NCBI GenBank assembly: GCA_965203355.1
Contig: OZ241889.1
Location: 2,816,001-2,880,000, forward strand
Reading direction: 5' to 3'
Length of the DNA stretch: 64,000 nt
Source of the DNA: Candidatus Latescibacterota bacterium
GTDB lineage: Bacteria; Latescibacterota; UBA2968; UBA8231
How positions within the stretch are numbered: position 1 is the stretch's first letter; the number at the start of each line of letters is the position of its first letter. Shown piece after piece: positions 1-64,000 of the stretch. The notes below the pieces were generated by a model that searched no databases, had not been told where the DNA came from, and saw only the letters and a list, made by a program, of their open reading frames with translations. Both the position numbers and the translations under genes were made by a program.

Positions 1-1
1 G

Positions 2-778
2 CGCGACGAACACCTGCGGCTCTATCTCAACGGGCACTTGCAATTCGCCTCCATTGACGAGTACCGCTACCACGAAGCCCTAGTCCATCCGGCGATGGCG
101 CTAGTACCATCCCGTGAAAGGGTCCTCATCATCGGGGGCGGCGACGGTCTGACGGCGCGAGAAGTGCTCAAGTACGCGGAGGTCGAGCACGTTGATTTAG
201 TCGATCTCGACCCGGCGGTAACGCGGTTGGCCCAGCGCAATATCCACCTGACTCGGATCAATGACAATGCCTTGAACCGCCGCCAAGTCCACGTGGTCAA
301 CGAAGATGGCTTTGTCTTTTTGCAGCGCGCGCATGTGCCGTATGATGCGATACTAATCGACTTGCCCGATCCCCGCGAAGAGAGCTTGGCCAAGCTCTAT
401 TCGGTCGAAGCCTATAGGCTGTGCCGCAAGGTGCTCAGCCCGCAAGGTGTCTTGGCAACCCAGGCTTCCAGCCCGTACCACGTCCGCGAGGCGTATTGGA
501 GCATTGCCGCGGCCTTGGAGGAAACGGGCTTTGCCGTCCACTCCTATCACTTGCACGTACCCTCTTTTGGCCAGTGGGGATTCCACTTGGCGGGACCCGC
601 CGGATTGGATCCGACCGCGGTCGATTTTGCCGTTCCCACGCGCTATCTCGACCGCCAAATCTGGAGTACCCTCGCGGTATTCGACAGCGACATGAGCCGC
701 CTGCCCGTGCAGGCGAACCGACTTGATAAGCCGGTGCTAGCGCGTTATTATCGACAAGGTTGGGGGCCTCAGTTTTGA
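2..778 (+). CDS. speE: Polyamine aminopropyltransferase (spermidine synthase family), 5'-truncated by window edge
   Basis: Frame is open from position 2 (RDEHLRLYLNGHLQF); motifs YHEALVHP, VLIIGGGDG, VDLD, DLPDP. Confidence 0.9.
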   Translation, partial: RDEHLRLYLNGHLQFASIDEYRYHEALVHPAMALVPSRERVLIIGGGDGLTAREVLKYAEVEHVDLVDLDPAVTRLAQRNIHLTRINDNALNRRQVHVVNEDGFVFLQRAHVPYDAILIDLPDPREESLAKLYSVEAYRLCRKVLSPQGVLATQASSPYHVREAYWSIAAALEETGFAVHSYHLHVPSFGQWGFHLAGPAGLDPTAVDFAVPTRYLDRQIWSTLAVFDSDMSRLPVQANRLDKPVLARYYRQGWGPQF

Positions 779-791
779 AAGGATATGCCAG

Positions 792-1340
792 ATGGGTTTA
801 AGGAAATGGTTCGGTGGTCGCCTAGACGAGGATGAACCGACCTATCAGGAGTACTCACTCAGCACCATGAAAGTGGGGTTCTTGGTCGATTACGACCTCA
901 AAACGTGGCAAGTCACAGGCTGTGGAAGCTATGACTACGAAGGCTATACTACCGAGGAATGGGAGTTGCAGGCCGATGATCAGGTGCGCTTTTTGGAGTG
1001 CGCGGTAGAAGACGGCAAAGCCTATTGGACCTTGACGCGGGCGATTGGCATCGACGAAATCGAAGGCGATGTTGCGGCGGCGATCCTCGCCGATGACGAC
1101 CCGCCTGAAGTGGTGCGGTTTGCGGGCGACGAGTACGTGGGGAGCACGAGCGACGCGGGCTTGTACCGCAAAGACGGCACCGACGCCGAGCGCGAATTTG
1201 TCAATTGGTCGTTTGAAGGGGAAGAGGGCAAGGTGCTTTTTATCAGCCAGTGGGGGGCGCGCGACTTTGCCGCGTATGTTGGATGCTACGTAGAGGAATA
1301 CCAATTCACCGATATTCTGCCGGTGGAGGAGGGAGCCTAA
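792..1340 (+). CDS. DUF4178-like acidic protein
   Basis: Acidic beta-rich protein (WQVTG..YDY..EWEL) in speE/DUF350 context. Confidence 0.6.
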   Translation: MGLRKWFGGRLDEDEPTYQEYSLSTMKVGFLVDYDLKTWQVTGCGSYDYEGYTTEEWELQADDQVRFLECAVEDGKAYWTLTRAIGIDEIEGDVAAAILADDDPPEVVRFAGDEYVGSTSDAGLYRKDGTDAEREFVNWSFEGEEGKVLFISQWGARDFAAYVGCYVEEYQFTDILPVEEGA

Positions 1341-1341
1341 A

Positions 1342-2049
1342 ATGCTTCGGCGTTTGGCCGTACTCTCCCTGTTCGCGCTGGTGGCCTGTGGGCGGGCTAA
1401 CGATCCGGTGAAGGAGTTGGTGCGCGACCTCGATCGCTATCCCGAGTACTCCTTGATCGTCGATGATACCCGCATTGAAGATAGCTCGTTTTTTCCCGAT
1501 TACTTTCTCCGCTTTCAGATATTGACCGCGTCCGGGCAGCGCGTCGCCGGCCGCGATACCATCGTCTATCAGGAGCGTCGCACCGATTGGATGGAAGTCG
1601 GTGAAGATAGCTTTTACCGCTACGACAACTACGTCGGCATGGTCGTGGCCTCCAAGTCGCTTGACGGCCGTCGCACTGGTGCCAGTCAAGCGCACCCGCC
1701 TGGCTACCAATACGTAGGCAATCCCCAATACGGGTTTTGGGGCGGCGGTGGATTTTGGCAATTCTACGGCCAGTACGCGCTGATGCGCGACTTAATGGGG
1801 GGATGGAACGTGGGTCGCGGCGATTGGGAAGGCTACCGCCGCAACCGAGAACGAGGTCGCCCGTACTACGGTCCGGTACAGGGCGGGCAGCCTACTTTTG
1901 GGTCGCGCGGCTCGCAAACCCAAAAGACGCGACCGCAATTCTACCAACGCCAGCAAAGCCGTCGCCAAGCCTTTAGCGGCCAGGTCAAAAACCGCATGGG
2001 ACGCACTTCGTCTGGGTGGGGACGCGGTGCCTCGCGCTTTGGAAAATAG
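1342..2049 (+). CDS. Lipoprotein with Gly/Arg/Tyr-rich low-complexity C-terminus
   Basis: Lipobox LVAC at residue 16; GYQYVGNPQYG and FWQFYGQY motifs; RG-rich tail. Confidence 0.65.
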   Translation: MLRRLAVLSLFALVACGRANDPVKELVRDLDRYPEYSLIVDDTRIEDSSFFPDYFLRFQILTASGQRVAGRDTIVYQERRTDWMEVGEDSFYRYDNYVGMVVASKSLDGRRTGASQAHPPGYQYVGNPQYGFWGGGGFWQFYGQYALMRDLMGGWNVGRGDWEGYRRNRERGRPYYGPVQGGQPTFGSRGSQTQKTRPQFYQRQQSRRQAFSGQVKNRMGRTSSGWGRGASRFGK

Positions 2050-2059
2050 GGGGAACGCA

Positions 2060-2905
2060 GTGGACAATATAATGGTGCAGATGGCCCAGTCCTTAGTCTA
2101 TCTCGTAGAGGCTTTCGTCCTGCTCTTTGTCGCCAAGCAGGTCTATGCCCGAGTATTTCGCCGAGTCCGTCTCAAAGACGAACTCTTCGGCCGCAACAAC
2201 CACGCGTTGGCCGTTGCGGTGGGCGGCTATTTTTTGGGGATTTGCTTGGCGTTAGGGGGGGCGTTGAGCGGCCCTTCGCTCGGCTGGCAAGCCGACCTGC
2301 TAGGCATCGCCCAGTACGGTCTCTTGGCGATTGTTTTGATGATCATCGCTGGCGTTCTCTGTGAGCGGGCGCTCCTGTTCCACTTTGACAACCGCAAGGA
2401 GGTCATCGAGGATCACAATATGGGGACGGCCTTTGTCGAGGCGGGGATGCACATTGCCAATGGCCTGATCGTTTTGGCCATTATACTGGGGGAAGGGCCG
2501 CTGTGGAGCGGCGTGGTCTTCTGGCTGCTGGCGCAAGTGGTGCTGGTGGTGGCTGGGCTGCTCTACGAGTGGATCACCCCCCATTCGATTCACCGCGAAC
2601 TAGAGCGCGACAATGCCGCGGTTGGCTTGGCCTTTGGCGGCGTACTGGTGGGCATGGGCAATATCGTCAGCATCGCCGCGGCCGGCGACTACGCCGGGTG
2701 GATCGAAAGCCTCAAAATTTTTGGCTTGGACGTGGCCTTTGGTTTTGTCGCGCTCTACGTCATCCACAAGTTGACCGATATGCTCTTGGCACCGAGCGTG
2801 CGCTTGGGTGCCGAACAGGTTGAGGAGCAGCCGAATGTGGGAGCCGGGCTGATCGAAGCCTTCGGCTATGTGGGGGGATCGATCCTAATCGTCTGGATCT
2901 TCTGA
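2060..2905 (+). CDS. DUF350 membrane protein (tandem DUF350)
   Basis: Repeated hydrophobic units with ELFGRNNHALAV, EVIEDHNMG, ELERDNAAVG; GTG start at 2060 chosen over the upstream ORF extension. Confidence 0.8.
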   Translation: MDNIMVQMAQSLVYLVEAFVLLFVAKQVYARVFRRVRLKDELFGRNNHALAVAVGGYFLGICLALGGALSGPSLGWQADLLGIAQYGLLAIVLMIIAGVLCERALLFHFDNRKEVIEDHNMGTAFVEAGMHIANGLIVLAIILGEGPLWSGVVFWLLAQVVLVVAGLLYEWITPHSIHRELERDNAAVGLAFGGVLVGMGNIVSIAAAGDYAGWIESLKIFGLDVAFGFVALYVIHKLTDMLLAPSVRLGAEQVEEQPNVGAGLIEAFGYVGGSILIVWIF

Positions 2906-3919
2906 ACTACTCCGCCGGTTTCGCTGCCACTGCCACAGCAGGGTTGGGCCGCCGAGAAAGACATAGGTCAGCGTGGCCAAAGCATGGGTCAACGTGGCGC
3001 AGGCCAAGGCGGTGGCGAGAGGCACCGAGTAGAGGCGGTGCATGGCTTCGCCGAAGAAATAGTGATACGAACCAATCGCCCCAGGCGTCGGAATGATCAC
3101 CCCGATGGATGAGATAGCCATGACCGCCAGCGCTGCTGCTGCGTCGAGGTCGTATGTTTGATGCAAGCCCATGCCGATAAAAGCCGCGTACACAATGAAT
3201 ACATAGACTGCGTTGAGTAAGACCGAACTGACGAGGATTTCAAGGTACGCGGTCGGCTGTTGCCGCAGGGCGGAAAGCCCGCCGATGAAGGTCTCGATAA
3301 TTTCAAGTACCCGCTCGCCGCGTCCCCAAGCGCACCGGGCGAGCAGCGGGCGAATGCTCGCCAAGATTTTTTCCCGATAAACCGATACCGATACCAAGAC
3401 ACTCAGCGCGAGCAAGCAGCCGGCTAGGGCTAGCAGGCCGATGGTATCCCGGTCGGCACCGCCCGGCAGCCAAAGTACGGGCAGGGCAATGTCGATATAG
3501 ACGATGAGCCAGAACAAGACGATGAGCCAAAACAGATCGAGAATGCGCTCCACCACTATCGTGGCCATCAAGGCACTGATGCTCGCCCCGCTGGTCCACT
3601 TGAGGCTGATGCACCGCAGAACCTCGCCCGAGCGCGGTATGGCCACATTGGCCGCATAGCATATAGCTAAGGCGAGCGACGCGTTGAGATTGCTCACGTG
3701 CGGCGCAAAGGGCCGCATCAGGACCTGCCAGCGCCAAGCCCGCAAGACCAAGGTCCCCAGCGTTCCGATGCACATGACCGCGGCCCCAACCGGTGAAATG
3801 CCGGTCATGGTAGCCCAGAGTTCGCCGCGGTTTATCCCCTCAAAGGCCCACTTAATAAAAAGCCCCATCAGGCCCAAGCTCAGTCCGTACTGGAGGATTT
3901 GCTTCAGGAGCTTGTGCAT
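2885..3919 (-). CDS. Lysylphosphatidylglycerol synthase TM / flippase-like (UPF0104) protein
   Basis: RAWRWQVL, NVAIPRSGEVLR, ERILD, PTPGAIG motifs. Confidence 0.85.
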   Translation of the reverse strand: MHKLLKQILQYGLSLGLMGLFIKWAFEGINRGELWATMTGISPVGAAVMCIGTLGTLVLRAWRWQVLMRPFAPHVSNLNASLALAICYAANVAIPRSGEVLRCISLKWTSGASISALMATIVVERILDLFWLIVLFWLIVYIDIALPVLWLPGGADRDTIGLLALAGCLLALSVLVSVSVYREKILASIRPLLARCAWGRGERVLEIIETFIGGLSALRQQPTAYLEILVSSVLLNAVYVFIVYAAFIGMGLHQTYDLDAAAALAVMAISSIGVIIPTPGAIGSYHYFFGEAMHRLYSVPLATALACATLTHALATLTYVFLGGPTLLWQWQRNRRSSSEDPDD

Positions 3920-3995
3920 TGCGTTGGCAAACGCAAAACAGGGGCTCTGGCGAACCCCTGATACCTAGCGAAAAGAATAGGCTGGGTGGGTTTGT

Positions 3996-4616
3996 TCAAG
4001 CCGATATGGGTTGAATTTTGCCCATTTTCTCTAACAGGTTGATGACCTGCGCGGCCGCGGCCGAGGGCGTTGTGGTGGCGGATTCGATGACCAATTCAGG
4101 CTTTTCAGGTTCTTCATAGGGGTCTGAAATACCCGTAAAATTGAGTATCTCACCGGCTCGGGCTTTTTTGTAGAGGCCCTTGGGATCGCGCTCTTCACAC
4201 AGCTCAACTGGGGTATTGACAAAAATTTCGACAAAATCGTCCTCTGCCATCAGGGCCCGCACTCGGTCGCGGTCGGCTCGATAGGGGCTGACAAAGCTGG
4301 CGAGGGTCAGGAACCCCCCATCGACAAAGAGCTTTCCCACCTCGCCGATCCGCCGGATATTTTCCGCCCGGTCGTCAGCGGAAAAGCCCAAGTTCTTGTT
4401 GAGCCCAAAGCGGATGTTGTCGCCGTCTAGCACATAGGCCAAATGGCCACGAGCAGCTAAGGCGTGTTCGACGGTATAGGCAATCGTGCTTTTGCCCGAA
4501 CTCGGCAAGCCCGTCAGCCAGATCAAGGTCCCTTGTTGGCGCAACAGGCTTTCGCGCTGCTGGCGGCTGACGTGCCCCTCATGTCGGACGATATTAGTCG
4601 CTTTAATAGCAGTCAA
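3996..4616 (-). CDS. cysC: Adenylyl-sulfate kinase
   Basis: WLTGLPSSGKST, LDGDNIR, RDPKGLY, FTGISDPYE. Confidence 0.95.
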   Translation of the reverse strand: MTAIKATNIVRHEGHVSRQQRESLLRQQGTLIWLTGLPSSGKSTIAYTVEHALAARGHLAYVLDGDNIRFGLNKNLGFSADDRAENIRRIGEVGKLFVDGGFLTLASFVSPYRADRDRVRALMAEDDFVEIFVNTPVELCEERDPKGLYKKARAGEILNFTGISDPYEEPEKPELVIESATTTPSAAAAQVINLLEKMGKIQPISA

Positions 4617-4711
4617 AATTCACCTCGTGAGTTTGTAGATAGAAAACTCATAATAACGACCATACGGCCTTGATTCGTCAAGGAAGTGGCCTAGGGTGCG
4701 ATACTATTTTA

Positions 4712-4741
4712 TTGACGGTTGATAGTCTGTGTATTTATAAT
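4712..4741 (+). promoter_or_regulatory. Putative sigma70 promoter
   Basis: TTGACG (4712-4717), 18 bp, TATAAT (4736-4741). Confidence 0.5.
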
Positions 4742-4789
4742 ATGAAAATACATTACAAGCGCATCTCACCAAGCAGAGGAGGCAAGCGT

Positions 4790-5716
4790 ATGAAAATTGC
4801 AATTAGCATCACTTGTGCTGCCCTGCTGGCAACGGCCAGCGAGGGGGTTGTCAACATTCAGAATGTAGGCTCTGGCGCCCGTGCTCAGGGGTTGGGCAAC
4901 AGCTTTGTGGCGGTGGCCGACAACGCCGATGCGGTGTTCGCCAATCCGGCGGGGTTGGGTCAAGTTTCCCAGCGTCAGGTGGCCTACACCAATGTGTCGC
5001 TTTTGTATGCTGGCATTGAAGGGGACGATCTGGGTCAGCACGTGGTGTCCTATGCTCAGTCGTTGGGAGATCGGTTGGGCTTGGGCTTGGGCTATGAGCG
5101 GATCGGCTCGTCGCTGATGAGCGAGAATGGGGCGTTTGTCTCGCTGTCGTATCAGGTGGCGCGTCGGCTGCAGGTAGGTTTTTCGGCCAAGTATCTGTTT
5201 TGGAGTGTAGGGTCGATTCCCGATGATGCGGGGCGTGCCGATCCGCTGTCGAACCAAGGGGCGGGCAACGTTGGGGTTGATTTGGGCTTGCTGTGGCAGA
5301 GTCCGGTGTCGGGGGCGCAGGTGGGGGTGTTGTTGAAGAATATCAATCAGCCGAATGTGGCCTATGGGGAGGTGGCTGGCGATGCGGATGCGGGTGGGTT
5401 GCCGATGGATGTGCATGTGGGTGTGGGGTATCGTCTGAGCGGTGAGTCGTTGGTTTCGGTTGAGTATGTTCGTCGCGATTTGACGGGTGCTGGTTCGTCG
5501 GATGGGTTGGTGGTTGGTGGGGAGACGGAGTTGGTAGAGGGCTTGTTGTTGCGCGGCGGGGGGCGTCGTATGTTGTCGGAGGACGCTGGGGCAGGGTTGA
5601 ATGCGGGGTTGGGGTATCAGTGGAACCAGTTGGTGTTTGATTATGCCTATGACATTGGTTTGGATTTGACGGAGACCAATGGCGCCCATCGCTTCTCATT
5701 CGCATACGAATTCTAA
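4790..5716 (+). CDS. Outer-membrane beta-barrel, PorV/PorQ/UPF0164-like
   Basis: RBS AGGAGG, signal peptide, GARAQGLGNSFVAVAD..NPAGL, C-terminal HRFSFAYEF. Confidence 0.8.
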   Translation: MKIAISITCAALLATASEGVVNIQNVGSGARAQGLGNSFVAVADNADAVFANPAGLGQVSQRQVAYTNVSLLYAGIEGDDLGQHVVSYAQSLGDRLGLGLGYERIGSSLMSENGAFVSLSYQVARRLQVGFSAKYLFWSVGSIPDDAGRADPLSNQGAGNVGVDLGLLWQSPVSGAQVGVLLKNINQPNVAYGEVAGDADAGGLPMDVHVGVGYRLSGESLVSVEYVRRDLTGAGSSDGLVVGGETELVEGLLLRGGGRRMLSEDAGAGLNAGLGYQWNQLVFDYAYDIGLDLTETNGAHRFSFAYEF

Positions 5717-5736
5717 AAAATAAACACCCTAATGAG

Positions 5737-5769
5737 AAAAGGCCGTCCCCCGAGCGGGACGGCCTTTTT
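5737..5769. terminator. Bidirectional intrinsic terminator
   Basis: AAAAGGCCGTCCC-ccgagc-GGGACGGCCTTTTT between convergent genes. Confidence 0.85.
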
Positions 5770-5771
5770 GT

Positions 5772-6506
5772 TTATTCTACGATATCTTCATCCACATCTG
5801 CCACCAAAGTGCCGATGTCTTGGCCGCGGCAGATGCACTCTATGGTTCCCTTGTCAGAGAAGTCAAAAAAGTGCATGGGCATCTTGTGATCGCGCGCCAA
5901 CAAGACGGAGGATTGGTCGGCAATGGTGAGGTCTTTTTGGATGATCGTGTTGTAGTGCATTCGCCGGTACAGCCTCGAGTGGGGATCGACGTGAGGGTCG
6001 GAAGTAAAGATGCCGCTGACTTGATTCTTGGCAAAAAGCAGGGCTTGGGACCGCGTCTCAATCGCGCGCTGGGCCGCGGTGTAGTCCGTAGTGACGTATG
6101 GATTGCCAATGCCGGCGGCAAAGATGACGATGTAGTGCTTTTCTAGGTGGCGAATCGCGCGCAACCGAATAAAAGACTCGGCTACTGTGTTGATGGGAAT
6201 GGCACTCATCACCCGAACCTCTACCTCGGATTTAGAGGTGAGAACCCCGCGCAGCATCAGACTATTGATCACCGTGCCCAAGGTCCCGATGTTATCGGCT
6301 TCGGCTCGTTCAATGCCCCACTGACTGGCGAGTGTGCCACGGAATATATTGCCGCCGCCAATGACGATGGATATTTCGACCCCACAGGCGTGCAAGTTGA
6401 GGACTTCGTCGGCAATATGTTCTAAGGATTCGGGATCAAAGCCCACGTCGTGCGGGCCGGATATAGCTTCTCCGCTCAGCTTGATCAGGACTCGATTGTA
6501 GCGCAT
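5772..6506 (-). CDS. pyrH: UMP kinase
   Basis: RVLIKLSGEA, GGGNIFRG, GNPYVTTD. Confidence 0.9.
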   Translation of the reverse strand: MRYNRVLIKLSGEAISGPHDVGFDPESLEHIADEVLNLHACGVEISIVIGGGNIFRGTLASQWGIERAEADNIGTLGTVINSLMLRGVLTSKSEVEVRVMSAIPINTVAESFIRLRAIRHLEKHYIVIFAAGIGNPYVTTDYTAAQRAIETRSQALLFAKNQVSGIFTSDPHVDPHSRLYRRMHYNTIIQKDLTIADQSSVLLARDHKMPMHFFDFSDKGTIECICRGQDIGTLVADVDEDIVE

Positions 6507-6511
6507 AGAGG

Positions 6512-7960
6512 TTATAGCAGCCGCCCCTTTTCAATGGTGTGCGCCGCTGGATGGGCTGCGGCCAATTTCTCTATCCGGCCGACGAAAAGCTCGACTTGTT
6601 GGGTGGCTGCGCCCGTGAGGTGACGACTGCGGGAGATTGCGTCGGCGATCTCTGCTTCGCTAAGCGGAAAGCGAGAATCCACGCCCAAGCGATGGGCCAA
6701 TTCGCTGGTATTCTGGCCTTGTTCGCGCAGGTCGATAGCCGCGGCTATCGCGTGCTCTCTAAGAGCGGCGTGGGCCTCTTCGCGGCCAGCACCGCGTTGG
6801 ATAGCTGCCATCAGCAGCGTCGTGGTGGCGAGGAAGGGCAGATAGCGGTCGAGGTCGCGGGCAATGACCGTTTCATAGACGCCCATATCGTCGAGGATGT
6901 GGAGCGTGGTTTCGATCATGCCATCAAAGGCGAAACACCCATCGGGCAGGGCTACGCGGCGCACGACCGAGCAGGAGACGTCGCCTTCAAACCACTGATC
7001 GCCAGCCAGTGCGCCCAGCATGTGGACGTAGCCGCCGAGGACGACCTGTAACCCATTGACGCGCTCGCTGCTGCGGGAGTTCATTTTGTGCGGCATGGCC
7101 GAAGAGCCGACTTGTCCGGCGGCAAAGCCCTCGGTGAGCATGTCGTGGCCGGCCATCAGGCGAATCGCCCGAGCCAAATTGGCAACGCCAGCCCCGAGTT
7201 GGTAGAGGCAACTCAACACCTCAAAGTCGAGACTGCGGGGATAAATCTGGCCGACGGCCCCTAGCTCCCGTTGGAAGCCGAGATGGTGCCGCACTCGGCT
7301 TTGGAGTTGGCCGAGTTTGTCGGCGTCGTCGGCGAGCAAGGTCAGTTGGTCAACGGCTGTGCCAACCGCGCCTTTTAGGCCCCGCAGGGGATAGCGCTGG
7401 ACGAGCGCGTCAAGGCGGTCCAAGGCGACTAGCATTTCCTCGCCGAACATGGCAAGGCGCTTGCCAAGTGTCGTGGGTTGGGCGGCCGCGTAGTGGGTCC
7501 GGCCCGCGACGGCAAGTTCCTTCCATTGCCGGGCGCGCTGGCCTAGACGCGAGAGGAGGGCCACGTACTTGACCTGCATGTGCTGCAAGGAGCGGAGAAT
7601 CTGATACTGCTCGACATTGTCGGTCAGGTCGCGGCTGGTCATTCCCTTGTGAATGTGCTCGCAGCCGGCTAAGCTGCAAAATTCTTCAATACGCGCTTTG
7701 ACATCGTGCCGCAAAACGGCTTCGCGTCGCGCGATGGATTCGAGGTCAACTTGATCCTTGACGCACTCGTAGGCACTTATGGCTGCGGTGGGCACATCGA
7801 GTCCTAAGTCTCGCTGTGCTTTGAGGATGGCAATCCACAGCTCGCGCTCGATGATGATGCGACCACGCTCAGACCACAGGTCTTGGATTGCTTGGCTGGC
7901 ATAGCGCTGGGCGAGAACATTGGCAATGGCTGTAGGCATGACGCGATTTATCATAAGCAT
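6512..7960 (-). CDS. purB: Adenylosuccinate lyase
   Basis: RHDVKA, HKGMTSRD, GSSAMPHKMN signature. Confidence 0.95.
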   Translation of the reverse strand: MLMINRVMPTAIANVLAQRYASQAIQDLWSERGRIIIERELWIAILKAQRDLGLDVPTAAISAYECVKDQVDLESIARREAVLRHDVKARIEEFCSLAGCEHIHKGMTSRDLTDNVEQYQILRSLQHMQVKYVALLSRLGQRARQWKELAVAGRTHYAAAQPTTLGKRLAMFGEEMLVALDRLDALVQRYPLRGLKGAVGTAVDQLTLLADDADKLGQLQSRVRHHLGFQRELGAVGQIYPRSLDFEVLSCLYQLGAGVANLARAIRLMAGHDMLTEGFAAGQVGSSAMPHKMNSRSSERVNGLQVVLGGYVHMLGALAGDQWFEGDVSCSVVRRVALPDGCFAFDGMIETTLHILDDMGVYETVIARDLDRYLPFLATTTLLMAAIQRGAGREEAHAALREHAIAAAIDLREQGQNTSELAHRLGVDSRFPLSEAEIADAISRSRHLTGAATQQVELFVGRIEKLAAAHPAAHTIEKGRLL

Positions 7961-8087
7961 TGTGCATCATCAACGCCAATGGTGCGTCAAATTAGCCCTA
8001 GCCATCGCCAATAGGGCAAAAAATAAAAAGCCCCGAATTTTGAAAAGAGCGACCTAAACCTATTATTTTGCATAGAGGATACGTGCA

Positions 8088-9518
8088 ATGGCTCAACTGA
8101 AGTCCATCCGCCTGCGCTTAGACAAGCCTTTGACCGGGCCGTACGATCGCCTTTTGCGTCGTCCTGGTCCCGAAGTCGCCGCCTTGGTAGCGGGCGAAAC
8201 GGTGGCGATCCTTCGCGGTACGCGGCTGCTGAAAGCCATGCCCTTATGGGAAAGCGAGGTCGCATGTTATCGCACCAGCGGGAAGTGGAGCAGCGGGTGG
8301 TCGCCGGAAGAGTTTAGCAACGCCCAGCAAGCCGAGGGCTGGGCCGAGAAGGGGCTGGTGGATTCGCTGGCCGTGCCCATCGGCTACTTCAAGCTGCCCA
8401 ATGCCGCTTGGGTCGGTGCATTGGCCGCCGAACTGACGCCGTGGACGGCCGAGGCGGTCGAAGCATGGCGGGCGGGGATTGAGCGGGACCTTTGGCTGAC
8501 GGTGCTGAGGGTATATCGCTGTGCGCCCGTGCAACCGAAATTTTTGCGACAAACAGACTCGTACCTTCGCGTTAGGCCCTTTGAGGTCGAGCAATTGCAA
8601 CCAGTCGTTTTAGCCAGTGAACTCGAACAGCGCATGGAACAGGTACAAGAGGTGGTAGAACGGTACGCGCGCGGCGGTACCCGGGTGGACGCAAGCTACG
8701 ACCCCGAAGCCTTCACGGCCGAGACCGGCTACAGTGCGGATCAGCTAAAGGGCTGGATTGACCAATGGCGGCGCAAACAGCAACTCATCCTATACGGCCC
8801 GCCCGGCACCGGCAAGACGTACTTGGCTGAGCGCCTAGCGCGCTATCTGGTCAATGGCGGTGGTTTTAGCGAACTCGTGCAATTCCACGCCTCGTACGCG
8901 TATGAGGATTTCGTCCAAGGGATTCGGCCTCAAGTGATAGAAGGCGCATTGCACTACGAATTGGCGGCGGGGCACTTTCGGCGGTTTTGTGCCAAGGCGC
9001 ACCAAGCTGGAGAAAGCCCCTGCGCGTTGATCATCGACGAAATCAACCGCGCAAACCTCGCGCGTATTTTCGGCGAGCTAATGTATTTGCTGGAATACCG
9101 CCACCGCTCAATCGCGCTGGCCGCTGGCGGTCCCGAATTTTCGATCCCGGCCAACGTCTATCTCATCGGCACGATGAACACGGCCGATCGCTCAATCGCC
9201 TTGGTTGACCAAGCCATGCGGCGGCGATTCAGCTTTATCCGTCTGCGGCCCAACTACCAGCTTTTGGCCAATCATCTCGATAACAGGGGGATAGCCCCAG
9301 AGAAATGGGTCGCGCTACTAAAAGAAATAAATCAATCCATCGGAGACGCGGACTGCGCTCTAGGCATTTCTTTCTTTATGGTTGCCGATATCGCAACGGC
9401 GCTGGCGCCTATTTGGCAAGGTGAGGTAGAGCCGTATCTGGAGGAGGTGTTTTTTGATCGCCCAGACCAGATGGCTCGCTTTCGCTGGTCTAAAGTCGCT
9501 GGGCGGTTGCAGGATTGA
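8088..9518 (+). CDS. mcrB: McrB-family AAA+ GTPase with DUF1802-like N-terminal domain
   Basis: GPPGTGKT, QFHASYAYEDF, IIDEINR, MNTADRS, RRRF. Confidence 0.9.
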   Translation: MAQLKSIRLRLDKPLTGPYDRLLRRPGPEVAALVAGETVAILRGTRLLKAMPLWESEVACYRTSGKWSSGWSPEEFSNAQQAEGWAEKGLVDSLAVPIGYFKLPNAAWVGALAAELTPWTAEAVEAWRAGIERDLWLTVLRVYRCAPVQPKFLRQTDSYLRVRPFEVEQLQPVVLASELEQRMEQVQEVVERYARGGTRVDASYDPEAFTAETGYSADQLKGWIDQWRRKQQLILYGPPGTGKTYLAERLARYLVNGGGFSELVQFHASYAYEDFVQGIRPQVIEGALHYELAAGHFRRFCAKAHQAGESPCALIIDEINRANLARIFGELMYLLEYRHRSIALAAGGPEFSIPANVYLIGTMNTADRSIALVDQAMRRRFSFIRLRPNYQLLANHLDNRGIAPEKWVALLKEINQSIGDADCALGISFFMVADIATALAPIWQGEVEPYLEEVFFDRPDQMARFRWSKVAGRLQD

Positions 9519-9520
9519 GC

Positions 9521-10681
9521 ATGCGACGCTATAAGCTGATCGAAGAAGAAGTGGCCGCGATTCCGGCACCCGAATTGGCGGTCGAACAGGCTCTGCATCT
9601 ACACGCCCAATATCCCAAAGAGCTGGAGGTCGGCTTCCCCAGCCCGCTCAATAGTCAGTGTTATCAACTCAGGTCGCGGAGCTATGTCGGCGTGGTGCCA
9701 TTGGGCGCGAATGCCGCCTTGGAAATCAATCCCAAAATACGCTGCTCACTGCTCATGCCCATGCTGGAGTACGCCTACCAGTTGCCCAAGATCAGCGAGC
9801 ACAAGGCCCCGGCCACGATGGGGGATATTTACGAGTTTTGGGCCGAGGTCCTGGCGCGCAAGGTCTTGCAACGGGTGCGGCGTGGGCTGTTTTGGGATTA
9901 CCAAACCCGCGAAGGCCCCGGTCGGTGGGTGCGGGGGCGCATGTACCCCGAGCGCAGCGGGCTGGGTATTCATCCCTACTGTCGTTTTGCCGAGCACACG
10001 CCCGATATCCTCGACAACCGCATCTTGGCCAACGCGCTGTCCGGCCTGCGGTGCTTTGCCTTTCGCCGCGCCAGCGTTCGGCAGATGGTCGGTCGGGCTT
10101 GGTGGACGCTGAGCGAGCTAAATTACCGCCACATTCGCCCCGCTGACTGCCTCGGCGTCGCGTACCATCGGCTCAACGAGGACTACCGCCCCATGCATGC
10201 CCTGTGTTATCCCTTGCTCCAACAGCGCAGTCCAGCTTGGGGGGTAGGGGACGAGGACGGGCCAGCATACCTGTTGCACATGCCGACCTTATTCGAGCGG
10301 TTTTGCACGGCGTTTATTGACCACAAGCTCAATCACCAAGTCGAACTAAAAGCCCAGTATCACACGCGACTAAAGGGAACAGAGCGGCTTTCCTTTCGCT
10401 TAGATATGGCCCTATTTTCGGCGGCAACCGGGCAACCGCTGGCGGTAGTGGATGCAAAATACAAGGCCGATGGTCCCTCGGAACGCGATGTGCAACAAGT
10501 AGTTGCCTATGCAGTACAACTCGGCGTCCGCCGCGCCTTTTTGCTCTATCCCAGTAGCGATATAGACGAGCAGTTCGGGGTTGGTCCGGTCGCCGTGCAA
10601 GCACTCGGGTACGACCTTGCAGCCGAAGATATAGAGCAAGCAGGTCAGCACGTGATTCGCAAGATAGAATGTGTCCTATAA
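9521..10681 (+). CDS. mcrC: McrC-family PD-(D/E)XK restriction endonuclease subunit
   Basis: YVGV, INPK, DNRIL, MPTLFE, RLDM..DAKYK, DVQQVVAYA; coupled to mcrB. Confidence 0.9.
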   Translation: MRRYKLIEEEVAAIPAPELAVEQALHLHAQYPKELEVGFPSPLNSQCYQLRSRSYVGVVPLGANAALEINPKIRCSLLMPMLEYAYQLPKISEHKAPATMGDIYEFWAEVLARKVLQRVRRGLFWDYQTREGPGRWVRGRMYPERSGLGIHPYCRFAEHTPDILDNRILANALSGLRCFAFRRASVRQMVGRAWWTLSELNYRHIRPADCLGVAYHRLNEDYRPMHALCYPLLQQRSPAWGVGDEDGPAYLLHMPTLFERFCTAFIDHKLNHQVELKAQYHTRLKGTERLSFRLDMALFSAATGQPLAVVDAKYKADGPSERDVQQVVAYAVQLGVRRAFLLYPSSDIDEQFGVGPVAVQALGYDLAAEDIEQAGQHVIRKIECVL

Positions 10682-10698
10682 AATTTAATATGTAAATA
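10671..10698 (+). other. dif-like Xer site A
   Basis: GTGTCCTATAA-AATTTA-ATATGTAAATA. Confidence 0.7.
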
Positions 10699-10713
10699 AA
10701 CAGATAAAAAATT

Positions 10714-11967
10714 TTAAGACTCAACGAGAAACAAACTCAAATCAGCCCAGTACGTAATCACGACCAAACAAGCCAACAGAATGAACAAAAAAGGTAAAGA
10801 GACTCGGTAGAGCCGATGGACGGGCTGTTCAAAGCGGATACTGGCAATGAAGAGGTTGAGGCCAACAGGCGGCGTTGAATAGCCAATTTCCAAGTTAGTT
10901 AAAAAAATGATCCCGAGGTGAATGGGATGCACATCGTATGCTTCGGCGATGGGCAGAATTAAGGGCACGACGATGAGGAGGGCCGAGAACATGTCGATCA
11001 TACAGCCAACCACTAGTAGAAACACATTGAGAAGAATCAAGAACAGCAAGCGACTGCTGATGTGAGTCTCTATATAGGCAAGCAAGCGCGTTGGAATTTC
11101 CGCATCAATCAGATAATTGGTATAGGCCATAGCCGCAGCCAAGACGACGAAAATGCCGCCGAAGAGGACCATGCTGTCGCAGATGATCTTCGGCAGTTGC
11201 CCAATGGAGATCTCGCGGCGAATGAGCACCACTACCACCAATGCGTATAGGGCACTCAAGGCTGCGGCTTCGCTAACGGCGATGATCCCCCCGAAGATCC
11301 CCCCGAAGATCACTACCGGCAACAGCAACTCCCAACTACACGCAACAAAGGCCTGCGGCAATTGACGCCATCCAGTGGGGGGGGCGGGCGCAGCACTGCG
11401 CCGCCCTTGAAACAGACTGTAGCAAGACAGAGCACCCACCAGAAGCAAGCCGGGGGCAATGCCGGCCATGAAAAGCTGGTCTATCGGCGTCTCGGATACA
11501 ATCCCGTAGATGATCAGCGGCAAACTCGGTGGAAAGAGTAACCCCAAGCTGCCCGAAGTGGTAATCAGCCCGAGGGAAAACGAATCGGGCAGGTGCTGTT
11601 GGCGCAGAGCGGGCAACAACAGCCCACCGAGCGCGACAATTGTCATCCCCGAAGCCCCGGTCAAAGCCGTGAAGAGGGCACAGACGACAATGGCCATAAT
11701 GGCCAGCCCGCCTGGTAACCAGCCGAGCAAAGCTTGAGAGAAACGCACCAGCCGGGACGGTGCGCCGCTTTCAGCGAGGAGAAAACCCGTGATGGCAAAG
11801 AGCGGAATAGCCGTTAAGGTCGGGGTTTCGGCTATCCGGTACATCTCGATAAAGACGACGGTTAAATCGATCTCAGCGAGGGAGAAATGCAAAATGGCCA
11901 TCGCGCTGATGACCACAAAAAGCGGGACGCCGGCTAGGGCGGCTAGGGCGGCTAGGAGGCTGCTCAC
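10714..11967 (-). CDS. dctM: TRAP transporter large permease
   Basis: AIPLF, GSLGLLFPPS, GYSTPPVGLNLF; GTG start at 11967 overlaps dctQ stop. Confidence 0.9.
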   Translation of the reverse strand: MSSLLAALAALAGVPLFVVISAMAILHFSLAEIDLTVVFIEMYRIAETPTLTAIPLFAITGFLLAESGAPSRLVRFSQALLGWLPGGLAIMAIVVCALFTALTGASGMTIVALGGLLLPALRQQHLPDSFSLGLITTSGSLGLLFPPSLPLIIYGIVSETPIDQLFMAGIAPGLLLVGALSCYSLFQGRRSAAPAPPTGWRQLPQAFVACSWELLLPVVIFGGIFGGIIAVSEAAALSALYALVVVVLIRREISIGQLPKIICDSMVLFGGIFVVLAAAMAYTNYLIDAEIPTRLLAYIETHISSRLLFLILLNVFLLVVGCMIDMFSALLIVVPLILPIAEAYDVHPIHLGIIFLTNLEIGYSTPPVGLNLFIASIRFEQPVHRLYRVSLPFLFILLACLVVITYWADLSLFLVES

Positions 11968-12440
11968 GGGGGTTCTGCCGGAATGCGAAGGCGGCGTACG
12001 CCCTGCAAGAGGAAGCGCAGGGCCATCAGCCCAAAGGCGAGGGGAAAGCACAGTTGGGCAATCCAAGCGGGGGTGGCAAAGAAAGCCGTTGTGCCGAATG
12101 CGCGTTCGTCGAGCACAAAGCGGATAGCGATATAGGATAGATAGGAGCAAAGCACGGCGGCAAAAAAATCCGCGCAACTCAGGGTAATAGCTCGCACCCG
12201 GGCGGGTAGCAGACGCAACGCAGCGTCAATGCGGATGTGTTTATCGAGCCGGGTGGCCACCAAAGCACCCACTAATCCAATCCACAATACAAGGTGCCGC
12301 ACGAGACTTTCGGTGCCTAAGAAGGTGATGGAGAACAGATTGCGGATGATGATCTGCCCGCAGGTTAGCACCAGTAAGCAGGCGACCAAAAGGACGAGGA
12401 AGCCGGCTTCAAGGCGATGGAGGAAGGGCGGGTCGCTCAA
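11964..12440 (-). CDS. dctQ: TRAP transporter small permease
   Basis: 4 TM, ESLVRHLVLW, HIRID. Confidence 0.9.
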   Translation of the reverse strand: MSDPPFLHRLEAGFLVLLVACLLVLTCGQIIIRNLFSITFLGTESLVRHLVLWIGLVGALVATRLDKHIRIDAALRLLPARVRAITLSCADFFAAVLCSYLSYIAIRFVLDERAFGTTAFFATPAWIAQLCFPLAFGLMALRFLLQGVRRLRIPAEPP

Positions 12441-13441
12441 GGAGAAGCCCGGCGAAAGTCTTGGAGATGCCGCGCTATTTGTTCGTGGGCTTCGCGGGAA
12501 AAGGCCCGACCTACGAGTTTGGCTTCGGCTCTATCGACGAGTGTCTTGAAGTTCTCTACGGCTTTAGGGGCAACCTCGACCAAGGATAGGCCATTGGCCT
12601 GTAACACGGCCATAGCTTCGTCGTTTTCTTGGCGGTTGCGCTGCCCTAGAGCGATCATGTGCTGCTGCGTTATGCGGCGGATGTGCTCGCGGTCTTCAGC
12701 GGGAATTTTGTCGAAAGAGCCCTTGTCGATCAAGAGCGCACCTAGGGTGTAGTTAATCGGCAGTTGGGTGACGAATTTTGCACGGGTAAACCATTGGAGG
12801 ACAATGGTCGCCGACGGCGAGGCGTACACCACATCGATCAGATTGGTCTGCAACCCGAGGAGGACGTCCGGGATGTTGAGGGGAACCGAAGTGACGTCGG
12901 CTAAGCGGAATAGCACAGAGGTCAGCGGTTCATCAGGTAACTGCCATACCTTTTGTGTGCGCATGTCCGCGACAGTAGCTACGGGTTGCTGCGAGAGAAT
13001 GTGGACAAAGCCGATGTCGGCCCAACCGAGAAAGACATAGCCCCGTTCCTCGTATCCCTGTCGGTAAAATGCATCCATTTTCTCAAGCACGTAATCCACT
13101 TCGGCATAGTTGTCGAAGAGAAAGGGCATTTGCAACGCGAGCACATCAGGCAAGGTTTGGCTGACGCCTTGGCCACCAAAATTTCCGCCGTGGAGCTGGC
13201 CGATGCGCATCTTGCGCAAGACCACCTTCTCGTCGCCTTGGACGCCCCCGGGATAGATTTTGAACCCCACGTTGCCCCGGGTCTCGCGCCGCACCTCCGC
13301 ATCAATGGTGCGGAGGACATTGGCCCAGCTGCTGCCCTCCGGGGCGAGGGTGGCAATTTTGAGGAGGTGATTGGGTTGGGCCGCGACAGAGCTGGCTATG
13401 AGTGCGGCGACGACCGCCAAAAGTCCCTTAAAAGAAATCAT
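12437..13441 (-). CDS. dctP: TRAP substrate-binding protein (TatP type)
   Basis: Signal peptide, KIATLAPEGSSW, YPGGVQGDE, RKMRIGQL. Confidence 0.9.
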   Translation of the reverse strand: MISFKGLLAVVAALIASSVAAQPNHLLKIATLAPEGSSWANVLRTIDAEVRRETRGNVGFKIYPGGVQGDEKVVLRKMRIGQLHGGNFGGQGVSQTLPDVLALQMPFLFDNYAEVDYVLEKMDAFYRQGYEERGYVFLGWADIGFVHILSQQPVATVADMRTQKVWQLPDEPLTSVLFRLADVTSVPLNIPDVLLGLQTNLIDVVYASPSATIVLQWFTRAKFVTQLPINYTLGALLIDKGSFDKIPAEDREHIRRITQQHMIALGQRNRQENDEAMAVLQANGLSLVEVAPKAVENFKTLVDRAEAKLVGRAFSREAHEQIARHLQDFRRASP

Positions 13442-14297
13442 CAGCTTGGTCTAAGAGGATCTGCGCCTGTTTTTGGGCGGCGATGTTTTGCAAGGTAAGC
13501 TCCGGTACGACGTCTGCCGGGCTGTTTAGGGCTTGGTTGAGCAGGGATTCGTATAGCGTCCGGTCAAAAGTGCTCCGGGCATAGAATTTGGCCTTGGCTA
13601 CGTACACCATGAGCACCTGTCCTTTGCTGATGGCCACGGCGCGGTCGAAGTGTGCGGCGGCTTTTGCTGGGTTGCCGCCCAACATCGGCGGCAGGGCCGC
13701 GTAATAGGATCCCAAGAAGACATGGGAAGTCCCATATTGAAAGGTCTCGTCTTGATCCACGATCCACTGCATGAGTTTAATGACCTTGGGCAACTCGGCT
13801 AGTGCCGCCATGGATTCAATGTTGGCACTAATCCAAGCGCCCCAACTCGAGGCGGCCCAAAACACGACGGGCAGGTCTGAAGCATCTAAGTCGTCAGCAA
13901 CGTGGATAAATTCAACATACGGGGCTTGGAGTAACTCAGGTTGACTCAGGCGTAGAGCAAGGGCTTTGAGGCCGTTGACTTTGCCGCGGTGATATAGGTG
14001 CTTGGCTCGTTCGGGATCGTCGACTTCGACCAAAGTGGCATAAGAAGTATAGATTTCAGCAGCACTTAAGAGCAATTGCGGGTCTTGGGGATTGGCCACC
14101 AGCAGCCCTTCTAATAAGAGCAAGAAGGTCGGCACGCCCGAGGCGACCAAATCCAAGTCGTCGTGGCGAGCGGTGGCCGCGCTGACGTCCTCGATCAGCG
14201 ACCCCACCAGCGCGGCTTGCAACCTCGCGGCGCATCCCATTGGGCCAAAGGCGAGAATCGCGAGCAAGACAGTTGTCAAAATGTGTTTAGCTACCAT
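13428..14297 (-). CDS. TatT (TPAT) TPR lipoprotein component
   Basis: Lipobox-like MGC, D.DLV...P..L...EGLL, PPMLGGNP, FDRA; adjacent to dctP. Confidence 0.85.
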   Translation of the reverse strand: MVAKHILTTVLLAILAFGPMGCAARLQAALVGSLIEDVSAATARHDDLDLVASGVPTFLLLLEGLLVANPQDPQLLLSAAEIYTSYATLVEVDDPERAKHLYHRGKVNGLKALALRLSQPELLQAPYVEFIHVADDLDASDLPVVFWAASSWGAWISANIESMAALAELPKVIKLMQWIVDQDETFQYGTSHVFLGSYYAALPPMLGGNPAKAAAHFDRAVAISKGQVLMVYVAKAKFYARSTFDRTLYESLLNQALNSPADVVPELTLQNIAAQKQAQILLDQADDFF

Positions 14298-15367
14298 GCG
14301 GACCCAAGAGATTGACTACCCACTTCCTCCTCCTCTGTCTTGACGCGCAAACACTGCCACGGGTTGCCGACTTTAGCGCAGGCCGCAAAAATTTCCAAGG
14401 CCCTGGCCAAGTCCTCGCCGTAGGAGCGATAAAGCGCGGAAAAAAGCGTTAGATTGGCGTTGTAGCGACGATAAGACAAAAGCCGCGCATTGTTTAGCTC
14501 CCACTGGAGGAACCCATCGTACTGGTTGTGGCTAAACTCTGCTTTAATGAGGGCGAAATCGCGCTGGCACTGGGCAAAAACAACCTGTCGGTCGCGCAGT
14601 ACAACGCTGCGAGGCAAATTCAGTGAGTAGAGGCTGTCAAGTGCTGCAACCGTCTCGGCCATGAAGCGCCGGAAGCGATCTGCGTCCGCTCGGCGTACTT
14701 CGGCCTGTTGCAAAAGCGGGGTATCGGGGCCGAAGTGTTGCGCTAAGAAGAGCAGCGACCCTTGGCGGCCAATGAAGGTCGCCAAGTTTTCGTTATAATC
14801 GGTCTTACCCGGGGCATAGACGAGGGCATGCGTCAGTTCGTGGAGGATCAAATCGGCTAGCTGATCGGGCGCGTAGTCGAGCATTGAACTGAGAATTGGA
14901 TCGGAAAAAATCCCCAAAGTACTGTAGGCACTGACCGGGCGAACAATGGCATCGTATCCCTCGGCGACGAGGGCATCGCGCTGCGCATCGGCCAAATCGC
15001 GGCGGAAGAAACCTTTGTAGGGTACTTCGCCGACGAGTGGAAAATCCCAAGTATAGGGCGATAAGCGATCGGGTGGACAGGCGCTGACATTCCAACTGAT
15101 CGGGCCACCGCCCGTATCGTAGAAAGTCGTGTAATGATCGTCTGTTTGCAGCCCCACGCTTTTGGCGTAGCGGAGAATGGCTTGAATCAGCACTAGCTGT
15201 GTCCGAGTTTGCGCGGCCAAGTTGGGGCGGGCGAGGAGGGTTTGGACTGATATGCGCTTGTACAGTACGCGGCTTTGGCCGCGGGCTAGATGCCAATAGT
15301 AATTGAGGTTGCAGCCACAAATGCCCAATAGGCCAAGCCCGATGAGAACTCGAAATAAAAGAGACAT
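14291..15367 (-). CDS. Putative Zn aminopeptidase lipoprotein (DUF2265 family)
   Basis: Lipobox CGC, W.FPLVGEVPYKGFF, AYSTLG, HELTH zinc motif, NNARL. Confidence 0.85.
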   Translation of the reverse strand: MSLLFRVLIGLGLLGICGCNLNYYWHLARGQSRVLYKRISVQTLLARPNLAAQTRTQLVLIQAILRYAKSVGLQTDDHYTTFYDTGGGPISWNVSACPPDRLSPYTWDFPLVGEVPYKGFFRRDLADAQRDALVAEGYDAIVRPVSAYSTLGIFSDPILSSMLDYAPDQLADLILHELTHALVYAPGKTDYNENLATFIGRQGSLLFLAQHFGPDTPLLQQAEVRRADADRFRRFMAETVAALDSLYSLNLPRSVVLRDRQVVFAQCQRDFALIKAEFSHNQYDGFLQWELNNARLLSYRRYNANLTLFSALYRSYGEDLARALEIFAACAKVGNPWQCLRVKTEEEEVGSQSLGSAW

Positions 15368-15406
15368 CCGCGGCCAACAGCCACTTAGGAGCGTGCGCGA
15401 GCCAAT

Positions 15407-15892
15407 CTAGGATTTGCTGACGATCTTTTCTCCATCGAAGATCACATTGCCTTCTTTGTCGAGGACGCGACCATCGCTGGTAAACTCATACTTCATGGAT
15501 TGACCTAAGGTCAGATGGCGTTGTACTTCTTCTAAGTTTTGGTATTTCTCGATTAGCTTTTCAATCGGCCCCTCAAACGAAGTCTGCTGCCACTTAGGTC
15601 GGTTCTTGTTGTGGTCGGCCCGCTCTTCTGCCGTCATAATGGGCAGCCGCTCGGCAGCCGGGGTAAACCGGCCGGCCATGGCCTGTTGGCGGCGATACTT
15701 CTCGTGGCGCTTTTCCGACTCGGTCAGCATTTCCTCGGGAATAGTTTCGAAACTGGTATCTTGCTCCGCTCCTTGTTCCTGGCGTTTTTGCTGCTCTTCT
15801 TGGACCTCGCGCGAAAGGCGCTCTTGGCGCTCTTGGTCCAAACTAGTGTCGGTACCTAGTCTCCGCAGTACATGTCGTGCGGCCTTGTTCAT
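15407..15892 (-). CDS. Hypothetical charged protein
   Basis: 161-aa ORF with upstream AGGGGG RBS; Q/E/K/R-rich, no recognised motif. Confidence 0.6.
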   Translation of the reverse strand: MNKAARHVLRRLGTDTSLDQERQERLSREVQEEQQKRQEQGAEQDTSFETIPEEMLTESEKRHEKYRRQQAMAGRFTPAAERLPIMTAEERADHNKNRPKWQQTSFEGPIEKLIEKYQNLEEVQRHLTLGQSMKYEFTSDGRVLDKEGNVIFDGEKIVSKS

Positions 15893-16093
15893 AGAAATGG
15901 GCTACCCCCTGAGAATGTACGTACAGTGTGTGCAGAATTAGCTAGCACTAAAAAATATAAGGGGGTGGGTGATTTGGCAAATTCAAATCACCTTGGTTAT
16001 TATAGATAGGCAGCAAGGGATGCTCTCGCATGCCGGGGAGCTCAACACCAAGACTATAAAGTCGAGATTTAACTTCTTGGATGGAGATATAGC

Positions 16094-17113
16094 ATGAGCG
16101 TTTTTTCGCGTTTTTTTTCGCATGAAATAGGCATAGACTTGGGCACCGCCAATACCTTGGTGTATGTCAAAGGCAAGGGAATCGTCCTCAACGAACCCTC
16201 GGTTGTCGCCCGCCAAGTCTCTACTCAAAAAGTCATTGCCGTTGGTGCGGAGGCCAAGGAAATGATAGGGCGTGAGAACGCTGGGATTCAAGTAATTCGC
16301 CCTTTGAAAGACGGCGTTATCGCTGACTTTGAAGTTACCGAAGAGATGATTCGCAGTTTTATCCGCAAAGTGAAAAAGAACAAACTTTTCGTGCGGCCCA
16401 AGATCGTAGTAGCGGTCCCGGCAGGCAGCACTGAAGTAGAGACGCGGGCCGTACGAAACTCCTGCGAGCGCGTGGGAGCCAGAGAAGTCCATCTGGTTAG
16501 CGAGCCGATGGCCGCGGCTATCGGCATGGGATTGCCCGTTCATCAGGCCGTCGGCTCAATGGTTGTCGATATTGGTGGCGGGACGACGGAGGTCGCCGTA
16601 ATTGCCCTTTCCGGTCTAGTCGAACACGAGTCGCTGCGGGTGGCTGGGGAAGCTATGGATTTGTCAATTTCCGAGTGGATGCGCAGAAAGCACAACCTGC
16701 TTATTGGCGTCCAAGGTGCCGAGAGCATCAAGTGGAAAATCGGGTCGGCGAGGGAATTGGAAACAGAAGAGAGGATGCCGGTGCGCGGTCGCGACACCGT
16801 AGCCGGGCTACCCAAAGTTATGCAGGTAGATTCTGTTGAGATACGAAAAGCCCTATCCGGTTCCGTGGATCAAATCGTCGCCAGCGTACGCCGAGTGCTG
16901 GAGAGGATGCCGCCCGAATTGGCGGGCGATATCCTCGATAGGGGCATGGTGCTTTGCGGTGGTGGGAGTATGCTACGGGGGTTGAGAGAACACCTACTTG
17001 AGGCGACGAATTTGCCTACGTATATCGATAGTGAAGATCCCCTCTCGGCCGTAGTGCGGGGCAATGCCCGCATTCTCGAAGAGTTTGATAACTATCGCCA
17101 AGTTTTGCTCTAA
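16094..17113 (+). CDS. mreB: Rod shape-determining protein MreB
   Basis: GIDLGTANT, NEPSVVA, RPLKDGVIADF, DIGGGTTEVA. Confidence 0.95.
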   Translation: MSVFSRFFSHEIGIDLGTANTLVYVKGKGIVLNEPSVVARQVSTQKVIAVGAEAKEMIGRENAGIQVIRPLKDGVIADFEVTEEMIRSFIRKVKKNKLFVRPKIVVAVPAGSTEVETRAVRNSCERVGAREVHLVSEPMAAAIGMGLPVHQAVGSMVVDIGGGTTEVAVIALSGLVEHESLRVAGEAMDLSISEWMRRKHNLLIGVQGAESIKWKIGSARELETEERMPVRGRDTVAGLPKVMQVDSVEIRKALSGSVDQIVASVRRVLERMPPELAGDILDRGMVLCGGGSMLRGLREHLLEATNLPTYIDSEDPLSAVVRGNARILEEFDNYRQVLL

Positions 17114-17120
17114 CTGAGTT

Positions 17121-17882
17121 ATGACCAATACTCGGGAGCTCATCGTCATTGGACTCGCTTTTGCCTGCGCCTTGATCTTGATGGGCTTACCTACATCCTA
17201 TAAGACCGCTATTGCCGAGCACTGCCAAGCCGGTTTGGCGGCATCGGGACAAGCACTGTTTTCGCGAGTCATCCGCTCTACGCGCCACGAGGAAAAGAGC
17301 CATTTTCTTCTGACTCAAAACGTAGCTCTAGCCCTTGACAACATGCAGCTCCAAGAAGCGGGATGGGAAAATATGCGCCTGCGCAAGGCGCTATCTTTTA
17401 GGCCGCTAGACGGGGGTACGCGTGTTATTTCTGCCGAGGTGATCGGCCGCGACCCCGACCACATCTACGACGTGATAGTCATCAACGTGGGGCGCGACCA
17501 CGGCGTGGATAAAGATATGCCCGTGATGACACCTGAAGGGCTCGTCGGGTACATTGCCCAAGTCGGCGGATCGGACTCAGTCGTGCAGCTGTTGATGCGC
17601 ACTAGAGTGAGTGCTTTGATCCAAGCGACGCGTGCCCAAGGCATCGTCTCGTGGAGCGACGGCCAGTTCCGGTTGCGATTCGTCGAATCGAGCAACTTGG
17701 TGCGGGAGGGCGATTTAGTCGTATCATCAGGGTTGGGCGGGCGATACCCCAAGGGCATACCGATCGGCACGGTGGTGGAGGTGAATCAGGAGAAACGAGC
17801 TCCAGTTTTTTTGCGGGTTATACTCAAGTCGATTGTGGATTTCTCTGCCCTCGAAGAGGTTTTCGTGCTCGGCAGAGACTAA
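17121..17882 (+). CDS. mreC: Rod shape-determining protein MreC
   Basis: EN.RLR, AEVIGRD, SSGLGGRYPKGIPIG, LEEV. Confidence 0.9.
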   Translation: MTNTRELIVIGLAFACALILMGLPTSYKTAIAEHCQAGLAASGQALFSRVIRSTRHEEKSHFLLTQNVALALDNMQLQEAGWENMRLRKALSFRPLDGGTRVISAEVIGRDPDHIYDVIVINVGRDHGVDKDMPVMTPEGLVGYIAQVGGSDSVVQLLMRTRVSALIQATRAQGIVSWSDGQFRLRFVESSNLVREGDLVVSSGLGGRYPKGIPIGTVVEVNQEKRAPVFLRVILKSIVDFSALEEVFVLGRD

Positions 17883-17898
17883 GAGAATGCCACTCACC

Positions 17899-17927
17899 TT
17901 GACAGAGCATAAGCCGTGCCATATTCT
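17899..17927 (+). promoter_or_regulatory. Putative sigma70 promoter for HU-bS22-tRNA operon
   Basis: TTGACA-17 bp-TATTCT. Confidence 0.6.
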
Positions 17928-17983
17928 CTAAAGCTATCTATTGGCGTGATAGTTACGCAATTTCAACCCATCCGAATGAGAGT

Positions 17984-18331
17984 GTGGTCTTGACGAAAGC
18001 TGACATCGTGCGTCTAATCGCCGAGAGAACAGGGCTTACCAAGACAGATACTGAGGCTGTGGTCAATGGCTTTATTGAATCCGTAGTCGAGGCTTTGGAA
18101 CGGGAGGATCCTATTGAAATTCGCGGTTTTGGCACCTTCAAAGTCGTCGTGCGCGCACCGCGTACCGGTCGCAATCCACGCACGGGTGCCGAAGTAAAAA
18201 TCGCCAGTCGCAAGGCCCCGATATTTAAGCCCTCAAAGGAATTGCGGGCGAGCGTCAATGGGGAAAACGCAGAGGACAAAGGTCCAGGAGATAAAAAAGA
18301 TGCCCTGTGGCAGGAAGAGAAAGCGGCATAA
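17984..18331 (+). CDS. HU/IHF family DNA-binding protein
   Basis: TKADIV, IEIRGFGTF, GRNPRTG, FKPSKEL. Confidence 0.95.
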   Translation: MVLTKADIVRLIAERTGLTKTDTEAVVNGFIESVVEALEREDPIEIRGFGTFKVVVRAPRTGRNPRTGAEVKIASRKAPIFKPSKELRASVNGENAEDKGPGDKKDALWQEEKAA

Positions 18332-18392
18332 GATCGCTACGCACAAGCGCAAGAAGAGACTGCGCAAGAATCGACATAAGAAGAAGGTCTAG
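18300..18392 (+). CDS. 30S ribosomal protein bS22-like (AURKAIP1/COX24 domain), 30 aa
   Basis: MPCGRKRKRHKIATHKRKKRLRKNRHKKKV, RBS AGGAG at 18286-18290; not in the ORF track. Confidence 0.85.
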   Translation: MPCGRKRKRHKIATHKRKKRLRKNRHKKKV

Positions 18393-18397
18393 GCTAG

Positions 18398-18474
18398 GGG
18401 CTAATAGCTCAGCTGGATAGAGCGCCGGTCTCCGGAACCGGAGGTCCCAGGTTCGAATCCTGGTTAGCTCACCA
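18398..18474 (+). tRNA. tRNA-Arg(CCG)
   Basis: Cloverleaf GGGCTAA..TTAGCTC-ACCA; anticodon arm CCGGT-CTCCGGA-ACCGG; GTTCGAATC. Confidence 0.95.
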
Positions 18475-18507
18475 TTTTGTCACCAGACTATGGTCGGATA
18501 ATTGTGT

Positions 18508-18585
18508 CGGGGTGTGGCGCAGCCCGGCTAGCGCGCTTCCTTGGGGTGGAAGAGGTCGCTGGTTCAAATCCAGTCACCCCGACCA
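18508..18585 (+). tRNA. tRNA-Pro(GGG)
   Basis: CGGGGTG..CACCCCG-ACCA; anticodon loop TTGGGGT. Confidence 0.95.
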
Positions 18586-18619
18586 TTTTTTGTAGGTAGA
18601 TAGAGATGCTTGCCCACGT

Positions 18620-18697
18620 CGGGGTGTAGCGCAGCCCGGCTAGCGCACCTGCTTCGGGAGCAGGGGGTCGCCGGTTCAAATCCGGCCACCCCGACCA
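18620..18697 (+). tRNA. tRNA-Pro(CGG)
   Basis: CGGGGTG..CACCCCG-ACCA; anticodon loop TTCGGGA. Confidence 0.95.
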
Positions 18698-18700
18698 CTA

Positions 18701-18741
18701 TTAAGTCCCTGTGAGCTTTTGACTTACAGGGGCTTAATTTT
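18701..18741 (+). terminator. Intrinsic terminator after tRNA cluster
   Basis: TTAAGTCCCTGTGAG..CTTACAGGGGCTTAA followed by TTTT. Confidence 0.75.
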
Positions 18742-18757
18742 ATTTGCGATATGAAGT

Positions 18758-19837
18758 ATGGCTCTTTCCATCGGCATAATCGGCTTGCCCAATGTGGGCA
18801 AATCAACGCTCTTCAATGCGCTGACAGGAGATGGGGCTGAGGTATCTAATTACCTATTTTGCACAGTGGCCCCCAATATAGGTACTGTTGAAGTGCCGGA
18901 TTCGCGCTTGGAGCGGTTAAGCGAGGTCATTCAGCCGCAATCGACAACGCCTACGAGCCTCGGCTTTGTCGATATTGCCGGGCTGGTGCGGGGCGCAAAC
19001 CAAGGGGCCGGGTTGGGCAATCAATTCCTCTCCCACATCAGAGACGTCGATGCCCTAGTTCACGTGGTGCGCTGTTTTGACGACCCGCAAACAAGCCATG
19101 TAGATGGGGCGATTGACCCCTTCCGCGATATTGAGACTATTGAAACGGAGTTGCTGCTCGCTGATTTGGCGGTGATGGAAAAGGCCGTGCCCTATCTAGA
19201 CAAAGTGGTCCGCTCTGAGCCGCGTAGCACACGAGCACACGAGCTGGCGGCCTGCGTCAAGGTCTTAGCGGGATTGCAGCGTGGAATAGGCGCGATGGCG
19301 ATGGGGTTGACCCCAGCAGAAAGGGACGCGCTCACTACGTATAGCTTGCTGACGGCCAAACCAGTGCTTTATGCGGCCAACGTTGGAGAAGTAGAAGGGC
19401 CGTGGGTGAATCGGCTAGTCGAACGCTATGGAGAGGACCAAGTACGGGTCGTCTCGGCGCGATTCGAGGAGGAAATGGCCGGTTTGAGCCCAGAGGAGAG
19501 AGCGGAATTCGTCCGGGAATTGGGGCTGGAGCACAAGGGGATAGAGTCCCTAGTCCAGGCCGGGTACAAGCTGCTGGATCTGATTACCTTCTATACGCTC
19601 GCCAATGGCAAGCTACAGGCTTGGCAGTTGCCGCGCGGGGAAAAGGCACCTAAAGCGGCCGCGCGGATCCACACGGATATGGAGCAGGGGTTCATCCGCG
19701 CCGAGCTAGCCTCAGGTGAGCAGCTCATTACTATGGGGGGCTGGGCACCGCTGAAAGCAGCCGGACAACTGCGGAGCGAAGGCCGGGATTACATCGTCGC
19801 TGATGGGGATGTAATCACCTTTCTTTTTAAGACTTGA
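18758..19837 (+). CDS. ychF: Ribosome-binding ATPase YchF
   Basis: GIIGLPNVGKSTLFNALT, DIAGLVRGA..GLGNQFL, IHTD, EGRDYIVADGD. Confidence 0.95.
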   Translation: MALSIGIIGLPNVGKSTLFNALTGDGAEVSNYLFCTVAPNIGTVEVPDSRLERLSEVIQPQSTTPTSLGFVDIAGLVRGANQGAGLGNQFLSHIRDVDALVHVVRCFDDPQTSHVDGAIDPFRDIETIETELLLADLAVMEKAVPYLDKVVRSEPRSTRAHELAACVKVLAGLQRGIGAMAMGLTPAERDALTTYSLLTAKPVLYAANVGEVEGPWVNRLVERYGEDQVRVVSARFEEEMAGLSPEERAEFVRELGLEHKGIESLVQAGYKLLDLITFYTLANGKLQAWQLPRGEKAPKAAARIHTDMEQGFIRAELASGEQLITMGGWAPLKAAGQLRSEGRDYIVADGDVITFLFKT

Positions 19838-19875
19838 GGCCCAGAAGAATCGTCTGGCGGAACGCTTTTTGGGTT

Positions 19876-19904
19876 TTGACGGAAGGTACTAGGTCGCCTA
19901 TCTT
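19876..19904 (+). promoter_or_regulatory. Putative sigma70 promoter
   Basis: TTGACG-17 bp-TATCTT. Confidence 0.45.
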
Positions 19905-19964
19905 CTGCCGTCTAAACAAGATTGAAACTCGTGGCTAGGTGGCTATGGTCGAAGCGGCAGACGC

Positions 19965-20795
19965 ATGGTAATTTGGGCAAAAATCATCTTGGCAGTGACC
20001 CTACTGGGCTGGGCTGCATGGTATCTCGATCCGGTTGAGTTACTTGCGGCCCTGGGGCAGGTTGGGAGGAATAAAGTGCTCATTTGCGGAGTCATTGCCC
20101 TAGTGGGTATCGGCGTACAATGGATGAAATGGCAGCTATTGTTGCGCGATCAAATCCCGCAGACCAACGGGCGCGATGCGCTCTATTCGCTGCTGGGCGG
20201 TGCCGCCCTCGGCTTGGTGACACCGAGCCGTTTGGGCGAGTTGGGCCGCGGCATTTTCTTGGGCCGTAGCCGGGCCAAGGCCGCCTGGCTGACAGTCGTG
20301 GACAAGTTGAGTTCGGCCGCGGTCACGTTGGGTTTGGGGGCCGTAGCCGCCTGGATTTTATGGCCCCAGTTTAGGGGCTTTTTGCTGTTGCTGTTGTGTA
20401 TCCTCGGCGCACTGCTGTATTGGGGCTGGTGCCGCCGGAAAGCGAGCGGGCCCGTTGCATGGGGGGCTATCGCCGGGTTATCCGTCTTGTTTAACGTGGT
20501 ATTCATGGCGCAATTTTTCTATCTAGTCACCGCCAGTGTGGCTGTCAACTCAGCCGTTGTATTGGCGGTGCCAGTGATATTTGCTCTGAAAACGCTGCTG
20601 CCCTTGGGATTTTTGGATCTAGGAGTCCGCGAGGCCGCGGCCATTCTGGTGTTTAGCAGCTTGGGCTTAGAGCCGCAATCTGCTTTTGTGGCCAGTATCC
20701 TGATTTTTATCTGCAATGTGTGCTTGCCGGCTGGCTTGGGCTGGCTGTGGATTGGTGGCCGCCGATGGCGGATGATGGGAAAGGTCGCCTTATGA
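19965..20795 (+). CDS. Lysylphosphatidylglycerol synthase TM / flippase-like protein
   Basis: KWQLLL, TPSRLGELGR, DLGVREAA. Confidence 0.8.
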   Translation: MVIWAKIILAVTLLGWAAWYLDPVELLAALGQVGRNKVLICGVIALVGIGVQWMKWQLLLRDQIPQTNGRDALYSLLGGAALGLVTPSRLGELGRGIFLGRSRAKAAWLTVVDKLSSAAVTLGLGAVAAWILWPQFRGFLLLLLCILGALLYWGWCRRKASGPVAWGAIAGLSVLFNVVFMAQFFYLVTASVAVNSAVVLAVPVIFALKTLLPLGFLDLGVREAAAILVFSSLGLEPQSAFVASILIFICNVCLPAGLGWLWIGGRRWRMMGKVAL

Positions 20796-21514
20796 ATTCG
20801 GCGTATGCAATAAAAAAAGAAATATGCGAAGTAGGGCACAGAGTCTATCAGCGCGGATACGTAGCGGCCAACGACGGCAATATCAGCGTCCGCATAGAGG
20901 ACGACCTAGTGCTGTGTACGCCGACCGGAGTCAGCAAGGGCTATCTGAGTGCAGACATGCTAGCCACCTGCGATATGCAGGGCCAGCAAGTAGCGGGATC
21001 GCTGAAAATATCGTCGGAAATCCGCATGCACCTCGAAATCTACAAGTTGCGACCCGATGTCCGTGCCGTCGTCCACGCCCATCCGCCGACCGCGACCGGT
21101 TTTGCCGTCGCTGGCCTAGATCTGACTCAGTGCGTATTGCCCGAAGTTATCGTCAGTCTCGGGGGCATTCCACTCGCGGATTACGGCACGCCCGGTGGGC
21201 CCGATATCGTCGAACCGATGAAGCCGCTGTTGCGGCAATATGACGCTGTTCTAATGGCCAATCACGGAGTGGTAACCGTGGGCCAACACGTCATGGACGC
21301 CCATTTCAAGATGGAGACTGTCGAACACTTTGCCCAGATCGCCTTGGTGGCGCACCAACTCGGCCGGGTCCGCACACTGGCGGGCAAAGAGGTGGAAGAT
21401 CTCACGAATCTGAGAAAGCGCTTTGGAATTGGGGATCGGCCGTCCTGTGAGGTGGCCGGAGCAAGCGATCTAGTCGAGCGGATTACCGAGGAAGTTTTGC
21501 GCCAGCTACGCTAG
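20792..21514 (+). CDS. Class II aldolase/adducin (fuculose-phosphate aldolase-like) with C-terminal BMC encapsulation-like peptide
   Basis: DGNISVR, TPTG.SKG, SSE..MH, HAHPP, LMANHG; tail DLVERITEEVLRQLR. Confidence 0.85.
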   Translation: MNSAYAIKKEICEVGHRVYQRGYVAANDGNISVRIEDDLVLCTPTGVSKGYLSADMLATCDMQGQQVAGSLKISSEIRMHLEIYKLRPDVRAVVHAHPPTATGFAVAGLDLTQCVLPEVIVSLGGIPLADYGTPGGPDIVEPMKPLLRQYDAVLMANHGVVTVGQHVMDAHFKMETVEHFAQIALVAHQLGRVRTLAGKEVEDLTNLRKRFGIGDRPSCEVAGASDLVERITEEVLRQLR

Positions 21515-21525
21515 CTTCGTACGCG

Positions 21526-22536
21526 ATGCGAGGGAGTATGAGGTTTATAGGACTAATCGCCGCGGTAATCGGGATCGTAGCTCCGGCCAGTGGCCAAGCC
21601 ATTGTCGAGGCGGTCCAGCGCGGCGATTCCCTGTTGACGCAGGGTCAACCTAAGCAGGCGTTAGCCGAATACGAAAAGGCGCGTGTATTAGGGGCTGGCA
21701 GCGCGATATTTCTCTATCGCTTAGCCAACCTTTACATGCAGACCGGCGGCTATCGTCAGGCGGCTGAATCGCTGCAAAAATCGCTCGCTGAAGACCCTAG
21801 GCAGCTTCCCGTATATTCGGCGTTAGGGGAGGCTTTTTTGGCCATGGGCCAGCTAGATTCGTCCATTTTTTACGTCGAACAAGCAAGTATTCTGGCCCCG
21901 TCCTCAACTCAAGTCCACAGTACCCTTGGTGATCTCTACATGCAGGCTGGTCAGAGCGAAAGGGCGCGAGAACGCCTCGAGCGGGCCTTGGCACTAGATG
22001 CCAAAAACGCCGAAGCCTATCGCTTATATGGATATTACTACGCGGAAAAGGACTCGATAGATCAAGCTATCGAACACTTTCAAAAATTGGCGGAGTTGGC
22101 GCCGGACCAGATCGAAGCCTACAATAACATCGCCTTTCTCCTCGCCGGTGCCGGACGCTATGCCGAAGCACTTGAGTACTACAAACGAGCTGAAGATCTG
22201 GCGCAGGATCCCTATCTGGCCCAAGCAATTACGGCCAAAATCGAAGAGATACAGGCGCGGCTGGCCGGTGAGATGCGGGCACGCTACATATTGGTCAAAA
22301 CAGAAGCATCCGCACGCGGAATCCTCGCAAAGATGGCTCGAGGAGCCGATTTTTCCCAATTAGCGCAGCAGCTTTCCATTGCACCTAACGCCAATCAAGG
22401 CGGGGATTTGGGGTTTTTTGGGCCGGGTGAACTCAGGCCCGAAATTGAAGAAGTCGTAGTGAGACTGAAAGTTGGGGAACTAAGCCCGGTCGTGGAATTG
22501 CCCATAGGATACATTGTAGTACAGAGATTGAACTAA
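21526..22536 (+). CDS. Exported TPR protein with C-terminal parvulin (PpiC) PPIase domain
   Basis: Signal peptide, TPR repeats, ARYILV..F..LA..S..GGDLGFF. Confidence 0.85.
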   Translation: MRGSMRFIGLIAAVIGIVAPASGQAIVEAVQRGDSLLTQGQPKQALAEYEKARVLGAGSAIFLYRLANLYMQTGGYRQAAESLQKSLAEDPRQLPVYSALGEAFLAMGQLDSSIFYVEQASILAPSSTQVHSTLGDLYMQAGQSERARERLERALALDAKNAEAYRLYGYYYAEKDSIDQAIEHFQKLAELAPDQIEAYNNIAFLLAGAGRYAEALEYYKRAEDLAQDPYLAQAITAKIEEIQARLAGEMRARYILVKTEASARGILAKMARGADFSQLAQQLSIAPNANQGGDLGFFGPGELRPEIEEVVVRLKVGELSPVVELPIGYIVVQRLN

Positions 22537-22617
22537 AATAAGTCGCGGCCAGGGCACCCTTGGATGCACCTGACCGCTGAGGGAGGGATACGAACCATAA
22601 CCAGAATGGCTCGCATA
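22535..22617 (-). ncRNA. Candidate ECF-dependent sRNA
   Basis: Minus-strand GGAAC-N16-CGTT promoter (22647-22623), CCCTCCCTC segment, G.U-containing hairpin 22577-22545 and U tract; ends approximate. Confidence 0.45.
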
Positions 22618-22767
22618 GCTTAAACGCCCTAAGAAGATAGAGGTTCCACGTTAGTGCTATTTTTTTGCATTTTCAATACGCGACGACGAGCCAGCCGAAA
22701 ACAAGGACGAAATAAATGCCCCTTTTGGCTGAACAAGCCCTGATTCACCCCAACGGAGCGAGTTGGC

Positions 22768-24132
22768 ATGCCCTATTACTATGATGCCTGGTTCCAGTGT
22801 CTCAATTGCGACGACGAGTACTACCGGCTAAACGAAATAGTCTATCACTGTCAAAGGTGTGGGGGGCTGCTCGAAGTACGCCACAACATGGAAGCCTTAC
22901 AGCGGCGCTCGGGCGGCGAGTGGCGGACGCTATTTGATCAGCGCTACATGAGTTCGGTGCATCCGTATGGGAGTTCGGTTTGGGGAAAAAAAGAGATCGT
23001 TTGCCCCCTCGTCGAAGACGAAAACGTGGTCTCTATGTACGAAGGGGGAAGCAATCTGCTTTGGGCCGAGCGCTTGGGGGCCGAACTGGGCATGGAAGAT
23101 CTGTGGATAAAGCAATGCGGCAATAGCCACACGGGTTCGTTTAAGGATTTGGGTATGACCGTATTGGTTTCCATGGTCAACCAGATGATTGCCGAGGGCC
23201 AGTCTATACCGGCAATAGCCTGTGCTTCAACCGGGGACACCTCGGCGGCACTGGCCGCGTATTGCGCGGCTGCCGGCATTCCGGCAATCGTGTTGTTGCC
23301 CAAAGACATGGTCTCTACCGCCCAACTCATTCAGCCCATAGCCAATGGTGCGTTGACGCTCGCTCTGCGCACCGATTTCGACGGGTGCATGGCCTTAGTG
23401 CAGGAAATCTGTCGCCGCGACCAAATCTATCTGGCCAACTCGATGAACTCACTCCGCATTGAGGGGCAGAAGACCATCGCGATAGAGCTGTTACAGCAAT
23501 TTCACTGGGAGGTTCCCGACTGGGTCGTTATTCCGGGCGGCAATCTGGGCAATGTCAGTGCCTTGGGGAAGGGGTTTATCGAGGCCAAGCAAATGGGGCT
23601 TATCAACAAACTGCCGCGCCTTGCCGTCGCCCAATCCGCTCAGGCCAATCCGCTCTATCTCAGTTATCTGGACAGGTTCCGCACCTTTGAGCCCCAAACG
23701 GCCCGCGATACCTTGGCCAGTGCCATCAAGATCGGCAATCCCGTAAGCCGGGAGCGGGCCATTCGCACCTTGCAGTCGTTTGACGGCATCGTCGAAGAAG
23801 CCACGGAAGACGAGTTGGCCAATGCCTGTGCCAGGGCCGATCGCAATGGGCTGTTCACCTGTCCGCACACAGGCGTCGCCTTAGCCGCACTAGAGAAAAT
23901 GATCGCAGCCGGGCAAATCGAATCCGAGAGCCGGGTGATCGTAATCTCCACGGCGCACGGGCTGAAGTTTCCAGATTTCAAGGTGAAATACCACGAAGAC
24001 CAATTGCGGGAATTTCACGTCGAGCCGAAACATCGCAATAGGCCCATCGAGATCGAAGCCGAATACGAAGCCGTGCGACGGGCTGTCCTCGAAGCCATAG
24101 AGCAGCGGCCGCTGGCTACGGCCCTCCACTGA
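22768..24132 (+). CDS. thrC: Threonine synthase (plant-like subtype)
   Basis: [39 protein letters not shown]. Confidence 0.95.
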
Positions 24133-24144
24133 AAGAGCAATAGA

Positions 24145-25326
24145 ATGAGCCACGATGATTTTGCCGGAGAATCGACCCGTTCGGTACACGGAGGGGTGGA
24201 ACGGGATAAGTTTGCCCAGTCCCTCATAGATCCGATCGCCCAGACAGCTACCTATACCTTTGCCGATCTAGATGAATTTGCCGCCTTTAAGGCCGGCGGA
24301 AAATCGCTCTACGAATACGGGCGCTATGGCAATCCGACCCAGCGGGCGGCCGAGCGTCGAATAGCCGCTTTAGAAAACGCCGAAACCGCTTTACTCTTTC
24401 CGTCGGGCATGAGCGCGATTACCTCGGTGCTCTATGCAATGCTGCGCAGCGGGCAGCACTTGGTGCTGATGGAAGATTGCTATCGCATGACGGCCAAGTT
24501 CTGCGGAGTCTTGGCCAAATTCGGGATTGAATCGACCGTAGTTAAGCCCGGTAACATGGATGCGTTGGCGGCTGCGGTGCGCCCGGCGACTCGCTTGATC
24601 TTTACCGAGTCGCCGACCAACCCCCATTTGCACGTCCTCGATTTGGAACAACTCGTCGCTTTTGCCAAACAGCATCGTCTCAAGGTTATCATCGACAGCA
24701 CCTTGGCCACGCCGGTCAATCAGCGGCCGCTCGATTTTGGGGTTGATTTGGTCATCCACAGTGCCACCAAATACCTCGGTGGGCACAACGATCTGATGGC
24801 GGGTGCCATCTGCGGCAAGGCTCCTTTAGTCGAGGCGATTGGCGAATACCAACGGATATCGGGTGGGATCGTCGATCCCAACACCTCATTCTTGTTGATC
24901 CGAGGGCTGAAGACGCTGGCATTACGCGTTCTGCGGCAAAACGATACAGCCTTGACAGTAGCTCGGTTTCTAGAATCTCATCCCAAGATTCGCGCCGTCT
25001 TTTACCCGGGCCTCGAAAGCCACGTTGATCACCGCGTCGCCAAAGAGCAAATGCGCGGTTTTGGCGGATTGATCAGCTTTGAAATCGACGGCACCCCCGA
25101 GCAGACGCGGAATTTCGTCCATCGGCTAGCCCTGCCTTATATCGCACCGAGCTTGGGTGGGGTGGAGACGCTGGTCTCGCATCCAGCGACTGTTTCCTAT
25201 TACGATTTAAGCCGGAAGGAGCGGCTGGCTATTGGTATCACCGACCAATTGGTGCGCTATGCCGTGGGCATTGAGGACGCCGATGAGCTAATCGGCGATA
25301 TAGAGAGGGCGCTTGCAGAGGTCTAA
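24145..25326 (+). CDS. metB: Cystathionine gamma-synthase (plant-like)
   Basis: YEYGRYGNPT, ESPTNP, HSATKYLGGHND, PYIAPSLGG. Confidence 0.85.
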   Translation: MSHDDFAGESTRSVHGGVERDKFAQSLIDPIAQTATYTFADLDEFAAFKAGGKSLYEYGRYGNPTQRAAERRIAALENAETALLFPSGMSAITSVLYAMLRSGQHLVLMEDCYRMTAKFCGVLAKFGIESTVVKPGNMDALAAAVRPATRLIFTESPTNPHLHVLDLEQLVAFAKQHRLKVIIDSTLATPVNQRPLDFGVDLVIHSATKYLGGHNDLMAGAICGKAPLVEAIGEYQRISGGIVDPNTSFLLIRGLKTLALRVLRQNDTALTVARFLESHPKIRAVFYPGLESHVDHRVAKEQMRGFGGLISFEIDGTPEQTRNFVHRLALPYIAPSLGGVETLVSHPATVSYYDLSRKERLAIGITDQLVRYAVGIEDADELIGDIERALAEV

Positions 25327-25330
25327 GCAG

Positions 25331-25759
25331 TCAGAAGTTCAAGTCGGCCAAAAGCACGGTCCAAGGAAGGGAAGCGACTTTGCGGTACAAGTCCCTGTCG
25401 CTGGTCACGGCTTGGCAGCGCAGATGGGCGCCTAAGGCAATGAAGCCAGCGGCGTACATGCTGATGGAATGCTCAAAGGCGATTTGTGTGGCTTTGCGGG
25501 TAATCTCGGCATTGTAGGGCACAATATCCAAGTGCATGTACTCCAAGCTGGCCAAGGCATCGTCGATATGGGTGCGGTCGAATTGACGGCTTTCTTTGAG
25601 GACATGGGCTAGTTCGTATATAGATTGATCGAGCACGGTCAGCCCTATTCTTTCCGCTAGCTGCTCTTGGCGAAGGCCAAGTGCCCTGTGGGTATCCACA
25701 TCCTGCGCTGGAGAAAACCACCTCAGCATAATGGAGGTATCTAGCGCGTAGCGAATCAC
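25331..25759 (-). CDS. vapC: PIN-domain VapC-like toxin
   Basis: ALDTS, YELAHVL, VTSD. Confidence 0.85.
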   Translation of the reverse strand: MIRYALDTSIMLRWFSPAQDVDTHRALGLRQEQLAERIGLTVLDQSIYELAHVLKESRQFDRTHIDDALASLEYMHLDIVPYNAEITRKATQIAFEHSISMYAAGFIALGAHLRCQAVTSDRDLYRKVASLPWTVLLADLNF

Positions 25760-26013
25760 CGCGCTTTCCTTTCCGCACGTAGGATCTTAAGAGGCTCCCA
25801 AGGCAGTGCCTTTTCGCGCAAGCTGTCTTGGAGGGCCATTCCGTGTTCAATAGCGGCCTGTTTTCGCTGGTACTCATAGGTTGCTTCTCGTTGCTGGCAG
25901 TACGCCATAAAAGCTAGGCGCAGGAGTTTGCTGCGGCTGACGCCTTCCTGCTGCGCAACTTGATCGATGCGTTTGAGCAGATCGTCCGGCAGCATGATAT
26001 TTACGCGCGCCAT
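25756..26013 (-). CDS. Ribbon-helix-helix (CopG) antitoxin
   Basis: RVNIMLPDDLLKRID..SRSKLLR; 4-nt overlap with PIN gene. Confidence 0.85.
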   Translation of the reverse strand: MARVNIMLPDDLLKRIDQVAQQEGVSRSKLLRLAFMAYCQQREATYEYQRKQAAIEHGMALQDSLREKALPWEPLKILRAERKAR

Positions 26014-26140
26014 AAGCCCCTTTCCTTTTATCTGACAAGCGACGCGAAGTTGCCAAATTAGCCTTGCCCCAATCGGCTGTCAAGACGGTCCTCTTGCCTT
26101 AGTTTGGGCCGGTCTTTAATGTTACAATTGGGATTAGAGC

Positions 26141-27091
26141 ATGAAAAATCATCTGAAAATATTGTCGGGTTCCAGCAATCCACAGCTAGCCCAAGAAATA
26201 TGTGATTACTTAGACATCGCGCCCGCGCGCCGCCAGATCGTCCGGGCACCAAACGACAATATAAAGGTTAAAATCGAGGAGAACGTGCGCGAAGATGACG
26301 TCTTCGTCGTCCAGACCTCATCATCTCCAGTCAATCATCATTTTGTTGAGTTGCTGTTGCTAATTGACGCGCTCAAATACGCGTCGTCGCGCCGAATCAC
26401 GGCGGTGTTGCCCTATTATCCGTATGTGCGCTCCGACAAAAAGGACGAACCGCGCATTTCCATTAGCGCCCGTCTCGTCGCCGACTTGCTCCAAGCCGCC
26501 GGGGCCGACCGGATCTTGACCATTGCCTTGCACAGTCCGCAAATCGCAGCGTTCTCGCGCATTCCGGTGGACCAATTGTGGGCGACAAGCCTCCTGTGCC
26601 ATTTTATGCGGCTGAAGGGCCTCGGTAACGCCGTGGTGGTGTCGCCCGACGTGGGCAGTGCCGATGAAGCTAGCGCGTACGCGCGCCGGCTAGGTTTGCC
26701 GTTGGCCATTATGGACAAACGCCGCCACGCGGACGACGAAAAAGCCGAGATTAAAAGCATGATAGGCGAGGTCGCCGGTCGCGATGCCTTGCTTTTTGAC
26801 GACGAGGTGCTGACCGGGGGCTCCATGATGCAGTCGATCGAGGTGCTCAAAGAAAGGGGAGCACACCGCATACTGGCGGGCTGTACGCACGGCGTTTTTT
26901 CCGGACAGGCCTTAGCGAGAATAGACGCCTCACCCGTAGAATTATTCGCCACTACGAATACCATTCCCTTGCCTGCGGACAAGCCAAGGCGCAAAATCGC
27001 CGTGCTGAGCGTCGCTCGGTTGTTGGGGGATGCAATCAAAGCCATTCACCATGGCGAGTCAGTGAGCCGCTTGATTGAATGGGGGGACTAA
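26141..27091 (+). CDS. prs: Ribose-phosphate pyrophosphokinase, paralogue 1
   Basis: ENVR..DVF, RITAVLPYYPY.R, SPD, DKRR, THG. Confidence 0.9.
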   Translation: MKNHLKILSGSSNPQLAQEICDYLDIAPARRQIVRAPNDNIKVKIEENVREDDVFVVQTSSSPVNHHFVELLLLIDALKYASSRRITAVLPYYPYVRSDKKDEPRISISARLVADLLQAAGADRILTIALHSPQIAAFSRIPVDQLWATSLLCHFMRLKGLGNAVVVSPDVGSADEASAYARRLGLPLAIMDKRRHADDEKAEIKSMIGEVAGRDALLFDDEVLTGGSMMQSIEVLKERGAHRILAGCTHGVFSGQALARIDASPVELFATTNTIPLPADKPRRKIAVLSVARLLGDAIKAIHHGESVSRLIEWGD

Positions 27092-27094
27092 TTG

Positions 27095-27256
27095 ATGGCC
27101 AGCAAATTGAGTATATTAGCTGAGTTATGGGATTTTATGAAGGTGCGTAAAAAGTGGTGGTTGGGGCCGATATTTTTCACTTTGATTCTGTTGGGATTGT
27201 TAATAGTCTCGACCCAAGGGTCGGCTGTGGCTCCCTTTATTTACGCGCTGTTTTAA
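27095..27256 (+). CDS. DUF5989 (SxtK-like) small membrane protein, 53 aa
   Basis: ELWDFMKVRKKWWLGP..GSAVAPFIYALF; not in the ORF track. Confidence 0.85.
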   Translation: MASKLSILAELWDFMKVRKKWWLGPIFFTLILLGLLIVSTQGSAVAPFIYALF

Positions 27257-27282
27257 GTTCTATAACCTATAATATGTAAAAT
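27255..27282 (+). other. dif-like Xer site B
   Basis: AAGTTCTATAA-CCTATA-ATATGTAAAAT. Confidence 0.65.
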
Positions 27283-27793
27283 GAAAATAAAAAGCCTAAT
27301 CCGAGAAATCCCCAATTTCCCGCAAGACGGCGTCTCCTACAAAGACATCACGCCGCTGCTCAAAGACCCCGCTGGTTTATCCGCTGCGGTCCAAGCGATG
27401 CTCGGCCCCTTTGTGGACGCCGAAGTGGACCTAGTCGTCGGCATAGAGGCCCGCGGATTCGTATTCGCGGCGCCTATGGCACTCGAATTGGGCTGCGGTT
27501 TTGTGCCGGTGCGCAAAGTAGGTAAGCTGCCGGCGGCTACGCTGAGTCGCGATTACGCCCGCGAATACGGCGCGGCGACCTTAGAAATCCACACTGATGC
27601 CCTCGCATCGGGGCAAAAGGTGTTGGTTGTGGATGACGTTTTGGCCACCGGCGGGACCTTGGCGACGACGTGTCAAGTACTCAAAGAACTAGGAGCGGTT
27701 GTCGCGGGTATCAGCGTTTTGGCCGAGTTGAGCTTTCTGTCGGGCCGCGACCGCTTGGCTGGGTACAAATTGGAAAGCACTATCGTCTATTGA
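27281..27793 (+). CDS. apt: Adenine phosphoribosyltransferase
   Basis: FP..G..YKDITPLL, GIEARGF, RK.GKLP, VDDVLATGGT. Confidence 0.95.
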   Translation: MKIKSLIREIPNFPQDGVSYKDITPLLKDPAGLSAAVQAMLGPFVDAEVDLVVGIEARGFVFAAPMALELGCGFVPVRKVGKLPAATLSRDYAREYGAATLEIHTDALASGQKVLVVDDVLATGGTLATTCQVLKELGAVVAGISVLAELSFLSGRDRLAGYKLESTIVY

Positions 27794-27829
27794 AACCCGA
27801 ACCTAAAACAATGGAGACACTATACTTTC

Positions 27830-28498
27830 ATGTCGAGTGAACGCCGTAAACTGAGCAAGAGCGAACTCCGCGAAGATGAGTTCGTCGAAAGGATCATGGA
27901 AGCGGTCGAATACGTCAAAGAACACGCCCGGCTGTTTGTCTATGGGGCTGTTGCCGCGATCGCGGTCATTGTGGCCATCCATTATTTTATCGAATCCAAG
28001 GAGGCCGATCGGCTCAAAGCGGCCGCCCTGCTCGGCGATGTGCTGATGGTCGAACAGGGCGGCGAGCTGACCGAAGCGATCGGCCTAGCCGAAGAGTTGG
28101 TTTCCTCCTACGCCGGGACCCCGGCCGCAGCCCAAGGGACCGTGCTCTTGGCCAATCTTCACTACGCGCAGGGCCGTTATGTTGAGGCTCGGGGCTATTA
28201 CCAAAGCTATTTGGACAACTACGATCCTTTGGATGTGTTAGCCTATGCAGCCCAAAGCGGCCTAGGGGCCTGCCTCGAAGCCGAAGGGCAGCTTGCGGCT
28301 GCGGCTCAGCACTACGAAACCTATGCAGCCGCGCAAGCCGGGACCATCCGCGAGGCCATGGCGCGGATGGAAGCAGCCCGCATATATGGGTTGGCCGGCG
28401 AAAGCGGCAAGCAACAGGCCCTACTCGAACAGGTCAGTCGCACGTTCGCCCAGTACCCAATTGCCGCGCAAGCCCGAGCGGCACTAGCCCTGTTCTAA
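27830..28498 (+). CDS. Membrane-anchored TPR protein (YfgM-like)
   Basis: ELREDEF, single TM, TPR helices. Confidence 0.75.
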   Translation: MSSERRKLSKSELREDEFVERIMEAVEYVKEHARLFVYGAVAAIAVIVAIHYFIESKEADRLKAAALLGDVLMVEQGGELTEAIGLAEELVSSYAGTPAAAQGTVLLANLHYAQGRYVEARGYYQSYLDNYDPLDVLAYAAQSGLGACLEAEGQLAAAAQHYETYAAAQAGTIREAMARMEAARIYGLAGESGKQQALLEQVSRTFAQYPIAAQARAALALF

Positions 28499-28509
28499 AG
28501 GAGTTGTTG

Positions 28510-29433
28510 ATGGGCCGTGCTGATCTCAAGGTTTTCGCCGGGCGGAGCAATCCCGCACTAGCTGAGGGCATTTATCAGTCGTTAGCCATTGAGCCAGGGC
28601 GCATCGATTTTATCGACTTTAGCAACGAAAACATAAAGGTGAAGATTTGCGAAAACGTGCGCGGCCGCGATGTGTTCTTTATCCAAACTTCGTGTCCGCC
28701 CGTTAGCGATCATTTGATGGAGTTGCTCATAGCGCTCGACGCCCTAAAATACGCCTCGGCTGGCCGCATCACCGCGGTCTTGCCCTATTATCCGTATGCG
28801 CTGGCCGATAGCAAGGACGAGCCGAGAATTTCCGTGACGGGTCGCTTAGTGGCCGACCTGATTGCCGAGGCCGGGGCGGACCGCATTCTCACCATGACTT
28901 TACATAGCCCGCAGACTATGGGTTTTAGCCGGATTCTAGTGGATCAGCTAAGCGGCGTCCCGGCCATATGCTCCTACTACGCCGACCTCGACCGCGGTAA
29001 TTTGGTCGTGGCCGCCCCGGACATCAGCCGCGCCAAGGTCTCCGAAATCTACGCCCAGCGGCTGGGGTTGCCCCTCGTGGTCGTCGACCAAGCGGCCGGG
29101 GAAAACAGGGTTATTGGCGACGTGGCGGACCGCGATGTCGTATTCTTCGACGATGCGATTATTACTGGTGATTCCATCCTCAAGGGAGCGACCGCGGTCA
29201 AGGAACACGGGGCGCACAAAGTCTATGCTGGCTGCGTCCACGGGACCTTAACCAAAGAGACGATAGCGCGGCTGGATACATTCAACTTCCAAGCCTTAGC
29301 CATTACCGATACGATCCCCTTGCCGACAGCCGCCCGCACCCCTATGGTGCAGGTGTGCTCCGTAGCCTCGCTCTTTGCCAGGGCCATCCGCGCCATTCAC
29401 GAAGAAACGTCCATCAGCGCACTATTCAACTGA
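28510..29433 (+). CDS. prs: Ribose-phosphate pyrophosphokinase-like, paralogue 2 (degenerate)
   Basis: ENVRGRDVF, RITAVLPYYPYA, FFDDAIITG; lacks the KRR loop. Confidence 0.8.
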   Translation: MGRADLKVFAGRSNPALAEGIYQSLAIEPGRIDFIDFSNENIKVKICENVRGRDVFFIQTSCPPVSDHLMELLIALDALKYASAGRITAVLPYYPYALADSKDEPRISVTGRLVADLIAEAGADRILTMTLHSPQTMGFSRILVDQLSGVPAICSYYADLDRGNLVVAAPDISRAKVSEIYAQRLGLPLVVVDQAAGENRVIGDVADRDVVFFDDAIITGDSILKGATAVKEHGAHKVYAGCVHGTLTKETIARLDTFNFQALAITDTIPLPTAARTPMVQVCSVASLFARAIRAIHEETSISALFN

Positions 29434-29438
29434 GGCAG

Positions 29439-30167
29439 GTGCCCTTGAAGATCGCAGTGCTTGCCGATATTCACGCCAATCTCGAAGCGCTAGAGGCCGT
29501 ATTAATCGCTGCGGCCAACGCCGGGGCCGAGCGCATTATTTGCTTGGGGGACATCGTGGGATATGGTCCCGACCCTTTGGGTTGTATCTATCGGCTCAAG
29601 GAGGTAGAAGCCCAGCTCGTATTGGGCAACCACGACCAAGCGATGCTAGAGCCGGTGCGCATTCAGTCTTTTAATCTGTTGGCCCGTCCTTCGCTCTACC
29701 AAGCCTGCGAGATGTTGGGGGAAGAAGAACGCGATTTTTTGCGGCAAGGAACCTTTCGGCGCGTGGAGCGCAACGCGGCTTTGTCCCACGCCAACCCCCT
29801 TAAGCCCGAAGAATGGGAACCCCTTCTCCTGTACGAGCGCGTCGCTTGGTGTATGCGCCATCTCAAATGGCCCTTGGCTTTTGTCGGCCACACGCACGAG
29901 GCGCGCATTTACTGCAAAATGAGAGACGCTCCCATACCGCTGACTTCGGCTATGGCTGCCGTCGGCAATCACCAGTTCTTGGTTTCCGTCGGCAGTGTCG
30001 GTCAACCTCGCGATGGCGACTGGCGGTCGGCATACACCCTGTGGGATACCGACGAACAATGGGTCGAACTCCAGCGCGTCGAATACCCGGTCCAGATGAC
30101 CCAGCAGAAGATCGACAACCTTGGCTATCCCAGCTACCTAGCCTGGCGCCTCGCCAAAGGGGAGTAG
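29439..30167 (+). CDS. Metallophosphoesterase (calcineurin-like)
   Basis: DIHAN, GDIVGYG, GNHD, GHTH, GSVGQPRD. Confidence 0.9.
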   Translation: MPLKIAVLADIHANLEALEAVLIAAANAGAERIICLGDIVGYGPDPLGCIYRLKEVEAQLVLGNHDQAMLEPVRIQSFNLLARPSLYQACEMLGEEERDFLRQGTFRRVERNAALSHANPLKPEEWEPLLLYERVAWCMRHLKWPLAFVGHTHEARIYCKMRDAPIPLTSAMAAVGNHQFLVSVGSVGQPRDGDWRSAYTLWDTDEQWVELQRVEYPVQMTQQKIDNLGYPSYLAWRLAKGE

Positions 30168-30184
30168 GCAGGGGCTGGTCGCAC

Positions 30185-31090
30185 ATGCGGGGCCGCATCA
30201 TCAGAGTTTCTGGGTTACAGTGCCTCGTCGAGGTTGAGCAAAGTCACTGGCAGTGCAAAATTAGGGGCCGTCTCAAGGCCGGGGACCGCAAGACGAGCTC
30301 GCCGGTCGTTGCCGGCGACTGGGTTGAGATCGCGCCTATAGCTGAACGGACGGGCATCATTGAAGCGGTACACACTCGCTCTTCCAAGTTCTCGCGTGGG
30401 GCCAGCGGAACGCGCCCGTTTGAGCAGATCCTCTTTGTCAACATGGAGCAATTGTTCGTCGTCGTAGCGGCCAGTCAACCCAAGCCCCGCCGCGGCTTTA
30501 TCGACCGTGCGATTGTCATGGCCATAAAAGGGAATCTCCAGCCCGTAGTCTGCATCAACAAGGTTGATTTAGTCTCCCAAGAAGCGGTGAACGCGCTGAC
30601 GGGCCCCTACGAGGCACTTGGTTATCCAATCTATCGCACTAGTGCTCTACGAGGCGATGGCATGGATTCATTCAAAGCAGCCCTGATCAACCGCAGCACA
30701 GCCGTGGTCGGCCAATCTGGGGTCGGCAAATCGACCTTGCTCAACAGCGTTGAGCCGAGGTTGGGGCTAAAGACCAAAGAAATAATGACGCGCCACGACC
30801 GGGGCCGACACACGACCCCGGTCGTGCATTTGTTTAAGTTGCAACAAGGCGGCTATGTGGCCGATACACCAGGGGTTAAAGAACTCCGCTTATGGGGGGT
30901 AAAATCCGCTGAACTAGCCGAGTACTATCCCGAATTAGAACCCCTGCGCGGCCAGTGCCAATTTGGCGATTGTAGCCACTTGCACGAACCTGGTTGTGCG
31001 GTCCGGGTGGCGGTGGCAACCGGCCGCATCGCGAAGGCGCGCTACGAAGGGTATCGGCGCATCTTCGAAAGCTTGAGTAGCGATGAGTGA
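30185..31090 (+). CDS. rsgA: Ribosome small subunit-dependent GTPase A
   Basis: NKVD, GQSGVGKST, GRHTT, DTPG, C.F.DC.H..EPGC. Confidence 0.95.
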   Translation: MRGRIIRVSGLQCLVEVEQSHWQCKIRGRLKAGDRKTSSPVVAGDWVEIAPIAERTGIIEAVHTRSSKFSRGASGTRPFEQILFVNMEQLFVVVAASQPKPRRGFIDRAIVMAIKGNLQPVVCINKVDLVSQEAVNALTGPYEALGYPIYRTSALRGDGMDSFKAALINRSTAVVGQSGVGKSTLLNSVEPRLGLKTKEIMTRHDRGRHTTPVVHLFKLQQGGYVADTPGVKELRLWGVKSAELAEYYPELEPLRGQCQFGDCSHLHEPGCAVRVAVATGRIAKARYEGYRRIFESLSSDE

Positions 31091-32024
31091 ACTGACCATC
31101 GAGGATCTGCTGGCCACCTACGGGCAGCAACTACGGCTGAAGCTCAGTGCCGGTGCTGAGGGACTACCGCGAACTATCAACAACAGCGACATCCACCGCC
31201 CTGGTTTGGCCCTAATGGGTTTTGTCGAGCTGTTTACTCTCGATCAAGTACAGCTCTTGGGCAATACGGAAGCAGAGTACTTGCGCACCTTGTCCGCAGA
31301 CAGACGGCGGCAGGCACTCAAAATCATATATCAATTTGATATTCCATGCGTGGTTTGGACCGGTAGGGGACGGATGTTTCCCGAGTTGCGACAGCTCGCC
31401 GACGAGTGTGCGGTGCCCCTGCTGAAGTCTGGATTCAACACAGCCGAGTTCACCCATCTTATCCGTTTTTACCTCGACGAGGTGTTCGCGCCCCAAATAT
31501 CCATGCACGGGACACTCGTGGATGTCTCTGGGGTAGGGTTGCTCTTTCGCGGTCGCAGCGGCATTGGCAAAAGTGAGGTCGCCTTGGATTTGGTCGAGCG
31601 CGGACATCGGCTGGTAGCCGACGATGTGGTCATCATCAATCGCAAGCCCCAAGGCATTCTGGTGGGCTGTAGCTCGGAAATGCTCCAAGACCACATCGAA
31701 ATTCGCGGCATCGGTATCCTAGATGTAAAAAAGATGTTTGGCGCGTGGAGGACTCGGCGGCAGAAGCGGGTGGAGCTAGTGGTCAACCTCGTTGATTGGG
31801 ACGAAAAATACGCCTACGAACGCCTTGGTCTTGAAGACAATAAGGTGGCAATCCTCGGCGTCGAGGTGCCCGAGGTCTTTATCCCGCTGTTTCCGGGTAA
31901 AAATATCACGGTGCTCGCCGAGACCATAGCGATAGATTATCTCTTGCGTTTGGACGGGGAGTACGCGGCACGGACCTTGAGCGACCGGCTCCAAGAGCGG
32001 ATTAAGGCGAGCGAAAAACCATGA
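31083..32024 (+). CDS. hprK: HPr kinase/phosphorylase
   Basis: RPGL, HGTLVDV, GRSGIGKSE, LVADD, EIRGIG. Confidence 0.95.
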   Translation: MSELTIEDLLATYGQQLRLKLSAGAEGLPRTINNSDIHRPGLALMGFVELFTLDQVQLLGNTEAEYLRTLSADRRRQALKIIYQFDIPCVVWTGRGRMFPELRQLADECAVPLLKSGFNTAEFTHLIRFYLDEVFAPQISMHGTLVDVSGVGLLFRGRSGIGKSEVALDLVERGHRLVADDVVIINRKPQGILVGCSSEMLQDHIEIRGIGILDVKKMFGAWRTRRQKRVELVVNLVDWDEKYAYERLGLEDNKVAILGVEVPEVFIPLFPGKNITVLAETIAIDYLLRLDGEYAARTLSDRLQERIKASEKP

Positions 32025-32833
32025 TGACGCTCGGTGTGGTAGGCCATGCTCGCGAGGTCGCCGCTCATCGGGATGCCTTGCGGGGGTGCCGCGATATCCA
32101 GCTCGTACACCAAGCCGACTGTGCCGCCGTATTGGAACGAAAAATAGATGGGCTGGTGTTGTTGCAAGTGGAAGATAAATCGCATTGGGGCGGCGTGGCC
32201 CTCGCGTCGGGTCTGCACGTTATGGCGACCCATCCAGTACAAGTGCCGAGCCATTCTAAGGTATGTGTGCTGTCCCTGGGGAGGCATACGCACTTTTGCT
32301 CGGCTTTAGCCGCTCGACAGGGCATAGCGCATTATTCGCTGGAGCTTTCCTTTGATTCGGCTTTATTCGATCCTATGGATCGCGAGATGGTGTGCAGCCA
32401 AGCGGCCTTGGACCTATGCGACCTACTGCTGAGCACTTGGGGGCCGGTAGATGTGCTGTATAGCAGGATGCGCAACTTTTTTCATCTGGGTCGGATGGAG
32501 GACGTATCGGCCGCGTTGCTGCGGATGCGCAACGGCGTCGAAGGCTCGGTTGCCCTCCTCGATTTTCCAGCGGTGGTGCCGGCGTTGCGCATCCGCGAGT
32601 GCGCCCAAGACGAAATAGTCGATACTTCTTGGCCTTGGGTTTGGGAAGCGGACGATCTGGCGGCGTACTATCGCAATTTCGTCGCCTACATCCAAGGCCG
32701 CGCCCAGCCGTTGTTGGGTTTAGAGCAGGTGACCGAAAGCTATCGTCTTTTGGAGTGGATGCGAATGTCGGCGAGACAGGATGCGATTTTAAACTGCAAG
32801 GAAATAAAAAGTCTCATAAAATTTAATATGTAA
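32021..32833 (+). CDS. Degenerate Gfo/Idh/MocA-like oxidoreductase
   Basis: Overall layout (LGVVG..GLHV.., ED.S.ALL..NGV.G, F...I.G..P) but EKP replaced by THP. Confidence 0.5.
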   Translation: MMTLGVVGHAREVAAHRDALRGCRDIQLVHQADCAAVLERKIDGLVLLQVEDKSHWGGVALASGLHVMATHPVQVPSHSKVCVLSLGRHTHFCSALAARQGIAHYSLELSFDSALFDPMDREMVCSQAALDLCDLLLSTWGPVDVLYSRMRNFFHLGRMEDVSAALLRMRNGVEGSVALLDFPAVVPALRIRECAQDEIVDTSWPWVWEADDLAAYYRNFVAYIQGRAQPLLGLEQVTESYRLLEWMRMSARQDAILNCKEIKSLIKFNM

Positions 32834-32836
32834 CCA
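32809..32836 (+). other. dif-like Xer site C
   Basis: AAGTCTCATAA-AATTTA-ATATGTAACCA. Confidence 0.7.
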
Positions 32837-32850
32837 TAAAACAAAAAAAA

Positions 32851-33852
32851 TCAGCCACCAATCTTAATATAATCAGACGCATTGTCGAGCAGTCTCTCGC
32901 GATTTTCGTAGTAGCGCATGGTCGTCTTTAGATCCTTGTGGCGCAAATGGGCTTGCACCTGCTGGGGCTTGGCTCCACCTTCAATCGCCAAAGTGCAGCA
33001 GGTGTGCCGGAACATGTGTGCGGTGACGTTCTGGGGAAGGCCAGCACGCAAGGCGTACTTTTTGACGATGTGATTCACCGATTGATCCGTCAGTGGCTGG
33101 CCCCGAGAATGGTTGCGCGACAGACTGATGAAAACCTTGCCGGTCGTCGGCAAACCCACCATCTGTAGTTGTTGTTTGTATAATTCTAGATGATGTAGGA
33201 CGATGTTTTGCAGTTTGATTTCCTGCGCCACGCCTGATTTAGTCTCGGGCAGGTACAGGACGTGAAAGACGCCTTCTAAGGATATATCCTCCCAAGCGAC
33301 GCCTGCCACTTCGGAGCGGCGCAGCCCGCCAAACGTGAGCAAGTGAAATATGGCCGCATCGCGCGTGCGTACCAAGTCGTCTTTTTCCTCGGCGATGGCT
33401 TGCTGAATCTTGTTTAGCACCTGATTGGAAAGCGCTTTACCGGCCAGCGTTTCATCTACCTTGTAGCCGCGCACCAATGTAGAGTCAGCGGGATTATTCT
33501 CAATGTGGCCTAAGGCGACCAACATCTTGAACAACGACTTCAGACTGGACAGCTTTCTGTTGATGCTGCTGCGCTTGTAGCCTTCGTTGACGAGTTGATT
33601 TCTAAAGGCGACCACGTGCTCAAAAGTGATTGACTGCAAGATGGCAAGCGATACTTCATGTAGTTCTAGGTCGATGGATGCAAAGAAATGCTCGAGATCG
33701 GAGTAATACGCACGCCGTGTGCGTTCGCTGAGCTGGCCGCTGAGAAATTGTTCCAGCGGATCGTCCGCCATCAACGCGGGCGCAGGCGTTATCCTACAGA
33801 CGATCGGGTTGCGGGTTGCGGCCGCAACATGGCGGCTCGACTGCTCGCTCAT
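32851..33852 (-). CDS. Tyrosine recombinase (Xer-like, single-recombinase candidate)
   Basis: SAM-like N-domain (TRRAY..DL..F, SINRKLSSLKS), GLRRSEV, TKSG, HMFRH, LRH, TTMRY: full R-K-H-R-H-Y set. Confidence 0.9.
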   Translation of the reverse strand: MSEQSSRHVAAATRNPIVCRITPAPALMADDPLEQFLSGQLSERTRRAYYSDLEHFFASIDLELHEVSLAILQSITFEHVVAFRNQLVNEGYKRSSINRKLSSLKSLFKMLVALGHIENNPADSTLVRGYKVDETLAGKALSNQVLNKIQQAIAEEKDDLVRTRDAAIFHLLTFGGLRRSEVAGVAWEDISLEGVFHVLYLPETKSGVAQEIKLQNIVLHHLELYKQQLQMVGLPTTGKVFISLSRNHSRGQPLTDQSVNHIVKKYALRAGLPQNVTAHMFRHTCCTLAIEGGAKPQQVQAHLRHKDLKTTMRYYENRERLLDNASDYIKIGG

Positions 33853-34047
33853 AAAATCTCGCTAGGGCTTAATTGGTATTCCAAATATAGCGAACATCAC
33901 GGGATTTTGCTTTCGCGATGCTTTGTGGCCGCGTCTTGACCCTCGCCGTCCTATCTGAGGCCATGAGGGGCAGTCGCACATGTCAGGGCGCGAAGAGCAA
34001 GATCAATTCTAAACTGGACAATTCATCCACGAACAACCTCCCTTCGG

Positions 34048-34079
34048 ATACTACCGATAATGCCTGTTATCGGTAGTAT
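34048..34079. other. Symmetric dif-like recombination site
   Basis: ATACTACCGATAA-TGCCTG-TTATCGGTAGTAT: perfect 13-bp arms, 6-bp spacer, ATAA-N6-TTAT core. Confidence 0.8.
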
Positions 34080-34099
34080 AATAGCCGAAATTAAAGAAA

Positions 34100-35866
34100 T
34101 CAGAATTTTCGCAGCAGACGCTCCATATCGCTCAATTTCATCCACGCCATGATCGGCTTATCCGTTGGGCTTATGTGCGGCGAGTCGACCTTTAGCAATT
34201 CGCTGATCAAATGTGCCATTTTCTCGGCGTTCAGTTTTTGCCCCTTCTTGATGCTCACTTTGCGTACGTAGGCCAAGACGATTGCTTCGCGCCAAGATCG
34301 ACCCGAATGTTGGCCATCGCGCACGTCGTTCAATAGCTGATAAAAAACCTCGCCTTCGCCAAAGCGATCCAGTTCGACAGGCACGGCTTCCACCAATACC
34401 GTACGGGCACCAAAATCCCGTAAGACAAAGCCCAGCTTGGCAACATCGCCTTGTATTTGCTTGAAAACTTCAAAATCCGCTGCGCCCATTTCTAGCTGTA
34501 TGGGAAAAAGCAACTGCTGGCTTTCTCCAGTTACGCCGTCCATTTTTTTTATGGCTCGATCGTAATTGATGCGTTCGTGTGCAGCCTGCTGATCGACAAA
34601 CAGCAAGCCGTCGGCTACCTCGACGAGGATGTACTGATTGTGAACCTGCCATATTGCAGCGTCTTCGGCGATGGCAATTTGGGTCGCCGGAGCGACGAAA
34701 GTAACGGCGAGCTGATCATCGGCATCCTGGGGTGTTGACCCGGGCCCCGGCAACTTCTGCAATATCGGCGATGTCGGTTCGCCCACGTGTGCTGGGATGG
34801 CAACGCCCTTGCTTTCGCTGAAGCGAGATGGGTCGTCCGGCCGCCGTATTGGGGACGTAGCATAAACAAAGGCTTGCGTATCGGGTCGCCGCAAGCTTTG
34901 CCGGACGCTGTTTTCAATAGCCGCGACAACCTGCCCTTCATTAGCCAAGCGAATTTCCCGCTTGGTCGGATGGACATTGACGTCGATTTTTCGCGGATCC
35001 ATATCGATCCAGAGCATAAACACCGGATGATGTCCTTCGGGTAGCAGCCCCTCAAAGCACCGCTGTACGGCGTTGGCTATCAATCGCGAAGCAATAGGCC
35101 GCCCCTGTACAATGAGGTACTGCTTGCCCTTGCTCCGACCACAGCGCTCGGGACCGACCAACACCCCTTCGAGCTTGAGGCCCTCTTCCGCGTACGCGAG
35201 GTCCAATAGTTCGGCAACTGGAATGCCCAACAGTTCGGCCGCCCGCTCCCGCCGCGATGAAGGAGCGTAGTTCAAGACTTGGCGGTCTTCGCGTTCTAGT
35301 TCAAACCCCAAGGCTGGATAACCAGTCGCTAAATGAATGATGGTCTGGGCCACGTGGCGCGCTTCCACATCAACAGAGCGGAGGAACTTGCGGCGCGCCG
35401 GTGTATTAAAAAACAGGTTCTTTACCACGATGGTCGTGCCGCGCGCTCGGCCGATGCTGTGCATTTCTCGCTCTATGCCCCCTTCCACGACCAAGCGCGT
35501 CCCCACTTCATCTTCCTGTGTACGCGATTCAATGGCCAAGTGAGCTACGGCCCCAATGCTGGCTAGGGCTTCGCCGCGAAAGCCTAGCGTCTGAATCCGA
35601 AACAGATCAGCTACTGAAGCCATCTTGCTCGTGGCATGGCGACGAGCACACAACGCGATATCCGCCCCGTTCATGCCCGAACCATCGTCGGTCACGACGA
35701 TCGACTGCTTGCCACCGGCCTTGATTTCCACGCGGATTTTAGTGGCACCAGCATCGATCGAGTTTTCGACCAATTCCTTCACGACCGAAGCAGGCCGTTC
35801 CACCACCTCGCCAGCGGCTATTTTCCCAATGAGACTTTCGTCTAGAACGCGAATAGTACTCGCCAT
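34100..35866 (-). CDS. mutL: DNA mismatch repair protein MutL
   Basis: IAAGEVVERPASVVKELVENSIDA, GFRGEAL, DVNVHP. Confidence 0.95.
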   Translation of the reverse strand: MASTIRVLDESLIGKIAAGEVVERPASVVKELVENSIDAGATKIRVEIKAGGKQSIVVTDDGSGMNGADIALCARRHATSKMASVADLFRIQTLGFRGEALASIGAVAHLAIESRTQEDEVGTRLVVEGGIEREMHSIGRARGTTIVVKNLFFNTPARRKFLRSVDVEARHVAQTIIHLATGYPALGFELEREDRQVLNYAPSSRRERAAELLGIPVAELLDLAYAEEGLKLEGVLVGPERCGRSKGKQYLIVQGRPIASRLIANAVQRCFEGLLPEGHHPVFMLWIDMDPRKIDVNVHPTKREIRLANEGQVVAAIENSVRQSLRRPDTQAFVYATSPIRRPDDPSRFSESKGVAIPAHVGEPTSPILQKLPGPGSTPQDADDQLAVTFVAPATQIAIAEDAAIWQVHNQYILVEVADGLLFVDQQAAHERINYDRAIKKMDGVTGESQQLLFPIQLEMGAADFEVFKQIQGDVAKLGFVLRDFGARTVLVEAVPVELDRFGEGEVFYQLLNDVRDGQHSGRSWREAIVLAYVRKVSIKKGQKLNAEKMAHLISELLKVDSPHISPTDKPIMAWMKLSDMERLLRKF

Positions 35867-35872
35867 ATGTCC

Positions 35873-36397
35873 TCATAACTCGGCCCAAAGCCGCTCAGCC
35901 CGCTGGCGGAATTCGGCTTGGGTAATTTGGCCTTGTTTGAGCGCGGTTTCCAAGTCGCGCAAGCGACGGCGTGGCCCCCCGCCCCCTTTGAGCTCTAGCC
36001 GTATTTGAGACCAGATGTGCCATCCCCCCACGCCGAGCAATAAGGCGATGAAAACCACACCTCCCCACCACGAGGCCCCTTGCTCTTGACGCACTGCGCC
36101 CCCCCGCCGTCGCCAATCTTCGGCCACGGCCGGGTCAGGCTCGGCTAGCTCAATCCGCTTGGCTACCGTCTCGCCGTTGATTCCTTGGACGCGGACCGGG
36201 CTTGTGAGCTGCCAAGTGAGTTCTTGGGGTTGCACGATCAGATACTCAATTTGATCGGCCTCTCGTATCCGGTCGAATTGCTCCCTAGTAACCGGCACGG
36301 CCATAGGACTCAGCATGTTGAACAGCAACACGATGGCCAACAAGAAGAATGCGAGTGCAAGAGCGAAGTAGGTGGGTTGTGATTGTTTTTTTGTCAT
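35873..36397 (-). CDS. Two-TM protein resembling FtsH N-terminal region with SHOCT-like tail
   Basis: TM-periplasmic loop-TM-GGG, then L..ALKQGQITQAEF. Confidence 0.55.
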   Translation of the reverse strand: MTKKQSQPTYFALALAFFLLAIVLLFNMLSPMAVPVTREQFDRIREADQIEYLIVQPQELTWQLTSPVRVQGINGETVAKRIELAEPDPAVAEDWRRRGGAVRQEQGASWWGGVVFIALLLGVGGWHIWSQIRLELKGGGGPRRRLRDLETALKQGQITQAEFRQRAERLWAEL

Positions 36398-36401
36398 TTT
36401 T

Positions 36402-36429
36402 TGTTTACATATAAAATTTTATAAGACTT
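36402..36429 (-). other. dif-like Xer site D
   Basis: Minus strand AAGTCTTATAA-AATTTT-ATATGTAAACA. Confidence 0.7.
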
Positions 36430-36432
36430 CTT

Positions 36433-39309
<2,877 letters not shown>

Positions 39310-39318
<9 letters not shown>

Positions 39319-39337
39319 AATAATCCTTATAAGACAT
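39310..39337 (-). other. dif-like Xer site E
   Basis: Minus strand ATGTCTTATAA-GGATTA-TTATGTCAATA. Confidence 0.7.
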
Positions 39338-40642
39338 TTATGGATACAGACGCTGCATCGTGCGCGGAAATGGAATGGTCTCGCGCACGTGCTTGACGCC
39401 GCACAACCAAGCGACCACCCGTTCGATGCCCATGCCGAAGCCCGCATGTTCTACGGATCCATAGCGCCGCAAGTCGAGATACCAGCTAAAGGCTTCGTCG
39501 GGCAACTGATGCGTGGAAATTTTGTGCTGCAAGACGGCAAGATCGTCTTCGCGTTGTCCGCCCCCGATGATTTCCCCGTAGCCTTCGGGTGCCAACAGGT
39601 CCATGCACAGGGCTAAGCGGCGATCTTGAGCATCTTCCTTCATGTAGAACGCTTTGACCGCGCTGGGATAGCGGTGGACGAAAACCGGCGAATCGAACTC
39701 AGAGGCCAAGAGCGTTTCGTCGTCCCCCCCCAGATCGCGCCCCCAGGCGATGTCGCTACCCAAGGCCGTCAAGCGCGCAACGGCCTTATCATAGGTCAGG
39801 CGCGGAAAGGGCCGGTTGATCTGTTCCAACTTGGCGGTATCTCGCTCGAGGAGCTTTAGCTCTTCGCGGCGGCGGTCGAGTACGCGGTCGAGCATGCACA
39901 AGACCATGTCCTCGGCTAGGGCCATGGCACCCGCTAGATCGCAATACGCCATCTCCGGCTCGATCATCCAGAACTCGGTCAGGTGACGGCGGGTCTTGGA
40001 TTTTTCAGCGCGAAACGTAGGCCCAAAACAATAGACTTTGCCTAAGGCCATGGCGGCCGCTTCCATATAGAGCTGGCCACTCTGGGTCAAATAAGCCGTG
40101 TCGTCAAAATACGCGGTCTCGAACAGAGTCGAAGTCCCCTCACAGGCGGCGGGCGTAAAAATCGGCGCATCCACGAGAACAAAGCCACGCGCTTCCATGA
40201 AGTCGCGGCAGGCTTTGCAAACTTCGCTGCGGATCTTGAGAATGGCCCCCGGACGAGCAGACCGCAGCCACAAGTGTCGGTGGTCGAGGAGAAAAGACAC
40301 TCCATGTTCCTTGGGTGTGATGGGGTATGGCTCCGCTTTCTGCACGACTTCGAGGTGGCTAACTCCGACCTCATAGCCGATCGGTGCCCGGGCCTCCCGC
40401 CGGACTTGACCGCGGATTACGAGCGAAGATTCTTGGGGCAAGTGATCGCACCGCTCGAACAGCTCGGCTTCGACATCCCCCTTAAAAACGACGCATTGCA
40501 CTACGCCACTGCCGTCACGCAGTTGCAAAAAATGCAGTTTGCCGCTCGAGCGCTTATTGTACAACCAACCGCGCAGCACCACTTCTCGGCCCTCGTAGCG
40601 ACCAATATCAGCCACCTGAATCGACTTCATTTGCTTATCCAT
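39338..40642 (-). CDS. asnS: Asparagine--tRNA ligase
   Basis: [42 protein letters not shown]. Confidence 0.95.
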
Positions 40643-40661
40643 ATACTATTATATAATAAAT

Positions 40662-40700
40662 AAGAAAAGGCTATCGAGCTAGACTCGATAGCCTTTTCTT
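40662..40700 (-). terminator. Intrinsic terminator after pnp
   Basis: AAGAAAAGGCTATCGAG-ctaga-CTCGATAGCCTTTTCTT. Confidence 0.85.
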
Positions 40701-40721
40701 CGTCTAGCGCAAGACTGCCAC

Positions 40722-42791
40722 TTACTTCTTTAACAGGGCCTTGTGGCTGAGCCTCATCTTGCCGCCGGTGTCGATTTCGAGGACCTTGACGGCGATCTTG
40801 TCCCCTTGCCCAACGACATCTTCGACCTTGTCCACGCGCCGATGGGCTAGCTCGGAGATATGCAGCAGACCCTCTTTGCCGGGCAGAATCTCGACGAAGG
40901 CCCCAAAGGGCATGATCCGCTTGACTACCCCGTTGTACTCCTTGCCCACCTCGGCGTCGGCCGTGATTCCCTCGATCATGCGCCGCGCTTCTTCGGCTGG
41001 GCCGGCTTCAACCGAGGCAATGGTAATCGTGCCGTCTTCATCGACATTGACCGTGGCACCTGTCTTTTCGATCTCGCGGATGGTTTTGCCGCCCGGGCCG
41101 ATGACCGCGCCGATTTTGCTCTGGTCAATCTTGACAAACTCAATGCGCGGGGCCCAGCGCGAAAGCTCGGGCCGCGCTTCGCTCAGACACTGGTTCATAA
41201 GGGCCAAGACCTGGTCGCGTCCCTCTTTGGCGCGGTCGAGGGCTTCCTTGAAAATGTCGAGCTGCAACCCTTGGATTTTGATATCCATCTGAATCGCGGT
41301 AATCCCATCCTTGGTGCCAGCGACTTTGAGGTCCATATCGCCGAGAAAATCTTCGGCGTCGCGGATGTCGGTCAGCAGCTCGTACTCGTCCCCTTCCTTA
41401 ACCAAGCCCACGCCCGTGCCGCACACCGCGGTTTTAGCGGGAATGCCGGCGTCCATCAAGGCGAGCGAGCAGCCGCACACCGTGGCCATGGAACTAGAGC
41501 TGCTTGACTCGGTAATATCGGACACCAAGCGAATCGTGTAGGGAAAGGACTCCACGGATGGGATGACTGGCTCTAACGCGCGCTCGGCCAGATGGCCATG
41601 ACCAATGTCCCGACGCCCCGGACCACGCTCAAAGCGCACTTCGCCGACCGAATACGGCGGGAAGTTGTAATCCAAGTAATAGGACTTAAACCGCTTGCCC
41701 TGTAAGTCGTCAGCCATGCGCTCGTCGAGCTTGGTGCCCAGCGTCGCCACGCAGAGCGCTTGCGTCTGCCCGCGCGTAAACAGCGCCGACCCGTGCGTCC
41801 GCGGCAGCACCGTGCTCTCGCAGGTGACGTCGCGGACTGCGTCGAGTGCGCGGCCGTCAATGCGCCGCTTCTCCTTGAGGATCATGGTGCGCATGTCGGC
41901 CTTGAGCAGGGCCTCTAGCTCGGCTAAGATGAGCTTTTCCGAGGCTGGAAAGCGCTCGGCTAGGCTTGCCAAGACATCGGCGTTAATCGCGTCAATGCGC
42001 TCTTGCCGCTCTTCTTTGAGGGGGCTTCTGTTGGCCTCGGCGATCCGCTCTTGCGCCAACTCGGCAACAGCACTGACCAGCTCGGGATCGGCTTCTGCGA
42101 CCTCAATGACAATTTTCTCCTTGCCGACTTCAGCAACCAGCCGCTCCTGTAGCTCTACCAGTTCGGCGATGCACTCGTGGCCAAAAGCCAACGCATCTAC
42201 TAGATCTTGCTCGGCAATCTCGTGGGCACCCCCTTCGACGCTGACAATGGAATCGGCCGTAGCGCAGACGATGATTTCGAGATCGGAATCCGCGAGCTGG
42301 GCTGGGGTCGGATTGGCGACGAACTCGCCGTGGATGCGCCCGACGCGCACGGCACCCATGGGGCCAGCAAAGGGAATGTCGGAGATACTCAAAGCCGCCG
42401 AAGCCCCGATTAAACCCAAGACATCCGCATCGTTTTCGCCGTCGTACGAAAGCACCGAAACATAGACTTGGATCTCATAGGGGAACTTCTTGGGAAACAT
42501 CGGCCGAATGGGGTGGTCAATTAACCGAGCACTCAGGGTTTCCTTTTCGGAGGGACGCCCTTCGCGCTTGAAGAAATTGCCCGGTATCTTGCCGCCAGCG
42601 TAAGCCTTTTCCCGGTAATCCACGATCAAGGGCAGAAAGCCCCGATCTTCCGGCGTGTTGGTCCGGCAGGCCGTTACCAGCACTACGGTATCCCCGTATT
42701 GTATCCACACAGCCCCATTAGCTTGCTTGGCGATCCGGCCTGTTTCGATCGACAGACTCCGCCCGCCTATTTCGCGTTCTAGTTTAGTCAT
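40722..42791 (-). CDS. pnp: Polyribonucleotide nucleotidyltransferase
   Basis: [32 protein letters not shown] and S1 domains. Confidence 0.95.
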
Positions 42792-42880
42792 TAGATATAT
42801 CTTTTGCTCTTTTCTTTGAGGTTTTGAATTCTGTGCAGCACCTGCGCCAGCAGACGCTGCGGTGAGTAACTCAGTGGGAG

Positions 42881-43153
42881 CTAACGGCGCAATCCCAACT
42901 CGTGGATCAACGCCGCATACGCCTGCGGGTTTTTCTTTTGGTAGTAGCTTTGCAATCGCCTCCTCTTGCCTATGAGGACGAGTAATCCCCGCCGCGTGGC
43001 AAAGTCCTTTTGCTGGTCTTTGAGGTGTTCGGTCAAGTTTCGGATGCGCTCGGTGAGAATGGCAATCTGCACCGGGGTGGCCCCGGGGCCTCCATCTTGC
43101 CCGAACTTCTCGATCAGCTCTTTCTTGCGCTCAGTTGTTATAGACAACGGCAA
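42881..43153 (-). CDS. rpsO: 30S ribosomal protein S15
   Basis: VQIAILTERI..LTEHL, RRGLL..IGKRRRL. Confidence 0.95.
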   Translation of the reverse strand: MPLSITTERKKELIEKFGQDGGPGATPVQIAILTERIRNLTEHLKDQQKDFATRRGLLVLIGKRRRLQSYYQKKNPQAYAALIHELGLRR

Positions 43154-43183
43154 CCTCCGTATTTCGCGCCGCGCTTTCCGCCT

Positions 43184-43570
43184 TCAGCACTTGGAGGCGA
43201 ATAGGGCGCGTGCTTGGTGAATGTCTTTGCGAATTTGTCCTATCAGCTCGTCTGGACAGGCAAATGCGCGTTGGTCGCGCAGTTGCTTTACGAGGGCGAC
43301 CTGTAGAGTTTGTCCGTAGAGGTCGCCGGCAAAATCGAGTATGTGCAACTCGATGACTAGGGCGGCTTCGGCAAATGTAGGCCGAGGGCCAATGTGAGCC
43401 ACGGCCGGTAAAAACCCACTGCCAGGGTATTGTACTTCGGCGGCAAATACTCCCTGTGGCAAGGGTTTATCGCCATGAGGCCGCAAATTGGCCGTGGGAA
43501 ACCCCAGGGTTCTACCGCGTCCTTGGCCTCGCATGACGCGGCCGGAAAAATGGATGTCAGCACTTTCCAT
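43184..43570 (-). CDS. Riboflavin kinase (stand-alone RFK domain)
   Basis: GRTLGFPTAN, G.RPTF, ELHILDF, LYG; 128 aa only. Confidence 0.9.
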   Translation of the reverse strand: MESADIHFSGRVMRGQGRGRTLGFPTANLRPHGDKPLPQGVFAAEVQYPGSGFLPAVAHIGPRPTFAEAALVIELHILDFAGDLYGQTLQVALVKQLRDQRAFACPDELIGQIRKDIHQARALFASKC

Positions 43571-44467
43571 CTAAGGTTGGCGCAAAACGCACAGGGGCCG
43601 CAATGCCCCCTGCTCCCATCGTGCGAGACCAAACAAGGTTTGTGCTGCGTCAAAAACCGCGCAGACCTCGCGCGGCCCTGTGCCAGTGGGATGCTCAATG
43701 GCCTTCCCATGAGCAAAATCAACCAGCTTGCCTTCGTTCAGTTCCACGACTGCCAGTTCGCTTAAGGCCAGTCGCGGATGGACGAGGGCCTTTTCAATTT
43801 GGCCTGCTCTACTAAGATGGGCTACTTGGTCTACCGTCAGGGCTTTGTCCAGCCCGAGCCCGCCAGCCCGCCGCCGGCGCAGTTCCGCCAAATAAGCACC
43901 CGTCCCCAACGCATCCCCCAGATCGGCGGCTAGCGCGCGAATATACGTTCCCGCAGAACAATGAATTTTTACGCTTAGTCTGGGGAAATCGTAGCCGAGT
44001 AACTCCATTGCATGGATGTGGACCCGGCGAGGTTTGAGGGCGATCTCATCCCCGCGACGCGCCCGCTTATACGAGCGCACCCCAGCTACTTTTACGGCTG
44101 AATACGCTGGCGGAATTTGGTCTATGCTCCCTGTAAAGTCGCGCAGGACTCGGGCCACACTTTGGCCGTCGGGAGGCGCACAGTCGGCTTGGTGGCGGAT
44201 CGGCCCTTCGGCATCGCCCGTAGCACTTATAGCCCCCAGACAAATCTCGGCCTCGTATTCCTTTTCCGCGCCACTGAGCCACTGGTTGAGCCGGGTATAG
44301 CGCCCCAAGCAAACGACCAAGACGCCGCTGGCCAAAGGATCGAGCGTACCGCAGTGCCCAATGCGCCGCAGTTGCAACAAACGCCGGAGCGAGACGATTA
44401 CGTCGTGGGAGGTGGGGCCTTTGGCTTTGTCGATGACCAAGACCCCGGTCAAGGCCGGATCAATCAT
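43571..44467 (-). CDS. truB: tRNA pseudouridine(55) synthase
   Basis: GHCGTLDPLASGVL, PPAYSA.K, GTYIR. Confidence 0.95.
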   Translation of the reverse strand: MIDPALTGVLVIDKAKGPTSHDVIVSLRRLLQLRRIGHCGTLDPLASGVLVVCLGRYTRLNQWLSGAEKEYEAEICLGAISATGDAEGPIRHQADCAPPDGQSVARVLRDFTGSIDQIPPAYSAVKVAGVRSYKRARRGDEIALKPRRVHIHAMELLGYDFPRLSVKIHCSAGTYIRALAADLGDALGTGAYLAELRRRRAGGLGLDKALTVDQVAHLSRAGQIEKALVHPRLALSELAVVELNEGKLVDFAHGKAIEHPTGTGPREVCAVFDAAQTLFGLARWEQGALRPLCVLRQP

Positions 44468-44813
44468 GCGGCGTTCCACCCAGACTATCGATCAAAGCCG
44501 TCAGGTGCGCGGCGCGTGCGGCGGTATCGTCGTATGCAACCCGCAACTGGGGCGCGTAGCGCAAGCGCATACGCTGGGCGATTTCTCGGCGTATAAAACC
44601 CAAGCCCCGCTGCATCCCTTGGAGTACCTGCTCTTGGTCGTCTGCATGGCCGAGCGTACTGACAAAGATCGTGGCATAGCTCATGTCGGAGGAGAGTTCC
44701 ACATCTACTACTTGGACTAGTTGCAACCGCGGGTCCTTCATCCGCCCTACGATATCGGTCAACTCGCGCAGCAGTTGCCCGCGCACTCGGCTAATTCGTT
44801 GCGGAGAGGCCAC
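44460..44813 (-). CDS. rbfA: Ribosome-binding factor A
   Basis: KDPRL, LS.D, LRYAPQL..YD. Confidence 0.9.
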   Translation of the reverse strand: MASPQRISRVRGQLLRELTDIVGRMKDPRLQLVQVVDVELSSDMSYATIFVSTLGHADDQEQVLQGMQRGLGFIRREIAQRMRLRYAPQLRVAYDDTAARAAHLTALIDSLGGTPHD

Positions 44814-44819
44814 CTGCCC

Positions 44820-45101
44820 TCAGTGTACTTCCATTTGGTAGTCGAGGATATGCACCCGGGGATCGCTTTCGACGAAGTTGACGATTTTAGTCAGCATCTC
44901 ATCGCAGTGTTCAACGGCCGAACTCACCACGGCAATCCCCAACACCGCCCGCTGCCAAAGCGCGTGGTCATCTACTTCGGCCACAGCCGCGTTAAAGCGG
45001 TTGCGGATGCGCCCTTTGAGGCTATTGAGGACTTGCCGTTTGTCTTTGAGCGAATGGCTATCGCCGATATAGATTTGCACTGCACAGCTCATAACGATCA
45101 A
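44820..45101 (-). CDS. DUF503 (YlxP) protein
   Basis: SLKDKR, FNAAVAEV..WQR. Confidence 0.9.
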   Translation of the reverse strand: MIVMSCAVQIYIGDSHSLKDKRQVLNSLKGRIRNRFNAAVAEVDDHALWQRAVLGIAVVSSAVEHCDEMLTKIVNFVESDPRVHILDYQMEVH

Positions 45102-45121
45102 AACAACTCAACCGCTCACCC

Positions 45122-47482
45122 CTACAGCGTCCGCGCGGTCTCGACCACAACCAAGGATTCAACGATGTCGCCTTCTGCGATGTCGTCAAATCCCGAGAAT
45201 CCCATGCCGCACTCGAATCCCTCAGCGACCTCGCGCACATCGTCCTTGAATCGCCGCAGCGAAGTAAGCTCGCCGGTAAAAACGACTTGATCATCGCGCA
45301 AAATCCGCACCTGATTACTACGGGCAATGGTGCCATTTTGCACCAAACAACCGCCAATCGTCCCCATGCGGGACGAGCTAAAGATCGCGCGGATTTCGGC
45401 CCGGCCCACTACCTGTTCTTCGGTCGTTGGGGCCAAAAGGCCAGCCAAGGCCCCGCGCACATCCTCAATGACCTCGTAAATGATGCGGTAGTTGCGAATT
45501 TCCACGCCTTCCTGCACGGCGAGGTCGCGGGCCGAAGGTTGGGTGCTTACGTGGAAGCCGAGCAAAATGGCGCTAGAAGCCGCGGCCAAGAGCACATCCG
45601 ATTCCGAGATGGAGCCCACTGCGCTGTGAATGACGTTGACCCGCACTTCCTCGTGGGTTATGCGGCCCAACTCTTCGGCAATAGCCTCGACCGACCCATC
45701 GACATCGCCTTTGACCACCACCCGCAATTCTTGGATGTGGCCTTGCTGGATCTGATCGTGTAAGTCGCTGAGCGTGACCGTGCGCAGCTTGCCGTGATCC
45801 TGCTCGCGCTTGACGAGCTGCCGCCGCTGGCTGAGGTCCTTGGCCTCGCGCTCGGAATTGGCAACGGCAAAAGTATCTCCGGCTTGCGGCACCCCAGGCA
45901 ACCCGAGCACTTGGACGGGCACCGAGGGTTTTGCCTCTTCGACGCGCTGGCCATGCTCGTCGAGCAGGGCGCGGACCTTGCCGCTGTGTACGCCGGTAAT
46001 AAAAGGCTCGCCGACGCTCAGCGTTCCCTCTTGGACCAAAACGGTAGCCACCGGCCCCCGCCCCTTGTCAAGATGGGCTTCGACAATAGTCCCACGCGCT
46101 TTTTTACGGGGATTAGCCTGCAACTCAAGCAACTCGGCTACAATGAGGAGCACTTCCAGCAAGTGGTCTATGCCCTGCCCGATCTTAGCAGAGATTTCGG
46201 CACAGGGAATCTGCCCTCCCCATTCCTCGATTAAAACCCCTCTTTCTGACAACTCCCGTTTGATCTTGTCTGGATCGGCCGTAGGTAAGTCTATTTTGTT
46301 AATCGCGACGACTAAGGGAACCTGCGCGGCCTTAGCGTGGTCGATCGCTTCAATGGTCTGCGGCATGACGCCGTCGTCAGCCGCCACGACTAAAACAACA
46401 ATGTCAGTTACTCTTGAACCGCGTGCCCGCATCGCCGTAAAGGCCGCGTGTCCTGGCGTGTCGAGAAACGTCACGCCGCGACCGTCTTCCATGTTGATCA
46501 CATACGCGCCGATGTGCTGGGTAATGCCGCCAGACTCCCCTTCAACCACCTTGCTTTCGCGCAAGTAGTCGAGCAACGAGGTTTTGCCGTGATCGACGTG
46601 GCCCATGACGGTAACGACCGGCGGACGCGGCTCGGGTTCGCCGAGTTCTTCCTCCTCGACAATCTCATCCAACTCGGCTTCTTCGGCCTCCAGCGGAACC
46701 ACTTCCGATCCAAACTCATCGGCCAGCGTCTGCATGGTGTCCATATCGAGGCGTTGATTGATCGTCGCCATGGTACCCAACTGCAAACACAGCGCGATCA
46801 CTTCACTGACCTTGACGCCGAGTTGTTCGGCAAATTCGCCGAGCGTGACAAACTCGCGAATCTTGATCTGGCGAAGCTCACCGCTTTCCTCGGCACCGTC
46901 TTCGCGCGGGCCGCGCTCGTAGCGTCGGCGCAGCCGCCCTTCGTTAAGCTGACTCAAGGTCCGCCGCACACTTTCTTGGACTTCCCTAGCATCGGGTGCC
47001 CCTTTGCGGCGCTTCCCGCGGCGGCGCCTTGTCGACGACCCGGGCAAATTGGCCTGGGCGGTTACTTCTCGCTTCTCGCCCAAGCCCTCGCGGACGCTTT
47101 CTAAACTATCCTGCCCCTTGCCACGACGACGACCGCGGCGGCGCCCCCCTCCTTCGGCCTTGTCGGGCAGCGGTACGGCACGCTTGCCGGCCTGCTCTTC
47201 AACGCGCTGCTTACTAGTGGTCGCCCCTCTTTCGCGGCGACGCTCGGACCGCACATTACCGGCCTGTTTGCGCCGGTCCTCTTTGGCCTTTTGCCGCTTT
47301 ACTTCCTCTATCGAGCTTTTCTTTTCTTCAGCCAGCTTGCGCTCGATGGCCTCCAGCATCTCGGGCGTAAGTACGCTCATATGGCTTTTGACTTCCATAT
47401 CCATGCCTTTGAGCATGGATATGAGCGCATCACTGGACAGTTTCTGTTCTTTGGCTACTTGATAAACCCGGCGTTTTTCCAA
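45122..47482 (-). CDS. infB: Translation initiation factor IF-2
   Basis: MGHVDHGKT, GGITQHIG, DTPGH, NKID. Confidence 0.97.
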   Translation of the reverse strand: MEKRRVYQVAKEQKLSSDALISMLKGMDMEVKSHMSVLTPEMLEAIERKLAEEKKSSIEEVKRQKAKEDRRKQAGNVRSERRRERGATTSKQRVEEQAGKRAVPLPDKAEGGGRRRGRRRGKGQDSLESVREGLGEKREVTAQANLPGSSTRRRRGKRRKGAPDAREVQESVRRTLSQLNEGRLRRRYERGPREDGAEESGELRQIKIREFVTLGEFAEQLGVKVSEVIALCLQLGTMATINQRLDMDTMQTLADEFGSEVVPLEAEEAELDEIVEEEELGEPEPRPPVVTVMGHVDHGKTSLLDYLRESKVVEGESGGITQHIGAYVINMEDGRGVTFLDTPGHAAFTAMRARGSRVTDIVVLVVAADDGVMPQTIEAIDHAKAAQVPLVVAINKIDLPTADPDKIKRELSERGVLIEEWGGQIPCAEISAKIGQGIDHLLEVLLIVAELLELQANPRKKARGTIVEAHLDKGRGPVATVLVQEGTLSVGEPFITGVHSGKVRALLDEHGQRVEEAKPSVPVQVLGLPGVPQAGDTFAVANSEREAKDLSQRRQLVKREQDHGKLRTVTLSDLHDQIQQGHIQELRVVVKGDVDGSVEAIAEELGRITHEEVRVNVIHSAVGSISESDVLLAAASSAILLGFHVSTQPSARDLAVQEGVEIRNYRIIYEVIEDVRGALAGLLAPTTEEQVVGRAEIRAIFSSSRMGTIGGCLVQNGTIARSNQVRILRDDQVVFTGELTSLRRFKDDVREVAEGFECGMGFSGFDDIAEGDIVESLVVVETARTL

Positions 47483-47496
47483 AACTATTCCCTCAG

Positions 47497-48840
47497 CTAC
47501 TCAGCCCTTTGATCGGACTCGTCTTCTCCGCTCTCTTGCTCAACTTCTGCCTCCTCAGCAGCGATCAAGGCTTCGATATCGACCTCACCATGTTCGGCAA
47601 GGTACGCGGCCGCGGCGACCTTTACTCCTTGGGCGGTTTCGGCCAGTTCTAGGCCCGGCACGGTCTGCAACAGCGCTGTATCGGCCTCGGTAATCGCAGT
47701 TATGGAGTCGAAACCGGACGTGGTCAAACTCAGGGCAATCAATTCGCTAATGCCATCTATCTGGCGGAACACTTGCTGGTACTTCTCCTGCTTGGCGCGG
47801 CGCTCTTGGTATTGTTCGTCGGTGATGATATCGAGCCCCCAACCCGTCAGTTGGCTGGCGAGTTTGGTGTTTTGTCCGCCTTTGCCAATGGCCAGCGATA
47901 GCTGCTCCTTTTCGACGATCACCACGGCATGCCGACGGCGCGAATCCGTGATACAGCGCACTACGGTAGCCGGACTTAAAGCGCGGCTTATGAATATATC
48001 CGACTCGTCAATCCAAGGAACTATATCAATGCGCTCGCCACTCAATTCTCGGACGATGGCTTGCACTCGAGATCCCTTCACGCCCACGCAGGCCCCCACC
48101 GGATCGACGCGTTCGTCGCTGCTACTGACCGCAATTTTGGCGCGTTCGCCTGGCTCGCGGGCCACGCCGTGAATCTCGACGATACCCTCGGCTATTTCCG
48201 GCACTTCTGTGGCAAAGAGCTTTCGGAGGAATTCGGGCCGTGCACGGGAAAGCAAAACCTGAGGCCCCCGACTCGACTTGAGCACCTCGTATATATAACC
48301 CCGCACGGCATCGCCTTGACGGTAACGCTCGCGGCGAATTTGCTCTTTGTATGGCACGGCGGCCTCGGCCCGACCCAGGTTGAGAATGATGTCGCCGTGG
48401 CTGATCTGTTGCACAATACCGGATTCGACGAGGCCAACTCGACCGATAAATTCGCCGTATATCCGCTCGCGCTCGGCTTCGCGGACCCGCTGAATGAGAA
48501 TCTGCTTTGCGGTCTGTATGGCATTGCGACCAAAGTCGGCGAAATTGAGCTGTTGGACCAACACCGAACCCAGTTGGGCATGAGGGTCGATATTGCGGGC
48601 GTCGGCGAGCAGAATCTCCGTGGATGGTTCGACTACTTCTTCGACGACAGTTTTGCGGGCGTACACGGCCATCTTGCCTTGGGCCGCGTCAATGTCAACT
48701 TCGTAGTTTTCGGTATTGCCGTAATGCCTTTTGGCGGCTGAAATCAGGGCGTCAACAAGGGTTTGTACCACCAATTCCCGATCGACGTTTTTTTCGCGGG
48801 CAATCTGCCCCAAAGCCTCAATAATGTTCGCGTTGTTCAT
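47497..48840 (-). CDS. nusA: Transcription termination factor NusA
   Basis: FGRNAIQTAKQ, EVPEI, DPVGACVG, AIGKGGQN. Confidence 0.97.
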   Translation of the reverse strand: MNNANIIEALGQIAREKNVDRELVVQTLVDALISAAKRHYGNTENYEVDIDAAQGKMAVYARKTVVEEVVEPSTEILLADARNIDPHAQLGSVLVQQLNFADFGRNAIQTAKQILIQRVREAERERIYGEFIGRVGLVESGIVQQISHGDIILNLGRAEAAVPYKEQIRRERYRQGDAVRGYIYEVLKSSRGPQVLLSRARPEFLRKLFATEVPEIAEGIVEIHGVAREPGERAKIAVSSSDERVDPVGACVGVKGSRVQAIVRELSGERIDIVPWIDESDIFISRALSPATVVRCITDSRRRHAVVIVEKEQLSLAIGKGGQNTKLASQLTGWGLDIITDEQYQERRAKQEKYQQVFRQIDGISELIALSLTTSGFDSITAITEADTALLQTVPGLELAETAQGVKVAAAAYLAEHGEVDIEALIAAEEAEVEQESGEDESDQRAE

Positions 48841-48864
48841 GATTTTTTGCTCGACCTTCGCTGC

Positions 48865-49317
48865 TTACAATGCTGGTTCGATGCTGGCTTTAGCAATATC
48901 GGTACGGGCCACGATCTCGGCTGGGCTGTCGAGCTGAATCTGGTCGGCTTCCCAAGCGACCAGTCGCCCTTTGACCACGCGGCCGGACGTGAGCACGACT
49001 TTTAGCAGCCGGCCCTCGGCACGGGTAAAATCCCCATCGGTCTCTAGCGGTCGATCCAATCCGGGCGAAGTAACTTCGAGCCGATACCGTCCGGCAATAG
49101 GATCCTCTATGTCGAAAAAATCGGCCACTTCGCGACTGATTGACTCGCAGATGGCCAGCGTTATGCCGCAATTTTTGTGAACCAATAATCTGACTAGCTG
49201 ATTACCTCGGGCACCGCTGAGTTCAATATCAACGAGTTCGGCCTCGTGATCGCGGACAATAGGTTCGACAAGCGCTACTAGCGTGGCCTTTAATGCGAGT
49301 TTATCTACGGCGGAAAT
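48865..49317 (-). CDS. rimP: Ribosome maturation factor RimP (probable ATT start)
   Basis: LEVTSPGLDRPL; frame extends upstream (VEPIV..AELVDIE) with no ATG/GTG/TTG; ATT at 49317 is 9 nt after AGGGGG and gives 150 aa. Confidence 0.85.
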   Translation of the reverse strand: MSAVDKLALKATLVALVEPIVRDHEAELVDIELSGARGNQLVRLLVHKNCGITLAICESISREVADFFDIEDPIAGRYRLEVTSPGLDRPLETDGDFTRAEGRLLKVVLTSGRVVKGRLVAWEADQIQLDSPAEIVARTDIAKASIEPAL

Positions 49318-49335
49318 ACGCGCTTTCCCCCTAAA

Positions 49336-49366
49336 ATAAAAAAACGGGCTATGCTATGACGCCCGC
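49336..49366 (-). promoter_or_regulatory. rimP leader attenuator hairpin
   Basis: CGGGC..GCCCG followed by T7, upstream of the rimP RBS; TTGCCT-17-TATCTT promoter at 49409-49381. Confidence 0.65.
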
Positions 49367-49441
49367 CCAATTGGGATTATAAGATATAGGATTGTATTGA
49401 TTTAGGCAAGACAACTTAACAGCCATAGCCAAAGGCCAATG

Positions 49442-49900
49442 CTAGAGGAAACGCAAAATCTCGCGCAGTTCTTTTTTAGTCTCTTCAATCATGCTGAATG
49501 CGGCCTCCTGGTCCTGTGCGGGTTCGGGATCGGGTCGCTTCACTACTAAATCAGGACGGCTCCGTTGTTCAGCGAGCAAATCAGATACTTGCTCGCCAAC
49601 TTGACGCAGAAGTTCGGGTTCGTCTTTGAGTTTCTTCTTTACGCCTTGCGTCGTATAGCATTCCTCGTAGAGTAAGCGTTTGATCAATAGGATGATCCCT
49701 ATATCGCGCTCCCTATAAGCTCTGTTTTTGCCGCCGCGCGAACGCCGCGGTCGCAAACACGCAAATTCCTTCTCCCACGCCCTAAGTGTATAAGGTTGCA
49801 ACTGCGTGAGTTCGGCGACTTCACTGATGCTGTAATATAGCTTTTTTTGCCGTGGATTTTTCACGACCGCACTTCCCTGTATCCTTTGCGATGACGCCAC
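49442..49900 (-). CDS. MerR family transcriptional regulator
   Basis: YYSISEV, LRAWEKEF, RAYRERDI, LLYE. Confidence 0.9.
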   Translation of the reverse strand: MASSQRIQGSAVVKNPRQKKLYYSISEVAELTQLQPYTLRAWEKEFACLRPRRSRGGKNRAYRERDIGIILLIKRLLYEECYTTQGVKKKLKDEPELLRQVGEQVSDLLAEQRSRPDLVVKRPDPEPAQDQEAAFSMIEETKKELREILRFL

Positions 49901-51216
49901 GCGATGCGCAAGGGGGTTCCCTCGAAATCAAACTCCGATCTCAGTCGGTTTTCGATGTGGCGTCGATAATTTCCCGGCACGGAGCGGGGCAGATTCGTAA
50001 AGATCGTAAACGCCGGAGGGTTAATCGCGTGTTGGGTGGCGTAGAGCAGGCGGATGTCGCGGCCTTCTTGTGTTGCTAGGTACTCGCCGGATAGCTGCTG
50101 AATGATCTTGTTCAAGTGCGCGGTGGGAATCCGCGTCCGACGCTTGTCGCCCACCGCGGCCACTGCTTCGAGGCACTTGTGGACCCGCCGCCCGGTCAAG
50201 CCCGATATGCACAGCACTGGATAGTTGCGCAAAAAAGGATAGCGCCCGCGCAATTCGCCGCGATACTCATCCACAGTGCCCGCGGCCACTAAATCCCATT
50301 TATTGATCGCCACCACCAAGCCACAGCCTGATTTTATTATTTGCTCCATGATGCGGACATCCTGCATGACCCACCCCTCGGCCCCGTCTATGAGCACAAC
50401 CGCCACATCGGCTCGCTCGATGCTATGGGCCGCCCGGCGCGTACTGTAGAATTCCACCGAATCATCGACCTTAGATCGCCGCCGCAAACCGGCCGTATCC
50501 ACGAACTGCAAGTGGCTACCCTGCCAAGTCAAGCGAAATTGAGTCGGGTCGCGGGTCGTGCCAGGACGATCGTGGACGATGGAAACCTGATAACCGGCGA
50601 GGCGGTTAATAAGCGTGGATTTGCCCACGTTGGGACGCCCGACCAAAGCGACCCGAATCGCGGCCTCGTTCCATTCCGCCCCATACGCCTCGGCCCCGTC
50701 AAAGAGCGCAATGAGCGCATCAAGCAAGTCCCCAGAACGCCGCCCGGTCACGGCTGAAACGGGGAGGGGATCCCCCAAGCCGAGCCGATAGAATTCGTCG
50801 AGCGGCGCGACTGGCCCCGCCCCATCCACCTTGTTGACGGCCAGCAAGCACTTCCCGCCCCCACGGCGCAGCATGGCCCCCACCTCTTGGTCGAGGTCGG
50901 TCAAACCCGTGGTCCCATCGCAAAGAAAAATAGCTATGTCCGCTTCTGCCAAGGCGTTTGCCGCTTGGGAGCGCACCGCCGAGGATAGCGCGTCTTTGGC
51001 ATGGGGCATGTAGCCCCCTGTATCGACCAAAGTGAAGGAGTGCCCTCCCCACTCAGCCTCGGCAAATATCTGATCGCGTGTGACCCCGGGCTGGCCATCG
51101 GTTATGGCCCATCGGGTCCCCAAGATGCGGTTGAAGAGGGTCGATTTGCCCACATTGGGACGCCCGACAATCGCCACGATGGGGCGGCGATGGCTTTCGA
51201 CGGTTTGGGTGTTCAT
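49861..51216 (-). CDS. der: Ribosome biogenesis GTPase Der
   Basis: Two GRPNVGKST G-domains, DTGG/DTAG, FEGTPL. Confidence 0.97.
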   Translation of the reverse strand: MNTQTVESHRRPIVAIVGRPNVGKSTLFNRILGTRWAITDGQPGVTRDQIFAEAEWGGHSFTLVDTGGYMPHAKDALSSAVRSQAANALAEADIAIFLCDGTTGLTDLDQEVGAMLRRGGGKCLLAVNKVDGAGPVAPLDEFYRLGLGDPLPVSAVTGRRSGDLLDALIALFDGAEAYGAEWNEAAIRVALVGRPNVGKSTLINRLAGYQVSIVHDRPGTTRDPTQFRLTWQGSHLQFVDTAGLRRRSKVDDSVEFYSTRRAAHSIERADVAVVLIDGAEGWVMQDVRIMEQIIKSGCGLVVAINKWDLVAAGTVDEYRGELRGRYPFLRNYPVLCISGLTGRRVHKCLEAVAAVGDKRRTRIPTAHLNKIIQQLSGEYLATQEGRDIRLLYATQHAINPPAFTIFTNLPRSVPGNYRRHIENRLRSEFDFEGTPLRIAWRHRKGYREVRS

Positions 51217-52571
51217 TTTTCGCGCCCTATGTAGTACCCCAACTCAGTTAGCTGCCGCCCTTCCCCTTGCACTTTTACGCCTTGGTCGGCCCAAACGCGC
51301 TCGAGCGATTCGACCAAGTCGTACCCCCCTACCGCCAGGGGGACCCCAGCCTCTTCGGCCAGTTGCGGCACGGTCATGTCGTCCAGGGTCAAACCCTCGC
51401 CATTGATGCAATTGGGCGGCAGGAGGACTAAATCCCGCTGGATTCCATCGCGCACTCTTGCCGCCATATCGCAGCCGGTCAGCAGGCCCGACACGGTGAT
51501 ACCGCGCCCGAAAAAGTCGTTATCTACCGGCAGGAGATCGACTTGGACGTTCTCAATGGCATTCAGCCTATTGACTAGGGGGACGAGGATGCGCTCGGCC
51601 AATCGGCCGGTCAGCAGGCCAATCCGCATGGCCTTGGCCGTGTGCGCAGGCAACCGCTTGCTGGCCTCGTCCCAAGTGTCGAGGAAGGAGCGGACCATAC
51701 CGATGCCGTTTTCTAGCTGGGGAAACGCATCGTAATACGCCGCCGCTGGCAGGGGCCGGCCCGTCAGCAGAAAAATTTCGTCAGCCACATAGACGAAGCG
51801 CTCGCCAAAGTGCGCTTTAAATTGCAAGCCCCATGTTTTGGCGGCGGCCGCGTACTCCGCGGCCTTGGCCGGGGTCACCGGATCGAGTTGGACGAGCTTG
51901 TGCCGATGATCGGTCAGCCCCACTGGCACCAGTGCCACGGAGCGCACGGCGGGATAGTACGCAGACAGATCGGCCACTGTGCGTTCCAGATGCGGCCCAT
52001 CGTTCCAGCCTGGGCAGAGCACAACTTGGGTGTGCATTTCAATGCCGTTATCAGCTAGCTTGCGCAAGCGCTCGTTTATATCGACGGTCGCTTTTGTGCG
52101 CCCGAGCATGACTTGCCTCAGTTCGGGATCGGTGGCGTGGACTGAGATGTATTGCGGCGTTAGCCCTTGTTCAATGATGCGGTCTATATCGCTTTCGCGG
52201 ACGTTGGTCAGGGTTACGTACGAGCCGTGGAGAAAGGAGAGCCGAAAATCGTCATCTTCAAAATACAAGCTGCGCCGCATGCCCTTGGGCATTTGATGGA
52301 TAAAGCAAAAGACGCATTTGTTGTTGCAACGGCGCAAGCGCATATCCTCGAAGACCAGCCCTAAGGACTCGCCGCGCTGGCGCTCAATTTCGGCCTCGTA
52401 TCGTTCTTTGTCGCGCTCGATCTCTAGGCAGATTACCGCTTCGGCACTATGGACCTGCACGTCAATCAAATCGCGCACCGCTTCGCCATTGATGCGCAAA
52501 ATGCGATCGCCGATGCAAAATCCCGCGCGGGCGCCGAGGCTATTGGGCTCAATTTGTTTTACGACAACCAT
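51213..52571 (-). CDS. PDZ + radical SAM DUF512 protein
   Basis: CNNKCVFCF, DDD.RLSFL, QLENGIG. Confidence 0.9.
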   Translation of the reverse strand: MVVVKQIEPNSLGARAGFCIGDRILRINGEAVRDLIDVQVHSAEAVICLEIERDKERYEAEIERQRGESLGLVFEDMRLRRCNNKCVFCFIHQMPKGMRRSLYFEDDDFRLSFLHGSYVTLTNVRESDIDRIIEQGLTPQYISVHATDPELRQVMLGRTKATVDINERLRKLADNGIEMHTQVVLCPGWNDGPHLERTVADLSAYYPAVRSVALVPVGLTDHRHKLVQLDPVTPAKAAEYAAAAKTWGLQFKAHFGERFVYVADEIFLLTGRPLPAAAYYDAFPQLENGIGMVRSFLDTWDEASKRLPAHTAKAMRIGLLTGRLAERILVPLVNRLNAIENVQVDLLPVDNDFFGRGITVSGLLTGCDMAARVRDGIQRDLVLLPPNCINGEGLTLDDMTVPQLAEEAGVPLAVGGYDLVESLERVWADQGVKVQGEGRQLTELGYYIGREK

Positions 52572-52679
52572 AGTGAACTAAGCAATTAATCTACGTATCG
52601 TATTGTGGGGCAAGATATTCTATCGGTATCGGTAAAGGTATATGGATATTGCGCCGACGGCAATACTTTAGAAAGAAGT

Positions 52680-52714
52680 AAAAAAATCCGCCCGACCCAG
52701 TGGGCCAGGCGGAT
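52680..52714 (-). terminator. Terminator after tRNA-Gly
   Basis: Minus strand ATCCGCCTGGCCC..GGGTCGGGCGGAT followed by T tract. Confidence 0.75.
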
Positions 52715-52716
52715 GA

Positions 52717-52791
52717 TGGAGCGGGAGACGGGAATCGAACCCGCGACATCAAGCTTGGGAAGCTTGCGTTCTACCCCTGAACTACTCCCGC
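52717..52791 (-). tRNA. tRNA-Gly(CCC)
   Basis: GCGGGAG..CTCCCGC-TCCA; anticodon arm CAAGC-TTCCCAA-GCTTG. Confidence 0.95.
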
Positions 52792-52831
52792 TAATTTTTG
52801 TCCATAAGGTAAAGCGCGGCTCCAACCGCTG

Positions 52832-53782
52832 TCAACCCGCTCCACGGCCCCAGCGATACCTCCACTCGCCGACGATGCGCTGGACGACGCCAGCCTTTCC
52901 CCATACGTCGAGGTCTAATTCGCGCAAGCGACGATCGCGGCGGCACCACGTTATTTGTCGCTTGGCCAAGTGGCGGGTGCGCTGCTTGGTCTGCTCAATA
53001 GCTTCCTGCCAAGGGCAATGCCCGGCCAGCGCCCGGCACATTTCGAAATAGCCCAAAGTCCCCAAGGCACTTTCGCTTGGATCGTATCCCATTTCGCGCA
53101 AGGAGCGGACTTCCTCGACCCATCCCTGCTCGACCATCTGATCAACCCGCTGGTCAATTCGCTCGTAGAGCCGGCGGCGCACCATAGTCAGACTGATCAT
53201 TTGCGGGCGGCGCACCAGCGGCTGTCCCTGACGCTCTCGCCAGAGCTTGCTGAGCGTACCCTTACCCGTCATCACTACCTCCAACGCCCGCAGGATTCGC
53301 TGTGCGTCGCTCGGCGGCAAACGCGCTTGCGCGACTGGATCTCGACGGCCTAACTCCTCATATAGGGATGCCAGCCCCTCGCAGTGCAGGCGCTGTTGCA
53401 ATTCGGCGCGGGTCGGCGCGTATTGGGTGTCGTCCTCAAAGCATCCGTCTAACGCACTCTGCCAGTACAGGCCCGTTCCTCCCACCACAATGGGAAGGCC
53501 CTCTCGGTTCCAGACCTGCCCGATGATATGCCGTGCGGCGCGCGCGTACGCTCCCGCGCTGTAGTCTTCCTCGGGAGCGATTACATCAAGTAAATGATGG
53601 GGGCATTGATTTTGCTGTTCAGCGGTTGGCTTGGCCGTACCGATATTCATGTAGCGGTAGATTTGCCGCGAGTCGGCCGAGATAATCTCCGCTTTGGGTA
53701 CGTGTTGAGCTACTTCGAGGGCTATTTCTGTTTTGCCGGTGGCCGTGGGTCCAGTGATTAGTATTAATGGTTTAATTAACAT
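52832..53782 (-). CDS. miaA: tRNA dimethylallyltransferase
   Basis: GPTATGKT, DSRQIY, IGTAKP, GGTGLY, AKRQ.TW. Confidence 0.95.
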   Translation of the reverse strand: MLIKPLILITGPTATGKTEIALEVAQHVPKAEIISADSRQIYRYMNIGTAKPTAEQQNQCPHHLLDVIAPEEDYSAGAYARAARHIIGQVWNREGLPIVVGGTGLYWQSALDGCFEDDTQYAPTRAELQQRLHCEGLASLYEELGRRDPVAQARLPPSDAQRILRALEVVMTGKGTLSKLWRERQGQPLVRRPQMISLTMVRRRLYERIDQRVDQMVEQGWVEEVRSLREMGYDPSESALGTLGYFEMCRALAGHCPWQEAIEQTKQRTRHLAKRQITWCRRDRRLRELDLDVWGKAGVVQRIVGEWRYRWGRGAG

Positions 53783-53801
53783 ATTACATATTATAGGACT
53801 A
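53774..53801 (-). other. dif-like Xer site F
   Basis: Minus strand TAGTCCTATAA-TATGTA-ATATGTTAATT. Confidence 0.7.
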
Positions 53802-55469
53802 ATTAGTCGATTCTTTCTTTAACAAAGCCGGCTCCACGATGATCGTTTTCTCGCGGCGCAACAGCGCCTGCCCGGATGCACCCCCACGCGGTTTGGTAAC
53901 GTGTTTTACCAAGGTGTACGCCACGGAGACTTTTTTGGCCGTTTTACCCTTGCTCCAATACGCCGCTAAAGCGGCGGCCTCCTCAATAGTTTGCTTGTTG
54001 GGGGCTTCCTTGCGGCCCTCGCTCCGCAGGACGACATGGGAGCCGGCGTACCCTCGAGCGTGAAACCACAGATCGTTTTGGGCAGACATTTTGTGCGTCA
54101 GCACGTCGTTTTCCTTGTTGTTGCGCCCAGCCCACACCGACCACCCGGTGGAGGTCCTATAGCGCCGGGGATGGGCTTGGGGCTGTTTGCTTGCCGCTTT
54201 ATCGGTGCTTGTCACCTTGCTCGCCAACCAGTTTTGCAGCGCGGCGTTAGCTTCCCAAGTACCGGCATCTACGGCACTAATCCAATGCTCGTATTGACCG
54301 CACTGACCCCTGAGTTCGGCTAGGCGCGGCGGCAGGGCTTGTTGGCGGCGCACGCATTTTTGCGCGGCTTTCAGATAGGATGCGGCGTTTTCCGCCAAGC
54401 TGCGGTTTACATCCAAATCAATCCGCAGGGTCGCTGCCCCTTCAGAATCGAAGAGATCGGCCAGTTCTACTTGCGCGGGCCGCCCCGATAGCTGCCCTAT
54501 ATTGGCCCATAGCGCGTACCCCTTTCGCTTGTATTCTTCAGCACGCGCCGCCTCGTCGAGTTCGGCTTGCATGGCAACCAAACGCCGCCGGGCATTCTTC
54601 AGAGCCTGGCTCAGCCGCCGCCGGATTTGTTGCTGCGTCTGCCGCGCTCGGCACTCGACCCGCTCCTTTTGGTACGCCACCCAGATTCCAGCGCTGACCG
54701 TGTCAAACGGCTCGTAGGCCCCTTGCAAGCGGCGCGGTTCAAGGGCGGAAAAGCAAAATCGGCCAGCCTCTTGCCATACATAGCTGCGGTCAGTCGCCTC
54801 ACTGGTGTACGCTTCGGTGGCCGCGCTCCACAAGGCCGTGGTCGGTTGATCTTCCCCACTCTGTTGGCTGCGGAAGATCAACTCGCGCACCACCGTGGCG
54901 TCCGCTCCGGCCAACCAACGCCTCGCCGCCTTTTCCAAGGGTGCATCCGCCCGCGTCAGCCGGTCATGCCACGCGCCGAGCGCGTCCGTGCCGGGCAACA
55001 GTCGGCCCGCTGGCTCGGGCGGCTGATACGACGCCCCCACAGGCGACCTATCCTTGGCCGTGCCCCAGTAGCCCAAAATCGCGCCATCGGCTTGGCGATG
55101 GAGTATAAACCGCACCTTGTTGGGAATGAGTTCGCACACCAAGACGCCAAAGCTCGGGCGCCCTTCGCGGTCGCGGCGCTCTAGGCACAGGCGCAAGATG
55201 CGCTCGCGGTGCTCGGCTTTGACTTCCACGATCCGCGCCCGCACCAAGTACTTTTGCGGGCCATCGCTCGCCCGCCAAGATCGCGGCCACGCCGCACGCC
55301 GCAGGCAAAGCAAACCCTCTCTTCCGCTGACGCCGTACAGCCACTCGCCCTCGGCAACCGCAAAGGCTAGTTCCGTCGGCTGGGCATAGGACCGCTCGAT
55401 GACCGCCCCTTGCAGACGGGCCCGCAGTTCTTGAGCGAGGGCCTGAATGGTAAAGTAGTCAAAAGCCAT
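53799..55469 (-). CDS. rqcH: NFACT-family ribosome quality control protein (RqcH/FbpA)
   Basis: MAFD, ER, coiled coil, GRNNKEND.LT, WFHA..GSHV, AAYWSK. Confidence 0.85.
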   Translation of the reverse strand: MAFDYFTIQALAQELRARLQGAVIERSYAQPTELAFAVAEGEWLYGVSGREGLLCLRRAAWPRSWRASDGPQKYLVRARIVEVKAEHRERILRLCLERRDREGRPSFGVLVCELIPNKVRFILHRQADGAILGYWGTAKDRSPVGASYQPPEPAGRLLPGTDALGAWHDRLTRADAPLEKAARRWLAGADATVVRELIFRSQQSGEDQPTTALWSAATEAYTSEATDRSYVWQEAGRFCFSALEPRRLQGAYEPFDTVSAGIWVAYQKERVECRARQTQQQIRRRLSQALKNARRRLVAMQAELDEAARAEEYKRKGYALWANIGQLSGRPAQVELADLFDSEGAATLRIDLDVNRSLAENAASYLKAAQKCVRRQQALPPRLAELRGQCGQYEHWISAVDAGTWEANAALQNWLASKVTSTDKAASKQPQAHPRRYRTSTGWSVWAGRNNKENDVLTHKMSAQNDLWFHARGYAGSHVVLRSEGRKEAPNKQTIEEAAALAAYWSKGKTAKKVSVAYTLVKHVTKPRGGASGQALLRREKTIIVEPALLKKESTN

Positions 55470-58229
55470 TTAGGCTTCGACGAGCTTGAGGCTGGCGTTC
55501 AGCTTCTCCTGGGCAGCGCGGTACTCGGCTTGGCGCTGGCGCTCCTGCTCTACAATTTCGGGCGGCGCTTTGGTCAGGAAGTGGTCATTGGCCAGTTTGG
55601 CGTCTAACCCCTTGAGCAAGCCGTCCATTTTGTGGATTTCTCGCTTGATTCGCTGCCGTTCTGCCTCTAAATCGATCAAGCCCGCTAAGGGCACGAAAAC
55701 TTCGGCCCCAGCCGTCATCGCGCTGCCCGAAGCGGGCGGCCGGACGAGTCCCTGGCCGACTTGCACCGATTCGGCCCGGGTCAACAGCGAGATATAGGGT
55801 ATGGCCTGGTGCAGGGTCTGTTCGACCTGGTCCGAGACGGCCGAAATCAAAACCTCGACTTTGCGCCCTGGAGGAACATTCATCTCGCCGCGAATGATCC
55901 GCACTCCAGTCACCACCTCTTGTAGGCACTGCATTTGCGCTTCGGCCTCTTGGTCTATCAGCGCGGCATCGCATTCCGGCCAAGCCGCGACCATGATGCT
56001 GTTAGCCGACGAGCCGTGCGGCAGGGCCTGCCACAAAGTCTCAGTGATAAAGGGCATGATGGGATGCAACAGCCGCAGGGCCGTTTCGAGTACGCGCACG
56101 AGATGTTCTTGAACCACGCGCCGCGCTTGGGGGTCGCCGCCTTGCAAACGCACCTTGGCCAATTCGAGGTACCAGTCGCAATAGTCGCGCCAGACAAAGT
56201 CGTAGATCGCCCGCGTCAAGTCGCTGAAGCGATAGGACTGCATGGCCTCGGTCATCTCGCGCACGGCCACCTGCAATCGACTCCAGATCCAGCGGTCGGC
56301 CCATTCGCTCCGTTCACCGGGGCTTGGCGCGTATCCGTCAATGTTCATCAGCACGAAGCGAGTCGCATTCCACAGCTTGTTGCCAAAGTTGCGGCCGGCC
56401 TCCGCGCTGGCCGACGCTTGTACTTGGTTGTTTTCGACTGCCGCATCAAAGCGTATGTCTTGTACGGCTCCAGCCTGTGCCAACAGACAGTAGCGCGTTG
56501 CATCCGCGCCGTAGCGCACGACCAAATCGAGCGGGTTGAGGCCCGTGCCCAAGCTCTTGCTCATGCGGCGACCGTCTTGGGTCAGAACGGTCGGATGCAC
56601 CAGCACCGTCTTAAAGGGAATTTGCTCCACGCACTCTAGCGAGGTCATGGCCATCCGCAAGACCCACAAATAGAGAATGTCGCGGGCCGTGATCATCAAA
56701 TCCGTGGGATAAAAGTACGCCAGCGCATCGCTGCGCTGCGGCCAGCCGAGGGTGGCAAAGGGCCACAAGGCGGAAGAAAACCACGTATCGAGCACGTCTG
56801 GGTCTTGCACCCAATTTTGACCGCCGCATTCGGGACAGGAGGACGGCTCGGCCGCGCTGACTACGGGCTTGGCTCCGGCCGCCACTGAGACCCTGAAATT
56901 GCCCTCGTGCAGGGCTTGCTCCCGATCCAAGGCGCCCATGGGGATCAGCCCATCGGCGCTGCAATGGGTGCAATACCAAGCCGGGATGCGATGCCCCCAC
57001 CAGATCTGCCGCGACAAGGCCCAATCGCGTATTTGGTCCAACCACTCAATGGCATAGTGGCGGAAGCGGTCGGGCGCGTATTGGATATCCTCCTGCACGA
57101 GCACCGGGCGCACCTTGGCCGCCAGTTCCTGCATGTTCATAAACCACTGCTCCATCGGCAGGGGTTCTATGACTGTGCCGCACTTGTCGTGATGCGGTAC
57201 GGCGTGTTCGTGATCCTCTATTTTTGCCAGCAGCCCCTCGGCGGCCAACGCAGCCACAACGGCCTCGCGTGCCGCGTCGCGATCCAATCCCGCAAAGCGG
57301 CCGGCCGCCTCAGTCATAACCCCGTCAAAGCCGATGACTTGGATTTGCGCTAGGCCGTGGCGCAACCCGAGCTCGTAATCGTTGGGATCGTGGGCCGGCG
57401 TGACCTTGACCGCTCCACTGCCCAGTTCGGGATCGGCGTATTCATCGGCGACGATGGGAATGGCTCTATCCATCAGCGGCAGCTCGACTTGCCGGCCAAT
57501 CGCTTCGCGCCAGCGGTCGTCGTGGGGATGGACGGCCACGCCCGTGTCCCCCAGCATGGTTTCCGGCCGCGTGGTAGCGACCACGACTTGCAGCGTCCCC
57601 GCTTGGACCGGGTAGCGAATGTGCCACAAGTGGCCGGAAACCTCGCGCTCTTCAGTCTCTAGATCTGAAATCACCGTGCGACACTGCGGGCACCAGTTGA
57701 TCATGCGGGTGCCGCGATAAATCCATCCTTTCTCGGCAAAACGCGCGAAGGCCTGCAAGACGGCCTCGACGTACTCCTCGTCGAGCGTAAAACGCTCCCA
57801 ACGCCAATCGTAGCTAGCCCCAAGTTGGCGCAACTGGCGATAGATGGCGTCCCCGTATTCTTCCTTCCACTGCCAAATCCGGTCGAGCAGGGCGTCGCGC
57901 CCTACGTCGTAGCGAGTCTTACCCTCAACCTGCAAAAGCTCCTGCTCGACCTTCATCTGAGTGGCAATGCCCGCGTGGTCAGTGCCCGGCAGGCAGAGCG
58001 TCTCAAAGCCCTGCATCCGCTTCCACCGCACCACTAGGTCGTGGATGGCGTGTTGAATCGCGTGGCCCATGTGCAACTCGCCCGTCACATTGGGTGGGGG
58101 AATTACGATGCTGTAAGGGGGCTTATCTGGGTTGATCTCCGCGTTAAAATGGCCGTTTTCCTCCCAGAAATCGCTCCATTTTTTTTCTATTGCCACTGGA
58201 TTGTATGTCTTGGCTAATTCTTTCGTCAT
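55470..58229 (-). CDS. valS: Valine--tRNA ligase
   Basis: PPPNVTG.LHMGH, TTRPET, SRQIWWGH, MSKS. Confidence 0.97.
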   Translation of the reverse strand: MTKELAKTYNPVAIEKKWSDFWEENGHFNAEINPDKPPYSIVIPPPNVTGELHMGHAIQHAIHDLVVRWKRMQGFETLCLPGTDHAGIATQMKVEQELLQVEGKTRYDVGRDALLDRIWQWKEEYGDAIYRQLRQLGASYDWRWERFTLDEEYVEAVLQAFARFAEKGWIYRGTRMINWCPQCRTVISDLETEEREVSGHLWHIRYPVQAGTLQVVVATTRPETMLGDTGVAVHPHDDRWREAIGRQVELPLMDRAIPIVADEYADPELGSGAVKVTPAHDPNDYELGLRHGLAQIQVIGFDGVMTEAAGRFAGLDRDAAREAVVAALAAEGLLAKIEDHEHAVPHHDKCGTVIEPLPMEQWFMNMQELAAKVRPVLVQEDIQYAPDRFRHYAIEWLDQIRDWALSRQIWWGHRIPAWYCTHCSADGLIPMGALDREQALHEGNFRVSVAAGAKPVVSAAEPSSCPECGGQNWVQDPDVLDTWFSSALWPFATLGWPQRSDALAYFYPTDLMITARDILYLWVLRMAMTSLECVEQIPFKTVLVHPTVLTQDGRRMSKSLGTGLNPLDLVVRYGADATRYCLLAQAGAVQDIRFDAAVENNQVQASASAEAGRNFGNKLWNATRFVLMNIDGYAPSPGERSEWADRWIWSRLQVAVREMTEAMQSYRFSDLTRAIYDFVWRDYCDWYLELAKVRLQGGDPQARRVVQEHLVRVLETALRLLHPIMPFITETLWQALPHGSSANSIMVAAWPECDAALIDQEAEAQMQCLQEVVTGVRIIRGEMNVPPGRKVEVLISAVSDQVEQTLHQAIPYISLLTRAESVQVGQGLVRPPASGSAMTAGAEVFVPLAGLIDLEAERQRIKREIHKMDGLLKGLDAKLANDHFLTKAPPEIVEQERQRQAEYRAAQEKLNASLKLVEA

Positions 58230-58366
58230 GCCGCGTCCTTATCTATATGTTTAACATGCAGGTTAAACTAAAAATATAACCCATTACCCTACCCTGACAA
58301 TTTGGCTCGCCGCGCCCGGCTGGCTATCTTGTGTCCAGTTCATTTCACCTGTACCAGCGATTCAAT

Positions 58367-59293
58367 ATGGGCAACTGGTCCAAACTGCAAACCGAACAGC
58401 GCAATCCAGCCACCGAGCACATCGACGAGGTTTCGACGCTAGAGATGCTGGCGATCATCAATCGAGAAGACGCCCGCGTGTCAGCCGCGGTCGCCACACA
58501 ATTGGCTCCCATCGCTGAGGCGGTCGACTTGGTGGCCAGCCAGCTTGGGAACGGAGGTCGCCTGTTCTACCTCGGCGCGGGCACCAGCGGTCGGCTCGGC
58601 GTGCTAGACGCGGCTGAATGCCCCCCTACTTTTGGCGCAAATCCCCAGTTGGTGCAGGGCCTTATCGCCGGGGGACCAACGGCCCTACGCCAAGCCGTAG
58701 AAGGTGCGGAGGACGACCGCACGGCCGCCGTTAGCGAATTAGCTCGACAGGGCTTGGGAACGGCCGACGTGCTCATGGGCATGGCCGCCAGCGGCGTGAC
58801 CCCTTTCGTTATCAGCGGCATGGAATACGCCGAGCAGCGAGGCTGTCCGACGATCTTTTTCACGTGTAATCCCCCGGCCGCCGAGTCCGTTGCAGCCTCT
58901 ATCAAGATCGTGCCCGAGGTCGGCCCTGAAGCCATTACCGGATCGACGCGAATGAAGGCCGGAACAGCGACTAAACTGGTGCTCAACATGATCAGCACCG
59001 GCGCGATGGTTAAATTGGGCAAGACCTACGGCAATCTCATGGTCGATTTGCAACCGACCAATGCCAAGCTGCGAGACCGCGCCGAGCGCATCTTTGCGGC
59101 ATTGACCGGAGCCTCGCCGCAAGTGGCCGCCGCCCGCCTGCAAGCGGCCGAAGGCGGCTTGAAACTGGCGCTGGTCATGGAACTGTGCCAACTAGATCGC
59201 ACCCAAGCACAGCACCTTCTCGACACCTGCGGTGGCCGCGTCAAGGCGGCCATCCTCGCCACTGGATCAGCCCCTTGCAACACGCAAACCTAG
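58367..59293 (+). CDS. murQ: N-acetylmuramic acid 6-phosphate etherase
   Basis: TEQRNP, GAGTSGRLGVLDAAECPPTF, GSTRMKAGTA.K. Confidence 0.95.
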   Translation: MGNWSKLQTEQRNPATEHIDEVSTLEMLAIINREDARVSAAVATQLAPIAEAVDLVASQLGNGGRLFYLGAGTSGRLGVLDAAECPPTFGANPQLVQGLIAGGPTALRQAVEGAEDDRTAAVSELARQGLGTADVLMGMAASGVTPFVISGMEYAEQRGCPTIFFTCNPPAAESVAASIKIVPEVGPEAITGSTRMKAGTATKLVLNMISTGAMVKLGKTYGNLMVDLQPTNAKLRDRAERIFAALTGASPQVAAARLQAAEGGLKLALVMELCQLDRTQAQHLLDTCGGRVKAAILATGSAPCNTQT

Positions 59294-59351
59294 GCCGCGC
59301 GCACTTGGACCTTGGCACCGTGCAATGGGGCAACTGGAGGTTATCTACGCC

Positions 59352-60449
59352 GTGAATACACCCACGCCCGGCCAAGCTGTTGGCGATTTAGAAACCCCGG
59401 TGTTGTTGCTCGATCTCGACCGCTTTGAATCCAATGTGCAGCACATGGCCGCGTATTGCCGCGACAACGGCAAGGACTGGCGGCCCCACAGCAAGGCGCA
59501 CAAATGTCCGGCCATAGCCCACATTGAGCTAGCCAACGGAGCCTGTGGCATCACCTGCGCCAAATTGAGCGAAGCTGAGTGGATGGTCGCGCATGGCATC
59601 CCTTCTATCCTGCTGGCCAACCAGATCGTCAGTCCAGCCAAATTCACCGCCTTAGCCCGCCTGCAACACCAAGCCGAAGTCATTGCCGCAGTGGATAATA
59701 TCGCCGTCGTTGAACCTATGGCCACCGCGGCCGATGCCGAAGGCGTCCGCATCCCGGTGGTCGTGGAGGTCGACATTGGCATGAAGCGGGTCGGCGTGGA
59801 GCCTGGCCCTCCTGTTCTCGCTTTGTCTAAGGCCATTAACGACCAACCTAAATTGGCGTTCAAGGGCCTGATGGGCTACGAGGGCCACGTGCTCGAATGC
59901 TGGCCGCACTCGGCCAAGCAAAGGGCCTGTTACGAAGCATTGGACATATTAGTAGAATCGCGTAATTTACTGGAAGACAATGGGATACCAGTGGAGATCG
60001 CGAGTGCTGGCGGCACGGGTTCATACGAGATCAGCGCCCTCCACGGCGGGATCACTGAGCTTCAAGCTGGCGGTGGCGTGTTCATGGACGCCATGTATCG
60101 CCGAACCTGCCACGTCGAAGCACTAACCCCGGCCCTGACGGTGCTCTGCACTGTAACCAGTCGGGCGACCGACCGGGTCGTCGTCGATGCCGGCTTCAAG
60201 ACGCTGTCTTCCGGCCACCAGCCGCCGGAGGTGCTAGGCCGAAGCGATTTGCACTTGCGCGGCCTGTCTGCTGAACACGGGATATTCGACATTGCAGCGG
60301 GCCAAACCGGACCGGCTTTGGGCGAGCGGATCGAACTGCTCGTCGGCTACTCGGATTCAACGACTTTCCTCCACGATTACTTCGTCGCCATCCGCAAAGG
60401 GCGCGTGGAGAAAATATGGGACATCTCGGCGCGGGGCCTTTTGCGTTGA
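59352..60449 (+). CDS. DSD1/D-threonine aldolase family PLP enzyme
   Basis: ETP.L..D, RPHSKAHK, GYEGH, GGTG, DAG.K, SAEHG. Confidence 0.85.
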   Translation: MNTPTPGQAVGDLETPVLLLDLDRFESNVQHMAAYCRDNGKDWRPHSKAHKCPAIAHIELANGACGITCAKLSEAEWMVAHGIPSILLANQIVSPAKFTALARLQHQAEVIAAVDNIAVVEPMATAADAEGVRIPVVVEVDIGMKRVGVEPGPPVLALSKAINDQPKLAFKGLMGYEGHVLECWPHSAKQRACYEALDILVESRNLLEDNGIPVEIASAGGTGSYEISALHGGITELQAGGGVFMDAMYRRTCHVEALTPALTVLCTVTSRATDRVVVDAGFKTLSSGHQPPEVLGRSDLHLRGLSAEHGIFDIAAGQTGPALGERIELLVGYSDSTTFLHDYFVAIRKGRVEKIWDISARGLLR

Positions 60450-60477
60450 CGCCGAGTAATAGCAACGGAGGACGCAG

Positions 60478-60756
60478 ATGACTAAAGCCGAAATCGCCCA
60501 GCAGCTAGCCCGGAGTACGGGCCTATCCCAAGTGGACACCACGGCCGTTATCGAGGGCTTTATCGAAGCCATAACCCAAGCATTGGAAAGGGGCGACCGC
60601 GTCGAAATCCGCGGCTTTGGCACCTTCAAGGTCGTGGAGCGCGCACCGCGCACCGGCCGCAACCCCAAAGCCGGCGCGACCATCGCAATCCCCAAGCGCA
60701 AGGCCCCGACCTTCAAACCCTCCAACGCGGTAAAGAGCAGAATTGTCCAGCACTAA
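60478..60756 (+). CDS. HU/IHF family DNA-binding protein, second copy
   Basis: MTKAEI, VEIRGFGTF, GRNPK, FKPS. Confidence 0.95.
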   Translation: MTKAEIAQQLARSTGLSQVDTTAVIEGFIEAITQALERGDRVEIRGFGTFKVVERAPRTGRNPKAGATIAIPKRKAPTFKPSNAVKSRIVQH

Positions 60757-60757
60757 C

Positions 60758-61861
60758 GTGAATCTGCTGTTGATTTCGGTTGATAGCCTGCGTTTGGATT
60801 TTGCCCCCGGGCTTAGCGCGGCCGTGCGCACCCCCGGATTTTCCGACTTGACGCACGATTTCCACCTCTGCCAGCACTGCTTTTCGGTTTCTTCGGCGAC
60901 TCGTCCGGTCCACACCTCGCTCTTTACCGGACTATACCCGTTTGAACACGGCATCAAGGGCCAGCACTCCTCCGCGATGCGGCAGGGTGTACCCAACCTT
61001 TTCGATCTCTGCTGTCGAGCGGGCTATGCGGTCGGCGCATTTTCAGAGGCTCGGGATATCTTCACTGGCTTGGGCTACGCCCAGCACATCGCCCCTTTAC
61101 CTACGGACGAGCAACTCGCCGGCTGGCTACAACGTCGCGAGCCGACCGTTCTCTTTATTCACTACTGGAGCGTTCACCCGCCTTACGGTGCCGCAGACGG
61201 GCTGGCCTTTGGCGAAGTGGGCCGGTTGCTGACGGCTGGGCGCATTGACGTGGTGCAGGCGCGCTACCGCACGGCCATTGAACAGCTCTTTGAACAGCCC
61301 ATCGCCCGGCTATTGGCCGCCTTGGATTTCAGCGCGTGGGCCGTTTTCATCATCAGCGACCACGGCCAGAGTTGGCGAGCTGACGAACCCTATCACGGTC
61401 AGACCTTGTGCAACGACGTGCTGCGAGTGCCTCTGTACTACCGACTTCCCGCGCAAGAACCCGTCGGACGCCCCCTCATTTCGCTGGTGGATCTCTTTCC
61501 GACTTTTTTATCGCTGTTGCAGTTGGACTATCCCTACAGCGGCTTTGCCCGCGACATCCGCAGCCCTTTCCCACCCGAGTACTATTTAGCCGAAATCGAC
61601 CCCGGCCCAGCCGCGCAACACGGCCAGCAATGGTCCCTCTTCAACGCCAACACCAAATTCACCTGCGATCAAGCGACCCAGCGCGAGACCTTGGTCGAAA
61701 CGTTTAGCGAGCGGCCGCTCGTCGCGCTGGACACTCGCCCCTACCACCAAGCGTACGAAGCATTCAGAGCGGCTTCTAATTATGTACAAGAGGGATTCGG
61801 CCCGGCCGCGGACCGGGTGCTGTTGGAGCAACGGCTGCGCGCCTTGGGTTATTTGGATTGA
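60758..61861 (+). CDS. Sulfatase-like hydrolase (alkaline phosphatase superfamily)
   Basis: ISVDSLR.D, ATRPVHTSLFTG, H.PY, SDHG, RVPL, C-terminal RLRALGY. Confidence 0.8.
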   Translation: MNLLLISVDSLRLDFAPGLSAAVRTPGFSDLTHDFHLCQHCFSVSSATRPVHTSLFTGLYPFEHGIKGQHSSAMRQGVPNLFDLCCRAGYAVGAFSEARDIFTGLGYAQHIAPLPTDEQLAGWLQRREPTVLFIHYWSVHPPYGAADGLAFGEVGRLLTAGRIDVVQARYRTAIEQLFEQPIARLLAALDFSAWAVFIISDHGQSWRADEPYHGQTLCNDVLRVPLYYRLPAQEPVGRPLISLVDLFPTFLSLLQLDYPYSGFARDIRSPFPPEYYLAEIDPGPAAQHGQQWSLFNANTKFTCDQATQRETLVETFSERPLVALDTRPYHQAYEAFRAASNYVQEGFGPAADRVLLEQRLRALGYLD

Positions 61862-61871
61862 TTTTCGGCCC

Positions 61872-63449
61872 TCACGTCCGTTCCACCGCCAAAGCGGCCA
61901 CCTTGCGCGTCTGCCGACTAAACTCCACCCCAATCAGGTACATCGCTTCGCCGCGCCCGCGATACTTGGCCGCGTAGTCCCGCTCTTGCAACTGGCGCAG
62001 TGCCGCCCCCGACGCTGTCCGCTCCACCACCTTGAACTCAAACAGATACACGTTCCCATTGAACTCCACCGCCATGTCCAAACGACCTGCCTGGCTGCTG
62101 TCCTCCACCGTAATCGCCAGCCCTAGTGACGCGAAGTACGAGTAAAACACGCTGGCGTAATAGCCCTCGTAATCGGCAATTTTATTATTCGTGTGCCATT
62201 GATACGGGATGCTGGCAAAAAACGCCGCCAACAGCGTCTCCAAGCCATCAAAGTCGTTGACCAGTAACAGATCGTATAACCGGGCACTGTGCTCGGCGCG
62301 GCGCACAGGGTTGCCGGTCAGACGATTCAGCAGGCTCTTGTTTAGACTTTGCCGCACCTCCCGATTCGGATAGCCCAACCGGTAGTATATCTCCCCGCCG
62401 CGCGGCTCGGTGCGGCGAATGGTCAGGTAGCCAGTCTGGAATAGCAGTGCCTCGGTCGCAATGTGATCCACGTCAAACGCCGACAGCAACTCCTCACTGC
62501 CGAGCAGGTCGTCCAAGCCGAGGGCACTGATCTCCCGCTCCAACAACGTATCAAGCAGAAACGTCGGGGTACCCGTCTCAAACCAGTAGGCGGCAAAGGT
62601 GCGATGGCGAAACAGCAACAGGACATCAAACGGATTGTACACCTGTTCTGCGCCTAGCCAGTTGTAGCCGTTGTACCATGTGCGTATTTCATTTTGGTCC
62701 AACCCAATAAGCTCTGGGGCAAACACCGCGTCCAAGTCCGCCTCGGTATAGCCGCAAATGGCCGAGTAATGCGGATCTAGCGTGATGTCGATAAGATTGT
62801 TGAGGCCAGAGAACAAACTGACTTTGGAAAACTTGCTTACGCCGGTGAGGAAGGTGAACGCGATGTGCGCGTCGCCAAACTTGATCGTCGAGTACAGCCC
62901 GTGCAGGTAGTCGCGGTGGGCGCGGGCTACTTCCGGCACCTCCAGTGCGTCGAGAATCGGCTTATCGTACTCGTCAACCAGAACCACTACTCGCTGGCCA
63001 CTGCGCTCGTGCAACGCTTCAATGAGTTGGCTGAAGCGCACCGATGCGCCAGCGTAGTCCGAACTAACTCCCAACCGCTTTTCCAGGGCGTCCAGTTGCG
63101 CCGCCACATCCTCTTGTAGTTGGCTCGGCTCTTTGAAGTTGCCCCGGCTAAAGTCGAGCCGCAGCACTGGATGACGCACCGACCAGTCCCACCGATCGTG
63201 GATGGCCAATCCCTGAAACAGCGGCTCGTTGCCCTCAAACAACTCCTTGATCGTGTCGAGAAACAGGCTCTTGCCAAACCGGCGAGGCCGCGACAGGAAG
63301 TAATGGGTGCCTTCGTCCACCAACCGAGCTAGATAGGCGGTCTTATCGACGTAGTAGCAGTGGCCCTCGCGGATCTTGCGAAAGGTCTGAATGCCGATGG
63401 GCAGTTTGCGCTTAACTGGTTGGCCATCTTCAGGTTTCATCTGTATCAT
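61872..63449 (-). CDS. AAA-ATPase-like + PD-(D/E)XK nuclease protein
   Basis: LPIGIQTF, YVDKT, SRPRRFGKS, DEYDKP, GRLDM..FEFK. Confidence 0.9.
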   Translation of the reverse strand: MIQMKPEDGQPVKRKLPIGIQTFRKIREGHCYYVDKTAYLARLVDEGTHYFLSRPRRFGKSLFLDTIKELFEGNEPLFQGLAIHDRWDWSVRHPVLRLDFSRGNFKEPSQLQEDVAAQLDALEKRLGVSSDYAGASVRFSQLIEALHERSGQRVVVLVDEYDKPILDALEVPEVARAHRDYLHGLYSTIKFGDAHIAFTFLTGVSKFSKVSLFSGLNNLIDITLDPHYSAICGYTEADLDAVFAPELIGLDQNEIRTWYNGYNWLGAEQVYNPFDVLLLFRHRTFAAYWFETGTPTFLLDTLLEREISALGLDDLLGSEELLSAFDVDHIATEALLFQTGYLTIRRTEPRGGEIYYRLGYPNREVRQSLNKSLLNRLTGNPVRRAEHSARLYDLLLVNDFDGLETLLAAFFASIPYQWHTNNKIADYEGYYASVFYSYFASLGLAITVEDSSQAGRLDMAVEFNGNVYLFEFKVVERTASGAALRQLQERDYAAKYRGRGEAMYLIGVEFSRQTRKVAALAVERT

Positions 63450-63625
63450 GGGGATTGCTCCACAGCCCGGCCAACTGGATAAGGGCCGTCAACGTTGGCC
63501 TGAGTTGGGTAAGATAAGCCCGCGAGATGGGCTGTCAAAAAGCGGAGTAGTGTATCTTACCCTTCAACTTTCGCGCCGCCTGCGGCACACCACATACGCG
63601 AAGTTGCAGGGTATGAGGATCTCAT

Positions 63626-63660
63626 AAAAACCCCGGACGCCGCGAAAGCCGCCCGGGGGT
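63626..63660 (-). terminator. Putative intrinsic terminator
   Basis: Minus strand CCCCGGGCG..CGTCCGGGG followed by TTTTT. Confidence 0.55.
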
Positions 63661-63827
63661 ATCAGTTGCTGCCGATTTTACGCTGGAAACAAGGTGGTTT
63701 GCAGCGAATTTGATGACGACCGTAAGGGTTTTTTGCGTTTGAGACCGCGCACCGGCACTACTTCCAGAGGCAGCACCAACACTACCCCCACTGATAGCGA
63801 GCCACTGCGTAACATCAGATAATAAGA

Positions 63828-63998
63828 TTAATCCTTCGCGATTTTGAGAAGACGCACACCAATGGTATAGCTGCGGGAATCGGGCGAGCGGAGGTGACGA
63901 TATGCCGACCGTACCCCGTCGATATGGCCGAAGTGGCCACCCCGGATGACGCGATTCAGGCCGGATGTAGGTCCCTGCGGGTCATTACGAACCGACCT
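63828..63998 (-). CDS. C-terminus of a formylglycine-generating-enzyme (FGE-sulfatase) domain protein; 5' part outside window
   Basis: DPQGPTSGLNRVIRGGHF..RSAYR..PDSRSYTIGVRL; not in the ORF track. Confidence 0.75.
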   Translation of the reverse strand, partial: RSVRNDPQGPTSGLNRVIRGGHFGHIDGVRSAYRHLRSPDSRSYTIGVRLLKIAKD

Positions 63999-64000
63999 AC

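Follow-up and report, generated by a model that had tools for sequence, protein, structure and literature searches.

A conserved, mirror-polar array of dif-like sites with an invertible mutL-xer cassette at the replication terminus of a Latescibacterota lineage

The chromosome of an uncultured, sponge-associated Candidatus Latescibacterota bacterium carries six dif-like sites at its replication terminus, which raises the question of what several copies of such a site are doing there, and whether all of them or only some are in use. The window (the whole stretch of DNA analysed, 64,000 nucleotides) was compared with four sets of genomes: 14 complete or near-complete relatives for whole-genome scans of the core motif; five genomes for the distance to dnaA, collinearity over 80 kb, and the presence of XerD, SMC, FtsK-gamma, Tus and RTP; 22 close genomes (21 loci besides the window) for the state of the central cassette, the count of its flips covering 25 related genomes; and a sample of 150 genomes of the phylum.

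The array is confined to the terminus, mirror-polar and conserved

The pattern GTYYYATAA-N6-WTATGTHAA has five exact matches in the window (0.00 expected from 100 shuffles), and allowing up to two mismatches gives exactly six, site C being added with one mismatch (0.02 expected). These six 24-mers lie where the preliminary description of this DNA had placed them:

Site A, 10673..10696, + strand: outermost left site; exact pattern match, at the convergent junction of an mcrC-like gene (+) and a TRAP permease gene (-)
Site B, 27257..27280, + strand: exact pattern match, adjoining the apt start codon
Site C, 32811..32834, + strand: inner site; one mismatch, left border of the cassette
Site D, 36404..36427, - strand: inner site; exact match, bounding the cassette on the right and flanked by the leuS stop and the start of a small ORF
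Site E, 39312..39335, - strand: exact match, between asnS and leuS
Site F, 53776..53799, - strand: outermost right site; exact match

The strands read + + + - - - from A to F, reproducing the orientation pattern claimed earlier; the sites lie at -23.9, -7.4, -1.8, +1.8, +4.7 and +19.2 kb from the midpoint between C and D, and the XerD-like arm (WTATGTAAA) points to the array centre at all of them. The described squeeze into gene junctions was also found, as overlaps or abutments: the apt ATG (27281) directly follows site B; the leuS ATG (39318) falls within the right arm of site E, whose spacer, GGATTA, places an AAGGA ahead of that codon; the miaA ATG (53782) falls within the right arm of site F, the first base of which is the one nucleotide shared with the stop of the rqcH-like gene; and the left-arm TAA of site A is the stop of the mcrC-like gene. 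An ORF at 32021-32833 has its end within site C.

Such positions could suggest a gene-expression signal (a promoter, a translation-initiation element or the operator of a local regulon), with an orientation that simply follows the genes: sites B, D, E and F directly precede start codons, on the same strand as the gene, and site orientation equals gene direction at all six sites. Site orientation is inseparable from local gene direction here, because the sites are orthologous and the genes converge on the terminus. Nevertheless, two of the sites (A and C) are at convergent junctions, 3' of genes, and the genome-wide distribution largely refutes this reading, as 71 of the 72 core-motif matches in the 14 relatives fall inside one ~45 kb array with a single orientation flip, where a general signal would be expected at thousands of genes. 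The motif is moreover that of the single-copy dif-like site of the phylum, and C and D are recombination breakpoints (see below), leaving an expression signal extremely unlikely.

The same scan is decisively at odds with an even spread of the motif over the genome, and it bears out the earlier proposal that the array is conserved and mirror-polar in relatives. All 14 clade genomes have four to seven core matches each, not the one copy per replicon that is characteristic of dif; with at most one mismatch, 28 of 28 matches on five chromosomes lie in one region, the reversed-pattern control giving none. The orthologue of site A is present in the arrays of all 14 relatives, and orthologues of site F were found in 11 genomes (PWM score of at least 20). 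Placement at the terminus, also proposed earlier, agrees with the cumulative GC skew of the window, which peaks in the interval from C to D (34,000), and with the distance from the array to dnaA, 48.6-51.8% of the chromosome in all five genomes checked. The description of the sites as dif-like was likewise sound: a dif is about 28 bp long, with two imperfectly inverted 11-bp arms on either side of a 6-8 bp centre, and the sites fit this build and match the common single-copy motif of the 150-genome phylum sample, ATAA-GATAYA-TTATGTAAA.

A third Xer-type recombinase gene and the cassette between sites C and D

The centre of the array is occupied by the following features:

Invertible cassette, 32835..36403, 3.5 kb, no strand assigned: small ORF, mutL and xer; holds the GC-skew maximum (34,000)
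xer, 32851..33852, - strand: third Xer-type tyrosine recombinase (P0001), Pfam PF02899 and PF00589
mutL, 34100..35866, - strand: TIGR00585, 476.7 bits
Small ORF, 35873..36397, - strand: 174 aa, first gene of the cassette; sub-threshold Pfam matches only

The third xer gene and the invertible cassette were both absent from the preliminary description. By its domains, P0001 is classed as a member of the tyrosine recombinase superfamily, with a predicted SAM-like N-domain followed by a catalytic domain. Among solved structures it is nearest to E. coli XerD (E 1.2e-17, aligned over residues 36-316), and all 18 family members examined share R178, K205, H279, R282, H305 and Y314; we take these invariant R-K-H-R-H-Y residues to be catalytic, from the XerD alignment and from the family motifs. 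Assignment of P0001 as a canonical XerC or XerD was rejected, its NCBIfam scores being far under the equivalog cut-offs (130.7 bits against 335.15 for XerC; 119.8 against 329.6 for XerD). Each of the five genomes has three Xer-type genes, encoding a XerC-like protein, a true XerD above the NCBIfam cut-off (336-347 bits) and the divergent third protein, and only the divergent one lies inside the array; in the window its stop is 17 bp from site C. The third Xer is present in 48 of the 150 sampled phylum genomes, the 16 closest of which carry two to seven core sites each, and most other genomes none to two. A dif-like site directly 3' of the third xer is kept in most distant loci, nine of which have a second, inverted site 5' of the gene; none of these nine loci, where the pair flanks the xer gene only, is inverted.

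The 80 kb around the array are collinear in the five genomes, except that the mutL and xer block between C and D is inverted in two of them (G003 and G004). The 22 close genomes are divided between the two states, 10 against 12, the 12 being inverted; the flanking-gene tree demands at least six state changes, at least five of them forced by the starred branches, and in three sister pairs (support 97-100) the two members are in opposite states, so that at least five to six flips are counted among the 25 related genomes. The breakpoints lie exactly at C and D, where the flanks swap, and the spacer and right arm remain with the cassette upon exchange, which puts the crossover no further right than the junction of left arm and spacer. 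Inverted sites thereby flank a segment found in both orientations with breakpoints inside the sites, as in an inversion switch. The small ORF (no matches in an NCBIfam search) moves with the cassette among relatives. In either state the cassette reads towards the site adjoining the xer gene, and in both it follows a co-directional gene, leuS or a 270-aa ORF. Logan contigs from the window's own population (runs X11 and X12) cross C and D in one orientation, such contigs dropping rare variants; those of run X1 break off at each of the two sites, as would result from heterogeneity or from a repeat at least as long as the k-mer. Inverted repeats reach ~34 bp in some genomes, and given these the flips may stem from homologous recombination.

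The earlier proposal that the sites are non-recombining thus fails for C and D; it stands insofar as the outer four show no rearrangement, either in the five genomes over 80 kb or in the 22 close genomes. The argument offered for it, ATATG in place of TTATG next to the spacer, loses its force, as this position toggles between A and T among orthologous sites of the relatives.

Arms, spacers and the possible part played by the outer sites

The confinement of inversions to C and D would also be expected if only the inner pair mattered, as a programmed inversion switch under the control of the encoded recombinase, with the outer four as decaying or neutral leftovers from former site positions that persist only through their overlap with start or stop codons and translation-initiation regions. 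Indeed, the partner site shifts by clade, being directly 5' of xer, of the small ORF or of the 270-aa ORF, and E and F include the leuS and miaA start codons, E with the AAGGA as well. The conservation of the sites argues against leftovers: at all six positions, conservation across 11-15 genomes is 0.93-1.00 in both arms, compared with 0.71-0.90 in the spacers; this includes the non-coding left arm at B, D and E, and arm conservation at site E reaches 100% (15 of 15 genomes). Site A persists at a convergent junction without a start codon, several subclades retain four to seven sites with AT spacers, and leftover AT-rich 24-mers would be expected to decay in a 57% G+C genome. We judge a role restricted to the inner pair to be unlikely.

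The explanation that we favour, with moderate confidence, is that the six are under selection as sites at which Xer-type tyrosine recombinases bind and recombine DNA, found only at the terminus, in one Latescibacterota lineage that gained a third Xer. There is also a modest signal of concerted evolution among the sites, with seven identical spacers within genomes compared with 3.2 expected and 128 of 5000 permutations reaching seven (p about 0.03, the permutations ignoring relatedness). The site adjoining the xer gene would be the working dif and the C/D inversion would be catalysed by Xer; the four outer sites would bind Xer proteins without productive recombination and act, in an orientation-dependent manner, on machines travelling towards the terminus. 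Their most likely role would be SMC-ScpAB unloading, the activity of XerD at extra terminus sites in Bacillus subtilis, an FtsK stop or both. Such a role is plausible, as SMC (above cut-off) and FtsK with its gamma domain are both encoded in five of five genomes; with the XerC-like protein and XerD, this completes the set of proteins named in the preliminary description. In E. coli, the side facing away from incoming FtsK is the non-activating one, and the XerD-like arm of each site does face away from incoming FtsK, which counts against the explanation favoured here.

The spacers bear on whether all six might instead be redundant working dif copies for dimer resolution, with position-specific spacers restricting each site to exchange with its counterpart on the sister chromosome. 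Both arms are complete at every site, and orthologous sites have partly conserved, position-specific spacers (mostly CATATA at B, GGATAA at E, T....A at F). Spacers are occasionally homogenised between sites (A equals B in G017; three identical 19-mers in G019), suggesting that sites synapse. The spacers are, however, not orthogonal: the inner pair is identical in G001, G002, G012 and G013, and in the window A and C have the same spacer in direct orientation, so that spacer difference alone cannot prevent lethal deletions. Polarity would not be needed for such a role either. In all systems known to us, dimer resolution relies on a single dif per replicon. Excerpts from PMC5357621 agree on this point. 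Redundant dif copies are, in our opinion, quite improbable.

The geometry, two opposed polar groups with the gene of a binding protein between the innermost pair, would also suit a polar fork trap in which the recombinase, bound to asymmetric sites, would admit forks to the terminus without letting them out, like Tus-Ter or RTP-Ter. Tus (PF05472) and RTP (PF02334) were each found in none of the five genomes, the E. coli and B. subtilis controls being detected, and the role is therefore not filled by a known protein. Nonetheless, the recombinase retains all its catalytic residues, needless for a pure barrier, and the inner sites recombine. Tyrosine recombinases are not known to arrest forks, and we hold a fork trap to be very unlikely.

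Comparison with known systems

With dif/XerC-XerD, the array shares the 11-6-11 layout, the XerD-type right arm, a place at the GC-skew switch opposite dnaA, and a genome encoding a XerD above cut-off, a second Xer and FtsK-gamma. It differs in having six copies, mirror polarity, some direct repeats around essential genes and a third Xer among them. The opposed groups of polar sites resemble Tus-Ter and RTP-Ter in geometry, and neither terminator protein is encoded in the five genomes.

The XDS of the Bacillus subtilis terminus reportedly unload SMC-ScpAB (Karaboja et al. 2021). Like XDS, five extra Xer-type sites apart from dif are confined here to the terminus region, in genomes with XerD and SMC; here both arms are conserved everywhere, mirror polarity is strict within ~45 kb and a dedicated third recombinase gene is central, features in which the array probably differs from XDS. 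Unloading of SMC by XerD at its sites in B. subtilis is described in excerpts from PMC10945525, PMC11894783 and PMC8357415, the first of which also discusses the need for several XerD sites.

Short inverted sites that bound a two-orientation segment encoding a recombinase are also found in fim-type switches, Rci shufflons and the XerC/D-driven inversion of pdif modules on Acinetobacter plasmids; rearrangement mediated by Xer at dif-like sites has been reported for plasmids (PMC9947245 and PMC13141974). The present system differs from these in being chromosomal, at the terminus, with the housekeeping gene mutL aboard and outer nested sites that do not shuffle; in either state the cassette has a co-directional gene upstream, so that no on/off output is obvious. 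The terminus of Lactobacillus delbrueckii ssp. bulgaricus likewise carries more than one dif: two of opposite orientation lie within 38-76 kb inverted repeats, the second having arisen incidentally from a very large duplication (PMC5345009); here, in contrast, the sites are 24-28 bp long, with unique DNA between them, and are conserved over a deep lineage.

In the xerS-difSL module of streptococci and lactococci, the recombinase gene lies immediately beside the site (excerpts from PMC5357621), and single-recombinase modules (xerS-difSL, XerH, XerA) find a parallel in site C, 17 bp from the xer stop, and in the retention of this adjacency across the lineage; here, however, XerC-like and XerD proteins are also kept, a second site is inverted and the spacer is 6 bp, not 11. 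Set against these systems, this lineage carries its dif-like site not as a single copy but in several copies facing a third recombinase gene, a variant of Xer/dif biology in which the innermost pair flips a block holding the DNA-repair gene mutL.

Dif-like sites of the window and their chromosomal position

The pattern GTYYYATAA-N6-WTATGTHAA, proposed in the preliminary description for six dif-like sites, has five exact matches in the 64 kb window and, at up to two mismatches, recovers exactly the six sites listed there (0.00 and 0.02 matches, respectively, expected from dinucleotide-preserving shuffles). The polar layout described for them was likewise recovered: sites A, B and C lie on the plus strand and D, E and F on the minus strand (+ + + - - -). 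The cumulative GC skew climbs up to 34,000 and then drops, its peak lying between the inner sites C and D. ORF listing and family scans corroborated the genes already named and added others, including a third Xer-type recombinase gene that had been missed.

Genes adjoining the six sites of the window (ORF listing and family scans)
Ending at site A: mcrB-like and mcrC-like genes
Around site B: prs, site B, apt, in this order; the apt start abuts B
Ending inside site C: 270-aa ORF, no family
Between C and D, minus strand: tyrosine recombinase, mutL and 174-aa ORF (the cassette)
32851-33852, minus strand: third Xer-type recombinase gene (xer), its end 17 bp from site C
Right of D, in order: leuS, site E, asnS, pnp and, further on, miaA, site F, rqcH-like gene, valS
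39318: leuS start codon, within the right arm of E
53782: miaA start codon, within the right arm of F

Other features were recorded along the same stretch. The genes ending exactly in site A form a McrBC-type restriction pair (8088-10681; an AAA_5 ATPase with DUF1802, then a McrC-like protein), syntenic in all five relatives compared. Two prs (ribose-phosphate diphosphokinase) paralogues (26141-27091 and 28504-29433) stand on either side of apt and a YbgF/BamD-like TPR protein. LeuS (36433-39318; about 961 aa counted from the ATG in site E) finds its best NCBIfam match in two stretches, suggesting that it carries a large insertion compared with the model, which has 843 positions. Genes for tRNA-Arg(ccg), tRNA-Pro(ggg) and tRNA-Pro(cgg) are clustered at 18398-18697, in the left half of the array, and tRNA-Gly(ccc) (52717-52791) lies directly 3' of miaA.

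Related loci found by scanning species-representative genomes with the recombinase number 53; almost all bear the label Candidatus Latescibacterota, and many lie on complete chromosomes of 4.5-6.7 Mb. Several, L012 and L025 among them, have the Latescibacterota-type recombinase and its synteny under the names Gemmatimonadetes, Gemmatimonas phototrophica or Magnetovibrio sp.; mislabelling or mis-binning of MAG contigs is the likely cause. At one mismatch or fewer, the pattern occurs 5-6 times per chromosome in five relatives, and all 28 matches fall within one stretch of 27-44 kb per chromosome with a single orientation flip, as the genome-wide scan foreseen in the preliminary description was to examine. 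The reversed pattern gave no match in the same five chromosomes; these controls and the shuffles rule out chance or low complexity as the source of the sites.

A looser core (ATAA-N6-WTATGTMAA, zero mismatches allowed) was matched 27 times in the five genomes and 45 times in nine more. Array sites account for 71 of these 72 matches, so that the motif is not spread evenly over the 14 genomes, and arrays are present in the relatives' chromosomes, so that conservation is not lacking either. The lone outlier (G011:C1:607401-607419, equivalent to L094 1401-1419) lies about 305 kb from the array; its spacer is rich in G+C and its left arm is poor, and it is probably a chance match. In all five genomes the array and dnaA are separated by 48.6-51.8% of the chromosome, and this position, together with the confinement of the matches to the array, indicates that the motif marks the terminus. 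The same genome-wide distribution rules out a general promoter or ribosome-binding motif, while a mobile element or IMEX cargo is ruled out, core genes lying between the sites. The gene order hprK...mutL-xer-leuS-asnS-pnp persists even where recombinase identity falls to 57%. Because all the sites are orthologous and the genes converge on the terminus, site orientation is inseparable from gene direction.

The third Xer recombinase and its distribution

The third recombinase scores 131 bits on the XerC model and 120 on the XerD model, both far under the cut-offs; it carries the Xer-type domain pair, and E. coli XerD is the closest among solved structures. Each of the five relatives has this gene inside the array and, elsewhere, a canonical XerD (336-347 bits) and a second Xer (286-289 bits), answering the question of xerC/xerD raised earlier. 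The family is a tight orthologous group with generic annotation only; all 18 members compared (62-89% identity) have the same residues at the six catalytic positions. Within the window, the GC skew of xer is opposite in sign to that of mutL on the same strand, and the 247-bp gap between the two genes (33853-34099) differs by indels in the sequencing run X1, from a related strain (14 nt inserted behind 33876; 131 nt replaced at 33916-34048).

Among 150 sampled genomes of the phylum, 48 hold the third Xer. Core matches number 0-2 in most of the sample and 2-7 in the 16 closest holders of the gene, and several AT-spacer sites are also present in subclades at about 78% and 67% identity. Many genomes of the sample share one common motif with the spacer GATAYA, which is taken to be the ordinary single dif.

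In many distant loci a dif-like site stands directly 3' of xer, its XerD-like arm facing the gene, and in nine of them a second, inverted site lies directly 5', leaving only the recombinase gene between the two sites; this xer-only segment was inverted in none of the nine. In some distant clades, leuS and its neighbour are likewise separated by an E-like site. An inverted-repeat search in nine distant loci detected the pair only in L049 and L053; the remaining distant loci needed a looser regular expression to show sites, and this gave none in L026, L039, L042, L044 and L047. The recombinase gene with its adjacent site or sites is taken to be the older form of the system.

Inversion of the cassette between the inner sites

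Gene order in five chromosomes follows that of the window throughout 80 kb, the sole exception being the cassette (174-aa ORF, mutL and xer), whose orientation is reversed in two of the five. Considering the window and 21 close loci, the xer 3' end lies beside the 270-aa ORF (the window's state) in 10 and beside leuS in 12; it lies beside leuS in all 27 informative distant loci. A maximum-likelihood tree of the flanking genes leuS, asnS, pnp, hprK and rsgA (8,598 columns, cassette genes excluded) requires at least six state changes, at least five of them forced by starred branches, and no bootstrap tree permits a single change. Three well-supported sister pairs have opposite states (L008/L009, L011/L014 and L003/L010), and the state is hardly clustered on the tree (47-60 of 500 label shuffles need equally few changes). 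The proposal that the sites are non-recombining is therefore wrong for C and D, given the repeated flips among the window and its close loci.

The outer flanks are exchanged exactly at the sites, and the spacer and right arm remain with the cassette: in L003, L007, L011, L014 and L043, for instance, the small-ORF end carries the spacer ATAATT with TTATG in either state. The exchange point accordingly lies no further right than the junction of left arm and spacer, a position that would fit one strand exchange on the XerC-like side; the L008/L009 pair suggests that there the left arm may have moved as well. In both states the cassette is co-directional with its upstream gene and is read towards the site beside xer, so that inversion moves the convergence point by 3.5 kb with no obvious gene switch-off.

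The window's stretch, or part of it, was present in 14 runs (ten labelled sponge metagenome, four with coded organism names), all analysed as Logan contigs, which cannot reveal rare orientation variants. In X11 and X12, exact matches to the window, the contigs pass through C and D in the window's orientation, any rare variants being invisible at this level. In X1 the contigs end at 32810, 32846, 36407 and 36431, on both sides of C and D, compatible with either orientation heterogeneity or a repeat of at least the k-mer length.

The outer sites, a proposed mechanism and comparison with known systems

Rearrangement between the outer sites was seen neither in the five genomes over 80 kb nor in 22 close genomes, including the larger nested inversions of B with E and A with F. 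The arms are near-invariant at all six positions in 11-15 genomes (mean major-allele frequency 0.93-1.00), and the spacers vary (0.71-0.90, with 6-10 distinct spacers per position), the pattern expected if the arms bind protein. Spacers are partly position-specific. Sites of one and the same genome have identical spacers in 7 pairs, where 3.2 are expected (a count of 7 was attained in 128 of 5000 permutations, kinship being ignored), and in G019, a relative's genome, one 19-mer is common to three sites on one side; this sharing hints at occasional synapsis and conversion. In the window, the directly repeated sites A and C have the same spacer and enclose essential genes, so deletion must be prevented by something besides spacer mismatch. 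The spacer of site E (GGATAA or GGATTA; 39312-39335 and orthologues), the most conserved of the six, yields AAGGA upstream of the leuS ATG, and this 24-mer seems to be recombinase site, ribosome-binding site and start codon together.

We propose that all the sites would be Xer sites, the one beside xer serving as the working dif; the inner pair would support a Xer-catalysed inversion, and the outer four would be putative orientation-dependent Xer-binding sites without productive recombination. SMC and an FtsK with gamma domain, for which a check had been suggested, are encoded in all five genomes; Tus and RTP are not encoded in the five searched. In B. subtilis, XerD bound at extra terminus sites unloads SMC, according to the portions consulted of PMC10945525, PMC11894783 and PMC8357415. 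Any machine targeted by the array, and any assignment of the three Xer proteins to individual sites, would be putative. As a tentative and rather doubtful overall reading, the Latescibacterota lineage would possess a dedicated Xer/dif terminus-organising system: a catalytically intact third Xer would be encoded within an invertible cassette exactly at the terminus, full dif-like sites in a nested, mirror-polar arrangement would load Xer proteins that act directionally to block or unload SMC, FtsK or replication forks, and inversion would carry the working dif and mutL between replichore ends.

A single dif per chromosome is nearly universal, and the array is a natural, deeply conserved departure from it, with six complete dif-like sites in strictly mirror-polar order, a third Xer gene at the centre and an actively flipping cassette with mutL. 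An action of the outer sites on SMC or FtsK would mean that Xer-based terminus organisation extends beyond the Firmicutes and that site orientation matters. Should directly repeated dif sites around essential genes be tolerated in the array, a control against lethal deletions would be revealed, with a bearing on the licensing of Xer recombination. The cassette inversion offers a clean natural substrate for asking which strand exchange a Xer paralogue performs.

To our knowledge, experimental evidence for extra Xer sites is confined to the B. subtilis terminus; a literature search of limited scope retrieved no work on an array of this kind, on additional dif-like sites at the terminus or on Xer/dif in Latescibacterota. 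The array sites agree with dif in sequence and position, but are not single-copy. The xerS-difSL system, in the sections of PMC5357621 consulted, is a similar gene-beside-site module, the Latescibacterota genomes additionally retaining XerC and XerD. Inverted dif sites also occur at the terminus of L. bulgaricus, where the relevant passages of PMC5345009 describe them as part of huge duplications, and for Acinetobacter plasmids the excerpts consulted of PMC9947245 and PMC13141974 report inversions that Xer drives between dif-like sites.

What the first reader, a model, noticed from the sequence alone, without database searches (positions are those of the whole stretch)
32851..34079. Lone tyrosine recombinase with a perfectly symmetric dif-like site: candidate new single-recombinase dimer-resolution module
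Seen: ATACTACCGATAA-TGCCTG-TTATCGGTAGTAT lies about 195 bp upstream of a 333-aa recombinase with all catalytic residues. There is no phage, transposon or cargo gene, no tRNA and no att duplication nearby; the flanks are the hprK operon and mutL. Established: single-recombinase systems exist (XerS with dif just upstream in streptococci, XerH, archaeal XerA), and symmetric arms fit a homotetramer as in Cre/loxP. Inference: this gene-site pair resolves chromosome dimers here, possibly a domesticated plasmid-type resolvase that took over from XerCD and left XerCD-type sites for a structural role. The site may also autoregulate the gene.
Basis: partly seen in the sequence, partly recalled or inferred. 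Interest (0 to 1): 0.85.

Follow-up and report, generated by a model that had tools for sequence, protein, structure and literature searches.

The report
Third Xer recombinase with terminus site
A group of Latescibacterota carries, exactly where chromosome replication ends, an extra Xer-type recombinase gene with its own near-palindromic target site, nested between mirror-image copies of the ordinary dif site, which looks like one chromosome-unlinking system in the course of replacing another.

Summary
The palindrome is real (window 34048-34079, 13+6+13 bp) and lies 195 bp upstream of an intact Xer-like tyrosine recombinase (32851-33852, minus strand; here Xer3). The window's cumulative G-C peak is at 33997. 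In 6 of 6 complete relatives the site lies 47-52% of the circle from dnaA. The gene-site pair recurs in at least 46 of 54 Latescibacterota loci. Site and gene co-occur in a 120-genome phylum sample.

The recombinase is not lone. Five of 5 complete relatives also hold XerD, XerC and FtsK, or FtsK in the 3 checked. Perfect symmetry is the exception (4 of 46 sites).

Six XerCD-type dif-like motifs (D sites) flank the palindrome in mirrored polarity. In complete relatives they occur only at the terminus (26 of 26 hits). The inner pair brackets a 3.5-kb block (orf174-mutL-site-xer3) that has inverted at least 5 times among close relatives.

In another Xer3-bearing subclade XerC has lost its catalytic tyrosine (5 of 5), while Xer3 keeps all catalytic residues (15 of 15).

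Best reading (about 0.55): a gene-linked single-recombinase dimer-resolution module, like XerS/difSL, coexisting here with XerCD. It is a new variant of a known kind, and no biochemistry supports it yet.

The parts
34048..34079 (.). P site. A near-palindromic dif-architecture site with 13-14-bp arms (consensus TATACTnnCGATAA) around a 6-bp spacer, TGCCTG on the + strand. It is the putative core recombination site of Xer3.
   Evidence: Conserved in 46 of 54 loci. A divergent strain (run X1) replaces 33916-34048 with 19 nt but keeps the site.
32851..33852 (-). xer3. A clade-specific Xer-like tyrosine recombinase of 333 aa as called; the conserved part starts near residue 25-30.
   Evidence: Pfam PF00589 94.8 bits and PF02899. 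Far below the NCBIfam cut-offs for XerC, XerD, XerA and XerS. Catalytic residues invariant in 15 of 15 orthologues. Orthologues of at least 57% identity in 28 of 120 phylum genomes.
33881..33911 (-). Conserved promoter-like block, reading GCAAAATCC...GTTCGCTATATTTGG in gene sense, about 30-60 bp upstream of the ATG and separate from P.
   Evidence: It is the second conserved island in the alignment of 11 upstream regions. Its likeness to the Bacteroidota -7 box is recalled, not tested.
32811..32833 (+). D3. The inner left XerCD-type dif-like site, GTCTCATAA-AATTTA-ATATGTAA, which overlaps the orf270 stop codon. It forms the left border of the invertible block.
36405..36427 (-). D4. The inner right XerCD-type dif-like site, inverted relative to D3, lying 8 nt upstream of the orf174 start. 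It forms the right border of the invertible block.
32834..36404 (.). A 3.5-kb block (xer3, P, mutL, orf174) found in either orientation among close relatives.
   Evidence: Synteny. The LeuRS tree needs at least 5 orientation changes, forced by well-supported branches.
34100..35866 (-). mutL, carried inside the block.
   Evidence: TIGR00585 476.7 bits.
35873..36397 (-). orf174, a protein of unknown function at the head of the block.
   Evidence: No Pfam family above cut-off. The Atlas gives only its own cluster plus weak leads.
10673..10695 (+). D1, outer dif-like site on the left arm.
27257..27279 (+). D2, dif-like site on the left arm, immediately before the ORF that starts at 27281.
39313..39335 (-). 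D5, dif-like site on the right arm. Its right half holds a likely leuS start ATG, preceded by AAGGA.
53777..53799 (-). D6, outer dif-like site on the right arm. It overlaps the start codon of ORF 52832-53782.

Best explanation
The palindrome (P) is the core recombination site of the adjacent Xer-family tyrosine recombinase (Xer3). One Xer3 subunit would bind each 13-14-bp arm, and strands would be exchanged across the 6-bp spacer by a homotetramer.

P is the only site of its spacer type on the chromosome and sits at the replication terminus. Its only possible partner is therefore the copy on the sister chromosome. The module would thus convert chromosome dimers to monomers, and perhaps help unlink sisters, as XerS/difSL, XerH/difH and XerL/dif do.

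In the window's lineage this module coexists with apparently intact XerC, XerD and FtsK. It is nested between inverted XerCD-type dif sites. Recombination between those sites flips the 3.5-kb block that carries it.

Shown here: the anatomy, the terminus position, the gene-site linkage, the phyletic co-occurrence, the intact catalytic set, the recurrent block inversion, and the decay of XerC in a sister subclade.

Inferred, not shown: that Xer3 binds P, that strand exchange occurs, that dimers are resolved, any dependence on FtsK, and which enzyme inverts the block.
For: (1) Terminus position.
- GC skew turns from + to - within the block, and the cumulative G-C maximum is at 33997, 51 bp from P.
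- Genes converge at 32833/32851.
- P lies 50.8, 51.8, 50.7, 48.6, 47.0 and 50.4% of the circle from dnaA in G001-G005 and G065.

(2) Site architecture.
- The core is ATAA-N6-TTAT with inverted arms. P is one of only 2 such sites in the 64 kb.

(3) Gene-site linkage.
- A P-type site lies upstream of xer3 in 46 of 54 loci with at least 10 of 14 symmetric positions. Five further loci have weaker sites.
- Orthologue identity in these loci goes down to 57%.
- Two distant homologues (37% and 32% identity) also carry CCGATAA-N6-TTATCGG upstream of the gene.

(4) Co-occurrence.
- Among 120 phylum genomes, 28 hold Xer3.
- The P pattern, with up to 2 mismatches, is in 21 of those 28.
- It also matches in 7 of the 92 without Xer3. 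Those 7 are other palindromes. Of the 2 with complete chromosomes, neither is at the terminus and neither is directly beside a recombinase gene; a weak 24%-identity hit lies about 1.3 kb from the G073 site.

(5) The other site class belongs to XerCD.
- A Xer3-lacking relative, G014, has D-like sites 230 bp from its local skew maximum. That leaves P for Xer3.

(6) P-type arms behave as recombination sites elsewhere.
- G001 has 3 pairs of inverted P-type sites 158 bp apart. Spacers match within each pair and differ from the terminus spacer.
- Each pair encloses a TTGACA-17-TAAGTT/TAGATT promoter-like element. Two pairs lie next to genes for LRR proteins with a T9SS sorting tail.
- G001 holds only 3 PF00589 genes.

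(7) Catalytic state.
- R178, K213, H279, R282, H305 and Y314 are invariant in 15 of 15 Xer3 sequences.
- In 5 of 5 genomes of another Xer3-bearing subclade, the XerC orthologue lacks the tyrosine, both histidines and the hairpin lysine. It was identified as XerC by its position after topA in the 2 of the 5 checked.

(8) Conservation.
- Between the two clades Xer3 keeps 63% identity, against 47% for XerD and 39% for XerC.

(9) Uniqueness.
- P is the only match in G002 and G004, and the only close match in G003.
Against: - XerD scores above its curated cut-off and an XerC-type protein is present, both with catalytic residues, in the closest complete relatives, along with FtsK-gamma. XerCD-type dif-like sites lie within 1.2-2.3 kb of P. 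The ordinary system may therefore still resolve dimers in this lineage, which would make Xer3 redundant or give it another role.
- Some genomes carry further P-type sites: G001 8, G083 12, G090 4, G065 3, G005 3. Xer3 may thus be chiefly an invertase or integrase. The site beside the gene could then be a home or regulatory site.
- Spacer orientation relative to the gene varies, 27 one way and 19 the other, even between sister genomes.
- The window's own genome is not held, so uniqueness of P and presence of XerCD there are extrapolated from a relative whose Xer3 is 93% identical.
- The skew peak falls inside a block that flips, so its 51-bp closeness to P is good only to within a few kb.
- No binding, cleavage or phenotype data exist.
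Confidence: 0.55

Rival explanations
1. XerCD acting at one of the D sites remains the dimer resolvase in this lineage. Xer3/P is a resident cassette, resembling a dif module bounded by inverted XerC/D sites, and its recombinase serves another purpose. That purpose could be inverting promoter switches or moving elements that carry P-type sites. P next to the gene would then be a home, regulatory or relic site.
For: - XerC, XerD and FtsK-gamma are present and look intact in close relatives.
- P-xer3 is bracketed by inverted D sites in most loci: a D(-) lies just after the xer3 stop codon in about 26 of the 35 loci scanned, with a D(+) upstream in about 21.
- G001 has switch-like pairs of P-type sites next to LRR/T9SS genes.
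- G083 has hybrid-armed sites as direct repeats 32 kb apart.
Against: - The secondary sites are sporadic. There are none in G002 and G004, and only one weak match (3 mismatches) in G003. The terminus site and the gene are conserved throughout.
- A single chromosomal site has no partner within the chromosome.
- XerC is catalytically dead in 5 of 5 genomes of one Xer3 subclade that keep P and Xer3.
- Xer3 is better conserved than XerC or XerD.
- The site is separate from the promoter-like block.
Confidence: 0.27
2. P is a structural palindrome rather than a recombinase site. It could be an RNA hairpin or terminator after mutL, a cruciform, or the operator of a dimeric regulator.
For: - It lies 20 bp after the mutL stop codon.
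- It folds as RNA at -25.4 kcal/mol, z-score -4.3.
- Spacer flips and arm homogenisation are what template switching at hairpins produces (recalled mechanism).
Against: - No U-tract follows the hairpin, and the terminator scan does not flag it.
- No Rfam family matches.
- 42 of 46 sites have 1-4 arm mismatches, concentrated at two positions, while GATAA/TTATC stay fixed.
- In several loci a D site lies between mutL and P.
- The site co-occurs strictly with Xer3.
- Spacers match within the inverted pairs in G001.
Confidence: 0.06
3. P is simply this clade's XerCD dif site, and the neighbouring recombinase is unrelated to it.
For: It has the ATAA-N6-TTAT core, sits at the terminus, and XerCD is present.
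Against: - Xer3-lacking members of the phylum, which have XerC and XerD, do not carry P-type sites of this kind.
- One complete Xer3-lacking genome has D-like sites at its skew switch instead.
- Near-identical arms fit one protein species rather than two.
- P persists where XerC is dead.
Confidence: 0.04

Closest known systems
XerS/difSL of streptococci and lactococci
   Same: A single Xer-like recombinase encoded immediately beside its site, so that the two form one module at the terminus, with relatively symmetric arms (review PMC5357621, passages read).
   Different: - Xer3 scores 84 bits against the XerS model, whose cut-off is 267.
- The spacer here is 6 bp, not the 11-bp central region reported for difSL.
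- XerC and XerD are retained here.
- The module is nested between inverted XerCD-type sites.
XerH/difH of Helicobacter and Campylobacter, and archaeal XerA/dif
   Same: One recombinase acts on a site with two imperfect inverted arms at the terminus (PMC5357621, passages).
   Different: - No XerH chain appears among the 8 PDB hits at E of 1e-5 or better.
- XerA (4a8e) matches only at 7e-11.
- The XerA model gives 110 bits against a cut-off of 220.
- The arm sequences differ.
- The host here is a different phylum that also holds XerCD.
XerL/dif of Legionellales
   Same: A lineage-specific single-recombinase system found through its terminus position, and exploited by a mobile element that carries a mimic of the site (PMC9765430, abstract and outline only).
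   Different: That abstract says no XerC, XerD or dif homologues had been identified in Legionellales. Here they are present. Sequence relatedness to XerL was not tested, because no XerL sequence was at hand.
dif modules (pdif) of Acinetobacter plasmids and chromosomes
   Same: A gene cargo bounded by inverted XerC/D-type sites, with evidence of shuffling or inversion (PMC13141974, PMC12907356 and PMC5790767, search listings and abstracts only).
   Different: Here the module sits at the chromosomal terminus of another phylum. It carries housekeeping mutL plus a recombinase with its own distinct site. The outer sites form a mirrored array. No resistance genes are involved.
Replication fork traps (Tus-Ter, RTP-Ter)
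   Same: Several copies of an asymmetric 23-bp motif are confined to the terminus, in two opposed groups facing inward. The fork-trap layout itself is recalled.
   Different: The motif has the two-arm-plus-spacer form of a XerCD site. It resembles the likely dif of Xer3-lacking relatives. No candidate terminator protein was found: orf174 and orf270 give no DNA-binding lead.

Membership tests
Tyrosine recombinase superfamily (Phage_integrase fold) | C-terminal catalytic domain PF00589 scoring above its cut-off, plus a SAM-like N-terminal domain | tested here: met
   PF00589 94.8 bits against 27.1; PF02899 46.4 bits against 22.3.
Tyrosine recombinase superfamily (Phage_integrase fold) | Catalytic R-K-H-R-H/W-Y set | tested here: met
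   R178, K213, H279, R282, H305 and Y314 are invariant in 15 of 15 orthologues. They align with the G001 XerC and XerD motifs. Which residue plays which role is assigned from recalled Cre and XerD motifs.
XerC (TIGR02224) | Score at or above the curated equivalog cut-off | tested here: not met
   130.7 bits against 335.15. The lineage's true XerC orthologue lies after topA.
XerD (TIGR02225) | Score at or above the curated equivalog cut-off | tested here: not met
   119.8 bits against 329.6. The lineage's XerD lies after uvrC and scores 335.5.
XerS (NF003462) | Score at or above the cut-off | tested here: not met
   84.3 bits against 267.
XerS/difSL-type module | Recombinase gene immediately adjacent to its site | tested here: met
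   P lies 46-900 bp upstream of the gene in most loci; 46 of 54 loci have a clear site.
XerA (NF040815) | Score at or above the cut-off | tested here: not met
   110.1 bits against 220.
Single-recombinase Xer/dif system (functional class) | Site at the replication terminus or GC-skew switch | tested here: met
   for the window. for 6 of 6 complete relatives, at 47-52% of the circle from dnaA.
Single-recombinase Xer/dif system (functional class) | One site of that kind per chromosome | tested here: inconclusive
   P is unique in G002 and G004 and is the only close match in G003. G001, G005, G065, G083 and G090 hold further P-type sites with other spacers. The window's own genome is not held.
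Single-recombinase Xer/dif system (functional class) | XerC/XerD pair absent, so the recombinase works alone | tested here: not met
   XerD and XerC types are present in 5 of 5 complete relatives. However, XerC is catalytically dead in 5 of 5 genomes of another Xer3 subclade.
Single-recombinase Xer/dif system (functional class) | Recombination at the site resolves dimers, and loss of it gives a segregation defect | not testable with these tools
   This needs biochemistry or genetics.
dif module (cargo between inverted XerC/D sites) | Cargo flanked by inversely oriented XerC/D-type sites | tested here: met
   D3 at 32811-32833 (+) and D4 at 36405-36427 (-). The same bracket is found in both arrangements in relatives.
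dif module (cargo between inverted XerC/D sites) | XerCD-dependent movement or inversion | tested here: inconclusive
   Comparative data show at least 5 inversions. The enzyme is unknown. Contigs of public runs captured no alternative junction.

The most novel reading that the evidence does not exclude
This is a snapshot of one chromosome dimer-resolution system replacing another. A gene-plus-site module (Xer3/P) entered the ancestral XerCD dif site of a Latescibacterota lineage and took over resolution. The old dif was duplicated into a mirrored, terminus-only array of XerCD-type sites. Those sites now serve another purpose: flipping the terminus cassette, and perhaps acting as polar XerCD-bound barriers to FtsK or to replication forks. 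In one subclade XerC has already died. In some genomes Xer3 has also been recruited to run invertible promoters in front of secreted LRR proteins.
Probability: 0.25. Interest if true: 0.9.

Novelty: new variant of a known kind. Interest (0 to 1): 0.72.

Why it matters
Single-recombinase Xer systems (XerS, XerH, XerA, XerL) are each known only as finished replacements of XerCD. How such a swap happens is an open question.

This clade offers graded stages inside one phylum:
- XerCD with one dif-like site;
- XerCD plus Xer3/P, with multiplied dif-like sites;
- Xer3/P with a catalytically dead XerC.

That makes the route testable by comparative genomics and by simple plasmid-resolution assays.

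A terminus-restricted, mirror-polar array of dif-like sites has no described counterpart that I could find. The same holds for a mutL-carrying cassette that keeps flipping at the point where forks meet. Both bear on how termination, FtsK-driven sorting and recombination are organised outside the model bacteria.

The organisms appear to be sponge-associated: runs X1 and X2, labelled sponge metagenome, hold 0.44 and 0.43 of the sampled words. Possible Xer3-driven switches in front of LRR proteins may therefore matter for symbiosis.

Tried and rejected
Genome of the window. None is held, so all genome-wide statements come from relatives.

Canonical dif search. I used a pattern built on the recalled E. 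coli XerD-arm consensus. In the window it led to the D motif. Over the 120 genomes it hit 24 genomes, no more often than the reversed control, so it was useless for locating dif in this phylum.

ATTTCCGATAA-type palindromes. I considered these, found in Xer3-lacking genomes, as a possible phylum-wide palindromic dif. I rejected the idea for four reasons: there are none in G001-G005; they lie 12% and 8% of the circle from dnaA in G073 and G076; no recombinase lies near the site in G076; and the only nearby hit in G073 is a weak one about 1.3 kb from the site, not adjacent.

Single D-like hits in G088, G033 and G101. They lie 32-39% of the circle from dnaA and may be chance matches. Only G014, and perhaps G098, supported a terminus position.

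Public reads. Only assembled contigs were available.
- Two runs carry the whole stretch in the window's arrangement.
- In one run of a related strain the contigs end at both D3 and D4, but no contig with the inverted junction was listed.
- Coexistence of both orientations within one population is therefore neither shown nor excluded.

orf174 and orf270 as possible terminator or accessory proteins. No Pfam family scored above cut-off, and the Atlas gave no DNA-binding lead.

Trees. The LeuRS tree is the quick version, not the careful search.

Wider family. More distant homologues from metagenomes (L073-L080, L090-L104) show no ATAA-N6-TTAT palindrome. Some have unrelated palindromes. Source names for them could not be obtained.

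Earlier findings of this scan.

Supplements of papers were not consulted.
Full report
OBSERVATION

The window holds a perfect 13+6+13 palindrome, ATACTACCGATAA-TGCCTG-TTATCGGTAGTAT, at 34048-34079. It lies 195 bp upstream of the ATG of a 333-aa ORF on the minus strand (32851-33852). It lies 20 bp after the stop codon of mutL (34100-35866).

The ORF is a tyrosine recombinase: PF00589 scores 94.8 bits and it has a SAM-like N-terminal domain. Its best NCBIfam matches are XerC (130.7 bits, cut-off 335), XerD (119.8, cut-off 329.6), XerA (110.1, cut-off 220) and XerS (84.3, cut-off 267). It is therefore Xer-like but a member of none of those curated families. I call it Xer3.

The closest solved structures by sequence are E. 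coli XerD (1a0p, 1.2e-17) and the Pyrococcus XerC-like protein (4a8e, 7e-11). No XerH chain appears among the 8 hits.

The flanks are rsgA-hprK-orf270 on the plus strand and mutL-orf174-leuS on the minus strand. No tRNA lies within 15 kb.

ORGANISM AND CONSERVATION

No genome is held for the window. A scan of species-representative genomes found 53 related loci in Latescibacterota MAGs, many of them complete chromosomes, plus two remote hits.

A P-type site lies upstream of the orthologue in 46 of 54 loci with at least 10 of 14 symmetric arm positions. Five more loci have weaker versions, one has none, one is truncated and one is doubtful.

- The consensus is TATACTnnCGATAA - 6 bp - TTATCGnnAGTATA.
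- The spacer is TGCCTG in 26 of 46 sites.
- Only 4 of 46 sites are fully symmetric, so the window's perfect arms are not a conserved property.
- Mismatches concentrate at the two or three positions before GATAA.
- Spacer orientation relative to the gene is 27 one way and 19 the other, and differs even between sister genomes. I attribute that to loop inversion by template switching at palindromes. This mechanism is recalled, not tested.

In an alignment of 11 upstream regions only two islands are conserved. One is P. The other is a promoter-like block (GCTATATTTGG, window 33881-33911) 60-190 bp away. A related strain in a public run replaces 33916-34048 with 19 nt yet keeps P.

P is not flagged as a terminator and has no U-tract. 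It matches no Rfam family.

TERMINUS POSITION

In the window GC skew is positive up to about 34 kb and negative beyond. The cumulative G-C maximum is at 33997. Long ORFs converge at 32833/32851.

In complete relatives P lies the following fraction of the circle from dnaA:

| Genome | Fraction of circle from dnaA |
|---|---|
| G001 | 50.8% |
| G002 | 51.8% |
| G003 | 50.7% |
| G004 | 48.6% |
| G005 | 47.0% |
| G065 | 50.4% |

P is one of only two ATAA-N6-TTAT sites in the 64 kb.

NOT A LONE RECOMBINASE

Each of 5 complete relatives holds three conserved PF00589 genes. In G001 these are:

- Xer3;
- an XerD next to uvrC (TIGR02225, 335.5 bits, above its cut-off);
- an XerC-type gene after topA (TIGR02224, 316 bits, just below its cut-off; NF001399, 291 bits against 279).

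Both XerC and XerD have the catalytic motifs. FtsK with a gamma domain is present in the 3 of 3 genomes checked.

A SECOND SITE CLASS

A pattern based on the recalled XerD-arm consensus gave 6 matches in the window where 0.45 were expected. Refined to GTCYYATAA-N6-WTATGTNA, it gives 6 matches against none in 100 shuffles:

| Site | Coordinates | Strand |
|---|---|---|
| D1 | 10673-10695 | + |
| D2 | 27257-27279 | + |
| D3 | 32811-32833 | + |
| D4 | 36405-36427 | - |
| D5 | 39313-39335 | - |
| D6 | 53777-53799 | - |

These D sites have the two-arm-plus-variable-spacer form of a XerCD site.

In G001-G005 (4.5-6.6 Mb each) all 26 hits lie within 25 kb of P. All 13 plus-strand hits lie to the left of P and all 13 minus-strand hits to the right. 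The reversed-pattern control gave 1 hit.

Xer3-lacking members of the phylum show single D-like sequences. In the complete genome G014, two such sites lie 230 bp and 1.2 kb from the local cumulative-skew maximum. They are 47% of the circle from dnaA. I therefore read D as the phylum's XerCD dif type, which leaves P for Xer3. Other single hits (G088, G033, G101) are not antipodal to dnaA and may be chance.

AN INVERTIBLE TERMINUS BLOCK

Synteny shows two arrangements.

- Arrangement A: rsgA hprK orf270 > orf174 mutL P xer3 > < leuS.
- Arrangement B (the window, L001, 2, 6, 7, 9, 10, 11, 19, 43): the block orf174-mutL-P-xer3 is turned round in place.

In both arrangements the block is bracketed by inverted D sites. 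In 5 of about 16 close genomes the two bracketing sites have identical spacers.

LeuS lies outside the block. A quick maximum-likelihood tree of LeuRS (43 rows) needs at least 5 changes of arrangement, forced by well-supported branches. All of them fall within the 20-row close clade, with sister pairs as little as 1-2% apart.

Across the wider clade, a D(-) site follows the xer3 stop codon in most loci. A D(+) lies upstream, either between mutL and P or further out. So P-xer3 is generally nested between mirrored D sites.

Public-run contigs gave no junction of the other orientation, so ongoing switching within a population is open.

DO SITE AND GENE GO TOGETHER?

In an even sample of 120 genomes of the phylum, 28 have an Xer3 orthologue (at least 57% identity over full-length matches). 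The next-best hits are at most 32% identical.

The P pattern, with up to 2 mismatches, is found in 21 of these 28. It is also found in 7 of the other 92, where it represents other palindromes. Of the 2 of those 7 with complete chromosomes, neither site is at the terminus. Neither is directly beside a recombinase gene: G076 has none nearby, and G073 has only a weak hit about 1.3 kb away.

Two remote homologues from metagenomes (37% and 32% identity) also carry CCGATAA-N6-TTATCGG, 192 and 60 bp upstream of the gene. A profile-free search of 1.8 billion representatives shows a graded family: 52 clusters at E of 1e-30 or better, with identities running from 61% down to about 30%.

P-TYPE SITES ELSEWHERE

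Some genomes carry extra P-type sites with other spacers: G001 8, G083 12, G090 4, G065 3, G005 3.

In G001 three loci hold two inverted sites 158 bp apart.

- Spacers match within each pair and differ from the terminus spacer.
- Each pair encloses TTGACA-17-TAAGTT or TAGATT.
- Two of the loci face genes for leucine-rich-repeat proteins with a T9SS sorting tail.

This is the anatomy of an invertible promoter. Since G001 has only XerC, XerD and Xer3, Xer3 is the likely invertase. This is an inference, and no inverted allele was seen. It argues that P-type arms are true recombination substrates and that spacer identity governs partner choice.

DECAY OF XerC

A search with the XerD model at E of 1e-50 or better over the 120 genomes gave:

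| Genome set | At least 2 XerC/D-type genes | Exactly 1 | None |
|---|---|---|---|
| With Xer3 (28) | 16 | 11 | 1 |
| Without Xer3 (92) | 78 | 13 | 1 |

In the 4 of 4 single-hit Xer3 genomes examined, the hit is the XerD orthologue next to uvrC.

Their XerC orthologue scores about 150 bits rather than 316. It sits after topA in the 2 of 2 checked.

In 5 of 5 genomes (G114, G071, G122, G048, G082) this XerC lacks the tyrosine nucleophile, both histidines and the hairpin lysine. XerD in those genomes has Q for the first histidine of the HxxR motif but keeps R, H and Y.

Xer3 keeps R178, K213, H279, R282, H305 and Y314 in 15 of 15 sequences, including those lineages.

Between the window's clade and the G114 clade, identities are: Xer3 63%, XerD 47%, XerC 39%, UvrC 62% and TopA 68%.

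D-like sites are also poorer in that subclade, with none at zero mismatches in the loci scanned.

INTERPRETATION

The best-supported reading is that P is Xer3's site and that the pair is a gene-linked, single-recombinase, terminus-acting module of the XerS/difSL kind. A lone chromosomal site can only recombine with its sister copy, which is what dimer resolution requires.

In the window's lineage the module coexists with an apparently working XerCD/FtsK set and multiplied dif-like sites. Which system carries the load there is open. In a sister subclade the death of XerC argues that Xer3 does.

I put this reading at about 0.55. I give about 0.27 to the rival that XerCD still resolves dimers here and Xer3 has another role. 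Small weights go to a hairpin or operator, or to P being XerCD's own site.

The function of the mirrored D array is unexplained. It could be no more than a by-product of repeated inversions and duplications at the terminus. It could mark the borders of XerCD-driven cassette flipping. It could be a set of polar protein-bound barriers.

COMPARISON WITH THE KNOWN

The closest systems are:

- XerS/difSL, XerH/difH and XerA/dif (review PMC5357621, passages read);
- XerL/dif (PMC9765430, abstract and outline);
- for the D-bracketed cassette, the dif modules of Acinetobacter (search listings and abstracts).

Four full-text searches were run. The one combining 'Latescibacter' with 'tyrosine recombinase' returned no paper. 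None of the papers listed by the others, judged from titles and abstracts, describes a third Xer beside XerCD at a terminus or a mirrored array of dif-like sites. That is the extent of my claim that this is not in print.

VERDICT

The feature is real and is a new variant of a known kind. I rate interest at 0.72.

Noticed in passing
window 10673-10695(+), 27257-27279(+), 32811-32833(+), 36405-36427(-), 39313-39335(-), 53777-53799(-): Six copies of a 23-bp XerCD-dif-like motif, three pointing inward on each side of the terminus. In five complete relatives all 26 copies lie within 25 kb of the terminus site with the same mirrored polarity. Four of the six window copies overlap or immediately precede start codons.
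   Followed up: yes
window 32834-36404; loci L001-L020, L043, L048: The block xer3-P-mutL-orf174 occurs in both orientations among close relatives. The LeuRS tree needs at least 5 independent flips, so mutL changes strand at the point where replication forks meet.
   Followed up: yes
L060 4159-4344, L061 4039-4224, L063 3952-4137 (genome G001): Pairs of inverted P-type sites 158 bp apart, with matched spacers, enclose a sigma-70-like promoter. Two of the pairs lie beside genes for LRR proteins with a T9SS sorting tail. They look like invertible promoter switches in a probable sponge symbiont.
   Followed up: partly
L159 4368-5336(-), L160 4463-5428(+), L161, L162, L163: XerC orthologues that have lost the catalytic tyrosine, both histidines and the hairpin lysine, in 5 of 5 genomes of one Xer3-bearing subclade. 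They lie after topA in the 2 genomes checked. XerD in that subclade has H to Q in its HxxR motif.
   Followed up: yes
G014:C1 4,500,774 and 4,501,704 (loci L070/L071): In a Xer3-lacking relative, two directly repeated dif-like sites 930 bp apart sit at the GC-skew maximum, with small ORFs between them. This looks like a small element integrated at dif.
   Followed up: partly
G005:C1 1,987,960 and 2,789,142 (L067 3961, L068 4143); G001 L062 3773: Two identical 31-bp P-type sites lie in inverted orientation 800 kb apart on one replichore of G005. One of them lies at a position orthologous to a site in G001, between two genes of unknown function.
   Followed up: partly
G083 (12 sites, e.g. C2:2,768,306 and C2:2,800,225): Hybrid sites with one P-type arm and one different arm (AGTGAGGATAA) occur as identical direct repeats 32 kb apart. 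They may be the ends of an element integrated by Xer3.
   Followed up: no
L106 679-712 and L108 2938-2971 (metagenome contigs): Remote homologues of Xer3 (37% and 32% identity) also have a CCGATAA-N6-TTATCGG palindrome just upstream. The gene-site pairing may therefore be older than the Latescibacterota clade.
   Followed up: partly
G073:C1 5,813,800; G076:C1 3,511,738; G052; G121: Perfect palindromes ATTTCCGATAA-N6-TTATCGGAAAT occur in Xer3-lacking genomes. They are near the origin side rather than the terminus and are not beside a recombinase gene. Their function is unknown, perhaps an operator.
   Followed up: partly
window 33916-34048: The window carries about 130 bp between P and the xer3 promoter-like block that close relatives lack. 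A related strain in a public run has 19 other letters there.
   Followed up: partly
window 36433-39447 and 39338-40642: The leuS ORF as mechanically called overlaps the next ORF by 110 bp. The ATG inside D5, near 39318 and preceded by AAGGA, is the more likely start.
   Followed up: no
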